Source: Bilabrum cf. latius
Lineage: Eukaryota
Direction: 5' to 3'
Assembly: GCA_965178125.1 (NCBI GenBank)
Contig: OZ237766.1
Span: forward strand, 124,001-188,000
Length of the DNA stretch: 64,000 nucleotides
Below are positions 1 through 64,000 of the stretch, piece by piece. Position numbers and translations under genes: made by a program. How positions within the stretch are numbered: position 1 is the first letter of the stretch; every line of letters starts with the position of its first letter. The notes below the pieces were generated by a model. The model worked only from the letters and a program-made list of their open reading frames with translations, had not been told where the DNA came from and made no database searches.

Positions 1-666
1 ACCAAGGAGACCGTGGGCGGCGGGCTGGCGCTCATTGATTTCGAGCAGCTCAGGATCGAGAACGCCACGGCGCACGAGAAGATCGAAGACAGGCAGGACG
101 AGCTGAGGCGGCTGAGGGCCAAGACAACCGCCACTGTGCAGGTGCTGACCCACGTGAAAGAGAAGCTACAGTTCGTGCAGAGAGAGACAACCAAGTACAA
201 GGAGGAAGCGAGGAAAGCGGAGCTGGCCGTGGGCGAGCAGAGGGCGCGGCTGGCGCGCGGCAAGCGGGTCCGTGAGCGGTCCAAGGCCGACAACGAGAAG
301 CGAGCCATCGCCAGAGGTTTCGCACACGAGGATGCGCTGGCAGTTGATTTCGAAAAGAGGCGCGTGAAGGGCCTCGAGCTGAGCCGGGAGGTGGAGAGCA
401 TGAAGGGGAGGTATGAGCAGCTGCGGCTGCAGGCGAGGCGAGCCAATGCAGAGGCCGAGACCGTGGTTAGAACGGCCCAGGCAGGGCTTATGGCGCTGCC
501 TGGGCTGGATAATGACATGTCCATGTCCATGGGAGGTGGAGGCAACTCCATGGTGGGTGGCATGGCGGAAGCGAGCCTCGCTGGCTCGCTGACTTCGACC
601 GGTGGAGGCAGGCGACCAGGGGGCTCTTCGCTCGCCCGCGCCGGGTCTAGAGCGCTCGCGCATTAA
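1..666 (+). CDS. CCDC96: CCDC96/CFAP184-like flagellar coiled-coil protein (3' part, truncated by window edge)
   Basis: LIDFEQLRIEN...EKIEDRQDELRRLRAKTTATVQVLTHVKEKLQF resembles the DUF4201 region of CCDC96. Ends at TAA 664-666, after which GC content drops. Confidence 0.8.
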   Translation, partial: TKETVGGGLALIDFEQLRIENATAHEKIEDRQDELRRLRAKTTATVQVLTHVKEKLQFVQRETTKYKEEARKAELAVGEQRARLARGKRVRERSKADNEKRAIARGFAHEDALAVDFEKRRVKGLELSREVESMKGRYEQLRLQARRANAEAETVVRTAQAGLMALPGLDNDMSMSMGGGGNSMVGGMAEASLAGSLTSTGGGRRPGGSSLARAGSRALAH

Positions 667-889
667 AGACGACTCTTTGTAGGCTTGCGCTTACAGCTAT
701 GGCTGGATCAGGGTCCAGTAGTGCAAGTGCTTGTCTATCGGAATTGCGATCCGCTACCCATCAGAGCTCGACTGGTAGTCTAGAGCATATGGCATTTCAC
801 ATAATCCGGATAAAGTGCACCAAAACTGCCCAGAATGTAGAGTCTGAACGCGCTCCTCGCCAAAGTATTCTATCGCAAAAAACGTACAA

Positions 890-1783
890 TCACTCGCCGA
901 CCTTTGTCTCCTTGCCCTCGGCTCCCTTGGCCCACTCGAAGTGGAAGCTCCCCTCATCGTCCTTGCGGCGGTAGGAATGCGCACCGAAGAAATCCCGCTG
1001 CGCCTGCGTGAGCGAGGCCGGCAGAGACTGGCGGCGGTACGCGTCGAAGTACATGAGCGACGCGGCAAAGGCGGGCGCAGGCAGCCCGCAGCCCGCGCAC
1101 AGGGTCACGACCCTCCTCCAGGCAGTCTGCCTCTCCACCACCTCCTTGGCGAACTCGGCGTCCACGAGAAGGTTCGCTAGGTCGGGGTTTCTGTCGTACG
1201 CCGCCTTGATGCGGTCCAGGAAAACGGCCCTGATGATGCACCCTCCCTTCCAGATGCGGGCGCACTCCCCCAGCTGCACGGACCACTTGTTGGCCTTGGC
1301 CGCCGACTTGATGATGTTCATGCCCTGTGCGTAGGAGCAGATCTTGGCGGCGTACAGAGCCGACCTCACGTCCTCGACCAGCTGCTTCTTGTCCACGGCG
1401 GGCATGTCCACGGGCCCGGTCAGGAGCTTGCTCGCCTCCTCCCTCTCCTCCTTCACACCGGAGATGTACCGCGCGTCCAGGGCAGCCGTGATCGTGCTCG
1501 CTGCCACGGACTGCTCCGCTGCCTCCTGCACGGTCCACCTGCCCGTGCCCTTCATGCCGGTCTTGTCCAGCACCTTGTCGACCAGGTGGCCGGTGGAGGA
1601 GGAGGCACCTGCCGCCCCCCCCTCTGCGGCCCCCCGGGGATCCTTGCATCTGAAGATCTGCGCGGTGATCTCGATCAAAAAGCTCTCCAGCTCCCCCTTG
1701 TTCCACTCTTCAAACACCTCCGCGATCTCGTCGTTGGACAGCCCCCCCACCGTCCTGAGCACATCGTACGCTTCCGCGATCAG

Positions 1784-1819
<36 letters not shown>

Positions 1820-2705
1820 CTTCACGTAGTTGCCCGCGCCGAGCTCACCCACCCATGTCACGCACGGCCCGTCATCCACCTGCGCGGCGATCTTGGTCAG
1901 GATAGGCTCCAGGGCGTCGTACGCCTCCCTGGGCCCGCCAGGCATCAGGGAGGGTCCGTACCTTGCCCCGTCCTCGCCCCCGGACACGCCCATGCCCACG
2001 AAGTTGATGCCCACCTTCGCGAGTTCCTCTCCCCTCCTGAGGGAATGGGGGTACCACTCGTTGCCTCCGTCGATGATGATGTCTCCCTCCTCCATGTGCT
2101 CCTTGAGCAGCGCAATCGTCTTGTCCACGGGGTCGCCCGCCTTGACCAGGATGATGACCCGGCGGGGCTTCTGCAGGGACTTGACGAACTCTCCAACGTC
2201 CTTGTAGCCCACCAGAGGCAGGTCTCCCTCGGCTTTGGCTCGCTCCACGGTCGTGTCCACCTGAGGTTGAGCGAGCGAGGTGGGAAGGGGGAGGCACGGG
2301 ATGATCAAGACACGCCAACAAAAAGAACAAACGTACAAAGACGGAGAGTGCAAGCCTTCAGAGGGAATAGCTACGACACGCCAGCCAGGATCGGCCGCAT
2401 CTTGTCGTCTGGATCGGCACCGTCACACAGAGGCAGTGGTGCAGCTGAAAGCTCGCATGCCCAGCAGGACATTCTATAATCTCGAAACTTATTCTTCGGT
2501 CAATGACGGCAGCACGAGCAGCAATCTCAACTTCTGGGCAACTTCCGGTCGCGCGAACAGTGGGGGATCTCACCTTTGCCGGAGACCGGTTACAAACCGC
2601 GATGGAGAATCCCTTATCAGCAATGTTCAGCGCCAAGTTCTACCCCATGACTGCAAGACCATAAAGTCCAATTACCGGTTGCTTAGCATCGCCTGCAGCT
2701 GCCAT
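890..2705 (-). CDS. PGD: 6-phosphogluconate dehydrogenase, decarboxylating (2 exons: 2705-2574, 2260-890)
   Basis: Exon 1 reads IGLYGLAVMG*NLALNIADKGFSIAVCNRS with in-frame TAG at 2640-2642. GT-AG intron 2573-2261. Exon 2 has DGGNEWY, GMGVSGGEDGARYGPSLMPGG, YVKMVHNGIEYGDMQLIAE and QAQRDFFGAH. Stop is TGA. Confidence 0.97.
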
Positions 2706-2858
2706 ATTTTGGCGGGGATCTACGAAAAAGTGGTTGGGACGTCGACGCGCACCTCCGGAAGCCGGTTGCAACCATAATTCCGGATGGTATTTGTAAGGTG
2801 ACAAATAAAGATTGATTTTCTACCGTTGGCCTGGGATCTCGTAGAATATCACACCAAC

Positions 2859-5800
2859 ATGGGCAGACGCAGCGCCTGTAGAACCAATTCAGTCACTCGG
2901 ACAAGAAGGCAGAGGATCCGGGCTCGCCGAATGGCCCGTGGTTTCGGAGCCGCAGCAGAGAAGAAGACTCTGTTTCTATCCGATGATGGGGAGGAAACCG
3001 GCAAAACAGCCGATGCAGACATCACTACAGAACAAAGAGCTGTGTTTTCACCTGTAGCAATGCTGAATGATGAGTCAGATAAGACAGGTGTTGCTTCACC
3101 ACCCCGTGAACGCGCCACGAGCTTCACCTCATGCGCTGGTTCGTTTGCGAGAGGAACGACAATGTGAGCATTCGGTGCCCAATATTGGGAGCACTGCGTG
3201 GTTTTTTTGTAGAATAGCGATTGTCGGGCCCTGCAAGCCACCGTTGCCGCTTAAGGCAGCCTTTGGAATGCAGTTCTGGATTGATACAATCGGCTTGACA
3301 TGCACCGGTATTGCACCCAGTCTACCGCGAAAGCAACATGATGATCGTCCGCACCGTTTCTCCGCAACTCACCACAACCTCGCAGGTTTGCCGCTAGAGC
3401 TGGTGCCCTGGCCTGGGGCATATCCCGGGCCGCGGCCGTGGGCGCAGGCTCGGCGGCATGGCACGGTGCCCTGGCCCTGGGGTCGCAGGGTGTTGCCGTG
3501 CTGACCGCCGCTGCTTCGGGGGCGGCTGCAACCAGCGGACAGGGAGTTGCCGGGGATGGCCTTGCAGGTCCTGATCCTGCCACCTCGCTGCAGCCTGTAG
3601 CAGGTGCTGGTGCTCGTGCTGGTGCTGGAATCGGGTTTGGCAGCGATGCAGGGTCTGTCGCGAGTGGAGTCACGCTCGTCGGTAGAATGGCCGCATCGTC
3701 ATCATCCATGCCGTCTTCGAGCCTGCCTTCATCTTCTTCAACTTCGCTGCGGGCGGTTACTGCCCTCGCCCGCCGCACCGATTCACTGGAAGCCGCGGTG
3801 CGAGAGCTGCTGGGCGCATTCAGGGAACAGGGCAAGGCCCTGCGGCAGCTGCTGCGGGCGCAAGAATCGGCGGAGGCGTCTGGTGCCGATCGCAATGTGA
3901 AGAGTGATGCCATCGAGCAGGCTCGGTACAGCATGATGGAGGCGGAGACGGACCTGGCCAGGGCTGTAGCAGCGTCTGCCAGCAAGGGGAAGGGGGGGAG
4001 CAGGGGGATGGGGAGAAGGCTCGCAGGTGCCATGGAGCGCGTGCGTGAAGCTGCCATGGGTCGGGAGCAGAGCAGGGAGTAGGAAGATGATGTCGCCGAT
4101 GATGTCGCTGGTGTTGGCGATACAGAGGAGTGCGAAGGGGAGGGGTGGGCAGTCGCGGGCAACTCCCGAGTGGATGGGCCCCGCGTGCGCTTCTCATTCG
4201 CTGGAGATGAAGAAGAAGAGGAGGAGGAGGAGGAGGAGGAGGAGGAGGAAGAGGGCGGTGATAAGGACAGGCCGGCAGAGGAAGGGAAAGGGGAAGTCGA
4301 GAATGCAAGTGGCCGGGACCAGCAGCCATAGGGATTGGTGCCATGCTAGCCTGCTGAACCCGAGGCTGCTGCTGCTGCTGCTAGATTCCGCAAGATGCTG
4401 GCAATGGGCATCCCACGGTGGCAGGTGGAGAGCAAGATGCGGCTCCAGGGGCTGGACCCGTCGTGCCTCGACCTCGACGGAAGCCAAGGTACCAGCACCA
4501 GCACCACAACGGCAACAGCTGCCGGTAGTAGCAATGACGATAGTGTTGATGCAGCGCGGGATCTACCGGCCAAGGCTGCCTCCCAGGGTGCCCCCTCTCT
4601 CCCCCCGGGGAGGAGGGGACCCCCCAGGAGGGGACTGCCTGCCAATCGGGTGCATGGACCCCAGAAAAAGCCGGGTAGAGCACCGCCACCCAAGTGCGCG
4701 GTGGGGGGCCCGTCTGTTTCCTCAGCCTCAGCTGCGGCATCATCATCATCATCTTCATCGTCGGGAGGCGGAGGAGGCATGGGTTCCTTGCTTGCGCAGA
4801 TCAAGGCAGCGGGCGCCAAGCGGAACCTCAAGAAGCGCGGCGCCAAGCAATCGTCGTCGAAGAAGGAAGGCAAGGCCAAGGACAAGGCCAAGGCCACCTC
4901 CGGAGGGGGCACGCTAATGGCGTAGGTGGCTGCGGCTGCTCTGAAGCGGCAGCAGAGGATCAGCAGGAGGCAACAGAAGAAGGAGAGCAAGCCACACGGA
5001 AACAATGCCGAGCGTGACGGTGATGAGGGCGAGGGCGAGGACGAGGACACCCCCCGCACTAGGAGGCAGAAACGACTGCGGGCATCGAGGGGAGGCGGCA
5101 ATGCCAGCGGGAGGTTCCCTTCCTCCTCCTCCTCCTCCTCCTCGGGCCGGTCGTTCAAATCAAAGTCCAGATCCGGCTCAGGGTCCGACCTTGGCCCCCC
5201 CGTGTTCTCTCCATCGATGAAGGATCGTATCTTAGGCACTGCCCTGGGCCAGCGCATGGTGCTGCAGCAGGAGGTGGCACGGCAGGCCAAGGGGATCGGG
5301 GCCAGCAGGCGAGGGGCGGGCGCGGGCATGGGGCTGGAGGGCGCGGACTCGCCTTCGAGCGTCTGGAGCGCATCCACGGACAACACTGACACTCGTCACA
5401 CCGGTGCCGTGATGCGCAATTACGCCGACATGGCGGTGGCGGAGCAGCGCCGGAGGATGGGGCAGGGGCTGCCGGGCGGGCTGGGGTCTCCGTTGGGCCG
5501 CGGGGCCGATGGTGTGACGGGTTCTGCTGCTGCTAGGAGCGGAGCGGAGCATGGGGATGCGTTGGGTGATGACTGTACCGTGGCTAGTGTGACGAGTGCG
5601 GTAGGCAGCCCCGCATCCGTGCGAGGCCACTCCCCAGGCCGCATGGGGGCGGAGGCGTACAACAACAAGAAGACGAAGCAAGTGGAGGAGGAGGAGGAGG
5701 AGAAGGGAATGGGCGAGTCTTCGTCTTCGTCTTCATCTTCATCCTCTTCCTCGTCCTCCTCTAGTCTGCGGGCGAGGCTGGCCAAGCTCTAGCAATCAGC

Positions 5801-6647
5801 GGCGGTGCAGCCACCCAAGACTCGGAGCAGGAGCAGCTCAAGGAACAAGAGCAGAGGCGCAGCGGGGATTGCGTGCCAAGACAAGGCCCATGCCAAGCAG
5901 CACACACAGGCTCAGGTTCAGGGGCAGTCGCAGAAAAAAACCGCCCGCCGCGGTGTCGTTCCTAGGGACGTGGGCGACTCGGACTCGGAGCCGGAAGGTA
6001 TTTCCGATTCCGAGTTCGTGCCCATGGATGCCTCGGGCACATTCAAAAACGCAGGGGGGCTCGCCGGTACCAGCCAAGGTTCCTTTGCGCGGCGGCGACG
6101 GGGCACGAAGCGCATGTCGCCAGACACTGCAGCAGCAGCAGCGGGCAAGGGAGGGGATCAGGATGGGAAGCAACCTGCGGGCAAGGGAGACGTCCTCGCA
6201 CGGCTCACTCGTCACACTATCAGCTCCTCTCGAAAGCGCAGGAGAACAGAGTCCAAGACCGGTGGAGCAACGGCGCCGCGCACGCCAGGTTCCGCAGTCA
6301 ACAAGCAGTCCTCGGCTGGCTCGGCCATGACCAAGGGGAAGAGCACAGGCAAGAGGAACAGAGGCAAGGGCAGTGGCAGGGCTGGTGGCTTGCTTCACTT
6401 GTCCTCACCTATCGGCAGCCGAGCGCTGCTTCGGAGTATCCCCAAGAGCAGCACGGGGTCTCCCCTGAGGGAGCTAAGGGGGGATGCTGTGGGGGTGACC
6501 CCGCAAGGGGGGGGCAAGGGTGTCCCCCGACTCTCTCTCCTCTCTGGACAGGGATCAGGATCAGCTGGTGCGGCTGGGCTGAGGCGAAGGGCAGGGGTTA
6601 AGGCAGGGGCGGGGGGAACGGGGCAGGTGGCTGGAGCGGAGGACTGA
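2859..6647 (+). CDS. Large low-complexity protein with a CCDC53/WASHC3-like helical motif and WH2-like motifs (putative actin regulator)
   Basis: ATG 2859. Intron 3164-3385 restores the frame. One frame continues through TAGs at 4080, 4329, 4347, 4923 and 5790 to TGA 6645-6647. Motifs: RFRKMLAMGIPRWQVESKMRLQGLDPSCLD, SLLAQIKAAGAKRNLKK and TLMA*VAAAALKR. Confidence 0.65.
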
Positions 6648-6770
6648 TGTACTTATCCGATGGACTGGCAGACCGATTTCTTGCTTGCTGTAGGTCCGTT
6701 CTGGAGTATCACATTCACCACTACGACGGCCATCGGCCAACCGGTGCTTTCAGAGTCTGCCATGGCTCAG

Positions 6771-7236
6771 TCACGGATGCCAGCTGTCTGCAATCACCAT
6801 AGGCATGAGGTTTGGGTGCAGTGCTAGCCTATCCACGAAAGGCTGCGAGCCCTTGGTGCCTTCGCTGTCCTGAATAGCAACTCCACTGCTCTCTCTTGCA
6901 ACTTCAAGGTCCGTTTGAGCACCTCGCAAGGCATCGCATGCGGCCTGCATTGGACCCACCTACTGTTTACCATGCACTGAATTGCGATGCACTTCGCACG
7001 CCTCCGCCCAGGCCCCCCACGGGCTGTCTTCTTGCCCCCACATGATCGGCTGGGCGTGGTCCTGAAGCGCGAACCGCTGGGATTGCAGCGCCGTCTTCAG
7101 GGCCCTCCTGCCTGCCCACAGAGAGGACGGCGATTGCCTTTGCCCCTGTGCACGCCGATTGGCTTGGGGCAGGCCAAGAGGGATGGACAGGGGCATTTCC
7201 AGCGTGCTGTTCCTCGCATGCTGCCCAAATCTGCCG

Positions 7237-7297
<61 letters not shown>

Positions 7298-10070
7298 ATC
7301 GGGGCAGCAAAGTGGCCACGCCTCTGGGCACAGTGCTCGCAAGGCTGATCCACCCATGGATCGGCTACCCATCTTGGCCGAGCACCGGTGTCTCGTCCTT
7401 GTCCTCCTCCTCGCCGACGAAAGCCCGAGACACCCTGTCAAACTCTACGGGCATGCTGCAGCACGCCACTGCAGCCCGCCTCGCCGCCCTCGACTCGCGA
7501 TGGCCTAGAGCATCGACTGCACGCAGCACGCCAACAGGCGAGAACGGCGGTGATTCCAGCTGCAGGCTCAGTAGCGATCGAGTGATCCTCCGGGCCAGCT
7601 CGCCGGGGTCACCACCGGCACTGGTAGATTCAGCCGCCGCCGCAGAGACCACAGAGGCCATTACCCCCTCCGATGAGGTTACCCCGCAGGTGCACTCCTC
7701 TAACAGCGAGCGCCTGACAGTGTCACCCTCCTAGCCCTTACCGGCGATGAAAGACGCTTCGTGATCCGTACCCTGTGCCGCGACTTCAGCTGCGCCGTTC
7801 TCAGAGTTAGCCCGCACAGCGGCGTTGACCATGGCGAGGGCAGCGGCCAGCTGCCGGTAGGGACCAGCCAGAGCCTGGTGCGATGTCCTGAACTATATGG
7901 TGCCACTCGTGCCGGGGGGAGAGAGGGGCATGCCTGCTGCAGGGGGGATGTCGCTTGCAGCTGCGTCCTGCACGCAGGCCCGCATCGTCCACGCCGGGAG
8001 AACAATCTCCGCGATGCTTCGGCTCGCCAGGTAGGTCTCCATGAAGATGTTCTTGACTCTCTCCGTCTGCTGGCCCGCCTGCTTTGCCTCCACGGATAGG
8101 GGCCAGAACGGACCTGGCTCTCTCCCTAGGCCCGGGGCCAGGTCCAGTGCGAGCTGGGTCGAGTTCCAGCCCAGTCCCCTCATGGCATGCTCCCCTGCCG
8201 CCGAAGAGAACCATGACACTCGATTGGCGTGCACGTTCGGCAGCTGAGTGGTCACCACAGCGCACTGCTGGTGCAGGGAACACAGCTGAGAGGCCGCCCC
8301 GATGACCCCAAGACCCTGTTCCCCCGTTGGCTGCAGCTCGCCCGTCTCCATCAGAGCCTGCACGTGGCCTGCGCAAAGCCTCTCCTGCCCCTTACCGCAG
8401 CGGAGGTGCAGGCTAGGCAGCCCGTCGTGCAGCATCACCCGGCCCCCCATGAGCAGCTCGTTGGGCTTCGGGCCGTCCCTCCCACCATCACCATCCGCCG
8501 CCCCGCCCGCCACGACCGTTCTCCTGTCCACCGTGGGCATCCACGCAGCCATGTCTGCGTAGGCCCCCGCCTTGGAGTGGTCCCCGTCGATGAACAGAAG
8601 ATCCACTGTTCCCCGGGGAACAAACGAGGCCGCCTGCACCGAGTGCATCCTCAGCGTGTACGCCTGGTGACCCGCACCTGAAGCCCCGACCATGCGCGCG
8701 AACAGGCCCATGGATGTACCAGCCCTGGACTCTGACATGTACCACTTGAGCAAGGGATCCGATGTGGCTTCCTCCATCCTCGAGGCCTCGTCCGCGCCCT
8801 CGCCCTCGCCCTCGTTCTCGCCTGCCGAGTCTGTTTCCATCCAGAGGTCAACGGATACAACCCGTGCTGCCCAGTTGCCCCTGCGCCGCAGTGCAATGAG
8901 CATGGTCATCGTGCTCATGCCGTGGAAGCTCCCGATCTCGGCGATGACCCCAGCAGGGGGCAGCAGACGGGCCCGCTGGGCGAGGCTCGCCATGTCGCCC
9001 CTCCCAATGGCCGACTTGGCAGAGCTCTGCAGACCAGTGTGCCGCACTCGGGCATCTGACACCGCGTCTAGGAGGTGGCCCATGTCCCGGGTCACGGCCG
9101 AGTTGCCCTTGCCCTTGCACCTGTCCTCTCCCACCGCCTCCGAGACTGGCACCCTCAGCCGAGCCTGCAGGTCAGCCTGGGATGGCCCAGTCTTGGGGAC
9201 ACCGGTGTGCTCCCACTGGGCACACCCCGCACCGGGGGTCCGCTCCGACGTGAACATCGATTCGGAATCGATTGACCCACGCCCGTTCCCTGCTGCAGAG
9301 GACTGGCCATTCTGCACCCCAGGCCAGCTGCCCTCGGGGCTGGCGCCAGCACCGCCCTATGGCATGCCGGGCATGTACCTTGTGGCGTGGTGCATGGCAC
9401 ATGCATCTGCCCCCGCCCGATCCTGGGCTCCCGCGATGCACTCCGCTGCCAGCGCAGCCCGCCGCAGGTCCACCCACGTGGGTCGCGCAACGGGGAGGCC
9501 CGAGCCCATCTGCATGCCCCCGCCCAGGCCGTCATCCGAGGGAGGGAAGGGGAGCAGCATGTCGTTCCAGAACTGGCGTACTTCATTTGTACTGCCGTAT
9601 AGCTCGCGGGTGGCGCCTTGTCTGTACGCGGCTGGCGCGGCAAGACCGTCGATTGCACGCGATGTGCCCGCAGCTCGGGTCTTTCCAGGAGGGTTGCGTT
9701 CGGAAGGCTCTGGTCGATCACGGAGGCTGGCCTCCAATAAATTCGAGGTCAAGTCGTCCCAAGCAAGATACTTTCCTGTCGCAGGATCGTAGCATGGATC
9801 CTCGCTATGCGGTTGGACCATCAGCCTGTACGGGACACCGAAAAGCTAGCCTAACCGGCGTTGTCTGCCAGGCGCCGGTGTCTATGGAGAACTTGTATTT
9901 GTCATATCGTGGAGTTGCTGTCGAACAAGGGCAGAAATCACGTCGACGACGCAGGCAAATTGCCCATACTCGGGCCGCTCAGGTGCTGCCAGCTTGTGGA
10001 TGCCTGCCTGCACACATTGTACCAATATTGTGGAAGCGCAAAGAGCATATAGGAGCATGTGATGGCACAT
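6771..10070 (-). CDS. Class I SAM-dependent methyltransferase (Methyltransf_24-like) domain protein with N-terminal signal/hydrophobic segment, about 1100 aa
   Basis: Six listed ORFs share one frame and are joined by TAGs at 9882, 9846, 9357, 7893, 7731, 7365 and 6960. Ends at TGA 6771. Motifs: IAEIGSFHGMST, VVSVDLW, DLLFIDGDHSKAGAYADM, GGRVMLHDG. Confidence 0.7.
7238..7297. repeat. (TGC)20 microsatellite, poly-Ser in the methyltransferase frame
   Basis: Perfect trinucleotide run seen directly. Confidence 0.95.
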
Positions 10071-10594
10071 GTGTTGTCCTTCCTAGATATCGCGGCCAAT
10101 GTTTACCTGGCAACGACACGAGTGGCTGAGCGTTCACCGGCCAAGCCTGTTGCTATTCCGGGTTTTAGTCGAGCACGATCGCAGAGATGCGACCAAAACT
10201 GATACGACCAGATCGCCACGAGACTGGCAGTCGACCCGAATACTTAATGTAAGAATGAATCGTTGAGTATTTCCAAACTACAGCTCGGCGGATTGCGCTG
10301 TAAGCAACAGCATTAGAGTTGCACGATTCAACGGTACTCACTAAAGTGAACCACCGCTATCTCAATGTCAGGTCGGTACTGCGATGTATGGCCAGCCAAC
10401 GAAACAGGGAATTCGTCTTCTCCTGCAATTAAATTGGCCCTTGCTGTGGTTTTCGATCAGCAGTAGCTCTCTTGCTATCGATTCCAGCCACCCTCATCTC
10501 CAGAGGCGGCTGAGTATAGACAGTGGCCACCTAAACCTGTTCTATTTTCACAGCATTATGTTTTATCACTATGCGCAGAGATTGTTCTTGCGCA

Positions 10595-11227
10595 ATGTCT
10601 CAGACAGCACCTGCCCCAGCTCCTGCGCCCCAGGCGGGGACCGTAAAGCAGGCCACCGCCGGTGACATTGCGGCACCCGCCACTGGAGGCGCAGCCGGCG
10701 CAGACTTTTAGTACCCACTCTGCGGGTGCTTTTCCAACCTTGAAATGTGCTGTGCCGCGTGGTGCTTCTGCGGCTGGCCTTGCCTGTACTCCCAGGTCGG
10801 CAGCAGGATGGGCTACTATCCTCTCTGGGCCGAGGACTTTTCCTCTGCCTTCATGCGCATGTGCATCCTCATCGGGGTGGGCCTGCTGGCGGCCATTCTC
10901 GCCAACATTGGATCCGCGACGGGCACGCCCGCTCTCAACGTGATTGCCCAGATCATCGATTACATCCTGGCTATCGTGCTGCTCATCAACGGCTTCCTCA
11001 TGCGCACCACCCTCCGCGAGAAGCTGGGCATGCCCTCCAGCACAGTGTGCGACTGCCTGACCGTGTGGTGCTGCAGCTGCTGCTCCTGGGTGCAGATGGG
11101 CCGCGAGGTGGACGTCAAGACGCCCTGGGGGATGTCGGAGCAGCAGGAAGGCCTGGATTCTCGGATCCAGGCCAGGGGTGGTGGGGCGGGTGCACCAGCA
11201 GCTGGTATGGGGGTGGCGGTGGTTTGA
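10595..11227 (+). CDS. PLAC8 family Cys-rich membrane protein, copy 1
   Basis: ATG 10595. DF*YPLCGCFSNLEMCCAAWCFCGWPCLY with TAG at 10709, then MRTTLREKLGMPSSTVCDCLTVWCCSCCSWVQMGRE, a PLAC8 signature. Stop is TGA. Confidence 0.85.
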
Positions 11228-12155
11228 TGAGTGTGCCATGGTGAAATTTTGGGGTCTTGGTTGGGGAGTTTGGTGAGTTTCAACTGATCTTACATTGGTG
11301 TGAAGTTGTGACCGGGAACAAAGAAGCTGAAATCCATAGTGTTTAAAACATAGTGCGGGTGCTGGTACTAGAATTGACTTCGCCCCAGCAGCACTCGATC
11401 CAGACCGGAGCATCGAGCAGCAGGCTGGTGGGGCTGCCGCTTGTCGCTTATCGCTTGTGGGACAGGCGGCCTGCAAGAGGACCAGCATGGGGGGACCCCG
11501 CGGTCGATGGTTTGCCTGGCATTCCATGATGCACCGGATGCCGTTGAAGCTGTCGGGGAGGGATCCCTCTGTCGGGATGGATTCGTCGAGGACAGGCACG
11601 CGCGGCACTTGAACACCTGGTCACTGATGTTGTAGCTAAAGTTGCTCCGATCACTGATGATCCGATCTGGCCTTGATGAGGAGTGCAGGGCAGACGAACC
11701 TAATAAATATAGCCAGTGCGGTGGATTCGAGAGTAACTCGCTCAAGCCGCCCCGGATCCCGGCGCCGAAAGTTGATACTTAATGTGAGAATAAACCATAA
11801 GGCAACACCTACCAAAGTACCGCATCTGTGCGGTGGATAGCGGTGTAAGCAACAGTACTAGAGTTGCGCGATTCAACGGTACTCGCTCCAGTGAACTACA
11901 ACTAGGCTGTATCAATGTCAGGTCGATACTGCGATGTACGTACGGGTACAGCCAATGAAACAGGAAGTTGCAGTGCCTTACTCTGCAATAACGTTGGCCC
12001 TTGCTGTGGTTTTCGATCAGCAGTAGCTCTCTTGCTATCGATTCCGGCCACCCTCATTCTCCAGAGGCGGCTGAGTATAGACAGTGGCCACCTAAACCTG
12101 TTCTATTTCAAGAACATTATGACTCATCACTATGCGCAGATATTGTTTGTGCTCA

Positions 12156-12788
12156 ATGTCTCAAACAGCACCTGCCCCAGCTCCTGCGCCCCAGGCAGAT
12201 ACCGTAAAGCCGGCCACCGTCGTTGTCATTGCGGCACCCGCCACTGGAGGCGCAGCTAGCACGGACTTTAAGTACTCCCTTTGCGGGTGCGTTTCCAACA
12301 TTGAAATGTGCTGTGCCGCGTGGTGCTTCTGCGGCTGGCCCTGCCTGTACTCCCAGGTCGGCAGCAGGATGGGCTACTATCCTATCTGGGCCGAGGACTT
12401 TTCCTCTGCCTTCATGCGCATGTGCATCCTCATCGGGGTGGGCCTGCTGGCGGCCATTCTCGCCAACATTGGAACAACGACTGGCACGCCCGCTCTTAAC
12501 CTGATCGCCCAGATCATCGATTACATCCTCGCTATCGTGCTGCTCATCAACGGCTTCCTCATGCGCACCACCCTCCGCGAGAAGCTGGGCATGCCCTCCA
12601 GCACAGTGTGCGACTGCCTGACCGTGTGGTGCTGCAGCTGCTGCTCCTGGGTGCAGATGGGCCGCGAGGTGGACGTCAAGACGCCCTGGGGGATGTCGGA
12701 GCAGCAGGAAGGCCTGGATTCTCGGATCCAGGCCAGGGGCGGAGGGGCGGGTGCACCAGCAGCCGGTAATCGGGTGGCGGCGGTGTGA
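12156..12788 (+). CDS. PLAC8 family Cys-rich membrane protein, copy 2
   Basis: Near-identical paralog of copy 1 (DFKYSLCGCVSNIEMCC...). No internal TAG. Stop is TGA. Confidence 0.88.
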   Translation: MSQTAPAPAPAPQADTVKPATVVVIAAPATGGAASTDFKYSLCGCVSNIEMCCAAWCFCGWPCLYSQVGSRMGYYPIWAEDFSSAFMRMCILIGVGLLAAILANIGTTTGTPALNLIAQIIDYILAIVLLINGFLMRTTLREKLGMPSSTVCDCLTVWCCSCCSWVQMGREVDVKTPWGMSEQQEGLDSRIQARGGGAGAPAAGNRVAAV

Positions 12789-13469
12789 TGAGTGTGCCAT
12801 GGTGAAAAGATGAAGGTTAATCCACTGGATTGAGTTAGGTCCGTGATCCAGGATTTTGATGGACCAGAGACTTGATTGCGCACATGTGGCAGTGCGCATT
12901 GGCGTGGATTGAAGTCAAAATTTACCTGTGGGTAGCTACGCCAGAAGGCTTTGGCGCTGGATACGGTTAACTGATGTACAGCGTGAAAATGAACGCTACA
13001 TTCCAAGGCGGTCCGGGAGGACTTTGCCAGCCTGGCTGAAGGGGCCGCCAAAAACAATAACCTCGCCGTGGCGATCGCCAACGTCAAGCTAGGGTTGGCT
13101 CAGAACGGGCAGCAGGACGGGGTGCCGGCAGCGGGCGCCGGAGGGAACGTGAATGCTGACGCTCCCCAGGGGGAAATGGGACCCAGGGTGGAGCTTAGGT
13201 GGGTTAGGCTATTGCAGTTGAAGCGTGAAATCTGGTAGGTCCCGGGCTATCGTTCCAGAATCTGCATTCCAGATATGGATGTCTTGTCGTGATAGCGTAC
13301 GGTTTTGGGTTCCCAGGTTCCGTTTTCATCGCGCGGCGACAATACGGAGGAAAAAATGTACATGTCGAAAATGTGCCCCCCGCGATCTCAGCAGCTAGAA
13401 GAGCTATGAAGATGATTGAAACTGTTTTGGGACGGCCGACCTACGTTTTCCTACTAGTAGGCCTACAAC

Positions 13470-15074
13470 TCAGCGCCCCGATCCGGACGCGGCACCTCCT
13501 TCATCTGGGGCTCTGTAGAACGGGCTCGCCTGCCCCATCAGGGAGTCCAGCCAGTCCTTCTTGTCGTCTGCCGTCAGGCACTCGAACTGGAACACCCGCT
13601 TCGGGTCGGGGCACGGCTCGTCACCCGCGGTTTTAAAGGCGCGTTCTGCCCTCTGGGGGATGGGCACCAGTCTGAATTCCGTATCCGAGTCCTCCATGGG
13701 CTCGATCTTGTAGTTGTCCACGTCGATGTACAGGTCTTTCTGCGGCTCCCTCTCGTCTGCCTTCTCCTTTGTGGCATAGTAGGCGAGCAGGCCATCGGCC
13801 AGCTGCAGCCACCTCCTCTTCTTGCTCTTGGAGGAGAAGAACCCGCTGCCGCCGCCCTCCTTCATCACCCAGCCCCCGTGGTTGGTGTACTGCCGCTGGG
13901 CCACTGACATGAGCTCCACCTCCGTCAGCACCTCCTCGGGCGGCAGCGGCGCCGCCACACCCGCGGGGATCGGATCAGAGGGAGACGCGTCCCCGTCGTA
14001 GTCCGCCGGTTTGCCCACCGACACTTCCCCGGTGAGCTTGTGCTCGTAGGCGTCCTGCCCCCCTTGCGTCACCTTGCGCCATACGGGGTCGTACACCTTG
14101 CCAGACTCGCCGAATTCTGCGGGGCGCGCCCAGCAAGTCTCGGCCGTGCTGCGAGTGTGAAGATTCTTTTTGGTGTGACGAGTGCACAGTGGCAGGCAGG
14201 CGCAGGCACAAGCAATGTGAGGCAACGGCGATTCTACGCTGCAGCCTCGGCGGCAGCAGGACAAGGTTACTATTGGAGGCAGAGCGCTTACCGCATGTTG
14301 ATGTAGTAGAGTCTTTTCTGTTCCGGGTCGAATTCCTCCACCCACTTGGGCCCCAGGGCGTCGTCCTCCTCGCCGGCGCCCGCTCGCCCATCGTCGGACG
14401 CGTCGGGCGGGCCGTCACGGCGAGACCGGAAGCGGCGATTCCACCAGAATGTCTTGCCAGTGGCAAACTCGATGAGTTCGACCCACTTGGAGTCCCGGAT
14501 GGTGTCCTTGTTCACGTGGTAGTCGCGGGACAGGACGGGCATGTTACCGGTGTAATAATCGAACGCTGTGGGGCCAGCAGCCACGCCAGGCAGGGGCATG
14601 TGGAATTCCTGCATGTCAAGTAGTGCTTCAAAGATGTGTGGTTCTGGTGCGTTTGCCATTGGTCGATGGCACCTCGCTGTGCTCATTGAAGCTGACCCGA
14701 CCACCGCGAGGGCGACAGGCCAGCGTGATCAGGAACAAGCCTTGGTCTGGCAATAAGAGCTAATTATTTTGTTGGCTCGCATGCACATGATCCTTCGTCA
14801 ATTGCCAGTAATTCAGAGTTCGGGCTAGCAGCAATCTTACCTTCGATACCACGGGCAGGTTGCCACTGAACAGGTTCCAGGCGGGCATACCGTGCCTGTA
14901 TCCAATCGGTGGCTCAATTTTGTGCATACTATGTGACCTTTTGATCTTGCCGTCGGACATGCTGGAGACTGGTGGGTCCTCAGATGGTTTCCATTTCCCG
15001 AGCGAGGCTGGGATTGCGGAACTGAATCGCTGCGCGGCGCCGCGAAGCCGGTGCGCATGGTTTTTATCCTTCAT
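13470..15074 (-). CDS. WW-domain and PH-domain protein (exons 15074-14841, 14608-14292, 14148-13470)
   Basis: GT-AG introns restore the frame. WW-like segments: KWVELIEFATGKTFWWNRR, KWVEEFDPEQKRLYYINMRTAETCWARP, WRKVTQGGQDAYEHKLTGEVSVGKP. PH domain: GWVMKEGGG...KRRWLQLADGLLAYY...FQFECLTADDKKDWLDSL. Stop is TGA. Confidence 0.8.
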
Positions 15075-15105
15075 CGATCCATCTATCAATCAATCAATGC
15101 CCCTC

Positions 15106-18100
15106 TCAGTCCTAATCATCATCATCATCGTCATTATCGCCATCGTCCTCCAAAATCCCCTGCACCCCGCCGCTGTAGGCGTCCCGCCCGTCGACCCGCA
15201 CTCGCAGCGTGCCCCCAGGCGACATGTCTGCGTCCAGCCGACGACTGCCCTGACGAACACTCGCCCTGGCCACCCCACCCGGTCCGGCTGACCCGGTTGG
15301 TTCCTGCCCTGACCCACCAGCACCATTCCCCTTCCCTTTCGCACCCCCCTTGCCCCTGCCCCTGCCCCTACCCCTTCCCTTGCCCCTTGTTCCTGCTGGC
15401 TTGCCCTTGCCCTTCCGCTCCTTCAGAAGCCGATGCATATAGGCGTCGTGCCCGCTCCTGTCGTACGATCGGAGCATACCCGTGGAATGCCTCACGGCAC
15501 CCAAGCTGTCCCGACCCACGCCATCCTCGCCATCGTCCACACTCGTCACACCCGGCGGACCCCCATCGTCGAAGCGTACCTTCCGCCTCACGGAATCACC
15601 GACGGCACCAGCGGAGGACTCCCCCGAAGTTTCGCTGGTTTGAGCACCCGACTCTGATGTTGCAGTACCCTGCACCCTGCTCTTGCTCCGTACCCTGCCC
15701 CCGCCCGTGCTGGCCTCGGGTGGCGCGATTCGGGCCAGCAGCAGCGCGCTGGCCTTGCGAGCGGACCTCGCGCCCGCACTCGTCACACCGGATACGTCCC
15801 CCACAGAAGACACGTCCCCGAATGACACCGACATGAGACCGCTCTCACTCGTCATACCGCCCTCGACAGCTTCACCCTCGCGCATGCCGTCATCGTGCTC
15901 CCGCTCTTCTTGCTCTTCTTCTTCCGCACCATCCTATCGATCGGCTGCACTGCCTGCATTGTCTTTGCCCGATTGATCCCCCTCATCACCATCTCCATCC
16001 CCCCCCTCAGAATCACCGCCTGTGGCTCCCTTCCCAGTCCCGCTGCTGGGAGCCTGATCACCTGGGATCTCTTGACCAACCTCGGCAACTGTCCCGCTAG
16101 CAGGATCACTCGTCGCACCAGCATCGCCACCCGTGACGGCAGCTGCTGCGGACTCTTCGCTCGCAGATTGTGCTTGCTGTTGTGCTCGTGCCTGCTGCTC
16201 GGGCGGCGTAGCCTCCTGTGCACCCGCTGCACTCGTCACGCGCTTCCTCTTTGATCCGATCCTCCCGTCCGCTAGCCAGTCGTCACCTCCCTGTCCCCCC
16301 ACTGCATGTGCCTCCAACACCTGCCTCACCTGCGTGCGCCGCTTCTTGGTCCCCTTGCCCGCCAGCCGACCCACAGCCGGTGCAGTACCGGCACGGTCAG
16401 GAGCGGCAGGCCGCGAGCTGCCACCACTCGTGGGGGCGAGCTTCCTAGATAAAGATGAAGATGAAGTCGAAGTCGATCCCACCTGCCTGCCTGTGCCCCT
16501 GCCACTGCCACTGTCCTTTGCCCCCGCCTCCCCTTCCATGCGATCGCCCCACTCCTGCCTGCACCTGTCCGCGCCCCACCCCTCACTCGTCAGGTGGGCC
16601 AGCGACACGGACCGCACTGGGCTGCCCCCTGCCACTGCCGCTGCCGCTGCCTGCGCCAGACACATGGTCTGCAGTGTCTCTGCCACCTGGGCCCAGAAAC
16701 CAGGCCTGGAGGGGTCGTGCGACCTGAACGCTTCGTACAGGAGGTCTCGGCGGGTGGCATCCGCGGGGGATGTGGCTCCACCCATGCCCCTCTCCTTGCC
16801 TTCGCCCCCCTATCCCCCGTTTGAACGCGCCTCCATGGGCTGGCTCTGGCTGCCCGACGGGCCTGAGTCGCCCCCTTTCCCTTGCTCCTTGGGCTTCTCC
16901 AAGGCATCGCCGTAGGTCTGCGAGTCCATCACGTCAGCATCTTCGCCTTTGTTCTCGTCATTGTTCGTTGTGGTGGTGCTGGCGTTGGCTGCACCCGCTG
17001 CTGCAGCCGCGACAGCCGCAGCGGCAGCAGCAGCAGCACGCCTTGTGCTCTTGGTCCTCGCGCCTGCCTTGGCCCCTGCACCGCTCTTGCCCCCTGGTCC
17101 TCGTCCTCGTCCCCCGCCCTTGCCCTTGCCCCTGCTCTTGCCCTTTGCCTTGCCCTTGCCCTTGCCCTTGCCCTTGCCCTTGCCCCTCCCTCGTCCCCTG
17201 CCCCTACTACCGCTTGCAGCAGCTGCAGCCCCCATCTCCTCCTCCTTCTCCTCCTCCTCATTCTCCTCCTCCAAGTGACTCTCCTCCCCCCCACTGCCGG
17301 ACTCACTCCCATCCTTACCCGCCGCATCCATCACCTCGTCCACGACATGCGCACCCACCCCATCACCCTCCCCCTGTACATGCCTACCTTCCTCCCCGGA
17401 GTCTGCCTCGGACCCCCGCCTCACTGCTAGCCGAGAACTGCGTCTGTCACCCGCCCCTTTTCGACCACGAGACCCACTGCTCTCTCTCGACTGTTTTCCC
17501 TCCTTGGGTTTGGAGCCCTGCCCCTGCATCTTTCCGCTGCCACGGGCACTGCCACGAGTTGCCGCTCCCCGCCCCCTCGATTTGTTCCCTCGACCACGAC
17601 CGTCTGCCTATTTTGTCTCCGAATCCACGATATCCTAACCCGACCCGCTACAGCCATGGCTCGAGTTGGAGGTGCTGTCGCTTCCGCTTCCTCTGGTGCC
17701 CGCGCTCAAAGACGATCCGCGTGCCCCCTTGCGCGTGAGTCGGCCTGTGGATCTCTTCTCCTCCTACTTCTCCGTCTACGTCTCCTTCTGCGTCTGCTGC
17801 TTCTTTTTCTTGGAATTTCCACCTTTTGCGCCTTTCTCCGCCCCAGCACTCGCCTTTGCTCTGCTGCCGCCCTCGCTGCTGACCCTCCTGGCCCCGCCCC
17901 GATTCCCACCCCTCGGAGCCTTTGATTGACCACCACTCTCCGACGAGGGACCACCACTCTCCTCCCCCTCATCTTTCCCCCCGGCCTCCGCCCTCAGCTG
18001 CAGCACGGCCCCCTCGGGCCTCTGCGCGATCCTCTCAGACTCCCAGTACTTGAGCCGGCCCGTCCGGAGCCGCCCCCTGAGGCTCCTACCCACCCGCACG

Positions 18101-20487
18101 AGGGCAGGGGTGGACTGCGCGGGGGGGCGGGCGCCTGTCCTGGCGGGCGAGGATGACGAGTGAGCCCTTATACCTGCAGCACCAATACGAGTGCTAGTGC
18201 TGATGCTGGAGCTGGCTCCGGTGGGCAGCCGAGGAGGCACGATAGGTGGAGCTGCAGAACCAGAACCACTGGCGGAGGCACTCCTCGTCGATACCGCTGA
18301 AGAAGCAGATCCGTCTGGGCCATGTGGCGACGAGGAGGAGGAGGAGGAGGAGGCAGCAGAGGACAACTACGTTGACAGTCCCAGCAGACTCGCGAGCGAC
18401 CTCTAGACCGTGATGGGTGCTCTGGGCTGCTGCCGTCGGGGGCTGCTGCTGCGGCTGCTAGTGCGTCGGGCAGCCACACCGCGCCCCGGCTTGGATACGG
18501 CATCCGGTGCTGGTGCTCCTGTATCACTGGATGATTTCCCTTTTCCCTTCCCCTTGCCCCTGCCCCTGCCCCTGGTTTTGGGTGCAACTACCCTTGCCTT
18601 GCCCTTGGACGTCTGCTCCCGCTGCTTATCATCGATCTGTGTATTGTCTTCTTTCTCCCCAATCTGCCGCTATGCACCACCTCCACCGCCACCCTGTCCA
18701 TCTCGCCGCGCTTTCTTCCTCGCCCTCCTGGCACCCGCATCCTGACGGTCACTGCCCGTTCCGCCACCATCCTCATCATCGCCGTCGGATGCACCAGCAC
18801 CAGCGCCACCGTGCGCTGCACCTGCCCGTCCAGCTCGCGCCGATCGCAACCGCTTGCGCGGCAGTCTGGGCCTTTCCGATCCGCTGACCGAATCGGAATC
18901 GGAATCAGAATCAGAGTCATCCCGAAGCAAGGCCCCAATCCCTCGCCCTCTCCCTCTCCCTCTCCCTCTCCCTCGCCATCTGCCTTTCCCACCTCCTTTA
19001 GACCTCCCGTTCCTGCCCCTGCCCCTGCCAACAGACCCTGCATCGGGATCGGCACCAGCCGACTCGGGCGATCCGGATTCGGAATTGCTCGCGGCTTGTG
19101 CCAGCCTGCCCAGGCCTACCAGCGCGTCAGCTTCCAAACGCGCGGCGCCACCGGCGGTTCCGCTGGATCCACGAACAGGTCCGGCATTCCCTGCAGATCT
19201 GCCCGCGGCAGCGCCCCCTCGCGCCTGCCCCTGCCCCCGCTGTTCTCCGCGCATGGACGCCATCTGTTTTTCCTTCTTTCTCTGCTTGCGGTGGGCCTTG
19301 ATCTGCGCCAGCAGCTCAGGTGTCACCTCCAGCGTGACGCCCGCACCACCATGCAGTGCACCCTGCTGGACCCCCAGCCCGGTGCCCCCCCGTCCCCCGA
19401 GTAGTCGGGGCTGCAGCGACATCCCGCCCCCTACCCCAACCCCCCTCACACCTCCCACGCCCGGCCCGCCGCCCGTAAGGCCCCACCCCCCGCCATGGTG
19501 GCTCGATGGTGAGGGATGCTGTAAGTACTGCTGCTGCTGCGACGGGATGGTGGTGGTGGTGGTAGCGGCGAAGTGCACACCACCTCTGTTCGGAATGAGG
19601 CCGTCGATGGGTGAAGCGCCCAATCCACCGGTGGGGGAAGCGGTTGCAACCGGGGACACCCCCGGGGACCGCTGCATGGCACCACCGCCGAACGCCCGTG
19701 CGCCCGGGAGTGCCAGGCCGACTGGGGCTCCACCGTGCAGTGCACCCCCCAGCCTGGGTGCAAGCGACACGGCCAAAGGCCGCACGAATGCACCACCGTG
19801 CGATGCACCCTCGCGTCCGCTGGGTTGTCTGGCTCTGGGCGTAGCGACATGCATGGCTGCTGATGCGCCGCCACTTGCTGAGGCACTGTTGCTGGCCGCG
19901 GCAGCGATTCCAGAGGACGCCGATCCTGGTGCATGCTGCAAGACCCCAGGCGCAGGCCCTACAGAGAAAGCGTCCAGCCTTGGGCCACTCCCACTGCCGC
20001 TCCCGTCCCCGAGACCCCCGCCCAGACCCCCAAACACGCCCGCCGTCCTGGTCGGGCTCGGCAGCCCCTCCTCGCCCAAATCGCCCCCGAGAGTACCCAG
20101 GCCCTGCGGGGATGACAAGCGGTTCTCTCCACCATACCCGCTCATTCGAGGCACCAACGATACTGCTGATCCTATCGGAGTGGGTGCCGTGGCCTGGGTG
20201 TGCCCTACTCCTCGCATCCGTCCTTCCTGTGGTGCGCTCCCTGACGGCGACCATGCGACCCCAGCTTGCTGCTGCACGCGTGGCATCAACGAAACTGATG
20301 TACTAAGCTACTGTAGCGAAGCAGAACCGTCTGCGAGCTGCTTGTCAAGCTTGGAGGCCTCTATATCATCGGAGGCGGTTGGTCGGTTCCGATGCCGGTG
20401 CAATCGCGGAGACGCTATCGCCTTTGGTGATCGAGAAAACGCGGCGAGAGCATTCATTGATTTATGATTGTCACGGTTTCGACTCAT
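15106..20487 (-). CDS. Mis18BP1/KNL2-like centromere protein (CENP-C-like motif, SANT/Myb-like domain)
   Basis: Six ORFs in one frame joined by 11 TAGs, ending TAG-GAC-TGA at 15106. Motifs: RSLRGRLRTGRLKYWESERI (CENP-C-like), LYEAFRSHDPSRPGFWAQVAETL..WGADRCRQEW (SANT-like), AGKGTKKRRTQVRQVLE..DDWL and YDRSGHDAYMHRL (resemble the M18BP1 C-terminus). Start is uncertain (20487 or 20457). Confidence 0.7.
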
Positions 20488-20699
20488 TCCATGGGAAATC
20501 GAGATGAGGTCCCTGCTGTTAGATGCCAAAGTTGCGGCTACCGTTTGAACGAAGCGAGACGAACCCGGAAAGGAACCACAAAGAACCACAGCGAATCCAA
20601 ACGAACCCATAATATCTCAGCCACGTCCACCGAACTGTCAAGTATCCTGGCCCCTACACGATCATGGCTTCTAGAATCACAATGCGAAGAACATTCAGT

Positions 20700-21131
20700 A
20701 TGGTGTAGGGCCGATGTCTGGGATTGGCAGGGGCCCGGTCCTTGGTGTCTGTTCAGTCAGTATCCGCGGCCACGCATAGCGCACGCGCTTTGTAGCAAGC
20801 AAGTTTCGGAACGTCAGCATCTGCGCGGGCGGACGCTGCCTCATCCAGTTCGGAATCAAGAACAGAGCCAGAGCTGCGCATGGAAGAGATCCTGTCTAAA
20901 GCATTGGACATTGAAGCTATGAGGGTGCGCGACATTTCGGGCGGGTGCGGAAGCATGTATCATGTTGCTGTGGTGTCGCCTCAGTTCGAAGGAATAAATT
21001 TAGTCAAGTAGCAGCGGCTGGTGAAGGAGGCCCTTCGAGACGAGATCAAGGACATGCACGGCATCACCATCGTAACCATGACGCCCGAAAAATTCAGGAA
21101 GCAGCAGCAGGAGCAGGAGGGCAGGCAATGA
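20700..21131 (+). CDS. BOLA3: BolA3-like mitochondrial Fe-S cluster assembly factor
   Basis: ATG 20700 starts an Ala/Ser/Arg-rich presequence-like N-terminus. Core: VRDISGGCGSMYHVAVVSPQFEGINLVK*QRLVKEALRDEIKDMHGITI. TAGs at 20706, 20793 and 21009. TGA at 21129. Confidence 0.9.
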
Positions 21132-21238
21132 TTCAAAAGAGGTATCTAGATTGAACAATAATTGCGATGTTAGATCGTTCAATCATGTTTGTTCGGCTTG
21201 CTCAACGGCCTGACGGCCATCCGTAGACTATCCAGTGC

Positions 21239-24200
21239 TCACTGGCGTCCCTTCTTCTTCTTGCCCCCTTTGCTGCCCCCCGCCTTGGCCTCCATGTACT
21301 TCCGGAAACTGTCCAGCTGCCCCTCTAGCACGATCGCCTTGCTCACCGCCGCAGCCGCTCTCGCCTCGCTTGCTTTCAACCGGTCCTGCATCGTGGCACC
21401 ACCCCCTGGCCCACCGGTGGTACCACCAGAAGAAGCAGAGGCCTCCTCCTCGGCTCGCATCGCCTCCTCCTGCAGCTGCGTGATCGTGCGCTGCAGCTGC
21501 TCCTTCTCCCCCCTCAGCAGCTCTAGCTCGCCCTCCAGCTCTCTAATCCTGGCCTGGGCACGCCTATGCTCAGCCGAGGACGAGGACGATGAGGCTGAGG
21601 TCGAAGAGGAAGAGGCTGCGCCAGACCCTGCCGTTGCTCTAGGTGCAGGTGCAGGCGCGCTCGAAGAGGCCTTCTGCAGCTGTGCCCGGGCATCCTGCAG
21701 CTCCGATCGGAGCCGTGATGCCTCATCATGCGCCCCCCGCAGTTGTTCCCTGAGCCGGTCGGCTTGTTCCTCGGCCGCGCGAGCCCTCTCGCGCAGCCGG
21801 CAGAGTTCGGCTTCGGAAGCAGAACGGTGCACGGGAGGAGGTGGAGATGCGGGGGTTGCAACCGGCGCCGCGACGAGGTTCCGCATGCCCATCACCTGCT
21901 GCATGGCGGCGTGCTGCTGCTGCATGGCCCTCATGGCCTCCATCTCGCGGCGTATCTCCCTCCGGGAGTCCTCGATCCCCCCTTGGACTGATCGGATGAT
22001 CCGATCCACGTCCACGGGTGGCGGTCGCTCTTGTTCCCTCGCTCTCATATCTTGTTCCCTGGCAGTTGCGACGGCCCGCTGCCTGCGCCTGCTGGACCGT
22101 CTGCGTTCTTCTTCTTCAGAATCCGTGCCGCTCCCCGACGTGTACCGCCCCCGCCCCCGCCCCCGCCCCCGCCCCTGCCTCAGTCCTCTGGCGCTCGAGC
22201 TGCCACCCTGCTGGGCCGCGATGGCGGTTGCAACCGCGGTGGCGATGGACTCCGGGTCCCAATCCTTTGCGGAACTCGTATCGCTGGGCGCCCCCACCGC
22301 CCGCATCTCTTGTTCCCTGGCTATCATCTCTTGTTCCCTGGCTCTCCTCGCCATGGCCAGCTCAGCCCTGGCCCCATCCCTCTCTGCCTCTGCCTCTGCA
22401 AGCCTCAGCCTCAGCCTCAGCCTCAGCCCGACCGTTTCTTGCCGGAGCGCCTCTGCTTCGGACTAGGACACGATTAGGGCAGCGGCGGCTTGTTTCTGCC
22501 TCTCCTTCTCTTTCTTCCACTCTTTTTCGTCTGATTGGTACTCGCGATCGTCCCGCCGCGAGCTACTGCTGCCTTTGGTGCCGTGGTTCCTGCTCGTTCT
22601 CGTTCTCGTTCTCTTGCCCATCGCCGTGCGGCGGCTAGCACCGCCCAATTCACCATCAGAGCTATCATCATCTTCACATCCGTCCTCGCTGCTGCTCCTG
22701 CCCCTGCCCCTCTCCTCGGCAGCTCGCACCAGCGCGGCGGTCGCCTCCAGCGCAGCCTTGGATTGGGCCGCGATGGCCTCCACAGCGGTTGCAACCTTGT
22801 CTTCGTGGTGTGGCGAGTGAGAAGCGCCCGGCGTCTCCACCGCCGCCGCCTTGGGTGACCCGTCGAGCGGTCCACCTGTGGCGCTCACCCCACTGGCTCC
22901 GAATCCATCCCCCGGTGAGCGCTCTTTCGGGAACGGCGTTCGCGCCTGTGGGGCGGCAGCGGGGGCACTTGCATGCGATGCACCCTCATAGGGCGACGCG
23001 CCGGACAGCCCCTCCACCGAGGTTACAACCGGCATGGGATTGGGAAACTCACCCTCACCCTCACCCTCACCATCACCCTGGCCGTGGCCGTGGCCGTGGG
23101 CCTGGAACTAACCACCACTGGAGCCAGCTGGGTCTGGGTCGGCCACTCTGCTCCACGCCGCCTCCAAGCGTGCCAGCCGTTCCAGTGCCGGGCTCTAGTC
23201 GGGCACCCGTCCCCCCGCACTCGTCACACACATCTCCAGCTCCCGGCTCCGCTCCATCCACAGCTTCCGCCGCATCCGCTCGGCCGCAGCGGCAGTAGCC
23301 AGCTGTCCCAGGGCCCCCCTCGCCCGCGCCAAGTCCCGCAGCCGATCCACCAGCTCCCCCCGCAGCAGCTTGCCGTGCTCCCCTGCCACCAGGAGCGCTT
23401 TCTTCATGATGTGACGGGGCACCTCGTCTTCTTCTCTACCTGTACCTGTATCTCCGTCATCGTCACTGCCGCCATCTGCCTCCTGCACTCCATTGCGACC
23501 ATCCCGCTCCTCCCCAGCGTCAGAGTCCACGTGCATACCCCTACCACCGCCGCGGAGCTTCTGTCTCCTGGCATGCCTCTATCTCTATCTCTATCTCTAC
23601 CTCTATTTCTATCTCCCGCTCTTGCTTTTGCTCTCCTCGTCCAGCCCATCCTGTGTGTCCGTGTGACGAGTATCAAGCGGGTCACCTACACGACCACCAC
23701 ACGCTTTCACCCTGTCCAGCTCTTCCGCAAACCGGAACAGTTGTTCCCTCAGGAGACCCTCCATGGCCCTCCTCCGGCCCAGCTCGTCGAGCGCCTCGCC
23801 CAGCTGAGCCTCGCGCTTGGTGAGCTGGGCCGCGAGCTCGAGCGGAACCTATTGCGCGGCGGCGCCGACACCACCAGAGGCATCTTGCCCCGCCGGAGCT
23901 TCCGCCGGGCTGACAGAGGCCACGGCGGAGTGCCCGAGCTTTGAATCGACTCTGAGAAGTGGGCGAGGGGCGCGAGTCGCATTGCTGTCCTGGCCCCGTT
24001 GAAGGAGGGGTGCAGTCGTCACGCTCGTCATGTTCGTCACGTTCGCTCGTGGCAAGCCGACGATGACAGATCGGAGCAGGTGGCGAGCAAGTGCTCGCAC
24101 TCGCTGGTCGCAAGTGATCCGATCTCCCTCCCGCCGCAGGACTTCAATCAGCTGACCCTCTGCTTCCGCGGCGAGTAACCCACCAGGGAGTGGGGCCAGC

Positions 24201-25660
24201 TGCCCGGCGCCGCGCACCCTTGATGTTCCGCTAGCAGTCATCGGCCGTCCGTAGGCCCGTGCAGTCGACGTGCCAGGGCCCGTTGGGTGCACCGCACTGC
24301 GGCCCCTCGACGTGGAGCCCCCCAATGAGGAACCTTCGGCGGAGCGGAATGTTAATGAACCGCGAGCAGCAGCAGAACCAGCAGCAGGAGAAGGACCAGA
24401 GTGTGCCCCATCTGCTGAGGAAGACGAGGGCGGCGCAGGCTGTTCGAGCACCTTGGGCTGCTGGGAGGAGGGCGGCGGGCATGACAGATCGGCCGACCAT
24501 GCGACCAGCCCCGAAAATGACGTCGATGAAGCCATCGATGCACTCGTCACACCCCGGGACTGGCACAGCGAAAGCCCCAGTGCCGCCCACATTGCGGCTC
24601 CCAGCCTGGCACTCTCCTCCTGTGGAGCCCCTGCTGCTGCCGCTGCCCCTGCCCCTGCCCCTGCACCTGCACCAGCACCTGCCTTTCTTCCTGCCTGTAC
24701 ACCCGCACCTTCGCTCCCAGCAGCGTACTCCTGCACCCGCCCCGCCACGGCGGATGCCCCCTCGAGAAGCAGCAGCGCCACATCGAGGATCCAATCCACC
24801 GGTGCACCCGTGGACTCGAGGGCGGCGGTGAATGCCCCCAGGGTGGGGTCATCCCCTGGGTATTTACTTCCTCCTGGCTGGTCCACATGGTTGTGCTTCC
24901 TGTTGTCGATTCGACCTTCTTCACCTTCCTCTTCATCTTCATCTTCTTTGCTCGCTATCCAGTCCTTATCTTGTGGGAGCAACCGAGAGGCGAGCAGCAG
25001 GCCCACTTCATCGGCCAAACGAGCCGAGAACGGCAGGCCCTGCAGTGCTCGGAGGCATGACCCCAACGATGGGGCGTCACCGTCCGGGCTGCTGCCGCCC
25101 ACTGCCAGTGGCTGTAGCCCTGAGCGACCAAGGGAGCGCAGTGGCGTCCTTGCTGAGTGCGACCGCCGGAGCTATCCGGCACCAGCTGCTCCTACCGCAT
25201 TTTGGGGCAGCCTTGAGGAGCCTGACACGCGATCTGATTTTTCGCCAGAACTTATCCTGCTGGTCGTAGCAGGAATTAAGTGCACGCTGGCACCAGCAAT
25301 CGAGCGGGCACGGGCTATGAATTCAGCGCCATTGGAGATACGGGGCGGCGGCACCGTCGACTTTGGCAACTCCAGGATGACAAACACGGGATCGATGGTT
25401 GGGGTGTTCCCATCTGTGTTTCTCTCCCCGGCTGTAGATGTTTCCGAGCGATCTGAACGTCGAACTAGCCAACTGGTCATTTCCCTGCACGTAACCAGCG
25501 TGTCATCTGTCCAAGGCGTGCTAACAACTGCTTTAAATCCTTCAACAAGCACACATGCGCCCATGTACTTCTTTGGGGACGTCAACTTGCTATTCTCATG
25601 GGTAGGTGGATCAAACCCTCGCCTAAAGTGGTCTATCGTCCGGTGAGATAGACTTGCCAT
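21239..25660 (-). CDS. Large coiled-coil/low-complexity protein of unknown function, about 1470 aa
   Basis: Five ORFs share one frame, joined by TAGs at 25172, 23849, 23609-23579 (six), 23195, 23108 and 22463. C-terminal heptad-rich region. TGA at 21239. Confidence 0.65.
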
Positions 25661-25857
25661 CGATTGCACAGTACCAGCAATAATTTAATGTAAGTATATA
25701 CGTGGCGCACACTGAACTCAATCCTACTACTGCTCCCGAATATCCACGCCACAACGGCTTCGAGCAGGTGTGACAAGTGGCCAACGCACCGGCGCACCAC
25801 CGGCTGAAGCACAGCGCACAGAATATAGTCTTAAGATTTCACATAGAACGCTGTTCA

Positions 25858-25904
25858 TTTGCCCGGACTAAGCGTCGGTTTCCCGGCTTTGCCCGGACTA
25901 AGCG
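25858..25904. promoter_or_regulatory. 17-bp direct repeat TTTGCCCGGACTAAGCG x2 in a divergent intergenic region
   Basis: Copies at 25858-25874 and 25888-25904, 16 bp upstream of ATG 25920. Regulatory role is inferred from position only. Confidence 0.4.
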
Positions 25905-25919
25905 GCGTGATTTTTATCG

Positions 25920-28856
25920 ATGTGCGACCGCGAGCTGCGACCATATTTGGGTCGCTCACAGTAGATTCGGCAGCGTCGTGCAATCGCAGCGTCGTCCGTC
26001 TTTGTGCTGCTACATGTGATGTATTTTGCCGGAAACGCAAGCGCGGCGTGTCCCAACCGCTGCAGCGGTCACGGCGACTGCGTCTCCGCCCGTGCTCGGT
26101 GCGCCTGCCACGAGGGCTGGGACGGCTACGATTGCTCGCTTCGGCTGTGTCCCCTGGGAAACAAATGGACGGGATTTCCCACTGCCGTAGACAGGGTGCA
26201 CGAGGACCAGGCGGAGTGTTCCAACAAGGGCACTTGCGACAGGACCACGGGAATCTGCGACTGCCTGCCGGGGTTCGAGGGGCTGGCCTGCGAGCGGATG
26301 AGCTGTCCGGGGAGCAGAAGTGCGCCCTGCTCCGGCAACGGGAGGTGCTTGACCCTGCGGGAGGCGGGGGCCGAGCGAAACGGGATCAGCCTCACCAGGC
26401 AGTTCCGATATGACGAGCCGTGGGACTCTGACATGATCCGGGGGTGCGTGTGCGACCTGGGCTTTGAGGGGTACGACTGCTCCCAGAGGGTGTGTCCCCG
26501 GGGGGATGACCCCATGACGGGGGGGCAGGTGGACGAGGTGCAGCTGATCCACTGCTCCTGTCCAGGGGCCAACTGCACGGGATATCTGCACCTTACATTC
26601 GGCGGGGAGGTCACGGCCCGCATCTCGCACCAGGCGGTGCCCGCCCGCGGCAACGAATCCGGAGCCACAAACGGGCTGGGCCTGGGCCTGGGCGAGAGCA
26701 CGGAATCGAAATTGGAGGAGCTGGCCTCCATCGAGGGTGTCATCGTGCGGCCGGGGACTAACGATTCCGAGTACTCGAACGACACTCAGGCCGAAGGGGG
26801 GCACCCGGCCACCGCCCTGTGCCTCCCCGAGTCCCAGGGGGGTGCCATCACCCGCATCATATTCAACGAGAGAGGCGGCGACGTGCCAGCTCTGGAGGTG
26901 ACGTCCTAGATCAGGGGGCTGGATGCGGGGGGCTCGGATGCCGGCAACGGGACGGTGTTCGTGGAGCACAGCGGCCAGGGAACAAGCGTGGATGGCACCA
27001 CCGAGTTCATTGACTGCAGCGGGAGGGGGCTGTGCAACAGGGATTCGGGGCTGTGCAACTGCTTCAGCGGCTATGCCTCGTCTGACGGCGACGGGAATCC
27101 GGGCTCGAGGGGGGACTGCGGGTATGCGTTCGGGGCTATCGACGACTGCCCCAACAGCCTCTCGCGATGCAGCGGGCGCGGCGAGTGCGACAACACCCGG
27201 GTGGTCGCAAACCAGCTGGCCGTGGTGGACAACACGGTGGCGGGGTTCGAGAACACGACCTTCGAGTACACGTGCGGCTGCTTTCCCGGTTTCACGGGGG
27301 CGGACTGCTCGGAGCGGGAGTGTCCTAGGGGGTACGCCTGGTTTGACGAGCCGTACGCGGAGAACAGGGCACACGCAGAGATGGAGTGCTCCAACCGTGG
27401 CATATGCGACCGGGACTCGGGCACCTGCGCGTGCCAGCCGGGGTTCACGGGGTCTGCCTGCCAGCGGCTGAGCTGTCCCCTGGGGAACAACGGTGACACG
27501 TGCTCCGGTCGGGGGAGATGCCTCACGCTGCGGGAGCTGGCCCCGCTGTCCACCCGCCAGGGGTACCCCCTTGGTGGGGTCGAGGTGCAGCGCATCAATT
27601 GTTCCCTGGACCAGCACAACTTCACCATCTAGCTGAACCACCACCGAACGTTCCCCATCAGCTGGGACGCGAGTGAGATCGAGGTGCGAGACGCGCTGGA
27701 GGTGCTTCCCACGGCGGGTCTGGTGGAGGTCTCTTTCGACCCTGGCCCGACGGCGTGTCTCGGCAGCGGGAACGAGATCATCGTGAGGTTCCCTGCGAAC
27801 CTCGGGGACGTTCCTGAGATGAGCGGGTTTGCGACCACCCCCACCGGGGTGGGTTCCATCCAGGTTACAACCGAACAGGACGGCAGCAGGCTCTCCTACG
27901 GCCTGACCGACGGCGACCTCGACACGTGGGACGCGGACCAGATCCACGCGTGCTACTGCGACGGGGGCATAGAGTACAACAAGACGCTCCCCGCCGACAC
28001 TGAGTACTCGTACGAATCCACCGGTGGACGGCATTACGTGGGGTACCAGGGGGGCGGAGTGTCCACCGAGCCGGACCCTCGCGGGTTCATGGGCCTGGCC
28101 TGCGAACTGAGGCCGTGCCCCGTGGGCATAGATCCGTTGAGTTCCACTGAGCTGCTCGAGGCGCCCAGGGAGACACAGGTGATTTCCTGCTCCGAGTCCC
28201 CCCTCAACGTGACGAGTGTGGGGGAGCCTGGGCTGCTGGTCAGGCTGCAGCACATGGGCGAGTCCACCCCGGTCTTCGGGCCGAATGCAACGGCGGCGCA
28301 CGTGCGTGACCTCCTGTTGGATCTCGGCTCCACGGGGCTGCTGAACGTGACCATCAACTCGACAGCCGCCACGGAGGTGCGGGCGCAGATCAACGCCACG
28401 AACGCGGCGAGCGGTGTGACGATGACGAGCGACGAGGTGGAGGCCCTGGTGCTGGAGCAGGTGTCCTGGTGCGAGCTCAACGAATCGGTGCCGGACGCGG
28501 GTGCGGAACTGTCCGTTGAGTTCCTAACGGAGCTGCAGGACCTCCCGCAGATGAGGCTGGAGGTGCTGCGGGGGGACAGCAGGTAGGTGTCGGTTGCAAC
28601 CGCGGTGGACGGTGCCGGTGCGGCGATCGAGTGCAGCGGCAGGGGCACGTGCGACGCCAGTTCCGGTTTGTGCACCTGCTTCAGCGGGTATGTGAGCGGG
28701 GATGGGCGCGGGTAGAAGGGCGGCAGGGGCGATTGCGGCGCTCAGGACATCCACTACATCCGGCCAGGGGACGAGACGTATGCGCCCACGGTGCTGCAGA
28801 ACCGCGCGAGCATCAGCGCGCGGGCAAGGGACGCGGCACTGCCGACGCGAACATGA
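25920..28856 (+). CDS. Secreted EGF-like/tenascin-like Cys-rich protein of the stramenopile (mastigoneme/SIG-like) type
   Basis: ATG 25920, hydrophobic signal, then CPNRCSGHGDC...ECSNKGTCDRTTGICDC...WDSDMIRGCVCD...CPRGDDP repeats. One frame through TAGs at 25962, 26907, 27630, 28584 and 28713. TGA at 28854. Confidence 0.85.
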
Positions 28857-29277
28857 GATTGAGTATAGATCGAGATTTGCCGTTGGTTCAGTATTCAGTT
28901 TGGGCTGCTGTCCCGCCTGCCTCGAGCGAAGCGAATGTTCGGCAAATGAACCGAAACCAGAACCTCGACTCCCATCAAGTACATCGCGCGCCAGCAACTG
29001 CCACAGAGAGAGTAGAGGGTGCGAGAGACGCAATATTAATCATTCCAGGTAGCTTACTGAGAGAGTTGGTGGCATTGGGACTGCTAATCTTTCTTGATTT
29101 ACGCACAACTTTCCTCTTCTAAAGATTGGATCAAGTGCCCTGCTGGGCCTCTTGTGCAACAGTGCTGGGGCACGCAGCGCTCGATTCGATATCTGGTGTA
29201 TAACTCTGTATTTAAACTATTGTGAATTTGGCTCACTGCGTTGACTCAGCTTCCCAAAGCGCGGCACTAAGCAGGCA

Positions 29278-32200
29278 ATGGGTACATCAACAAGTAGTCT
29301 GCTTGGGACTGGCGCGAGCGTGCAGTATCCCGCGCAAGACTCCAAGAAATGGGCGACTGACACCATGTCGGCTGCATCAAGCCTTCGTAGGCAGTCCGGC
29401 CTACGCCTGAGTCTGCACGATTTTGGCCACATGGTGCGGCACGTTCATGTGAGCACGCTCGGCGAGCGGCCGCCTGGCGCCTTCCCCATGCTCTACGACA
29501 GCTCCACTACCAGCCAGCACGCCCTTCGATCCAGGCTCGCGGCCAGAAGGATGGGCCCCTAGATCCCCCCCGGCGGGTTTCTGGCCCTTCCCGACTAGCA
29601 ATACGACAGGATCGCAGACCCGAGGGAGCGGCGGGCCGCAGTGCCGCTCCCGGTTGCAACCTTTTTGCTCGAGGCGGGTGCCCTGCACGGCCCCATGCGC
29701 ACGTGCGCGGGCCTCATGGCCGTGGAGGGTGTCCTAGAGGACCTGGAGCACGCCAGGCAGATCCAGGGGGCGAGGGAGCACGCACTGGGGAGGGTCCGTG
29801 TGACGAGTGTGCCACCGGGGCACAGGCTGGTGCTGGTGCTGAACCAGCAGGAAATCGCGGCGTGCGGGTGGTGGGGCAAGGTGCGGCAGGGAAATAGCGT
29901 GCAGATTCTGGTATATCTCCGTGCGGAGCGACCGCCAGCGCACTCCCACGGGCGCAATCCGGGCGGCGCTCGCAGGAGTCCTGCCGCCCCGCCTGTCTCT
30001 GAACTGAGCTATGTGTGCTCAGCGTGCACGGCTTATGACAGCGGCATGACCGTGGTGCAGGCATCGGCGGAAGCGTGCTCTGTGGCGAAGTCGGTGATCG
30101 AGTCGGGTTGGGCCTGCCTGGCCCGGGTGGTGAACGTGCCTCCAGAGAAGGTTCACCGGGCGCACCGCATTGTTCCCTGGGCCGTCATGAAGGCGCTGCA
30201 GGTAGAACACGAGCACGAACACGAAGAGTCTTCGGGTGCTGGGGCGGCGGGCAAAGGAACCAGTGTCCTGGGTGCGTTTAGGGCCATGCAAGACGCCATG
30301 GGGATGCGCAGCAGCAGCAGCAGCAGCAGCACAGCGGCGCAGGCCAGCAGTGCAGCGGGGAGCAGCATGCGGAGAGGAGGCAATATCCAGGCCATGCAGG
30401 CCGCCATGTATGCCCAAAAGGACGAGGCCATCCCGGAGCACGCCCTGAAGCTCATCGCTAGGACGGCCCGGGCGCTCACTCGGAGGGTGCTGCTGCCCGA
30501 TGCGGGCTGCCTGCCACGCGTGCAGAGCATGCACTCCCTGAGGCTGGAGGGGGCTGCTGCCCTGCGCGAGGCCTCGCTCCCCTATGGGCACCTGAACGAG
30601 AGGCAGCTGGCGGCCATTGGGATGTGCCTTCAGCGCAACCCGCTGAGCGTGCTGTTCGGGCCCCCGGGCACAGGCAAGACCACCACGCTCGCGTCATTCC
30701 TGGCACTGCAGCTGCGGCGCAAGGTCCGGGCCCCGCGGGTGCTGCTGGTGTCCACCTCAAACATAGCCGTTGAGCTAGCTCTGACAAAGGCACTGCGGCA
30801 TACCGCAGACGGCCAGCAGCCATGGGAGCGCTGGATGCAGTCGGAAGGCGTGCTGCGAGTTGCGTCCATGGGCCGCACGGGCACTGACACCGCGAGTGAA
30901 CAGGGGTCTCAGGCTGCGCGGGCGATGCAAAAAGTGGCGGTCAGCGGGTCTGTTCCCCTGGACGCACTGGCGAAGAAGCGTCTTGTGGTTGCGACCATGG
31001 ACACAGCCGCTCGTTGGATCTTCGACGTACTCGGGGCGGTGTACGAGGGCAAGCGAGGGGTGGGCAGGTGGGCGGGGCGGGTGACCTACAGCAAGGCGGT
31101 GCGAGAGAGGCTGCAGGCGTTCGCCTTCGACTATGTAGTGGTCGACGAGGCAAGCCAGGCGAGGACGTCTCAGCTCTTGCCGGTGCTGATGGCGGTCTAC
31201 CTCGCGAAAGAGGTGCTGCAGGGTGGATCAGCAGGAGGTGGTGGGTCCAAGGCGAGAGGCGGCGGCAGGGGCAGGGGTAGGGGCAGGGGCACGGGCAGAG
31301 ACCGGGGCAGGCAGACTGCAGCACCGGCTGAGGAAGGGGGCATCAGCAGCCGGACGAGGGCTGGCAAGAGGATGCAGCAGCAGCAGGTACCAGCACATGC
31401 ACAAGCACATGCACCCGCTGTGAGGGTAAAACGAGAGAGCCCCAGAGCGGGTGCAGTGCACGGCAGTCGCGCGTACGGCGACGACGAAGAAGAAAACGAC
31501 GACGATGGGGATGTTGACGATGCTGGTGCATTGCACGACGATGCACTCGCGCGAGAGATGCACCTGCCCACCCTCGTCCTCGCAGGCGACCCCATGCAGC
31601 TGGGGCCCGTGATCCACGACAGAGTCGCCGATGCGGCGGGGGCGGGCGTGTCACTGATGGAGCGGCTGCTTGGTGCAGACGTGTCTGGGATGGCCAAACT
31701 GGGCAGGAGCACGGTGGCAGCCGTCGTGCGGGCGATCTCAAAGGTGCATGGCATTGCAATACAAGAAATCCAGCGAGGCATTGCCGCCAGATCGACGGCT
31801 GGTGCCCACGTCTCTGCTGCCAGCGCGGCCGGGGGTTGGCCCGTCGGAGCCGGGCTGTCAGATCCGAGCAAGCTGCAGGTGAACTACAGCAAAGTGGCCA
31901 AACTGGCGGGCATAGGACCCCCCGTGGTGATTCAGCTGAATGAGAGTTTCCGGGCTGTTCCGCAGCTGACGTCACTGTGGAGCGAGGTGTCGTACGGTGG
32001 GTCCGTGCACGCCGTCAAGTACGTTGGCCCCCGATTTGGGGCTGCTGCCACGAGTAGCTCACATGCCTCCGCTGGGTATGGGACGGGGTATGTGACAGGG
32101 GCGGGGGCTCACGGCGGGGCTTGGAGCCACTCCTCCTATGCAGCCTCGTCCTCCTCCTCCTCTTCGTCGTCGTCGTATTCCTATTCTTCTGCTCCTGGCT

Positions 32201-34599
32201 CGATGGTTCTATCGGCTGCATCCCGGATGGGAAGGGACGACACGGCTCAGAGCGGGCGATGCTACCGGATCCAAGCCGCCCTATCTCGCCTGCTGCACCG
32301 TGCGAGCGCACCAGCACAGCCGCTAAGATCCGTACACGATCATCACATGTCGGTTGACCGGGCCTACAGGGTGCCCGGCCTGTCCCTGCCTGAGTTCAGC
32401 AGCCTGAGGATAGAGGAGAGCTCCGGCGGGATGCAGGCGCTCCACGCCGCGGTGGGGGAGATGGCGCGGCAGTCGGGCGGCTTGCACTCGTCACAGGACA
32501 GGCGGCCGCAAGGGTCCCTGGCCGCCCATCTGCTGGACCGGTGCTTTCAGCTGGACCCGGCTATCGGGCGGGCGGTCCTTGCCGCGGCACACACGGCTGT
32601 GCTGCACGGCATGCCGGCCCGGGCGCCCCTCGTGGTCTTCGGCATCGACGGGAGTTGCGTATCGTCCCAGGGAACAAGGTCCAAGGAGAACAAGAAAGAG
32701 GCGGAGGAGGTGAGCAATGTGCTGGCAGGGGTCGCGGCCGAGGCGGGGGGTATCGACCAGCTGAGTGCCTCTGTGGTGACCCCCTACGCAGGGCAGCAGT
32801 CCCGGGTGCGGGAGCTCATCAGGGGCCGCTTCGGGGAGGCCGGGCTGGATGCGGTGAGGGTGGGCACAGTGGACGGTGTGCAAGGGACGGAGGCGGATCT
32901 AGTGGTCATCAGCACCGTCAGGAGCATGCCTCGCGTGACGAGTGCAGGCGCACGTGCAGGTGCGAGCGATGCCGCTGCCGCTGCCGCTACTGCTGGCGCT
33001 GGCCCACTATCTTCGAGCGAGGACCAGGACACCGGACTCGGCTTTCTGGTCAATCCACGGCGCACCAACGTGGCAATCTCACGGGCCAAGTTTGGACTGG
33101 CGATCGTGTGCGACCCTCGCGCGCTGATGCACGATCCGCACTGGGCTGCATGCGTGGCACTCGCGGCGTGCACGGGTTACCTGTCCCTGCCTTACCAAGG
33201 GTTCATGGCGGCTGGCGCTCGAGGCTCCGAGTCGGCCCAACGTGCCGCCAGGGCAGGTGCACCATCACAAGCGTCAGCATCAGAATCAGCATCAGCATCG
33301 TCCGGCAGTACAGGGAAAAAGGCTGCGAAGAAGCTGTCCCCGTGGGCTGACTTCATTGTTGACTTGATCCGGGGGATTCCCCACTCCTCTTCCACTGGGG
33401 TGCTGCTGACTGACATCGGCAGCAGGTACAAGGAGCTTCACAACAAGAGGCTCGCGGATGCGTTGAAGAAGAAGAAAAAAGGGCAGAGCTCCAAGCTGCG
33501 CAGTATCATGAGCGAGCTGGTCAGCAGCGGGATGCTTGCACCGTGTAAACGAGGCTCGCAGCAGGCGTGGAAGCTGAAGGCAGCACCCGAACAGGCAAGC
33601 CAAGCAGGCTCGAAAGCAGGCTCGAAACGAGGCAGACAGGAGAGCGCGGAGAGCCATGACGCCAGGTACGACAGCAAGCGGGCGAGGGTCGATGCCCCTG
33701 CCCCGGCCCCTGTCCCTGCCCCGGCCCCCGCTCCAAGTCCGGCCCCTGCCCCTGTACAATCCTTCTCGGACAAGATCAAGTCCATGATGGGCACCAGTGC
33801 CTGGACGGTCTCAACGATCGCCCAGCAGTACAACAAGCGCACAGGACAGGGCCTGAAGGCTGCCGTTCGTGGGGCGTACAGCATGACGATTCAGGCCATG
33901 CTGGAGGACATGGCCTGCGAGGGTGAGCTCGGGAGTGACGGCCATCACGACATGAGGCTTCGGCAGTACTGGGTGCTGGAGGACGAGGAGGAAGAGAGTG
34001 AGGAAGAGAGTGAGAAAGAGCGTGAGAAAGAGCAAGAGGAGGAATATGAAGAAGAAGACGAAGATGATGACTAGCTGGACCAGCTTGAGGGAGCTGTCCT
34101 GGACTTACTCCACAGTGACCAGTGGACATGCAGCGATATCGGCCAGGAGTACAACCGGCAGCATGGCGGGCGACTATCGGATGCTGTCTATGACGCATAC
34201 AACATGTCTGCGCGGGAACTCCTGGAGGACTTGGCAAAGCGTGGGTACCTGTGGCACGATGGGAACGGCGATGCCAACCATCGACTTTACTGGATCGCGC
34301 CGGACGAAGACAGCGAGAGCGAGAGCGAGAGCGAGAGCGAAGACTAGAGTGACAATGAGAGCGGCAGTTAGTCATTGGAAGAGCACTTGATGGATCTTTA
34401 CGACGGACGACGGCTGACTGCTGATGAGCTCATGGACGAGTTCTATGACGCCAACAGAGAGAGCCTGGTGGATGCGATTGCCGAAGTGTACGACGACACC
34501 TCGGTGATCGACTTGCTGGACCGCATGGTGGATGATGGTGACCTGTACTGGGATGGGAATGAAGACACATATTGCAGGCAGTACTGGGTCACTGAGTGA
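29278..34599 (+). CDS. Superfamily 1 UPF1-like (DNA2/NAM7) helicase with four C-terminal winged-helix-like repeats
   Basis: Motifs GPPGTGKT, VVVDEASQ, LAGDPMQLGP, SLMERL, TPYAGQ, TVDGVQGTEAD and RRTNVAISRAK. Frame extends through TAGs at 29560, 29596, 34072, 34345 and 34369 to TGA 34597. Confidence 0.85.
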
Positions 34600-35478
34600 T
34601 GCGGTATGCGGTGCCCAGGACGGCTATGAGTTGGGCAATATCGTGAGCACCAGGACGGGGCCTGGTGAGCACTTTGAAGGTTTTGCACTGCAGCTAGAGC
34701 TACTATTAATATGTATTCGCACACAGATCTGTGGTGCTATTGGCACAACCCGAGGATGGTGGCATAGTTGACAATGAACTTCACTTCGACATTGGTTGTG
34801 CTTCACTTCCTAGAGGCCATTCCAAAGAGTGCCAGTGGAATTGGACAGGTGTGCTTTTCCAACCAGCAGTGGTCCCGACGGGCAATCCGGATGGGATGTA
34901 TCCAAAGAAGGCTGATTCAACATAGCTAACGTTTAAATCTATGTCCAGATATAGAAGTATTATCCGGATACTCTTAGTTGATGACAAGTCCCAAGAGATG
35001 GAGAACCATCAGAGAAGCCGGGGTGGTAAAAGGGAGACACGAAATGACACCCTGGATAGCTATCGTACAATGGCACCTACATGCAATACATGGCGCCAAG
35101 GGCCCGTATGACCGCACAACAGCCGCATAAATCGGCCATTGTCTAAATCGTACGCACCCTCGCCATATCCATGCACGAAACATCAGGCCAGGCCAGGCAA
35201 GCCAACCCAGCCGGCGTCCGGATTGGCAGCAGCAAGATTCAACCACGCGTCGCCTAAAACGCCGGCTGGCCCAAACCATACAGCTAGTAGAGCGCATAAT
35301 CGCATCGTCGTTACAGCCATTGCGAGTCTACGCTTGGCCCAGCGTGAAAGCGCTAATATTCACCCAACGGCGCCATCGCCGGACCCAGCTACCCTTGCAT
35401 CACCACAGTCTCAATACATCACAGTTCGCCACACACACACCCCTCCCCCGCACCACCTATTTCACTCGTCACACCGTC

Positions 35479-36656
35479 TCATTCGTCCTCCGAGTGGGGG
35501 ATAGGGGTCCCCGTGAAGCCCTCGGGGGCCTCCCACTGGCTCTCCCCCGACTCGTTGTTGACGTAAAACACATCCCCCTCCTCGTCCACGTAGGCGGTCC
35601 ACTGGTCGTTTACCTCGTTCTCGTCGTCACCGCCCGCCTCGTCCTTATTCTCCTCTACCTCTTCCTCCGCGGCGGGCTCCTCCTTCTCCTCTTCCTCCTT
35701 CGCAGCCGGCTCAGGTGCCGGGGCCGGGGCTGGCTCGGGTGCAGGAGCTGGGGCAGGGGCGGGGGTGGCTGCCGGAGCCGGCGCCGGGGCCGGTGCAGCA
35801 GCCGGTTCGCTCGAGTTCTGCAGGATTTCAGCTGCTTGCAGCATCTCCGGGGGTGCGGCCGCTTTGAGCGCCTCCGTCCGGAGCTAGTTGGTGTCGGCGT
35901 CGGCTCGGTCTGCCTCGTGGCAGCCCCACGCTCGGAAAACGGCGCACCAGCCCTCCATATCTTCCTTCGCATGCACTCTAAACTGATACGATTCTCTCAA
36001 TTTCTGCGATATTGCACCAGAGGCTTGGCAAAACCTTCAATCGTTCCACTGGCAAGGATTCATGAATGAGCGTGCTGCGGCATTTCATGATTCTCACTTG
36101 ATCCAAAGACTTCCCAGGCTTCTACTTAACCTAGAACTGCCAAAACCCGTCCTTAGCATCTGTATCGGGAACCAGGTGGTAATCATCCAGCGGGATACCG
36201 ACTTTCTTCAGCGAATCAATGCCCCGCACCGCGTCATCTTTCGACTTCCAGTACCTCAAAATTCCATCCTGCAAACCAAGCCAAAATAAATGAATCAAAT
36301 GTAACCCCAAAATACAGTAGAGTCTGCCAGCCGATCATGGGTGGGCAGGGCTGGCAGCCGATTGCAGAGTATTCCGAAAGCATCAACTACCGTCTTGGGG
36401 TGAAAAGCCTCACCTCAATTCGAACATAGCGAGAAGCCCAATCCTTGCTACCAAAAAAACTTCTACCGCCGCCCTACTTCTAAATAATTCCTGCGAGCAT
36501 AGAGCAAAGGACGGTTGCACCTGCCACGAAACTGTATGTGGCAAAGAACCTCTCCTCGCCGGATAGCCGACGAATAGCAACATTTTGTGCCCAACTAGAC
36601 AAGTGAATACTATAATACTCACCTTCTGTGGGAGGAAGCGACCCTGACTGCGCCAT
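35479..36656 (-). CDS. PH-domain and WW-domain protein (exons 36656-36623, 36490-36414, 36268-36098, 36003-35479)
   Basis: Spliced product: EGII*K*GGGRSFFGSKDWASRYVRIEDGILRYWKS...YQFRVHAKEDMEGWCAVF (PH) and QWTAYVDEEGDVFYVNNESGESQWEAP (WW). TAGs at 36480, 36474, 36131, 36122 and 35884. Stop is TGA. Confidence 0.82.
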
Positions 36657-36823
36657 GGTTGCAGACTAGCCGGGATAGCTGCTTGGCCTTGTCGGTTCGG
36701 AGTCCTCGACTCGAGACTATTGTAGGGTGCATTATCAGATATAGTAATTGAGGTTTGCAATAAGATCGAATGCAGGGTGAGGCACCCGCAACGCGTGACA
36801 TGATTACATGATATGTCTTATTA

Positions 36824-38567
36824 TCAAGCCTTCCCGGAAGCCGCCTTGGCCTGCCTGCCAGAGAGCACGTACACTCCCGCGAGAGTGAGCAAGACACCGC
36901 AGGGAAACCCCATGGCCTGCTGGGCCGTGAACCCCTCGAATTCCTTGAAATAAATGCCCCCGCTCACGATCGTCGCCGCCATGAAAATCGCCGAGAAGAC
37001 CGGTACCACCAGCAAAGAGTCGAACATCTGCAACCCCCTGGCCATGTAGTGCTGCTGCCCCACGATGCTCACCCCAGTCCCCGCGATGAGCAGGTAGGTC
37101 ATCCAGTACACGAACTGGTTCTCCCCACGGACGGTAGTCTTCACGATCTCAGTCACGCTCTTGGCGAACACCACTGTCTGGGCCCCCACGAGGGCAGCGA
37201 GGGTGCCGTAGAAGACAGGGTGCAACCGAGCAAACGGCTGGTAGGCGGCGGGCGGCATCTGCAGCGCCCCCCGGAGCACAGCCAGCTTGCGGGCCTTCTC
37301 CTCCTTCGCCGATAGATGTGACGAGTGAGAACTGGCCCCTCCGGCCGCAGCACCTTCGAGTCCCGTGTTCTCTGAGGCGGAGAGCATTCGCGAGCTATTG
37401 CCCCGGGCTGCAGCCGGCGCCGAAGCCCCGTTGCCCGGATCGCTAGACGGTTGGTTGCCTTGCTGCTGCCCATGATGCTGCTGCCCAGTAATGCCGGCGC
37501 TGTGCTCGCTTGGTCCCTCGGACGAAGCGAGGAGGCCGATCTGCTCGATCGACTGGCCTGTGGCGCTGCTGCCGCGGCGCCGAGGCGAATTGGTCACCGA
37601 GAGGGTGCCTTTCTCCTCGTCCCTGCCCCCAGCGCCGCCTGCTCCCATCGGAGCAAGTGCCCGGTGCTCTCCCACGCCGAGGCCGGGGCTAGCGCCCCCA
37701 TTGCCCAGCGATCGCGACCCGCCGCGCTACTGTCTCCCAGCAGAAGCAGCCCGTCCTCTCCTATCTGCCCCTGTCCCAATCGCACCCGCCTGCTCCAAAA
37801 TGCGAGCTTCGGTCTCTTTCGCGGCTTGCGAGGAAGCGAGCACGTGCTCAGCTGATTTTGTGAAGTTATGCATATACAGCACCGCACCTCCAACTACAAG
37901 CAAGTACATGATCATCGGTGCCCTTAAATACAGCGCCTTGAGCTGTGGGAGGGTGAAGCATCGCTAGCTCCTCGCACCAAACGACAGAGCCAGTAGACCG
38001 CCGATGACTACCAATCCCGTCCCAGCCAGATCCACGAGCTGCAACCCCTCCCCAAGGAAAAATACCGCAAACACTACATTAGAAACAGGCGATAGAGCCC
38101 CGGTAGGAGCCACGAGGCTTTGTGGAGCCAATGCAAACGAGACTACATCCAGGATGGCCGCCAGGATGACAAGGCACATCCCGCCCCACCACCGCCACTG
38201 CTGGGTGTAGTCCATGCGCTCTGCAAGCGGCTGCGCAAATAATACAACAAGGCATACTGAGCTTCGTCGTCAATCGATAATGTTTGGGTGCTGCAGAGGA
38301 AGCTGATTTCGTTGGCTCACTTTTCGCTCTTCCATCATGAAAGAGTATTTCTGCAGGTTGACCCCAAAGTTTGAAGCGACCGATGCAATACAGCCTACAA
38401 GCACGCCCTGCAACCCCAACGAGAGATATATGGGTTGCATATGATCGGGTCAGGTCCAGGCACGGATTGCTGCAGCAGCTACACCGATTAACACTCACTA
38501 TCATAACCTACTCAGTGCTATGCTCGGTACTAGACCCGCAATGGGGCGATACATGATTATCCTCCAT
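36824..38567 (-). CDS. NIPA-family magnesium transporter (exons 38567-38499, 38407-38321, 38230-36824)
   Basis: Motifs NFGVNLQKYS, WRWWGGMCLVILAAILDVVSFALAPQSLVAPTG, GAQTVVFAKSV, MARGLQMFDSLLVVPVF and SGGIYFKEF. TAGs at 38508, 37964 and 37727. Stop is TGA. Confidence 0.88.
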
Positions 38568-38854
38568 CGTGACTGCTCCAACAGGGCCAAACTGCCCACA
38601 AATGATGGTTCGAACCGAGATAGAGCGACTGCCGATGGCTGCCACAGTACCCTGCAGCCTCGGCGCCAATTTCTTAAATAGATGTAGTGTATACAGGATC
38701 CATTGCACAGAAATCATTGAGCCTCTAATATAATTTAATGGCATGCATGCACTGGCAGGCCCATGCGATTGGGCCGGGCCAGCAACATTATTCAAATCTC
38801 AAGCTGCCGGCAACGAGCTGGCAGGGCCTCACTTACACTGGTGTGCTGCGGGCA

Positions 38855-41800
38855 TTATCCCTGCTCAGGCCCTCTCGACTTGGCTCTGCGCCCCAGCCTC
38901 CCTGCCAGATACCGCATCGCCAAGTCACCCTCACCCCCGTTGCTCTCGCCAGGCCCCCCCAGGCCCAGCCCCACCCCGGGAGACCCCGCGGAATCGCACC
39001 TGCGAGGGGGGCCCCTCTCCTCCCCCGCCGCGCGCCTCGTCATGCGGGCCCCATCCGCCCTCGCCGCCGTCTGCAGGAAATTGTGGGCTGCGGCAGCGCC
39101 GCCCAAGTGCAGCGCACTGCGGAACACCCCGTGCAGCTGCCGCCGGCGCCGCGCCTCACCTCCAACGGAACCATACTCGTCCTCGATCCCCATCCCTGTG
39201 GATGTGTCCCGTGCCGTCCCCGACTCGGAGCCGAAAAACGACACCTCGCTGGGGGCGTTTGGGATGGCGATAGGGGGCGAGGCGGGCGCCTCCGAGTCGA
39301 CCACCGCGGCGCCCTCCTTGCTCCAGCGCCTGTCCGGCCCCTCCTACTCTGCACCACCGTGCGATGCATGCGATGAATCTCTCCAGCCGAACGGTGACCC
39401 GCGGGGGTCAGCGCCCCCCCCCGTCCCCTAGCGAGACCCCCGGGACTCCCTCCACAGCGGGGTCACGGGGGGATTCTGCCACCCCTGCCCGTCCTGGCCC
39501 CAACCCCCCTCGCCCACGGCACCCCCCGCCATGTGCTGAAGCTGCTCCTGCTCCCCGCCGACGCCGAGCTGCCAGTCTGGGCTAGCCCGCTCCGATGCAC
39601 TCGTCACACGGGCGAGCCCCAGCTCCGCCGCGATCCCAGCCGCCGAGTCGTACAGGTCATCCTCATCATCGTGGCCGTGGCCGGCGGGGTTGGCGAAACG
39701 ATCCTAGTCATACTCCTCCTGCTCCTAGCATTGGTCCCCAGGCTGCCCTGATATAGCCTCAGCACCAGCCTCTCTTGCTTCTGCCTGCGCCGCTGCCGCC
39801 GCCGCCACGGGGTTCCACATGAAGTCAGGGGCATCGGCTCCGAATCCTGGGGAGGCTACATCTGCCCCGGCCCCGTCATGGCCCACGTCCTCGGCTCCCT
39901 CGGGAGGGGCCATCGAGCCAAGCAGACCAGCCGACAGACCCGCTACATCTGCCCCATCCCCGTCCTGACCCACGTCCTCGGCTCCCTCGGGAGGGGCCAT
40001 CGAGCCAAGCAGACCAGCCGACAGACCCGCTACATCTGCCCCATCCCCGTCCTGACCCACGTCCTCGGCTCCCTCGGGAGGGGCCATCGAGCCAAGCAGA
40101 CCAGCCGACAGACCCGCTACATCTGCCCCATCCCCGTCCTGGCCCACGTCCTCGGCTCCCTCGGGAGGGGCCATCGAGCCAAGCAGACCAGCCGACAGAC
40201 CCGCTACATCTGCCCCATCCCCGTCCTGGCCCACGTCCTCGGCTCCCTCGGGAGGGGCCATCGAGCCAAGCAGACCAGCCGACAGACCCGCTACATCTGC
40301 CCCATCCCCGTCCTGGCCCACGTCCTCGGCTCCCTCGGGAGGGGCCATCGAGCCAAGCAGACCAGCCGACAGACCCGCTACATCTGCCCCATCCCCGTCC
40401 TGGCCCACGTCCTCGGCTCCCTCGGGAGGGGCCATCGAGCCAAGCAGACCAGCCGACAGACCCGCTACATCTGCCCCATCCCCGTCCTGGCCCACGTCCT
40501 CGGCTCCCTCGGGAGGGGCCATCGAGCCAAGCAGACCAGCCGACAGACCCGCTACATCTGCCCCATCCCCGTCCTGGCCCACGTCCTCGGCTCCCTCGGG
40601 AGGGGCCATCGAGCCAAGCAGACCAGCCGACAGACCCGCTACATCTGCCCCATTGGCAGTCCCAGCCCCCGCCCCCGCCCCCGCCCCAGCCCCAGCCCCC
40701 GGGCAAGCACGCCCACTGCCCCCCGGCGCCCCATCGCTCGCCGCGCGGCCCATCCCCGATCGACTCCTCAGTCGATGCAGGGTCATGGCGCCAGCCCCGG
40801 GAAGCACCTGCTAGGAGACGGACTCGGATAGTGTCCTCCTGGGCGCATCTGGCGCAAGTCCCAGGCCAACGCCGATGGGCAGCTGGGGCACTGGGGGCCT
40901 CACCCTCGACCTTCTCGTGTCCGGGTGCCCGTGCCTTGATAGCCCGGCACCGGCACCAGCACCAGCACCAGCACCATGGAGGCCGTGCTGCCCCCTGCTG
41001 CCCGACTGCACGGACATCAGGGGCCCAGTGGCCGCCGCCCTGGCACGCTATCTCTCGAGCCCGTGTGGCACGCTGGGCTGTCTACAAGATTCGACACCCT
41101 ATTGCCCCTGCCCCGGCCCCTGCCTCTGCCCCTGCCCCGGCTGCTGTACTAGCTCCGAGTCGTACACGTGACCCTTGCTCCTGCGGATGCCCGGGGCCCA
41201 AAACCCGTGGACCCCCCGCAGTGGGGACGCCACCCCCTGAGACCCCCTGGATCCGGAGCTGCCAGCCGCCAGGCCCGCCACACGCAGGCACGCATCGTCT
41301 GCCATCGAGTCCTCTTCGGCGTACCCCCTCGGGGTGTGCACGAGCGAGGGGTCCCGGCTGCGGCTCGACGCACTAGCACCACCATGCGATGCATCTGCAC
41401 CGTGTGACGAGTGTACGGAGTCGCTGCCGGCCCTGCTCCAGGCCTTTGCCGCCCGTTGTGCCCTGGCCGCCGACTGCGCCTTTGCCCTCCTCCGGGAGCC
41501 CCCTCCCTTGCTGGACCGCTTCAGTCGGTGCCTACCCCCAGCCGACCCAGACCACACCGTCGAGGTTGCGACCGATCCGGGCCCGCCCCGACCAGTGCCG
41601 CCGCCTCTCACCGACCCCGAGGCAGATCCGCGGCCAGAGGCACGGGTGCTCGCGCTGGTGCTGCTGCAGGCGCCGGGGGACCGGGCCCCGCCCGATTCGC
41701 GGAACATGACAGCCTTGTGCTGTGTCCTGCGGACCCCGACCCCCGCCCCCCCCCTACCTGCATCTCCACGTCTACCTCCATCTTCCCCGACCAGGCTGTC

Positions 41801-44800
41801 TTTGCTGAGGCTGCGGCCGCTCATGCCCGCAATTGACCTGCCAGCGTCGGAGGGGGCCGACAGCTGACGCGCGTGGTCGCTGGGGCGAGGGGCCAGGAGC
41901 CGCCTGGGGGACCCGGAGCCGGAGCCGGACCCGGAGCCGGACAGCTGGTGGTGTGGCGAGTGGGCTTCGAGGCCGGCCTCATCGGAGTCGGAGGACAGCC
42001 CGCCCACGATCTGGATGCCGCTGCCACCACCACCGACACCGACCAGACCAGCCAGACCTTCGCTGCCCTCGTCATTCCGACCCACACCCATCCCCTCTCC
42101 TACTCCTGCGCCCACCTCCGCAGAACTTCTCCTGCTGATGCTCCTCACGGCCATGGGCAGCACCGCGCCCACACCGCCCGCCATGCTGCGGCGGCTGTCT
42201 TCCGTGGGGCAGCGCGAGCTGGAGGCGGATCCGGAGCGAGAATCAGAACCCGACCCGGATGCCGAAGCAGAGGCAGTCGTGTCGTGCGGAACATCGTCGT
42301 GCGCGGCACCCCTTGACATCTCCTGCCACGCCCCGCCGAAACCGTCGTCAGAATGCATCGCACTGCCGCGCTCCGCAGCGTCCCCGGGCACGCGGATGGT
42401 CAGGGACGGCGGGGGCAGCAGAGCCTGGGCAAGCGCGGCGTGTGACGAGTGACCGGCCCCGCCCGGTCCACCGGACCCCATGAGGAGCCCGTTCTGCAGC
42501 AGACTGGCAGAGGGCAGTGCCGCGTCACCTTGCAGTGCACCCTGGTGCTCCGAGTCGGCGGCGAGCTGGTCGGCGTGGTCGGGCGACCCCCACCTGCTGG
42601 GGGACGTGGCCCCGCTCCGGGACGCACTCGTCACATGGTGGGGCGCAGGCACGGGGGGAGGGGCCAGCCGGGGCTGCCACGAGGAGTCCACCGAGGGGCC
42701 GTGCGCACCATCGTGCGATGCACCCGCCGCCAGCTGCATCTCATCGTCCTGTGCCCCGTCCATGTCCAGCCGGCTGGAACCGGCGCCATCTCCGGCAGGC
42801 ACCTTCGGCTCCGAGTTCTCTTCCGAGGGCTCCTTGCCCGGTCCCCCGCGACCCCCGGGTGCATGTGCCGGGGACAGCCCGTTGTCCTGTGAGGAGGTCT
42901 CGCGGGCCATATCCTGGCCAGTGGAGGCGGATGCCTTGGAGGACCACCGGGAGCGGCCAGCTGCCTTGGCAGCCGCACCGCCATCGGCAGCAGCTACAAC
43001 CTTGCTGTCCGGATCGACTTCCCTGTCCTCTGCCGCTCCCGAGCTCGCAGACCTAGATCCAGACCCAGACCCAGACCCAGACCCAGACCCGTTCACTGTG
43101 GCGGGGCACGGGCCACGGCCATCCCGATGACCGTGCTCGCGTTCATCCCCAACTTGTGTTCCATGGATATCTTGATCTGCGGCAGAGAAATGCCGAGCCT
43201 CTTCTGCCTGCTGCCCTTGCCCTTGCCCTTGGTTCCTGCCGCTCTCCCTCGCTGCCGCCTCGCCCCTGCTGCCATCCTAGCGGCGGCTGGCGGACGGGCC
43301 CAGCACAAGCGGGCTGAAGGGAACATCCGCGGCGGATTCCATGAGAGGTGTGACGAGTGAGTCCCCGCGGCGTTCCCGCTGATGTCCCTTTGACCCCACA
43401 CCGGGGGAATACCCGGAGCCGGAAGTGGCGGACGCGACGAAGCGGCGGCCCAGGGGCGGTGTCCCATGGCGCACGCCGCCGGTTTGACCACCCCCCAGGC
43501 CCAGCACGGACCCCACCCCGAACGACCCCAGGCCCCTTCCCCTCAGGGCCGGGCTGTTCCCTGCGCTCCCCGCGGCCATGGCAGCTGCCCCCGCCGCCTC
43601 CACGCTCCCCGGAATCGCCGCCACCAGCGATGTCCTCCTCCTCGAGGCCCCCGCGCGGCGATGGGCCATCCGCATGGCCTTGGAGGCGGGCGAGTCGCTC
43701 TGCGAGTGGGACCGGGGCCGGGGGGAGCCAAGCCCGCTCCCCAGCAGCGCTGAGGCCACGGAGGCGGCGGGGGAGTGCGCGGCGTGGCGCGCGGCGCCCA
43801 GCGACTCCGATGCGGAACCGGCCTCTAGCCCCAGGGCCCTAGCGCTGCCTCCGCTCTCCCGCCCTTCGCCTGCTGGTCCTGAGCGAACGTTCCTTCGAGC
43901 CACAGCGAGCCGCAGCGCCTGCGGCCTGGCCGGCCGCTGGCCCGGGGACCCGCCACCCGACGGCTCCCGGCTGGTAGGGGACCGGGATGGTCGCCCGCCG
44001 GCGCCGCGCATTCTAGCGGAACCTGTGTTTCCGGAGGGGAGTGCCAGGGTGTCCGGCGATCGCTCCCTTGTGCGATCGGTTCCAGCGGCCCCTCCTTCCT
44101 GGTCCAGATCCGATCCTCTCCGGCCCCCGCCAGCAGCTGACGCAGACGCTGACGCACTCGCCGAGGGAGCGGCCGAGGCGGCCACGGTCCTGGGAGAGGT
44201 CTGCTCCTGAGATTGCTCCTGGGTGTGCTAGTGCAACGGGGGGACTGCCGGGTCTGCTTCCTCTGGTGATGCCACGGGAGCGGTCCGGGCCGCTGGCGCA
44301 CGCAGGTGAAGGGGAGCGCGGGCTTGGGCACGAGCTGACGGTTGTATGGAAGACTCCGCGACTGGGTCCCTAGGCTGGCCATGTCCCCGCACCCCGGGCC
44401 CCTCGTGCCCCTCGTGCCTCTGGTTCGACTGGTGAGGCCTGGCAGGTGAGGCATGGGCGGAGGGCGCCGCGCTGGCGGTCTGCCTGCTCTCGATCTCCCT
44501 CTGCTCCGTCCGGGCCGAGGACCGGCTTCCCCGAGGGGTGCAGGCCTCCCCCCCTGGGAGCGCATGATCCAAGGGGGGGAGGCCGAAGCCTTCCTGGGAC
44601 CCGAACACGTAGCCTTGCTGCAAGCGGCTGTCGAGGGCGAGGCCGAGGGTCTGGGCGGCGGCGCCGCGCATTTCATGGTTCCGCAACCGGGCGTCGTGTC
44701 CTGCACGGCCTATGCGGTGGTCGGCGCTCGAGGCATGGGGACCCGCCGCCCCTGCTGCAGACCCACTACTAGCATCTGCTGCTGCTCCCCCGCTCGAGCC

Positions 44801-46418
44801 GTCGGAGCCTCCAGCCAGCGCTGAAGTCGTGGCGGAGCGCGTCCCCGTCAGGCAGCTGCTGCCCCCGACGGTGGAATCCGCCCCTGCGGTGAGCACGGTG
44901 AGCTGCTTGCCCCACCCCGCCGCGGGAGACAAGTTCGACCCAAGGGCCGCGTGGACCAGGACGGAGCCGCCGTCCGCGCCAAATTCCACCGTGCCGGTGA
45001 CTGTAGAGTCGCGGGTGACCGACCCGGAGGGCGACGGTTCCGAGATCACAGCACTGAGTGCCCCTGCGGACACGGACCGCCAGTGCGCCCGCTCGAAGGG
45101 CATGTCCAGGAGGCCAACTTGCTCGTTCGATGGCGTGCGACGCACCCCGAGGGGGCTCGGGCCCACCTGGGCCGTCCTCGACACCAAGCTGCCGATACCA
45201 TTCGTGTTTGTGGTGCTTTTCGATGTTTCTCGGCTTGCAAGCTGGCTAGGTTCGCGAGAAATGCCGCCTGCTTGTGCGCAGCTCCGTCCACGCGCGTTCA
45301 CTTCACCTCCGCTGCTTCCACTCTATGATTCGTCTGCCGAAGAATCGCTGTCGCTGAAGGCATCCAATTCGTTCTTTTCTTCCACAAGATTCGGGACGAT
45401 GCTGCGCCTAAACTTCGGAGCTTGCGCTGGCATCGATCGGACGGCCTGTCGTTCGGCCGGGCCCTGGCTCTCGCCCCATTCCGCTTCTGTTCGTTTAGTG
45501 GACGACCGCAGCCCAAAGCTCGAAGTGCTCTGAGCAGCGTGCGAGCCATACTTGATAGTGGTGCTAATCTGCCTTTGCTTTGACGCTCTTTCCGGGACTG
45601 ACCTGCCACGAGCAGCGAGTCCAGAGACAGGTCCTGCGGCGCGCCGAGCACCGGTGTCGGGCCCAACTTCGGGCGATGCAGCGCAAACAGTGTCCGAAAC
45701 GGACCGTAGTAGTGACGATAGTCTATATGGAGCTTGCTCGTTTCCGTCTGTACCCGTCTTTGGGCCAGGAAGCTGCGGTGGCACGACCACTGTGCCGTTG
45801 CGCATCTGCAGCGGCACCGCCAGCTCCCTTACGGCTCGTTCTACCGGTTCTTTGCACTGCTTACATATTCTCGTAGATATGGCTTCCACTCGAACTAATT
45901 TGTTGCTGTCTGGTAGACCACCTCCCGCCACCGCAGGATGCTCGGGGACGAGCACCGGGTCCTTCGGGACGCAGTCTCCGCACGCAGAGGCGCCACACCA
46001 GCGGCTGCAATAGGCAAGGGATAGGCGATTCGAAGGTATGGGAAGAATGACATCGAATCGATGTACTCGAAAACATGCACTAAGGGATGTGCGGCACACG
46101 TTACGTGTTGAAAGGGCCGGAGCGACTTGACGCGCCCCGACGCCAAAAGCCAAGCAATGCTCCCGATCGGCGGTCAAGCGGTATAACTCACCAATGATGC
46201 TGTCGCCATAGAAGCGAATAGGAGCTGCCACATATGGAGCAGCTGGGCTGGGACGGAAACCAGTGCGCCCGGCTCTTGCCGGCGAGCACCGACTTCAGCT
46301 TCTGGCGCCTTTCCGCCCACATTTTCTTTCCACGAAGGGATTCGGCAGTAGTTTTCTTGCGGTCTGGCAGCGACGTAGAAAACGCTCTAATCCTAGGAAG
46401 GGCACCGCGATCCTCCAT
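38855..46418 (-). CDS. Giant FYVE zinc-finger protein with long disordered tail, about 2450 aa (exons 46418-46192, 46004-38855)
   Basis: Splicing yields WFPSQPSCSICGSSYSLLWRQHHCRWCGASACGDC...TRICKQC (FYVE). Seven ORFs in one frame joined by nine TAGs (45323, 44228, 43277, 41099, 41048, 40811, 39725, 39704, 39428). Ends at TAA 38855. Confidence 0.75.
39865..40652. repeat. 87-bp coding minisatellite, about 9 near-identical copies (29 aa GADVAGLSAGLLGSMAPPEGAEDVGQDGD)
   Basis: Directly visible period of 87 bp, in frame within the FYVE gene. Confidence 0.95.
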
Positions 46419-46568
46419 CGCGAGGTTCTACGACTTGTCAGCAGGTTGTCGTCGAAGATCCAGACTCGTCGCAAATATGCACCTTTCGTAGACTATACCA
46501 GACAGTTCGGAGTGAAAAAAACATTGTGGCAACTGGCGAGAAGCAATCCTTGCGTGGCCAACGGGAGC

Positions 46569-48977
46569 ATGCTGCGAGAGGACGACGATTTTGTGTCTTC
46601 CTGTGGTGGCGATGACAGAATCGGACCAGTGGCAGCACCGAAACCGGGAGACGCAGATGTTGTTTCCCGTTGTCCCATCTGCAGCAGCGCTCCGGGGCAA
46701 ATTTCTCTAGGAGACCAGCGCTTGTGCAGCAAGTGTTTTGCAAGCAAAGTTCAGTCGCATGTTCATTATGCTCTAGGGGAGGTGTTCAGCTCTCACAAGC
46801 TGAACCGCACCGTGGTTCTTGCGTTCTCTGGCAACTTCGGCAGCTTTGCCACAACCTCTGGCGTGGCTTCATGGCACAGATCTAGAAGCGAGGGAATTGC
46901 AAGGTTCATTCAGGGTCAATTGGCTCGCTTCGATTCCGAAGATGCTGAGAAGGCGCGAAGCAGTCGTTTGGCAGGATGGGCTGCGGAAGACGTCGCCTTG
47001 CTGCGGCGCTACTTGGCCACACGTAGCAGCCAGTCGCATGACAGCGCCAGCTCTGTAGATAGTAAGAGTAGCACCAAAGTTGATGTTACATTACTGCCTG
47101 TTCTCAGCGTGCCTTCTCGCCTGATCCGCGCGCTGCGGCCTCCCGCTCGCCTCTCGCTGCCCCCTCGCGTGGCGCTGCTTCACGTGGACTGCACTGCCAT
47201 CGACGCGATCGTTCGGGGGCCTCGGGGGCGGGCATCCGAGGGTGCACTGCGCGGTGGTGCATCGCGGGGTGAAGTGTCCGTTCGGCAGGCGGCGGAGCAT
47301 GCCAGGCAGGCGGCGGGTGGGATCGGGCCTGCCCTCAGGCTGTTCCAGTGCAGGCTCGAGGACGTGTTCCTGCCGGCTGTTCCGGGGCATCATGATGTTG
47401 CAATGGGTGAAAGAATGGGTCGTGCTAGTGGGACAGGATCTAGAGTAAGTAGGTAGATTATGCCCCTGGTCGAGCTGGAATGGGGAGGCAAGACCGAAGT
47501 GGGTGGACAGGGGCAGCAAGCGGCAGGTGCGGGCGCATCATCTAAAGCAGCCGGCGAAACATTGCCAGCTGCATCTAGCGCAAGCATTGATTCGCGGGGC
47601 GATGTAAGAGCTAGGAGTCCCAGGTCCGAGTCCCGGGTGCTAGCCCTTCACGCCCTGCTTGGATCGCTTGGGCACGCGGACGCGCAGGAGAGGATGCTGC
47701 GCGTGCTGCACGGCATTGCGCTGCGGCGGGCGGCACTTGCTGTGGACGCACTGCTGAGGGGGGAGGAGGCATGCGGGGATGAGGACGAGGATGGCCGAAG
47801 GGGGGAGAGCAGGAAGGCAGCAGCCGAATAGCACGGTGGGGGTGGTGGATCCGTCCCCAGTGCGGGGTATGCCCCTGCCCATGCCCATGCCCCCCTCCCG
47901 GTGCTGGTGCTCAGCACCAATGGGGACAAGGCAGCGGAGCTTACCATGACTTCGCTTGCCGAGGGCACCGGGTATGGCGTGGCGGAGGGGTCCAAGGTCT
48001 TAGATGCACGGCACTGCGGCGCGGATGCAACTGCAGCCGGGGGCGCCCCCGGCCCCTTGTTGCTGAGACCGCTGCTGGGGCTGGGTCGACTGGACCTGGA
48101 GGCGTACGGCAGGCTTTGCGAGTTCGAACCTGTACCCAAGCAGCGAACCTTCTTGGCGAACCTTCGCCGGCCCCGCTCGAGCGTGGCGCAGGTCGCAGCC
48201 AAGTTCGTCCGCACGCTGCAGGACGGTTTCGTGTCCACTCGTCACGCGGTGCGGCGCACCATGGACAAGCTGAAGGAACCACCTTTGCTCGTCACACAGG
48301 AAGGGTTAGGATCTGCCGCAGAGAGTGGTGTGACGAGTGAGGGACCCGTACTGTGTCCGTTGTGCGGGGAATTCCAGTCGCCTTTCGATTCCGAGTTAAG
48401 CAAGCAATCCGGGGAATCATTCCGGGCTGGGACAGCAGAGGGTCCTCCTTCCGGTTCCGCTGCATTGTTGCGCGGCGCCTCCCTCTCACTGCTTCCGGTT
48501 TGCTGCCACGCCTGCCGCGTGATGCTGCGGGAGGCCGGACACGCCTCGGCCGGGGAACTGTCCCGCGTGGGGCACTACGGGGCGCGTTCGGTGGCTGTGA
48601 CGAGTGCGCGGGGAACACGGGTCGGCGAGGCGGCAGTTGACGGGGGTAGTGGGGCTCTTGGCGACGGTGTGACGAGTGATTCGTCCGTGGCCAGTCTGCT
48701 GCCCCCGTCCGTGCGTGCAGGCGTCGTGTTGGGGTGGGCGGCGGTGAGCGAGGGGGTCAGCAGCGGCGTGGCCAGTGTGACGAGTGCGCGCTGCGAGGGC
48801 ACCAGCGGGAGCGCAGAGTCAGGGCGGGACGGCAGCGGTGGTGGAAAGGGGTTTGCCGGTGCAGGCGGCCGGGGCCCATCTTCGGCGTGGACCCGGCAGC
48901 AGATGCTAGCGTCGATAGGAGAATTCCTGCTCGACGATGATGGCGGTGCTGCCGGGGGTGGCAAGACCGGAAGCTGA
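46569..48977 (+). CDS. CTU2: Cytoplasmic tRNA 2-thiolation protein 2 (CTU2/Ncs2)-like
   Basis: N-terminal CPIC..LCSKCF, VVLAFSGNFGS, LLRPLLGL..DLEAY, SVAQVAAKFVRTLQDGFVSTRHAVRRTMDKL, LCPLCG, CCHACR and C-terminal IGEFLLDDD. TAGs at 47454 and 47829. Stop is TGA. Confidence 0.8.
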
Positions 48978-49059
48978 AACCGCGCAAAAACGAATGTTCG
49001 CTGTTGGGTTCCTTGCAGTTGGATTCGCAAGTCACTTTGTTCCAAGAATTTGTTGCGCG

Positions 49060-49410
49060 ATGGGAGACTCGAAAATGTCAAATGGTGTCAGAATGATGAT
49101 TGGTGCAGGTATTGTAGCATCTGCGTTCGGTTTGGCTTTCGGTGCAAGGCGTCTCCAGTCCATGTCGTCGACTACAGAAGCTGTGGTGAAGTCTGTGAAA
49201 ACAATGCGCGGGCCCAGAGCCACAGAGGCGGCAAAGGCGGCAACTACGGCTAGTAACGCGTCTCATGCGGCGAAAGTACAGGCTGCAAAAGCCAGCAGAG
49301 ATCCTCAAATGGACAACGCGTTGCGCCAGGCACTGCGATCCGTGCAGAAGGGGAAGAACCAAGCCACGGGTTCGTTATCAGGAAGCCATGGGGGCAGCGA
49401 AACCAACTGA
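49060..49410 (+). CDS. Small single-pass membrane protein, 116 aa, unknown function
   Basis: ATG 49060, hydrophobic MMIGAGIVASAFGLAFGA, then a basic Ala-rich tail. Stop is TGA. Confidence 0.55.
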   Translation: MGDSKMSNGVRMMIGAGIVASAFGLAFGARRLQSMSSTTEAVVKSVKTMRGPRATEAAKAATTASNASHAAKVQAAKASRDPQMDNALRQALRSVQKGKNQATGSLSGSHGGSETN

Positions 49411-49508
49411 GGATAGTTCTTGTATGTATATCTATCCCTGAAAGGATCTGTGTTGCTAACAAAAACGTTCATTTGCCAATGATGTCGTGTGGAGCACTTT
49501 CTTCGCAA

Positions 49509-52500
49509 TCAGCTCGAATCGGTGGAATCGCTGTCGGATAGCTCGTCCGGCCCGATTCCGACCACCCCAGAAGCAATCGAGTCGCGCTTGTCTGAGTTAT
49601 CCCGCTCCACCGCTGGCAAATCTCCTCCTGCCCCTCCCGAGTGCCTTCCCTCGCCCTCATGGCCGGATCCAATCGCACCGGTGCCGCCTGTGACGTCCGT
49701 TCGGCCTGGTAGTGGTGGTCCACGCTCTGCTTCTGATTCCGAATCCGAACTTGACGACGACAGCGACTCGGAGGAACCGAAGAACTGCCCATTCCGCTGC
49801 AGGCTAGTCAGCGCCTGCGACAGAACCGAGGCCGCCCGCCCCACGCTGCTGGCGTCACCACCGTGCGATGCATCACTGCGAGACGGAGATATCGCCCGCT
49901 TTGCACCTGCGGGTGGGTGCTGTTCCCCCGATCCAAACCCCGTGCCGGTGGCGGTTGTCTGTTGAGATCCTCGCGCCGTCGCACTCAGATCTTGGGTGGG
50001 GGATGCGCGGGGGCTGCTCCCGGGGCTGGCCTCGGAGTCGTCGGGAGAGAGATTCAGAGAGGGCGTGGTGGTTCCGCTGCGGATCGGCGGCGCCGCGAGG
50101 GCCCGTCCCCGGATGGTGCTGCCTGCGGGCGCGGCTTGCACCGGGCCGGCTGCCTCCCCTGCACCTGTGCGGTGGCCATCATGATGCTTCGGCTTGGCTG
50201 CCGCAGCCCCGGTGCCTGAGCTACCGTGCACTGCACCCGATGCATTTTCAACGTGCCTGTCGGTGTTACTGCCGTGCGATGCACCCTGGCCCGCACGCAA
50301 GGCGAGGGCCAGGGGGTGCTCGGCCTGGCCACCGGTCTCGGTTCCGCTGCGCGCGGCGCCGCCGCCCTCGTCATCCCCGCTGGCCGCCCCCCAACTCGAA
50401 GAGCGGGAAGGGGCCAGCGATCCCGCCGGTGCGGTTGCTTGCCGAACCACTGGTGGCACCTGCACACCCCCTGCCTTGCCCTCTCCTCCTCTCGCTCCCT
50501 CGCTGGATCCATTGGTCCTCTGGTGCTGCTGCACGAACTTGGCCAGCGAGGATAGCGTGTCTTTGTCTCTGTCCCTGCTACGATCCGAGTCTTTGCTGCT
50601 CCTCGCACTCGTCACCCTGCTGCCGCTATGCGAGCTGCCCCCCCCCTTTCCCCCCCCCTTTGGGTGCCTCTTGCTGCGGCCCAGCGTGCCAGACCTGGCC
50701 AGGCCAGGCACGGGGCCACGGGACCGCTTGCGGTGGGCGAACGTTCTCTGCTTATGCAGTCGGTCCATCGGAGCCCCGCTATGCGGTGTGCTGCCATCGT
50801 GCGATGCACCCTCCAGGCCCCCGAACAGCAGCTCCTTCCACTGAGTCTCTCCGCTGCCGCTGCCACCCCCTGGTGAGGCCACAGACCCAGCATCGGCTGC
50901 AAGGGACGAGTGTGGCTTGTCCTCGTGTGCTGTCGTCTCGGATCCGGAGCGCGAATCCCGAGCCCGAGCCGGTGGTGCCTTGGGCTGGGAGCGGCGGCGT
51001 GGCGGTGGGCCGGGGCGTTGGCTGGGCTGCTGCGCTGCGTTTTGGGGACCATCCCCTGTTCCCTGGTCGTTTGTTCCCTGGCCGACTGTTCCCTGATCGT
51101 CCTGCTCCGATGGTGCTGGGAGTCGCCTTGCTTCGTCAGCGGGAGATTTGATCTTGAGCCGGGAAAGCCCCGTGCCCTTACCACGCCTGCCGTGTCCTGT
51201 CCCCCTAGCTGGGGTGGGGGCGGGAGCAGCTGGCTGCGGGCTGCCAGGCACGTCGTTTGCATGATCCTGGGCGCCACCATGAGCCTCTGAATCGTCCCAC
51301 GTCGTATTGGTGACCCCAGCCATCCCAGTCCCAGTCCCTGTGCCTGCCCTTGTCCCTGTCCCTGTGCCTCTGCCCGGCTGCATCTGCAAAGAGCCTCGCC
51401 TACTGCCCATGCGGCTTGCTATGCCCAGAGTACCGGCAAGTTGAGCGGTTGGTACCAGAGCAGCAGCACCACCCCTTTGGGCATCCGCGGCGCCCTTGTT
51501 CCCGGCGGGGAGCTGCCCGTGGTTCGGCCCCGATCCGATCATTGATCCGATCATTTCCGGTTTGCGGGAGGACGCGCGCACCCGCCCCGTGAGGCTGGCC
51601 CTCCGGGAGGGCGAGGAGGTCGAGGAGCCCGCTGCCCCAGAGGAAGAAGACAGCCCACTTGACCCGCGGGTGCTGTGGCTCGGCTGCCTCTGGCTGCGGG
51701 AGGGACTAGCTGCGCCAGCATGCACTGCACCCTTGCCCTTCTTATCCTCCTTATCTTCTTCCGTTCCCCCCTCTGTACCTCGGAGCCCGCCCACCCCTAA
51801 TGCGCCATTTGCAGCGCTTGCCTTGCTCCATCGGTCGAACTAGCCATCCACGCCCGTGCTGTGGAGCGGGGTCAGCGGCAGCACAAGGGTGGGGGAGGGG
51901 GAGTCGGTCCGGGTGCGGTGTGGCTCTCGACCGCCGTGTGATGAGTGCTGCGGCTGTTTTGGATTCTTGTCCCCGGGTCGGCCTGTGTTGCTGCCTCCTC
52001 GCTCTCCTCCTCCTCCTCCTCCTCCTCCTCCTCCTCCTCCTCCTCCTCCTCCTCCTCCTCCTCCTCCTCCGCCGCCTTGGCTATCGTTACTGCTGCTTCC
52101 GTTGCCACTGCTGCTGCTACTCGCGATGATGGATCGGATCGTGGCCCGGAAAGCAGCAGCAACTCGAACGGCAGACCCACCCCGTGCCTCCGGCACGTCC
52201 CCCGCCCCTCCTATCCCACTCGCTCTTCCAGTCGGGGACTGCAGCGCAGCCTGCAGCACGGATCTATCGGCCTCCCCTCGCATGTAGGCGTCTGCAGTGC
52301 CCTGCAGCCGGTCCTACCGGGTGTGCCTGAGCCAGCGGCGGGCCTTTTTTGCGACCAACTTGCGCAGGTGCTGCGGAAGAGTGAGGAAGCCGTCGGCCGG
52401 TTTGGAGGCACCCGCGGTTTGCGGTGCTGCAGCGTCGGGTCTTTTTCGTCGCTGCCTCCGCGTCGGCCGGATGGGGTCTAGGCAATTCCGGTTTCTCAGA

Positions 52501-53240
52501 GTCTTCGCCACACGGCGCCGCGCTGCTTCCAGATTTCTCCCTGGATCTGGGCCCGGAGTAGGTGCTCCGTGCTCGCCTTCTCCATTGCTCGATCCGAACC
52601 TGGCAGCGCGCGAGCGAACAACCCTGCCTGCCGCCCGCAATCCTATCGGTCTTCTGCGGCTTCTGGATGGGGCATAGCTCTCACTTCCGGCGTGCATTGC
52701 CTGCGAACCGCTTGGCTGCGGCTGCAGCTGACGGCCTCCCAGCTTCAGCTTGGACAGGTCCAAGGCGGGGAGCACGGGAGCACTGCTAGTATGCCGGGAC
52801 AATGCATCTGGACCGAGGAATGACGCCCCATTCACATGCTTATTTTGCACTTTCGGAGCTCTCTAGCGCTTCACCCGTTGGTCGTCTACGCTCCACAAAC
52901 TTGCCTCGCTCAGATGCGCGCCAGCCGTCATCAGTTTGGCAACTCCTACTCTATGAATGGGACCTTGCTCGTATTGTAACGGTATTCCTCTGTCATAGGC
53001 GGTGCCCCAAGCCTCACGTGTCTACAGTCCAACTTGTCCACGCGCAGCTGCGACACTGCCATCAATAAACTGCCGCAATACCCGAATATCTCGACCATAC
53101 GATTGACCAGGTAACGATGGCAAGATAGTCAACGAGCGCGACGATGATAGCGTGCGCCCAGACCCCCCAGGCACTGATGTAATGGGAGCCTGCGCTCGGC
53201 CCAGTGATGTACCTCTTGCTCGTTTGCCAGGCTGAGACAT
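49509..53240 (-). CDS. Large, mostly disordered protein of unknown function, about 1240 aa
   Basis: Four ORFs in one frame joined by TAGs at 53022, 52863, 52314 and 51840. No TAA/TGA until TGA 49509. Contains poly-Gly from a (CCT)n run near 52004-52070. Confidence 0.6.
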
Positions 53241-53377
53241 CACACTAGATACGATGACAGCATTAATATGGGCTATGATATTGAACGCTTAATAATCACT
53301 TGTAAGAAGTACGCACAGATCGTGCTTGAATAACAGTATTCGTATCATTCATTCTGCTGCTGATGGCGACCAGCTCG

Positions 53378-54407
53378 TCACACTTCATGCCGACTAGCAT
53401 CTCCTGCATGACTCTGCAATCCCTTAGCGCACGCCCCCTTCTTGCTCGTAGCTGCATCGGCCGCCCCCGCATCGGTGTACTTGGCGGCGGCGAGCACCTC
53501 AGCGCCCGCAATCCAGGTGCGAGCATACGTCTCGAGCGCGAGCAGCTGCTCCTGGATGCGTCCCTTCCACAGGTCCGAGGTCAGGTTGCCCTCCTCGTCG
53601 AAGAACTGCACCCCCGTGAACTGGTTGATCATGATCTCGGGCCTCTGCATCACGTGCCCCTCCAAAAAAACGAACTTCTGCCGCAGGTGCAGCTGGGCCC
53701 TGCTGCACCCCTGGTACCCCCCCGAGGACATGAGGCCGACGGCCTTGCCGCGCCAGGTGTCCGGCATGGCCCAGTCCACTGCGTTACCGATGGCCGCCGA
53801 GAACGAGTAGTTGTACTCTGGCACAGTGAGCACGATGGCATCTGCCTCCTCTGCGGGCGGATGGGTGCATGACATGCCAGTGGGGATGGCAGTGAGGGGG
53901 GGCGGCGGGGTATCGAACTTGAACCTGAAGTGAAGCAGACTCGGGGGGTGTCATTGGATGTGATGGGGGGGGACTTTGCGATCTGAAATCGACGAGAACC
54001 GGCCCCTAGAATTGTATAACGTCATTGCTGTAGGTAATTGGAGGGTATCGCCTTGTGTCTACTTCGCACGGGTGCGTCGATGGGACCAAAATCGATCAAC
54101 GCACCAAAATCGATCAACGGACGCACACACTCTCACCGATCTGCTACCTAAGTTTTACAACCGCTGGAGGCGGCGTGCCGTCCGAGTCGAACAGATCTGC
54201 GTTGAACATGGGAAGATCTCCCGTGCTGGCGACGATGACGTCCATCCCCACCGGGTGGGATGCCTCAATGTAGCGGCACAGCCCGGCGTTGGTAGAGCTC
54301 TTGCGCAGAGACCCGGGGATGGCAAGCACCTTTAGCTTGCGCGTGGCGGCGGATACCTTGTCACTTGTTGGGATAGATGAGGTTGTAGTTGCGGATGCGG
54401 CTGCCAT
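53378..54407 (-). CDS. NAD(P)H-dependent FMN reductase / quinone reductase (ChrR/SsuE/Lot6 family), exons 54407-54137 and 53850-53378
   Basis: KVLAIPGSLRKSSTN, DLPMFNADL and PPAVVKLR*QI|EEADAIVLTVPEYNYSFSAAIGNAVDW...AQLHLRQ. TAG at 54144. Stop is TGA. Confidence 0.92.
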
Positions 54408-54738
54408 TTTCCTTGCTGGTGCTTTGTATCTCAAGTTGAATTGTGATTGTGCACGGGGCTCTAGCGGTGGCTTCCGCCGGAAGCCTTTTCTGTTGTTCCG
54501 GTTTCGTGTCGGCGACGTGGTCGCCGACTCGGAGCCTGCACGAAGTGCATGTTGGATTCGTCCATGCATGCACTTCGTGCAGGCGCCGTACCCAACAGAT
54601 CACTTATTAGCCGATCTGAGAGACCTTCTTGGCCTCGCCAACTTCTGCTTCTGAGGCAAAGATTCTAGAATCTATATTCCGAATTTCGCGAGACGGCGGG
54701 GGCAACAACACACCTGCTGCGCTCAAAGAGGGCCAAAT

Positions 54739-56559
54739 ATGGCTCGGATAGCCATAGCTCATGATAATGTGGATACATTGCGTTCATTACTTCATGGTCA
54801 GACTGGTCCAAACGAGATTGATGAGGTCAGGGTAACTGCTCATCATTGACGCGCCTCTCAAAATCACCAGTTTGAAGAATGTGCTGGCATTTAGTGTACT
54901 TGTAATTCCTACTTACAGGTCCATTAGATCCCATTACTACATTTAGCGGCAAGGGAAGGAGCGGCAGGCTGTATCAAGTGTCTGATCGAAGAGGGCGCGT
55001 TCGTAGAAAAAATAGATGACATTGTGAGGAAAGCCCTTCTGCTAACATCACATGCAGCAAGTGGTATGTACATCCCACCCGTATATATTTACATTGTTAT
55101 GTTTCAGCTGGTCGCAGACAAAGGACCGTGCCATCCACGAAGCGACAAGCGGCGAAGCAGTTCGGGCTCTCGCATCCGCAGGGGCCAACATGAACACGCG
55201 CAACGCAGAGGTGAGCAAGGGGCTGTAGATTTGACCGGGTATATAGTTAACGTCCCAGCTACTGCATAATGTCGATCAGTGCGACTTCGAGCAGCAGCGA
55301 GCTGGGTCATTCGGGTACCAAAGATCTGCCGCTGCCTGACTGCCACCACCAGGAGTCCGCGGCGAATCATGACGCCTCCTACTGGTAGTTCATGCCAAGC
55401 ACGAGTGTTCGCAGGGCCTGACAAAGCTGCATAAAGCCATAGGAGGCGAATTCACTGATGAAAAGCTTGATGTTGTGACGGCATTGGTCGAGGCTGGCGC
55501 CGATCCCAACGTGCCGGATCGAGTGAGAAAGGGCTGCAGGATATATATTGGATCTGCACACCACAATATGGTATTATCTGGAGCCCTGTCTATTGTGATA
55601 TCGTCACCTGTGCCCTCCATATAACTCCTTTTTCTCGGGCATGCACCGCAGGACGGTGACACGCCCCTGCACTACCTGGCGTGGGTCTCCGGTACCCACG
55701 ACTTGCAGATAGAATGCGCTGAGCTGCTCCTTGATCACGGCGCTGACCGTACAACCAGAAACAAGGTTAGTTCAACCGGTTGACAGCACTTGCCGCACGA
55801 ATGCCCCGGCGCGCATGAGTCGCGGGATCGATAGTTTGAGTGGCTCGAATGCCCCGGCACACAGGCAGTGAAGGCAGATTTCCTCCACCTTCTACTATTA
55901 TCCACGCTGTATGACTCACGCAGAGTGGCCATACAGCCGATGCATGCCTGCGAAGCTACGAAAAAGACGCGCTGGCTGGCTACATTGCTGAGTACAGCCG
56001 AGTGCCCAGCAGTCTCGTGGCCTGGCGGCACGCGTGCGATGCCAGACGGGACGCCGAGATGGTGTTCCAAGCCGCTGCGGAGGGCAGGCCGATGGAGCTG
56101 GCCAGAAGGCTAAGGCTGGGCAAGCTAGCGGGAGGGCTGGAGATGAAGGGTTTCTTGCCAACCGGGCACTACGTCAGCCCACTGGCCGCAGCGGTGCTGG
56201 GGGCGCACTCGGAGTGTGCCAGATTGCTGCAGAGGGCAGGCGCCGGGGTGGAGCCAGACTATCACGCTATTCGTGCAGAGTACAAAAAAGAAACCACCAG
56301 TGGCAGTGGATCGTTCGCTGCCGCGAGCGGGTCTGGTGCACACTTTTCGTCCCTGCGGCGGGTGTCGCTGTCGGCTGAAGGTGTGGAGGGCAGCGTATCG
56401 GGAGCGGATTTCGAGCACATGATGCACTCGATCCGATCGATGAATGCTCACGTTGTGGGTCTCACTAAAGCAGTGCGTACGATGGCTGCTCGGCTGGATC
56501 AACTCGCCGCCAAGGTGGACGGGCATGCTGCGGTTGGTTCGGATGGGGCCTTGGATTGA
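54739..56559 (+). CDS. Ankyrin-repeat protein (exons 54739-54825, 54919-55023, 55118-55210, 55415-55522, 55652-55765, 55924-56559)
   Basis: Spliced repeats PLLHLAAREGAAGCIKCLIEEGA, AIHEA..AVRALASAGANMN, GLTKLHKAI..VVTALVEAGADPN and DGDTPLHYLA..CAELLLDHGAD. C-terminal coiled coil. TAG at 54925. Stop is TGA. Confidence 0.85.
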
Positions 56560-57060
56560 GCTCCACTCCAGGTACCGTACCGTACGATCAGCTATAGCAT
56601 GAACGGTAGTGCAGCCAGCATTGTATTTACCATAAGATCAACTAATTGTGCTCAACTGCAACTGAGATCTGCGATCGCAATCCATGGATTAGGTGGGCAA
56701 CGTGAGACCCATCATCGCTAAAAAGGATACGCGCAGCAGGGCTGTGTGTAATTTAGGCCAAGACCGTTGTTAATACCGGAATCCAAGATCCGATTTTACT
56801 AGAATAGATCTAACTCGATCGTGAAGGGTACAGGCACTGAATCGAACACGAAAAAAAAGAATTAATAGATTCGATCTGTAGCTAAGCATGCACGTCACAC
56901 CTGCTCGTGCGTACTGTCAGCCGTCACCCGCGGCGGTAAGCCCGGACAGAGCAGAGCCAAGCAAATGAGCAAGATCAATGGATAGCGCAGCCGGGCCATG
57001 CGCGCCCGCGCAGTCCTGTCTCTGGCGGCCCACTTTTGCCTTTCTGCTCGCCGTCACAGC

Positions 57061-58204
57061 TCATGGCCGTGCGCTTCCAGTCAGAGTCAGTCCCACGGCA
57101 AGTGCCGCAAACAGACCGCCCGCAGCGGTAGCAGCTGCGCCAACACCACTCGACAGGAGGGTCGTTTTGCTCGTACAGTCCGTCGTCTTGCTCGAAGCAG
57201 CACCGAAGCCGCCCGTGGCAGGCAGGGTAGAGAGGTCTTTGCACGACTACTCGGTAAGAGTACCCCACGTGTTCGAATTGTACGTATACGCAAGCAGGCA
57301 TTGCGTCTTCAATGCGTCAGTGCACTCCCCGCTTCCCTTGTCGATGCACTCCACATCACTGCTCGAGTAGGTGGTCACTTCGTAGTCTACGCCGTCCGTA
57401 GCGCCCTTCATCGTCTTGATCGTCGGTTCCCCGCTAAAAAGGAAGATGTTGGTAGACGTCTCCGCGCGAGCTCCAGAGTCGCACATGCTGCGATAATAAG
57501 GACCGGGCGGCGAGGCTAGGGAACATTAGCAAGCACGAGTACGCGAGGTGTGCCAAAGTGTGATTCCGGTGCGCGATGCGCTGCATCTCGCAAGCGGGAC
57601 GAGACAGAAACTCCGGGATACCTGACGGTGCCAACGTAAAGAGACATATTAAAAACTGCCACAAATCGTTTCTGTGCGTAATTCTCACTCGTAGCGCCAG
57701 GAGACATCGTTCGTGTACGTCCCCTTGAGTGCAGTCTGTGCGACAGCGGCACCAAAGCATGAAGCTGCGACTCGTGGGAAACGAGAAACAAAGTCACTGC
57801 AGTTGTGAGATGAAGACTATCTAGAATTATTGCCGATGAGGTCTGTTGCGCTGCGAAAGGTGCACGTGGCGCCCACGAGTCAAGGATGCACATTTGGGTG
57901 CAAACTAGCCACTGTGGTTAGGTGAAACAGTACAGATACGGGAAAGAGCTGCGATACTGTTGGCTCGCCCATCCTTACGGATAAACTAGCACTAAGCATG
58001 AAACGGAATCTACATACTATATGAAATCTGGCCATTGCAGAGGTCAACAGCATCCGAGGACAACGCCACAACCAGACTCGACCCTGCCAATCACAGTCCA
58101 TGTTCCACCCAATGCTTTGGCAAGTCATACTCATGCATTGGTCAATTTGTATGCACCAGTACGTTGACGAATGACTCACCGATCAAAGCCAGCGCGGTGT
58201 TCAT
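57061..58204 (-). CDS. Putative secreted, possibly GPI-anchored Cys/Thr-rich surface protein (multi-exon; internal exons uncertain)
   Basis: Signal-like start MNTALALIG|SSLVVALSS. Last exon MCDSG...WGTLTE*SCKDLSTLP...AAATAAGGLFAALAVGLTLTG has TAG at 57247 and a hydrophobic C-terminus. TGA at 57061. Confidence 0.5.
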
Positions 58205-59073
58205 GTTGTAGTTTCTTGGTTGCTGTGGTGGTTTTGTGAGTGCATGTGGAGCGCGACAGATCGCTACGAAAAATTGAACGTAACAAACAAACTTATAAGC
58301 TACTCGGGTGGGGGGAAAAGGGAGGGAAAGGAGGCCGACGACGGTGATGCCCGGCTCCCACTGCGCTTGGTCTACCATACTGGCGGTCTGCGTCCTTAAC
58401 GAATTCAATAAGTTAATGGCAGCAGTCCGCGCCCGCGCACCCCGATCTCCAGAAAGCACCTTCCTTTCCCGTTGTCACAGCGATCTACACGGAGGAGGGC
58501 TATGAAGTCATCATTTCAAAGGTCAGCAATGCCTCAGCATACAGGCCGGATTGTGGAGGAGAGGCTTGGCATGTGAATTGGAGCAAACTTGCACATGAAA
58601 CACTAGACCACGGACTAGACGAGGTTGGTCGTAAGCTACACACCGCCAGGAGGCATTGTTTCTGCCAAGAAGGTTTGCATTCATTTTTTGTACGCCTTTA
58701 AGTGTGCCTTACGGGATCTTCTTGTCTCTAAACAACGGAAAGCTAGGCCTCGGTGCGTGAGGGTTCTGGTTTAGCTAACGAGAATCCTACAGCATCGGAT
58801 CGGGAGGAGGCAAGGCAAGAGCGTGGATGTCCAGGTCAGGACATGGGCCAGGTGGATCACGATGGAGTTAGTAACGAAGATCCGGATCCGGGCAAATATC
58901 TTAGTCGATCATTAATTGCAGCCGCATTAGTTTGGTCACTGCGCACAATGTCGCCACGGAGGAGTAATAAAGGAGGGATGCACATACAGAGGGCTCGGCA
59001 CCATATCTGTACAGATCTATCACTGCGACATTGTTCCGTATGATCTACAGTCCTCGCTACGATGCCCCCCCCC

Positions 59074-59234
59074 CCCCGACGGGTAGACCGGTGCGAGAAA
59101 TAAATTCTCTTCCAGTCTCCTCCAACTTGGGATGGATAACTGGTATATGATAGCCATTAGATAGAACCATAAAGATCCCAAGTTGGGGGAGACTGGAAGA
59201 AAATTTAATTCTCGCACCGGTCTGCCCGTCGGGG
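59074..59234. repeat. Intergenic inverted repeat: 60-bp arms, 41-nt AT-rich loop (MITE-like or pre-small-RNA hairpin)
   Basis: 59074-59133 is the reverse complement of 59175-59234 with 4 differences, two of which would be G-U pairs in the plus-strand transcript. Confidence 0.9.
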
Positions 59235-59322
59235 TTTGCTTGGCTCTGAGGGTTGTGGCGTATTGCCACCTATGTTTGACACGCGTGTGTCAGTGATCAA
59301 CGTGCGATCCAGATCTGATCCG

Positions 59323-59381
59323 GATGGCTGCTCGGCTGGATCAACTAGAGAAATCTAGCTGCCAAGGTGGATGGGCACGCT
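59323..59381 (+). pseudogene. Degenerate duplicate fragment of the ankyrin gene 3' end
   Basis: gatggctgctcggctggatcaact...gccaaggtggatgggca matches 56481-56526 with a 10-nt insertion. Confidence 0.6.
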
Positions 59382-59737
59382 CCACGTAACGCACGATTAG
59401 CTGTGGACTGCCCCGCAGCTGACTACTCGGCGTCAGCAGCCATGTAGCTACCCGTAGGATCAACATCATTTGCAAAGTGAGACCCAGCACTGCGATCCCC
59501 CCAAACTATTTGGCCGGTAGAGAAGATTTTTATCGGTTTTTACATAGATGTAGACTAGTATGACAGTGCAATCTTTACGGCCTGATTTGGTCGGATACTA
59601 TCACGTTGCGGTGCTATCGGTGGATCCCGCTCCGACTGGTGCAATCCGGAATCCGGATTCCGGATTGACTAGGCCCCTAGACTCTACATACAAAATGTCC
59701 AGCCCCCCTACTTGTACGCCGGCCGATCGTACGACCT

Positions 59738-62310
59738 TCAGCCGCGCTTGTCCGCCGCTCCTCCTGCCGCAGCCCCGTCGCCGGCGGTCAAGAAGTCGCC
59801 GCGCTCGCCCAGCACCTTGCGCGCGGCAGAGTCCCCGCTCAGGAGATCGTGCCTTGCCACGGCCAGCGCCAGCGCCAGCGTCAGCCTCACGAACTCCGAC
59901 CTCGAGACCTTGCTCTTGCTTCCGTCCACGTCCTGCAGCACCATCCCAACGAGGTCGGTCTTGCTCTTTGACGAGGCAGACATGAACAGATCCGCCCTCG
60001 AACGCATCTCGCGGGCGGCTGCAGCCAGCCGGCGGCCGTCTCCCGCTACACCGTCCGCAGAACCCCCCGCCCCACCCTTGCCGCTTCCGGAAGCAGCCGC
60101 CACGGACGCAGCCCCGGCCTTGATGGGCTCCTGTGCCACCACCTCGGCCGGCACATCGTCCGCAATGGTGAACGCGAGTCGCGTGCAGTTCCCGCGGGTG
60201 TCGTCACGCAGCCGCTGTGCGAACACCTGTAGGTTGCTGGCCAGCAGCTGCGGAACCTCAGCCGCGGGGAGGGATCCGGAATCGTCCGACGAGTCGTGCT
60301 GATCGAAGGCACCGAGGAACTCGCGGAGGTCGGGCACCCGCAAAAAGAACCGGTGGGCCGCCTCTTTGTTCTCTCCGGAGATCTTCAGGCTCGCCCAGTA
60401 GTCACGGGTGACGTCTTCGGAGAGCCATTCAGCCACCGCCTCCACGTACCCAGGGGCAAGCAGCCCGCCCGCGCGTCGCGCCCTCGCGAAGTTGGCCCGC
60501 GACACTGCCACCAGGTCGCTGGGGCAGATGTCCGGCCTGACAGCAGCGAGGAAGAGGGCGCCCGCGATCCTGCAGAACTCCTCGAATGTCACCACGTCAT
60601 CGTCAAGGGCCCCGCAGTCCTCCATGAGCGCCTGCACGATGGCGTCCAGGTCCGCGGGCCTGGCCTTGGCGAGGGCGTCGAGGGACTGGCGCAGCATCCT
60701 GCGGGCGCGGGAGGGGTCAGAAGCGCGGTCCGCGAGTGCCGTCTGCAGGCTAGGGTCGTCGTGGAAGATCCTCCGCAGGAAGAATTTCCGCAGGTCTGTG
60801 ACCATGGCACGGAGAGAGTCATCGTCCCGGCGGACCATCTCGTCGGCACCAGCGAGCTCCTTGAACTGCCGGCCGAGCTGCGAGACGAACGTCGCGTCCG
60901 TCATGAGCGTCTGCATGGCGTCGTTCACCTTGCCCCGCACCAGAGTCACGTGCGGCCACGAGCCCCTCTCCAGCTCGAGGCAGAGCGAGTGCCAGAGTCC
61001 CTCTACGTATCGTCTCGCAGCTGCCCTTGCCCTGCTCTTGGCAGCAGCAGCCTCCGCAAGGAGACCATGTTCGTTCTTGTGAGCGCGGTGGTAGTCGATG
61101 CCCAGACCCATGGCCCGAGCGTTGGACTGCTTTAGCTCCTGCTCCAGGCTCCTGATGCGGGCTGCGTCGGCGGCTGCGTGAGCGACAAGCTGGGCCTCGT
61201 GATCGTGCGCCTTCTCGTAGTCGATGCCGTAACCCATCGCTGCCGCCTTGGCACGCGCGAGTTCCTGCTGCAGAGCGCGCTCGCGGGCTGCGGCAGCGGC
61301 ATGAGCGGCCATCAGCTTGGCTTCGTTCTCCTGGGCGCGGGAGGCATCGATTCCATAGCCCATGGCAGCGGCACGGGCGCTGGCCAGGTCGTGCTTGTAC
61401 TGGCGCGCGCGCGCAGCCTGTGCGGCTGCCTCTGCAATGGCCTGCTTCTCGTGCTCGTGTGACCTTTCAAAGTCGATCGAGGTCCCGATCAGGTGCCCGC
61501 GGGCGTCGGCTAGATCCCGTTCGAGAGCTCGCACTCGAGCTGCCTTGGCTGCATCGGATGCCATCAGCTGCCGCTCGTGATCGTGCGCCTTCTCGTAGTC
61601 GATGCCGTAACCCATCGCTGCCGCCTTGGCACGCGCGAGTTCCTGCTGCAGAGAGCGCTCGCGGGCTGCGGCAGCGGCATGGGCGGCCATCAGCTTGGCT
61701 TCGTTCTCCTGGGCGCGGGAGGCATCGATTCCATAGCCCATGGCAGCGGCACGGGCGCTGGCCAGGTCGTGCTTGTACTGGCGCGCGCGCGCAGCCTGTG
61801 CGGCTGCCTCTGCAATGGCCTGCTTCTCGTGCTCGTGTGACCTTTCAAAGTCGATCGAGGTCCCGATCAGGTGCCCGCGGGCGTCGGCCAGATCCCGCTG
61901 GAGGGCTCGCGCCTTGGCTGCACCCGCAGCCGCCTCGGCCAGCAATTGCCGCTCATGGTCGTGCGCCTTCTCGTAGTCGATGCCATAGCCCATTGCAGCG
62001 GCTTGGGAGCGGGAGAGCTCCTGCTGCAGAGCTCGCTCGCGTGCTGCGCTAGCTGCGTGTGCTGCCATCAGCTTGGCTTCGTTCTCCTGGGCGCGGGAAG
62101 CGTCGATGCCGTAGCCCATGGCCGCGGCTTGAGCCTCCCGCAGCTCCCTCGCGAGCTCATGGGCGTGGCCCGACTGAGCAGCTGCCTCTGCCACAAAGCG
62201 GCGCTCGTGCTCGGCGGCGGCGCGAGCAGCAGCGGCGGCTGCAGCCTCGCCTACCCCATCGCCAGAGCTTCGAGCTCCGTCAATTGGTCCATGTGAGCCC
62301 GCAAGATCGC
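59738..62310 (-). CDS. Coiled-coil 42-aa repeat protein with C-terminal EF-hand-like motifs (last exon; upstream exons probably in 63000-64000 or beyond)
   Basis: Open frame from a putative acceptor at 62311 to TGA 59738. EF-hand-like motifs: DDDVVTFEEFCRI, DQHDSSDDSGSLPAAEV, DVDGSKSKVSRSEFVRL. Confidence 0.7.
61080..62160. repeat. Higher-order coding repeat: 126-bp (42-aa) units grouped into 378-bp trimers
   Basis: MGYGIDASRAQENE / MGYGIDYEKAHDHE / LIGTSIDFERSHEHE units recur. DNA period is 378 bp (e.g. 61201 vs 61579). Confidence 0.9.
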
Positions 62311-64000
62311 CTGCAATAGCGCTACCACCTGCGCAACATGGGCCAGTTGCAGTGAACAGGTATGCGGTGTGAAGCTGTGGAACGGCTCAAATGCTTGCAC
62401 AAAAGTGGCATTCATGAGATGGTATGGGGTTAACATATACAAGAGAGCTTGATTTGTACACATTGCTAAGTTATTGTACGTGGGACGGCCATGTTCACCC
62501 ATTGTGCAGCAACATCGCTAGCATGTCACGCGCAGAAGTACCGTGCCGTGAAGCATGTGAAACATGCTAAGCAGTCACCCCAACGTGTTATCAATGATAC
62601 ATACAACAATGTTTATATCATTGGAAGGAAGAAACATGATGAGCCACGGTTTCGCAGATATTCCAATGGCGTTCCCACGGGACACGACTGAAGCGATCCA
62701 ACATTCAAGAGAGCTATGTAGTCAATAGCTTCCCGGCTTAAACCGCATAGACACACAACGAGTCTTACCACCACGACCTGCCACTGAATCCGCGGACCTT
62801 CCTGCCATGTTTAGTACTGGAGCTGTGCGCAGAGATGCACAAGCTGCGATCCATTCACGAGCACCGCCCGGTCGCAACGTGAATATGACATATTTCGGAA
62901 ATGTAATGAGCAATTTCAACCCTGATCGCGACGCAACGCGAGTGCTTCCTAACCACGCATTCCCACGATTGTATCCAACGACCCGTGAAATACCTTGCTT
63001 TTACAAGGGCTGTACCAAGTCGCGGTGGTCTGGCACTGCAATGCTTTGGGTGGTGGACAGGCGCAGCCGCTCCAGCGCATAGGCTGGATCATCAGCAGGA
63101 TTCAGCCGGCACACGTTCGGAGTTGCTTCTGCGATTGGATTGGCCAACAACGGGAATATCTTCTCTGAAGCAGGCTGCACGAACGTGCCGCCCGACAGAT
63201 TGGACAAGCGGTTGTAACCAGGAGGATCTGCCAGTTCCGGATTTTATAAAATGCGCAGAAGTCATAGATTGACTGACTAAAGTACAGGAATGCAATGCCA
63301 GTGAAGCGCCCGAAGCGTATCACTTCAGCAGCTCGCGGTGGGCGGCGTCGCGCGGGGCCCTCATCTGCAAGCCGACATCCCCTTGCATCGCAAGTAGGCA
63401 CACAGGCAGTGTAGCAGTCGCACAGCCATGGTCATGAAGTGGACACGTAGAACACATAGAGCTCAAAAGGGATTAAGTTTTCAGGGCGTAGCCAGCAGGG
63501 TGTCTCGGATACTGCACGTATCAGCGAGGATGACGAGATGATCTTGTTGCAGGGACGCTTGGCATGCCTCTTAGACATAGGGCAACATTCCGCAGCCTAC
63601 AGCAACGAAGATCTAATGGTACACCCTGACGTATTTCCGGAAATCGTACCTGGCACTCTTGTGGGGCTAGTCAAACTAAATGCTGCCTCAACCCGGCATG
63701 CGGTGTCCCTGGCCGAGCCGACTGGCGCAAGCTCTGTCGAGCCGCAGGTGCCTCCATCCCTGCCGAAATCGGGCATGACGCGACATGCGTACACGAACAC
63801 ATTGGGCGGGACCTATTCAGCGGCAGATCGCGCAAAGAGCCCTCGCATGGGCCCCTCGGCCTCACCTGCAGCCTCGTCCTCCAAACGAGCACTGAAGGGC
63901 CTAGAATCTCTGGGGTTGCGAGGAGAACAGGCTGCCGGCGCCGCGCAAATACTGCGAACCTTGGAGATGCGGGGCATATCTGGAGGGTCCAGTGCAGCCG

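Follow-up and report, generated by a model that had tools for sequence, protein, structure and literature searches.

Genes of the window and the stop triplets within them

We analysed a 64-kb stretch of DNA (the window) together with the 4.3-kb metagenome contig L001. The window holds 16 modelled genes and 2 to 3 additional ORFs. Among the genes are those for a ciliary protein, a split 6-phosphogluconate dehydrogenase (6PGD) and other proteins with recognisable domains, and a number of long low-complexity or coiled-coil proteins (Table 1).

Table 1. Genes and features of the window, with the in-frame TAG triplets of each (q, residue encoded by TAG)
Feature	Coordinates	Strand	In-frame TAG	Gene end	Pfam and remarks
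CCDC96/CCDC113-like ciliary gene, 3' part	1..666	+	0	TAA (664-666)	PF13870, 1.9e-27
6PGD (6-phosphogluconate dehydrogenase), exon 2	890..2257	-	0	TGA (890-892)	6PGD, 2.5e-124
6PGD intron	2258..2570	-			GT..AG, 313 nt; contig joint 2257->2571
6PGD exon 1	2571..2705	-	2640-2642		MAAAGDAKQPVIGLYGLAVMGqNLALNIADK...
WASH-complex CCDC53-like gene	3345..6647	+	5: 4080, 4329, 4347, 4923, 5790	TGA	PF10152
Methyltransf_24-domain gene	6771..10133	-	8 in stop-to-stop frame: 10083, 9882, 9846, 9357, 7893, 7731, 7365, 6960	TGA	
PLAC8-family gene a	10535..11227	+	10709-10711		PF04749; tandem paralogue 12123-12788
PH-domain gene	13470..14840	-	none in last exon		PH; GT..AG introns 14149-14291, 14608-14839
1836-aa low-complexity protein	15106..20616	-	11, one of them second-to-last codon (15112-15114)	TGA	
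1481-aa coiled-coil protein	21239..25684	-	11	TGA	six TAGs in q-K/q-R dipeptide run qKqRqRqRqRqR, 23579-23611
Teneurin-like EGF-repeat protein	25911..28856	+	5: 25962, 26907, 27630, 28584, 28713	TGA	Pfam match
UPF1-like helicase	29245..34599	+	5: 29560, 29596, 34072, 34345, 34369	TGA	AAA_11/AAA_12
NIPA Mg transporter, main exon	36824..38269	-	2: 37964-37966, 37727-37729	TGA	PF05653
2479-aa low-complexity frame	38855..46294	-	10	TAA	9.2-copy tandem repeat, 87-nt unit, 39855-40653
Weakly CTU2-like gene	46131..48977	+	3: 46209, 47454, 47829	TGA	
1259-aa low-complexity frame	49509..53288	-	4	TGA	

ORFs of at least 300 aa were tallied under four readings: the standard code, TAG as sense, TAA as sense and TGA as sense. 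With the standard code we found 40 such ORFs with a total of 18,122 aa, the longest having 1491 aa. Reading TAG as sense gave 52 ORFs and a total of 32,502 aa, and the longest frames were then 2479, 1836, 1784, 1481, 1259, 1120 and 1100 aa. When TAA was read as sense 40 ORFs were obtained (18,352 aa, longest 1491) and no long ORF was extended. Reading TGA as sense raised the number to 103, yet the longest had just 1491, 977 and 920 aa.

In the coding frames of the 16 genes, which comprise 15,266 codons, we counted 65 TAG triplets, 0 TAA and 0 TGA. The stop-to-stop frames contain 69 TAGs across 13 of 18 ORF segments; trimming to the first ATG leaves the 65, in 12 of the 17 segments that correspond to the 16 genes, and a WW-domain ORF outside this set has one further TAG. 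The other two frames of these ORFs hold 67 TAA, 186 TAG and 468 TGA. Random disruption would thus yield far more TGA than TAG, and since the coding frames carry TAG only, chance is excluded. Context-dependent codes that use all three stops as sense codons, of the Condylostoma or Blastocrithidia types, were rejected because neither TGA nor TAA occurs in the coding frames.

An earlier reading of the window from its sequence alone had proposed that in-frame TAGs, about 75 of them, link ORFs throughout. Our counts confirm the linkage and fit that number. The same reading had put the genes at about 22, ending 20 times in TGA and twice in TAA; in our models the two TAA ends stand, with fewer genes and fewer TGA ends. 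Its statement that CAA is used regularly was borne out, as the modelled genes have 505 CAG and 118 CAA codons (CAA is 19% of CAR, 118/623), and the 6PGD peptide that it gave, ...AVMGqNLALNIADK, was found in exon 1.

Gene ends and the roles of TGA and TAA

TGA ends 14 of the 16 modelled genes and TAA ends 2. Termination is mainly at UGA and rarely at UAA.

We asked what these gene ends say of a dual UAG of the Condylostoma type, read as Gln within genes and as a terminator at some gene ends. In the 1836-aa frame the TAG at 15112-15114 lies one codon ahead of the TGA and may itself be the real stop of that gene, and any gene that ended at TAG would be invisible here because TAG was treated as sense throughout. 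However, none of the 16 gene ends, a small sample, needs UAG as a stop, and the 6PGD, NIPA and CCDC96-like genes terminate at TGA or TAA exactly at the end points of their relatives. Past the last TAG of the EGF, helicase and methyltransferase genes there are 46 to 75 more codons, and homologue alignments of the EGF protein extend at least 10 residues beyond its last TAG. This argues against a dual role, which we consider unlikely.

It is also conceivable that UAA and UAG both encode Gln, as in the ciliate/Hexamita-type code 6, and that TAA is rare in genes through high GC. The genome GC is 62%, and of the three stop triplets TAA occurs least often overall (393 times over both strands vs 845 for TAG). 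However, if TAA:TAG tracked CAA:CAG about 15 in-frame TAAs would be expected beside the 65 TAGs, and none was found (Poisson probability of zero 2.5e-7). The absence of internal TAA, like that of TGA, is partly built in, as the ORFs were bounded by TAA or TGA; the test is that no ORF was gained with TAA as sense. In addition, the TAA stop at 664-666 aligns with the TGA at which the L001 orthologue ends (...SRALAH-TAA vs ...SRALAT-TGA), and the sequence downstream of both TAA stops looks non-coding in frame. Membership of code 6 was rejected, the number of in-frame UAAs at Gln positions being 0, and we regard this code as very improbable for the window. These results agree with the earlier view that UAA and UGA still act as stops.

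The amino acid encoded by UAG

The gene order of the window, in which 6PGD lies tail to tail with the CCDC96-like gene, recurs in contig L001, whose 6PGD is 88% identical to the window's. We found that the TAG of the window 6PGD corresponds to CAG both in L001 and in L002, a sequence from the same metagenome. L001 has 6PGD TAGs of its own, at VERqTAW and LTqAQRDFFGAH; the window has CAG at both, and the homologue rows at these columns show Q in 17 of 20 and in 19 of 19, respectively. Of the 4 window/L001 sites where the DNA is readable, 3 have TAG opposite CAG. In the CCDC96-like gene of L001 a TAG falls at a position where 2 of the 4 listed solved homologues have Q.

Similar matches were seen in other genes. 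The second NIPA TAG (37727-37729, codon 181) is matched by Q in the relative P0241, which is 82% identical and has the same C-terminus, and the methyltransferase TAGs at 7893 and 7731 are matched by Q in the relative P0247. In the 6PGD, NIPA, methyltransferase and EGF proteins homology spans in-frame TAGs on both sides. Seven TAG sites could be compared with relatives of 70% identity or more, and opposite them we found Q six times and R once. Over these 7 sites the log10 likelihood was -2.46 for Q and -9.79 for the runner-up, H.

Other residues (E, K, S, G, A and R) appear opposite TAG in single distant or paralogous matches, as might be expected if UAG stood for Glu, Lys, Leu, Ser or Tyr, meanings known from other lineages. 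The EGF protein has S, G, A and R opposite its TAGs in P0001, in a 48%-identity alignment that spans four downstream TAG sites, all of them variable columns. The methyltransferase TAG at codon 902 (7365) stands opposite E in P0250 (42% identical), that of PLAC8 gene a opposite K in the tandem paralogue ('ADFQYPLCGC', with TAG as Q, vs 'TDFKYSLCGC'), and the column of the window 6PGD TAG holds A, K or Q among the five alignments of solved 6PGDs listed. Because such columns are variable they carry little weight, yet they give no support for Gln. Among the close relatives, by contrast, Q is ahead of every alternative by more than 7 log10 units, and one of the L001 TAG columns is Q in every row. 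This makes another residue highly improbable and upholds the assignment of UAG to Gln made from the window's sequence.

TAG in transcript contigs

We compared the window with one DNA run (X1) and with assembled contigs, not raw reads, from runs X5, X6 and X7, three studies in all; X6 and X7 come from two studies distinct from the DNA study. The 6PGD joint was found in X5, X6 and X7 contigs and was missing from X1, and the same was true of the intron joints of the PH-domain gene. Spliced contigs X6 rec14 and X7 rec20 span 2571-2712/2714 including the exon-1 TAG, with 0 other letters and with no gap or joint at the TAG. In the methyltransferase gene X6 contigs cover 7314-8055, 8860-9471 and 9516-10107, and these pieces run across 7 of the 8 TAGs without a break; the eighth is spanned by an X7 piece. 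A contig of X5 spans 4284-5313 of the CCDC53-like gene without a gap. Thus TAG is retained in spliced mRNA contigs, and both this and the continuing homology indicate that UAG is sense, as had been claimed.

We give almost no credence to the idea that the TAGs are not translated as such but arise from assembly or sequencing error, RNA editing, tiny introns, pseudogenes or programmed readthrough: no supporting point was found for it, X1 and the contigs of X5, X6 and X7 agree with the window in that none of the 40 listed differences falls at a TAG, the spliced 6PGD contigs keep theirs, the frames are broken by TAG alone and never by TGA or TAA, which pseudogenes would not do, the independent metagenome relative L001 has its own TAGs at Q columns, and the 65 sites have no fixed following base (G 22, A 21, C 16, T 7).

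Host lineage and distribution of the code

The host had been thought to be a stramenopile, and protein matches support this. The EGF protein has 12 organism-named matches, every one a stramenopile. For 6PGD, Cafeteria roenbergensis has the highest identity among the named matches (71%), ahead of oomycetes and ochrophytes at about 66-68%. In a single-gene 6PGD tree the window clade falls outside the ochrophyte and oomycete clade and apart from Cafeteria and L002 (SH-aLRT support 100), with L002 as the sister of Cafeteria roenbergensis. Reading TAG as sense brought no gain in L002, and a Cafeteria-like lineage shows no sign of the code. Judged by its sequence, the code is common to at least one sequence-distinct relative, the L001 organism. 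A third relative, known from fragmentary predicted proteins alone, probably has it as well.

Decoding machinery

Searches with ARAGORN and Rfam found no tRNA genes in the 64-kb window, and no Pfam eRF1-family match was found among the window ORFs scanned. By analogy with other reassigned lineages, UAG would be read by a tRNA-Gln with the anticodon CUA or an equivalent decoder, and the eRF1 of the host would be expected to lack UAG recognition.

Discussion

In the window TAG stands in frame, is transcribed, is retained after splicing and is equivalent to the Gln codons of orthologues. We put at about 0.92 the probability that this nuclear DNA comes from a stramenopile protist whose cytoplasmic translation reads UAG as Gln and terminates at UGA and UAA, the pattern of NCBI table 15. 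Gene calling with the standard code splits such proteins, as the truncated database entries P0123, P0241, P0247 and P0248 suggest, and through this fragmentation the genes would be under-represented or mis-annotated in public catalogues.

UAG as Gln with UAA and UGA as stops is a rare code type, and the available part of PMC11687900 names a handful of lineages in which UAG and UAA differ in meaning. Our literature searches turned up no stramenopile with this code; the accessible text of the Cafeteria roenbergensis genome paper mentions a non-standard code for the mitochondrion only. Cafeteria, a bicosoecid, likewise has a GC-rich, intron-poor stramenopile flagellate genome.

Several known codes resemble that of the window in part. 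The table 6 codes, listed in that part of PMC11687900 for many ciliates, Hexamita, ulvophycean green algae, Streblomastix and Amoeboaphelidium, also capture a stop one step from CAG for Gln, but they read UAR as Gln, whereas UAA is kept as a stop here. An uncultured rhizarian and some phyllopharyngeans (UAG as Leu) and Scotinosphaera (UAG as Ser) have likewise decoupled UAG from UAA in nuclear genomes (PMC11687900, same part), although the amino acid here is Gln. Code 15, with TAG as Gln, is also described for crAss-like phages (PMC9523058); these are a phage system, whereas the window comes from a eukaryotic nucleus, as its ciliary genes and spliceosomal GT..AG introns show.

The closest likeness is to the organisms for which PMC11687900, in the part available, gives UAG alone as Gln and UAA still as a stop, namely Iotanema spirale (Fornicata), Protocruzia tuzeti and the phyllopharyngean ciliates Hartmannula sinica and Trochilia petrani, whose code is that of table 15. 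These are metamonads and ciliates, and the host here is a stramenopile. Nuclear codes that split UAG from UAA are few, and one in stramenopiles would mean a further, independent origin within a major supergroup. We lean towards such an origin of UAG as Gln with UAA as stop, the first nuclear code change of the group, in a small clade with a GC-rich, UGA-terminating genome. If this is correct, the clade would unite the organism of the window with that of L001 and probably with the third relative. Close relatives with the code could then be compared with a Cafeteria-like lineage without sign of it, a set in which each stage of the reassignment, from tRNA gain and eRF1 change to loss of UAG stops, would be directly traceable. 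The code would also have arisen in a 62%-GC genome with UGA as the main terminator, near the opposite of the phyllopharyngean ciliates, which on the cited account terminate at UAA with the same code, and this contrast would lend itself to testing whether UAG stops became scarce enough for capture under GC pressure.

In-frame TAG codons

We compared ORFs of at least 300 aa in the window under the standard code and with one stop codon at a time made sense. TGA is more frequent than the other two stop triplets, which is why many more ORFs were found when it was sense; none of these frames was comparable in length to those obtained with TAG as sense.

ORFs of at least 300 aa in the window under four readings of the stop codons
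Reading	ORFs	Total aa	Longest (aa)
Standard code	40	18,122	1491
TAG sense	52	32,502	2479, 1836, 1784, 1481, 1259, 1120, 1100
TAA sense	40	18,352	1491
TGA sense	103	48,373	1491, 977, 920

We found 69 in-frame TAGs in the stop-to-stop frames, located in 13 of 18 ORF segments. After trimming to the first ATG, 65 TAGs remained among 15,266 codons in 17 segments (16 genes); 12 of the 17 segments contained at least one. The other two frames of these ORFs contain 67 TAA, 186 TAG and 468 TGA, and random damage would therefore yield about 2.5 TGA per TAG. These data confirm the observation of in-frame TAG. The sequence-only reading had given about 75 TAGs and about 22 genes ending in 20 TGA and 2 TAA, which agrees in substance with our counts and is somewhat higher; of the 16 genes modelled here, 14 stop at TGA and 2 at TAA, with sequence of non-coding appearance beyond the stops.

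At 23579-23611 on the minus strand six TAG codons alternate with Lys or Arg codons (qKqRqRqRqRqR, where q is an in-frame TAG read as Gln). Repeat slippage of the reassigned codon seems to have produced this run.

Gene content and introns

The Pfam matches obtained with TAG translated as Gln show that the window, which is 62% GC, is eukaryotic nuclear DNA. In the gaps between modelled genes we recognised just two features, an exon of an FMN reductase and an ORF with a WW domain; the gap ORFs at 57359-57793 and 58145-58474 had no match.

Genes and other coding features of the window
Feature	Position	Strand	Basis
CCDC96/CCDC113-type ciliary coiled-coil gene	1-666	+	Pfam
6-phosphogluconate dehydrogenase (6PGD)	890-2705	-	Pfam
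WASH-complex CCDC53-like gene			Pfam
Methyltransf_24 gene			Pfam
PLAC8 gene, tandem copy a	10535-11227		Pfam
PLAC8 gene, tandem copy b	12123-12788		Pfam
PH-domain gene			Pfam
Teneurin-like EGF-repeat protein			Pfam
UPF1-like helicase			Pfam
NIPA magnesium transporter			Pfam
CTU2 (weak match)			Pfam
Several very long low-complexity frames
FMN-reductase exon	53381-53950	-	Gap between modelled genes
WW-domain ORF			Gap between modelled genes

Contigs from sequencing runs X5, X6 and X7 skip three introns (2258-2570, 14149-14291 and 14608-14839), where the DNA run X1 is unspliced. Read on the plus strand, all three are bounded by CT..AC, corresponding to GT..AG on the minus strand, where the genes lie. 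Upstream of the main NIPA ORF, at 38270-38420 on the minus strand, the frame encodes an N-terminus typical of NIPA (…GVLVGCIASVASNFGVNLQKYSF…) and then reaches a TGA, therefore NIPA has at least one further intron.

Between 52000 and 60000 the GC content is lower (55-57%), long frames are absent and the FMN-reductase exon is the sole recognised feature; this region may be non-coding or contain genes rich in introns. The intergenic segment 12674-13340, which has no Rfam match, reaches an X1 word depth of 1396 versus about 30 to 180 elsewhere and may be a high-copy element or a sequence common to other organisms in that run. Two tandem repeats lie within long frames. One (39855-40653) has 9.2 copies of an 87-nt unit, 99% matching, which encodes a 29-aa unit of the 2479-aa frame in the GC-richest part of the window (71%), and the other (61196-62128) has 2.5 copies of a 378-nt unit, 91% matching, in an 882-aa frame without any TAG.

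TAG in transcripts

We took X5, X6 and X7 as transcript-derived from the three GT..AG joints, which are absent in X1. This evidence consists of assembled contigs whose RNA nature is inferred solely from the splice joints; no run carries an explicit RNA label, the RNA status of X5 to X8 is a guess, and X5 is classed as "probably DNA". X5 and X7 belong to one study and X6 to another, both separate from the DNA study.

The exon-1 TAG of 6PGD (2640-2642) is present, with no other letter, in contigs X6 rec14 and X7 rec20, which are joined from 2257 to 2571 and extend to 2712 or 2714. TAG in mRNA had been named as a check by the sequence-only reading, and these spliced, assembled contigs retain it. 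In the methyltransferase frame, X6 pieces 7314-8055, 8860-9471 and 9516-10107 run unbroken across seven TAGs, an eighth is covered by X7 piece 6775-7005, and X5 piece 7306-8465 covers three. Three TAGs of the CCDC53-like gene fall within another X5 piece, 4284-5313. The 40 base differences listed, beyond which there are 13 more rows, all lie outside the TAGs.

Runs X1-X8 share the sequence at 95-100% likeness under three coded organism labels from three studies; strains, co-cultures or differences in labelling may lie behind this. The 39 differing letters in an X5 contig spanning 11701-12739 probably come from cross-mapping of the tandem PLAC8 paralogues.

TAA and TGA as stops

We found no TAA and no TGA in the 15,266 codons of the coding frames, whose ends were defined by these two triplets; the independent check is the reading with TAA as sense, which lengthens no long frame. 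As had been noted from the sequence, CAA is used regularly (118 CAA versus 505 CAG). If TAA encoded Gln at this ratio, about 15 would be expected in frame beside the 65 TAGs, and none was observed (Poisson P 2.5e-7).

Gene ends were compared with relatives. The CCDC96-like gene ends in ...SRALAH-TAA in the window and in ...SRALAT-TGA in L001, a metagenome contig from a close relative, and 6PGD ends in TGA in both. The NIPA end coincides with that of the database protein P0241. Within the sample studied, UAA and UGA very probably remain stops, as the sequence-only reading had it.

No UAG stop is needed by any of the 16 gene ends, but the TAG at 15112-15114, the second-to-last codon in the frame of 1836 aa, could be the true stop of that gene. 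The base following TAG varies (G 22, A 21, C 16, T 7), which argues against motif-driven readthrough.

Glutamine as the encoded amino acid

Distant homologues gave no indication of the residue. In the five alignments listed, solved 6PGD structures have A, K or Q at the column of the window TAG. This column is variable, as are the four TAG columns of the EGF protein, each with Q in just 3 to 5 of about 120 rows. The best EGF relative, P0001 (48% identity), has S, G, A and R at these columns. PLAC8 copy b has K where copy a has TAG, and P0250, a distant methyltransferase relative (42%), has E at one TAG.

Searching metagenome contigs with exon 2 of 6PGD, we found two from one metagenome, L001 (4,340 nt, 88% identical in 6PGD, 57% GC) and L002 (13,260 nt, 73% identical, 69.5% GC). 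L001 is the orthologous locus and has the tail-to-tail arrangement of 6PGD and the CCDC96-like gene that is seen in the window. The window 6PGD TAG is CAG in both contigs. Conversely, exon 2 of L001 has its own in-frame TAGs at VERqTAWRR and LTqAQRDFFGAH, where the window has CAG; among aligned homologues, 17 of 20 rows are Q at the former (the other 3 are H) and 19 of 19 at the latter. The other three of the five in-frame TAGs in these 4.3 kb are in the CCDC96-like gene: one corresponds to AGA (Arg) in the window, one lies within an SQSQSq run, and the third is Q in two of the four solved CCDC96 homologues listed. P0241 (82% identical) has Q at TAG 181 of NIPA (RQxRGG) and an identical C-terminus, and in a BLASTP alignment the methyltransferase relative P0247 (70% identical) has Q at two further TAGs.

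In total, seven TAG sites could be matched to a relative with at least 70% identity; six pair with Q and one with R. With substitution frequencies estimated from those same alignments, Gln had the best log10 likelihood (-2.46), followed by His (-9.79). The close relatives are decisive for the residue. We conclude that UAG encodes Gln, the assignment made originally, with a probability of about 0.92.

Several database proteins from close relatives are fragments. The 378-aa 6PGD P0123 ends in ...EVVER, exactly at the L001 TAG position, as would be expected from standard-code gene calling on such a gene. P0247 and P0248 are pieces of about 265 aa from a methyltransferase-like protein that is about 1100 aa long, P0248 stopping just before a window Q, and P0241 begins at an internal Met. 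Standard-code gene calling seems to have cut the genes of these four proteins, and of P0121, at TAG.

Host lineage and distribution of the code

All 12 organism-named matches of the EGF protein are stramenopiles (Cafeteria, oomycetes, ochrophytes, Hondaea); taxid 33652, in one match name, is the genus Cafeteria (Bicosoecida). Among the named 6PGD matches listed, Cafeteria roenbergensis has the highest identity (71%), equalled by a EukProt record with the prefix PLAT, and oomycetes and ochrophytes reach about 66-68%. The ESM Atlas returned for 6PGD only generic, mostly bacterial clusters, which are taxonomically uninformative. The EGF and named 6PGD matches make the proposed stramenopile host highly probable.

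In a quick maximum-likelihood 6PGD tree (37 rows, a hand-picked subset of the 120 listed together with the window and L001), the window grouped with L001 and the Logan protein P0121 in one clade (SH-aLRT 100), L002 was sister to Cafeteria (87), and ochrophytes and oomycetes formed a clade (96) without the window clade. This single gene suggests a stramenopile outside the ochrophytes and oomycetes.

L002 showed no ORF gain with TAG as sense, in a GC-rich 13 kb that is too small a sample to prove the standard code, and in the available part of the Cafeteria genome paper a non-standard code is mentioned for the mitochondrion only (PMC6972860). Therefore the change appears to be confined to the window clade, 13 kb of L002 not being proof. 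L001 shares the TAG usage and L002 has no sign of it, so the two would bracket the code change.

Mechanism and comparison with known codes

UAG in the window is transcribed and retained as an in-frame codon that is equivalent to CAG, with UGA and UAA as terminators. By analogy with other reassigned lineages, it would be decoded by a tRNA-Gln with anticodon CUA, and eRF1 would have lost UAG recognition. Searches for tRNAs and RNA families across the 64-kb window found nothing. Overall, the interpretation first made from the sequence is supported.

Our literature search, outside which lay most subscription journals and supplements, found no report of nuclear UAG reassignment in a stramenopile, and we lean towards the view that this code is really unreported. 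UAG as Gln with UAA as stop is NCBI table 15, and the window agrees with that pattern in every feature tested. The available part of PMC11687900 lists UAG as Gln with UAA still a stop in Iotanema spirale, Protocruzia tuzeti, Hartmannula sinica and Trochilia petrani, UAG as Leu in a rhizarian and as Ser in Scotinosphaera, and UAR as Gln in several lineages. Compared with the first four, as described there, the window comes from another lineage and its terminator is mainly UGA, not UAA.

Follow-up and report, generated by a model that had tools for sequence, protein, structure and literature searches.

A hyper-abundant 12-bp word and its companion words in the genes of a protist lineage that reads TAG as glutamine

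In a protist lineage that uses TAG as a glutamine codon, a small set of 10-12-bp words is over-abundant, led by the 12-mer GTGTGACGAGTG, which overlies transcribed and largely protein-coding sequence in both orientations. The window, by which we mean the whole 64-kb stretch of DNA analyzed, carries 17 exact copies against 0.01 expected (dinucleotide shuffles: mean 0.01, maximum 1) and 16 copies with one mismatch against 0.36 expected (shuffle maximum 2). Abundance across the genome is extrapolated from these 64 kb and from related contigs. No description of a hyper-abundant genome word inside eukaryote genes was found, full-text searches for the word returning primers only and searches on the concept returning nothing relevant.

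Results

Abundance and form of the word

The 17 exact copies and the 11 one-mismatch copies listed in the original prediction (which had put the latter at about 11) were all recovered at their coordinates, and five one-mismatch copies were added (12783, 22808, 25768, 32485 and 41951). Both orientations were used as had been claimed, with 18 of the 33 copies on the plus strand and 15 on the minus strand (Table 1). By mismatch class (0/1/2/3) the window holds 17/16/10/34 copies. A paralog of the PLAC8 gene at 12123-12785(+) has a two-mismatch form at 11222.

The core of the word is TGTGACGAGTG and its form in the related genome is GGTGTGACGAGTGC. The word is not palindromic, its reverse complement being CACTCGTCACAC, and adjacent copies were paired -/+ 11 times and +/- 10 times. 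The edges of the word are sharp, as information in the flanks does not exceed 0.28 bit per position; comparison of copy flanks over ±120 nt showed no similarity, with 3 pairs versus 0-5 in five control sets. Thirteen of the 16 one-mismatch copies carry a transition, a bias which may be the signature of decaying copies. Among the same variants the 5' GT was altered in eight and the 3' GTG once (G12>A at 23661).

Table 1. Exact and one-mismatch copies of GTGTGACGAGTG in the window
Copy	Position	Strand	Context
Exact	5390..5401	-	antisense, read TRH, ORF 3345-6644(+)
Exact	5587..5598	+	sense VTS, ORF 3345-6644(+)
Exact	6206..6217	-	antisense, read TRH, ORF 3345-6644(+)
C7>T	12783..12794	+	overlaps TGA TGA stop of PLAC8 gene 12123-12785(+)
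Exact	14173..14184	+	intron 14149-14291 of minus-strand WW/PH gene; antisense to transcript
Exact	15540..15551	-	sense VTS, ORF 15109-20616(-)
Exact	15777..15788	-	sense VTS, ORF 15109-20616(-)
G3>A	15846..15857	-	sense, read MTS
T4>C	16107..16118	-	sense, read ATS
T2>C	16230..16241	-	sense VTS
A6>G	22808..22819	+	antisense, read HSPH, ORF 21242-25684(-)
Exact	23218..23229	-	sense VTS, ORF 21242-25684(-)
G12>A	23661..23672	+	antisense TRH
Exact	24541..24552	-	sense VTS
G8>A	25768..25779	+	outside gene models, between ORF 21242-25684 and EGF gene
Exact	29798..29809	+	sense VTS, SF1 helicase ORF 29245-34596(+)
G1>C	32485..32496	-	antisense, read HSSQ, helicase
T2>C	32933..32944	+	sense VTS; starts 25-residue insert in helicase AAA_12 domain (versus seven homologs)
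Exact	35463..35474	-	7 nt past TGA of ORF 35482-35883(-); likely 3'UTR
G1>A	37316..37327	+	antisense HSSH, long insert of NIPA transporter ORF 36827-38269(-)
Exact	39598..39609	-	sense VTS, ORF 38858-46294(-)
Exact	41402..41413	+	antisense HSSH, ORF 38858-46294(-)
A6>G	41951..41962	+	antisense HSPH
Exact	42440..42451	+	antisense HSSH
G1>A	42625..42636	-	sense VTS
Exact	43348..43359	+	antisense, read LVT
T2>C	48236..48247	-	antisense TRH, CTU2-like ORF 46131-48974(+)
Exact	48328..48339	+	sense VTS; other residues and no gap here in ortholog fragment P0134
G1>C	48595..48606	+	sense VTS
Exact	48667..48678	+	sense VTS
Exact	48775..48786	+	sense VTS
T2>G	50606..50617	-	sense VTS, ORF 49512-53288(-)
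C7>T	51936..51947	+	antisense HSSH, ORF 49512-53288(-)

Coding context

Gene models of the window contain 16 exact and 14 one-mismatch copies, compared with means of 0.095 and 1.29 when synonymous codons were shuffled (n=200) and of 0 and 0.17 when codon order was shuffled (n=200). The enrichment thus survived the codon-preserving shuffle which had been proposed as a check. With respect to reading frame, 29 of the 33 copies are coding, 17 of them in sense as VTS and the others in antisense as HSSH (7), TRH (4) or LVT (1), with none read as CDE; VTS, TRH and HSSH had been predicted and LVT is additional. The resulting ratio of sense to antisense, 17:12, is not different from 1:1. Five of the six frames are without a stop, and the frame that has one (GTG TGA CGA GTG) was not used within the coding part of any gene model in the window. 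VTS tripeptides were spelled GTGACGAGT in 16 of 19 cases, though AGT is rare among Ser codons (148/1701), and TRH tripeptides were spelled ACTCGTCAC in all five. Codon shuffling, the use of four frames over both strands, the sharp edges and recurrence in the second genome described below bear out the earlier view that the word is not a peptide motif, and they support its description as an overlay on coding DNA resembling HIP1, DUS or Chi.

The remaining four copies are non-coding and include one in an intron and one in a likely 3'UTR. Non-coding DNA, about 24% of the window, carries 0.26 copies per kb compared with 0.60 per kb in coding DNA, a deficit with a Poisson P of ~0.05 in which copies of the same gene are not independent. 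The copy at 14173, already assigned to an intron, lies in a GTAAG..CAG intron at 14149-14291 (-) whose removal restores a WW domain. The 3'UTR location given for the copy at 35463 is plausible, since this copy stands just past a TGA and inside a transcript-like contig.

The tightly constrained genes of the window are without the word. Compared with randomly chosen sites within the genes concerned, the surroundings of the copies were neither more hydrophilic nor of lower complexity, so that placement where tolerated is a reading of the contrast between genes only. From that contrast, the frame of each copy would be whichever gives tolerable residues (VTS, HSSH, TRH or LVT).

Second genome, companion words and the TAG codon

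Twelve metagenome contigs (56.7 kb) from a related but different organism also had GTGTGACGAGTG as their commonest 12-mer, with 34 exact and 5 one-mismatch copies. Copy density at these loci is inflated because the search pattern demanded two copies; only 10 of the 34 exact copies go beyond this requirement, and four of those 10 lie in one tandem repeat (L100). A filter for unrelated flanks was failed by 94 of 118 metagenome loci, and those inspected were tandem or simple repeats of other organisms. GC3 was 0.58 in the metagenome loci and 0.74 in the window, and TAG accounted for 18% and 8% of Gln codons, respectively. In-frame TAG codons were observed in both, and the aligned position is glutamine, which indicates from sequence comparison that the lineage decodes TAG as glutamine. 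With TAG as a sense codon, the gene models of the window change.

At least four over-abundant words besides GTGTGACGAGTG are common to the window and the metagenome loci. These are GCGCGGCGCC (14 observed versus 0.87 expected in the window, 21 versus 0.43 in the metagenome loci), CGGTTGCAACC (10 versus 0.03 and 4 versus 0.10), CCAGGGAACAA (8 versus 0.03 and 6 versus 0) and GGTGCATCGCA (5 versus 0.10 and 9 versus 0.07). The companion word GGTTGCAACC is perfectly palindromic, and a second companion is bipartite, its partner occurring in either orientation; palindromic or bipartite words are typical of protein-DNA recognition. The common word set picked the related uncultured organism out of metagenome contigs and so led to the observation on TAG and glutamine.

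Eleven of the window's copies were found, with zero differing letters, in contigs of three other runs, and these contigs behave as transcripts. Enrichment restricted to the window and an adapter or assembly artefact had both been named as possible objections; neither was borne out, as unrelated contigs in a different assembly also contain the word, and contigs from the runs of two additional studies have it without a change.

Positions in an ortholog fragment

Over 103 residues, the ortholog fragment P0134 is 58% identical, and VTS is missing from it at both of the two alignable copy positions. At 48328 the alignment, weak locally, runs through with no 4-residue gap, and the fragment has more residues there, not fewer. 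Positions of GTGTGACGAGTG appear not to be kept in this one fragment, which would indicate turnover. Overall, the original prediction holds as to an overlay at the DNA level; it missed TAG as a sense codon, the vocabulary of several words and the positions not kept in the ortholog fragment. The roles it had put forward for the word, as a chromatin, methyltransferase or DNA-binding-protein site or as sequence protected from mutation, would be candidates.

Discussion

Our leading explanation, which we hold tentatively and with some doubt, is that GTGTGACGAGTG is a genuine genomic word acting as double-stranded DNA, its abundance maintained through a sequence-specific factor or through biased repair, with copies that are born and decay as do those of bacterial USS/DUS or HIP1. 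A sequence-specific factor would recognize 12-14 bp, and this recognition would be coupled to a process keeping the word numerous, either selection for binding-site density or biased repair/gene conversion (molecular drive). As a consequence of such coupling, copies would be continually born and then lost by point mutation. Against this explanation, non-coding DNA should accommodate sites selected for density alone with the least difficulty, but just 4 of the 33 copies lie there, and near-invariance at all positions of a 12-bp site is unusual for a transcription factor.

The Neisseria 12-mer DUS and the Pasteurellaceae USS are exact 9-12-bp words which occur about once per 1-2 kb on both strands and in genes in several frames, with tolerated peptides favored. 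Their one-mismatch copies decay and their positions turn over while the word stays between relatives, and their abundance is explained by drive, not by per-site function. GTGTGACGAGTG resembles them in being far above chance, in both orientations, within genes and present in a relative, with one-mismatch copies that seem to decay and positions that may turn over. In contrast, USS and DUS belong to bacteria and work through natural competence with a word-specific uptake receptor, while GTGTGACGAGTG is in a nuclear eukaryotic genome, where such uptake is not known and competence genes would not be expected. It is also without terminator-like inverted pairs (-/+ 11 versus +/- 10) and is poorer in non-coding DNA (4/33). 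Cyanobacterial HIP1 (GCGATCGC), whose function is still debated, is likewise a hyper-abundant word over coding DNA kept across species, and is palindromic as is the companion word GGTTGCAACC, although the main word described here is 12 bp, non-palindromic and hosted by a eukaryote. Bacterial Chi and KOPS are oligomers in excess as well, which a motor or a repair enzyme reads on the DNA, and they are strongly strand-skewed with respect to replication. Copies of GTGTGACGAGTG number 18 on + and 15 on -, with no clear switch, in a stretch of 64 kb that may be too short to reveal a skew.

Highly enriched 12-bp words in a eukaryote are provided by the C. elegans HIM-8/ZIM pairing-center and MEX dosage-compensation motifs, which dedicated (zinc-finger) proteins read as duplex DNA. 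Those words are confined to chromosome regions and mostly to non-coding or repeat DNA, while GTGTGACGAGTG is mainly in ORFs. Rickettsia palindromic elements, which are selfish and in-frame, are comparable as nucleotide-level repeats tolerated and translated in proteins, but they are 100-150 bp with full-length similarity and copies of GTGTGACGAGTG have only 12-14 bp in common.

A bolder form of the leading explanation, possible but doubtful in our opinion, is that this eukaryotic nuclear genome holds a self-propagating vocabulary of DNA words. The 12-mer would then be the first eukaryotic counterpart of USS/DUS/HIP1, maintained at a density near one copy in every 1-2 kb of gene sequence via a sequence-specific protein coupled to biased repair/gene conversion. 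It would write VTS, HSSH and TRH into proteins and so shape the large repeat-rich carrier proteins in a lineage with UAG likewise reassigned to glutamine.

It is unlikely, though worth weighing, that a 12-nt (or 15-nt) unit has instead been repeatedly pasted in as an in-frame micro-insertion, either selfish or templated, for example by repair filled from one abundant template. Such a unit would survive in coding DNA because its length, a multiple of three, keeps the frame and five of six frames are without a stop, and the stop frame is indeed unused within coding parts. Sharp edges with unrelated flanks, exact copies with transition-type decay, as in dispersed repeats that share an origin, the helicase copy at 32933 which starts a 25-residue insert relative to seven homologs, the two copies 15 nt apart in locus L075 and the positions not kept in P0134 are all in its favor. 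However, P0134 has no 4-residue gap at 48328 (weak local alignment), no target-site duplication was seen, the outer GTG..GTG does not co-vary (5' GT altered in 8/16, 3' GTG in 1/16), and use of frames over the 29 coding copies is very uneven. Copies are also fewer, not more, in non-coding DNA. The same word in a second genome of different composition makes a single recent burst unlikely, and we know of no mechanism for inserting a fixed 12-mer.

An RNA-level element, read in mRNA by an RNA-binding protein, by a small RNA or as a translation signal, would explain the concentration in transcribed and coding sequence, and is in our judgment quite improbable. The 29 ORF copies, the intron and likely 3'UTR copies in transcribed sequence, the one frame used by all 17 sense coding copies, the long open VTS frame holding most metagenome-locus copies and the eleven copies in transcript-like contigs agree with it. 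Against this, the intron copy runs antisense to its transcript, as do 12 of the 29 coding copies, and in L101 an antisense pair lies in the p25-alpha gene; sense and antisense copies in four frames fit duplex recognition better than an RNA signal. The palindromic companion word and the bipartite one, in either orientation, also indicate duplex DNA, and no Rfam family match was found in the window.

Transposon or MITE ends, or excision footprints, are very improbable. Some copies do form inverted pairs, for instance 5390(-)/5587(+) and 48236(-)/48328(+), and the reverse complement starts CACTCG, which we take to be reminiscent of CACTA-type termini, but adjacent pairs show no preference for inversion, the bases adjoining the 5390/5587 pair form no duplication, flanks have nothing in common past the word, and GTGTGACGAGTG is not palindromic around a target duplication as expected of a footprint. 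A peptide motif, such as G-V-T-S-A as a site of modification, is scarcely credible, and so is an artefact of sequencing or assembly, for although VTS is the commonest reading and GVTSA is dominant in the metagenome loci, one nucleotide string accounts for all but three VTS (~4 expected from composition), four unrelated peptides are encoded in addition to non-coding copies, and the word is unchanged in contigs from the runs of two other studies and in metagenomes assembled independently.

Two further classes were rejected. A promoter or core transcription-factor motif disagrees with 29/33 copies inside ORFs and with clusters (48236-48775, 41402-43348) in 3' gene halves, far from starts; a tandem or simple repeat disagrees with dispersed window copies and unrelated flanks.

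In bacteria, biased uptake, the control of recombination and the polarity of chromosomes came to light through hyper-abundant genome words. Should GTGTGACGAGTG owe its maintenance to drive or to a dedicated DNA-binding factor, it would give directly testable access to a process by which protein sequence is written at the level of nucleotides. The word set also marks the lineage, and the reading of TAG as glutamine affects every gene prediction on these genomes.

Organism, gene models and the use of TAG

The G+C content of the window ranges from 55 to 71%. The best named relatives of its 6-phosphogluconate dehydrogenase (6PGD) are from stramenopiles (Cafeteria, 70% identity; oomycetes, 67-68%), other relatives reach 87-89% identity, and this one gene hints at a stramenopile-like protist, as which the organism is taken here. 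Contigs from sequencing runs X5-X7 join across 36003>36098, 36267>36413, 36489>36622 and 46004>46192 (CT..AC ends); these four intervals are GTGAG..CAG introns of the minus strand, and X1 contigs read through both of the intervals for which pieces were listed. Only because their contigs join over intron intervals that X1 reads through do we take X5-X7 to be, probably, transcript assemblies.

Isolated in-frame stop codons break up the long frames; where Pfam supports the frame, the stop is TAG. With TAG read as sense, the total in ORFs of at least 800 codons rose from 3,210 to 14,897 codons; with TGA as sense it reached 6,745, though TGA outnumbers TAG 1.7-fold. The score of the NIPA transporter (ORF 36827-38269, minus strand) increased from 78 to 127 bits on reading through its two TAGs, and the apparent stop at 34072 of the SF1 helicase (ORF 29245-34596, plus strand) is a TAG followed in frame by two further copies of a C-terminal repeat domain. 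Since TAG joins frames, raises the NIPA score and is crossed unspliced by transcript-like contigs, models with TAG as a sense codon were used (64 TAG in 16,129 codons). TGA ends 16 of the 19 models, partly by construction. The helicase repeat at 33700-34596 consists of three copies, the second and third past the TAG, of a domain of about 70 residues (..YN...L..AV..Y....LLEDL...G.L..DG....R.YWV.E) which no Pfam family covers.

In the endonuclease III homolog of L076, one of the metagenome loci described below, both conserved-core TAGs align to Gln of human NTHL1 (..RYQVLLSLMLSSQTKD..); thus TAG encodes Gln in this relative, and probably does so in the window. Scans of the window for tRNAs and for Rfam families each gave 0 matches. 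A TAG = Gln code is known in other eukaryotes, for example from a 2017 paper; the extracts returned by our literature search held no report of TAG = Gln or of a nuclear UAG code in a stramenopile-like lineage.

Abundance and edges of the word

The 17 exact copies of the 12-mer GTGTGACGAGTG (the word, read on either strand) reported in the original prediction were all found where it had placed them. Its chance expectation of about 0.01 was reproduced by 100 dinucleotide-preserving shuffles (mean 0.01, maximum 1), and the 11 one-mismatch copies it gave are joined by five more, making 16. At up to one mismatch there are 33 copies, versus 0.36 expected and at most 2 by chance. Copies at zero, one, two and three mismatches number 17, 16, 10 and 34; the three-mismatch class is near chance by our own estimate, and therefore about 40 copies are real.

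The edges of the word are sharp: each position within it carries 1.1-2.4 bits of information, and positions beyond carry no more than 0.28 bit. Cores of 9, 10, 11 and 12 nt occur 29, 26, 21 and 17 times. The flanks of the copies appear unrelated to each other over 40 nt on either side, and over 120 nt, with the word masked, 3 similar pairs were obtained versus 0-5 in five control sets. Transitions account for 13 of the 16 one-mismatch variants, and the first two bases are hit in eight. With respect to strand, 18 copies are plus and 15 minus; neighbors are arranged -/+ 11 times and +/- 10 times (hand count), so there is no inverted-repeat architecture. No duplication flanks the pair 5390/5587. 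A longer hidden element was rejected because of the dissimilar flanks and of the companion words, to which the main word stands at no fixed distance.

Reading frames and coding context

Gene models hold 16 exact and 14 one-mismatch copies. Two null models were applied, each with 200 shuffles. Shuffling synonymous codons within each gene, with protein and codon usage kept, gave means of 0.095 exact and 1.29 one-mismatch copies, and shuffling codon order gave 0 and 0.17; the enrichment thus persists when codons are preserved. The tripeptide VTS is encoded by GTGACGAGT in 16 of its 19 occurrences in gene models, despite the rarity of AGT (148 of 1,701 Ser codons), and TRH by ACTCGTCAC in five of five. 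This near-single spelling and the codon shuffles agree with the earlier claim that the word is not a peptide motif.

Classified by frame, the 33 copies comprised 17 sense VTS, 7 antisense HSSH, 5 antisense TRH and 1 antisense LVT types, with 3 outside the models. One of the five TRH copies, 14173, turned out to be intronic; with this correction, 29 copies are coding, 17 of them sense and 12 antisense, and 4 are non-coding (Table). The use of several frames (VTS, TRH, HSSH) in both gene orientations, as originally predicted, is confirmed, with LVT as a fourth. The predicted intron around 14173 was recovered as a minus-strand interval, 14149-14291, inferred from its GTAAG..CAG ends and from the second WW domain restored on its removal (..LYYINMR/TAETCWARP..). 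The gene concerned (13473-14700, minus strand) encodes two WW domains and one PH domain. The 3' UTR location proposed for 35463 is plausible, since this copy lies just past a stop and within a transcript-like contig. Eleven copies lie inside X5 or X7 contig pieces without any differing letter.

No gene model uses the stop-containing frame of the word, GTG TGA CGA GTG, within its coding part. For this reason, and because the single in-frame stops are TAG, recoding at the TGA of the word (as a read-through or frameshift site) was dropped. The word as a 5' splice site was also rejected: four confirmed introns begin GTGAG/GGTGAG, without the word. Two tandem PLAC8 paralogs (10712-11224 and 12123-12785) both terminate in TGA TGA, and their ends sit in G T(G/T) TGA TGA GTG, resembling the word in its stop-containing frame.

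Table. Coordinates of non-coding copies, examples of the in-frame TAG codons (found window-wide) and companion words, with observed/expected counts of the latter
Feature	Position in window	Context	Window, observed/expected	Metagenome loci, observed/expected
Non-coding copy	12783	overlaps stop of a PLAC8 gene		
Non-coding copy	14173	intron of minus-strand gene		
Non-coding copy	25768	intergenic		
Non-coding copy	35463	7 nt after a TGA; in transcript-like contig		
In-frame TAG	26907-26909, 27630-27632	EGF gene		
In-frame TAG	34072-34074	helicase		
In-frame TAG	37964-37966, 37727-37729	NIPA transporter		
In-frame TAG	47454-47456, 47829-47831	CTU2-like gene		
GCGCGGCGCC	e.g. 4835, 6272, 15032, 19140, 24206, 39145, 43789, 44000, 44463, 44660, 48470, 50351, 52514, 63937		14 / 0.87	21 / 0.43
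CGGTTGCAACC			10 / 0.03	4 / 0.10
GGTTGCAACC	2764, 19642, 21854, 22226, 22787, 28592, 29652	perfect palindrome, 7 copies		
CCAGGGAACAA	22052, 22310, 22331, 26975, 27599, 30170, 32667, 51071		8 / 0.03	6 / 0
GGTGCATCGCA; copies as GGTGCATCGCA(Y)	19799, 22974, 42714, 50275, 50800 (also 6983)		5 / 0.10	9 / 0.07

Distribution among genes

Nine gene models carry 0.5-1.8 copies per kb. Nine others, 13.3 kb in total, carry none: 6PGD, a methyltransferase gene, an EGF-repeat gene, two PLAC8 genes, two FMN-reductase exons, CCDC113 and ORF 59741-62386. The WW/PH gene model likewise has no coding copy once 14173 is counted as intronic. If the word-free genes had the mean coding density, they should contain about 8 copies (P about 2e-4 by our own arithmetic, copies of the same gene not being independent). 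About 24% of the window is non-coding and contains 4 copies, a number below the coding-density prediction (P about 0.05, own arithmetic).

A preference for disordered or low-complexity stretches was unsupported within genes. Compared with random positions in the same genes, the hydrophobic fraction around copies was 0.208 versus 0.220/0.198, and entropy gave P values of 0.08/0.32; the sequence around copies is neither measurably more hydrophilic nor less complex, and such a preference is therefore not claimed. Carrier proteins overall are hydrophobic-poor (about 20% hydrophobic residues). Compared with seven homologs, the helicase has 25 extra residues between conserved motifs, and copy 32933 is situated at the beginning of this insert. 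ORF 38858-46294 (minus strand) contains, at about 39800-40800, nine tandem 87-nt units encoding GADVAGLSAGLLGSMAPPEGAEDVGQDGD. In the adjacent bin, 40672-41338, the summed contig depth is very high for all four runs, as expected of low-complexity sequence that many loci share.

Companion words

With only occurrences in unrelated flanks counted, the window contains further over-abundant words; the expected counts in the Table, for the window and for the metagenome loci, come from an order-3 Markov background. The companion words behave as the main word does; they lie mostly within ORFs and use few frames: VAT, (G)ASH and RGA. GCGCGGCGCC is found mostly in ORFs with RGA as a frequent reading, and GCGGAACC, in either orientation, usually lies 11-23 nt from it. 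The window occurrences of the 11-mer CGGTTGCAACC include its reverse complement, and in ORFs the CGGTTGCAACC/GGTTGCAACC word reads VAT every time. GGTGCATCGCA(Y) encodes G-A-S-H using the rare Ala codon GCA, in sense orientation in all cases, and CCAGGGAACAA is read as REQ or QGT. Many proteins encoded by the metagenome loci also contain the recurrent peptide GASH(G/D)G.

Related metagenome loci

Metagenome contigs were scanned for two 11-mer cores 61-91 nt apart, which returned at least 118 loci. Unrelated flanks were found at 24 of the 118 listed, and those of the remainder that were inspected turned out to be repeats, tandem or simple, from unrelated organisms. The set used comprised 12 loci of one assembly (11 of the 24, plus L100, whose copies sit in a tandem repeat) and L077 of a second assembly, which matches part of L101 at 99.95% identity. 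The 12 loci span 56.7 kb at 55-63% G+C and hold 5 one-mismatch and 34 exact copies; the search pattern demanded two copies per locus, which 10 of the 34 exceed, 4 of these 10 being in the L100 repeat. The word is the commonest 12-mer in these loci. Its consensus lengthens there to GGTGTGACGAGTGC, with a preceding G in 27/34 and a following C in 25/34.

No orthologous DNA is common to these loci and the window. Both contain long ORFs with in-frame TAG and share further over-abundant words which were outside the search pattern. GC3 is 0.58 in the metagenome loci versus 0.74 in the window, and TAG makes up 18% versus 8% of Gln codons. Given this differing codon usage and these common peculiarities, the loci are read as belonging to a related but different organism. 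The usual reading of the word is VTS, with HSSH for the p25-alpha gene on L101; the word adjoins conserved domains (endonuclease III, Rad51 paralog, seipin) and does not lie within them. Viral contigs yielded a single, irrelevant AT-rich tandem repeat.

Comparison with homologs

For the helicase region only distant relatives were found (11 proteins), and a word search with the C-terminal half of the CTU2-like protein (ORF 46131-48974, plus strand) found no homologs. An exhaustive protein search with its C-terminal 381 residues, which include five copies, gave 4 matches, one a distant CTU2 and the other three short fragments that are 63-82% identical. The ortholog fragment P0134 is 58% identical to the CTU2-like protein over 103 residues. 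Around copy 48328, ESGVTSEGPV in the window corresponds to ARSLRSTTGPS in P0134; the alignment is ungapped at the site itself, and P0134 has 6 additional residues after it. At copy 48595 P0134 ends (..GAHSEAEA) where the window continues ..GARSVAVTSARG. The peptide of the word is therefore absent at both alignable positions, without a 4-residue indel, in a protein-level comparison with one fragment that aligns weakly in this stretch. As judged from this weak local alignment, the position of the word does not appear to be kept in this single ortholog fragment. P0134 has LMRGAA where the window carries GCGCGGCGCC at 48470.

Discussion

What the data show is a real word, specified by its nucleotides, which is used on both strands and in four frames, occurs in transcript-like contigs, recurs in a second genome whose composition differs, and has companion words that behave alike. 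With rather less than even confidence, we infer that a putative sequence-specific factor would recognize the word as duplex DNA, and that its abundance would be kept up by selection for density or by biased repair or conversion; copies would then be continually born and lost. The main rival, a unit 12 or 15 nt long inserted in frame again and again, would explain the sharp edges and the frame-neutral length, but is unlikely; it gains nothing from the gap-free ortholog alignment, the lack of a duplication or the scarcity of copies in non-coding DNA. More doubtful still is an RNA-level signal, which would explain the bias to transcribed DNA but leaves unexplained the 12 antisense coding copies and the companion words, one palindromic and one bipartite. 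Transposon ends or footprints conflict with direct tests and are very improbable, and a peptide motif or an artefact, in equal conflict with such tests, has next to no probability. Against an artefact, the word recurs in contigs of other runs without a differing letter. The lower density of the word in non-coding DNA than in carrier ORFs is accounted for by none of these readings.

In the passages that it returned, a full-text literature search for the word met only primers in unrelated papers, and those on over-represented words in eukaryotic coding DNA, or on in-frame selfish short repeats, held nothing comparable.

Recognition of the duplex with turnover of its copies, the reading we tentatively prefer, has a bacterial counterpart: copies of a numerous word which arise and decay are the pattern of USS/DUS and HIP1, likewise over-abundant genome words. 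The resemblance to such words suggested by the original prediction is supported, as a pattern, by the two strands, the four frames and the second genome. We know of no comparable hyper-abundant word in eukaryotic coding DNA. Bacterial genome words show this pattern; what is new is its setting in the nuclear protein-coding DNA of a eukaryote.
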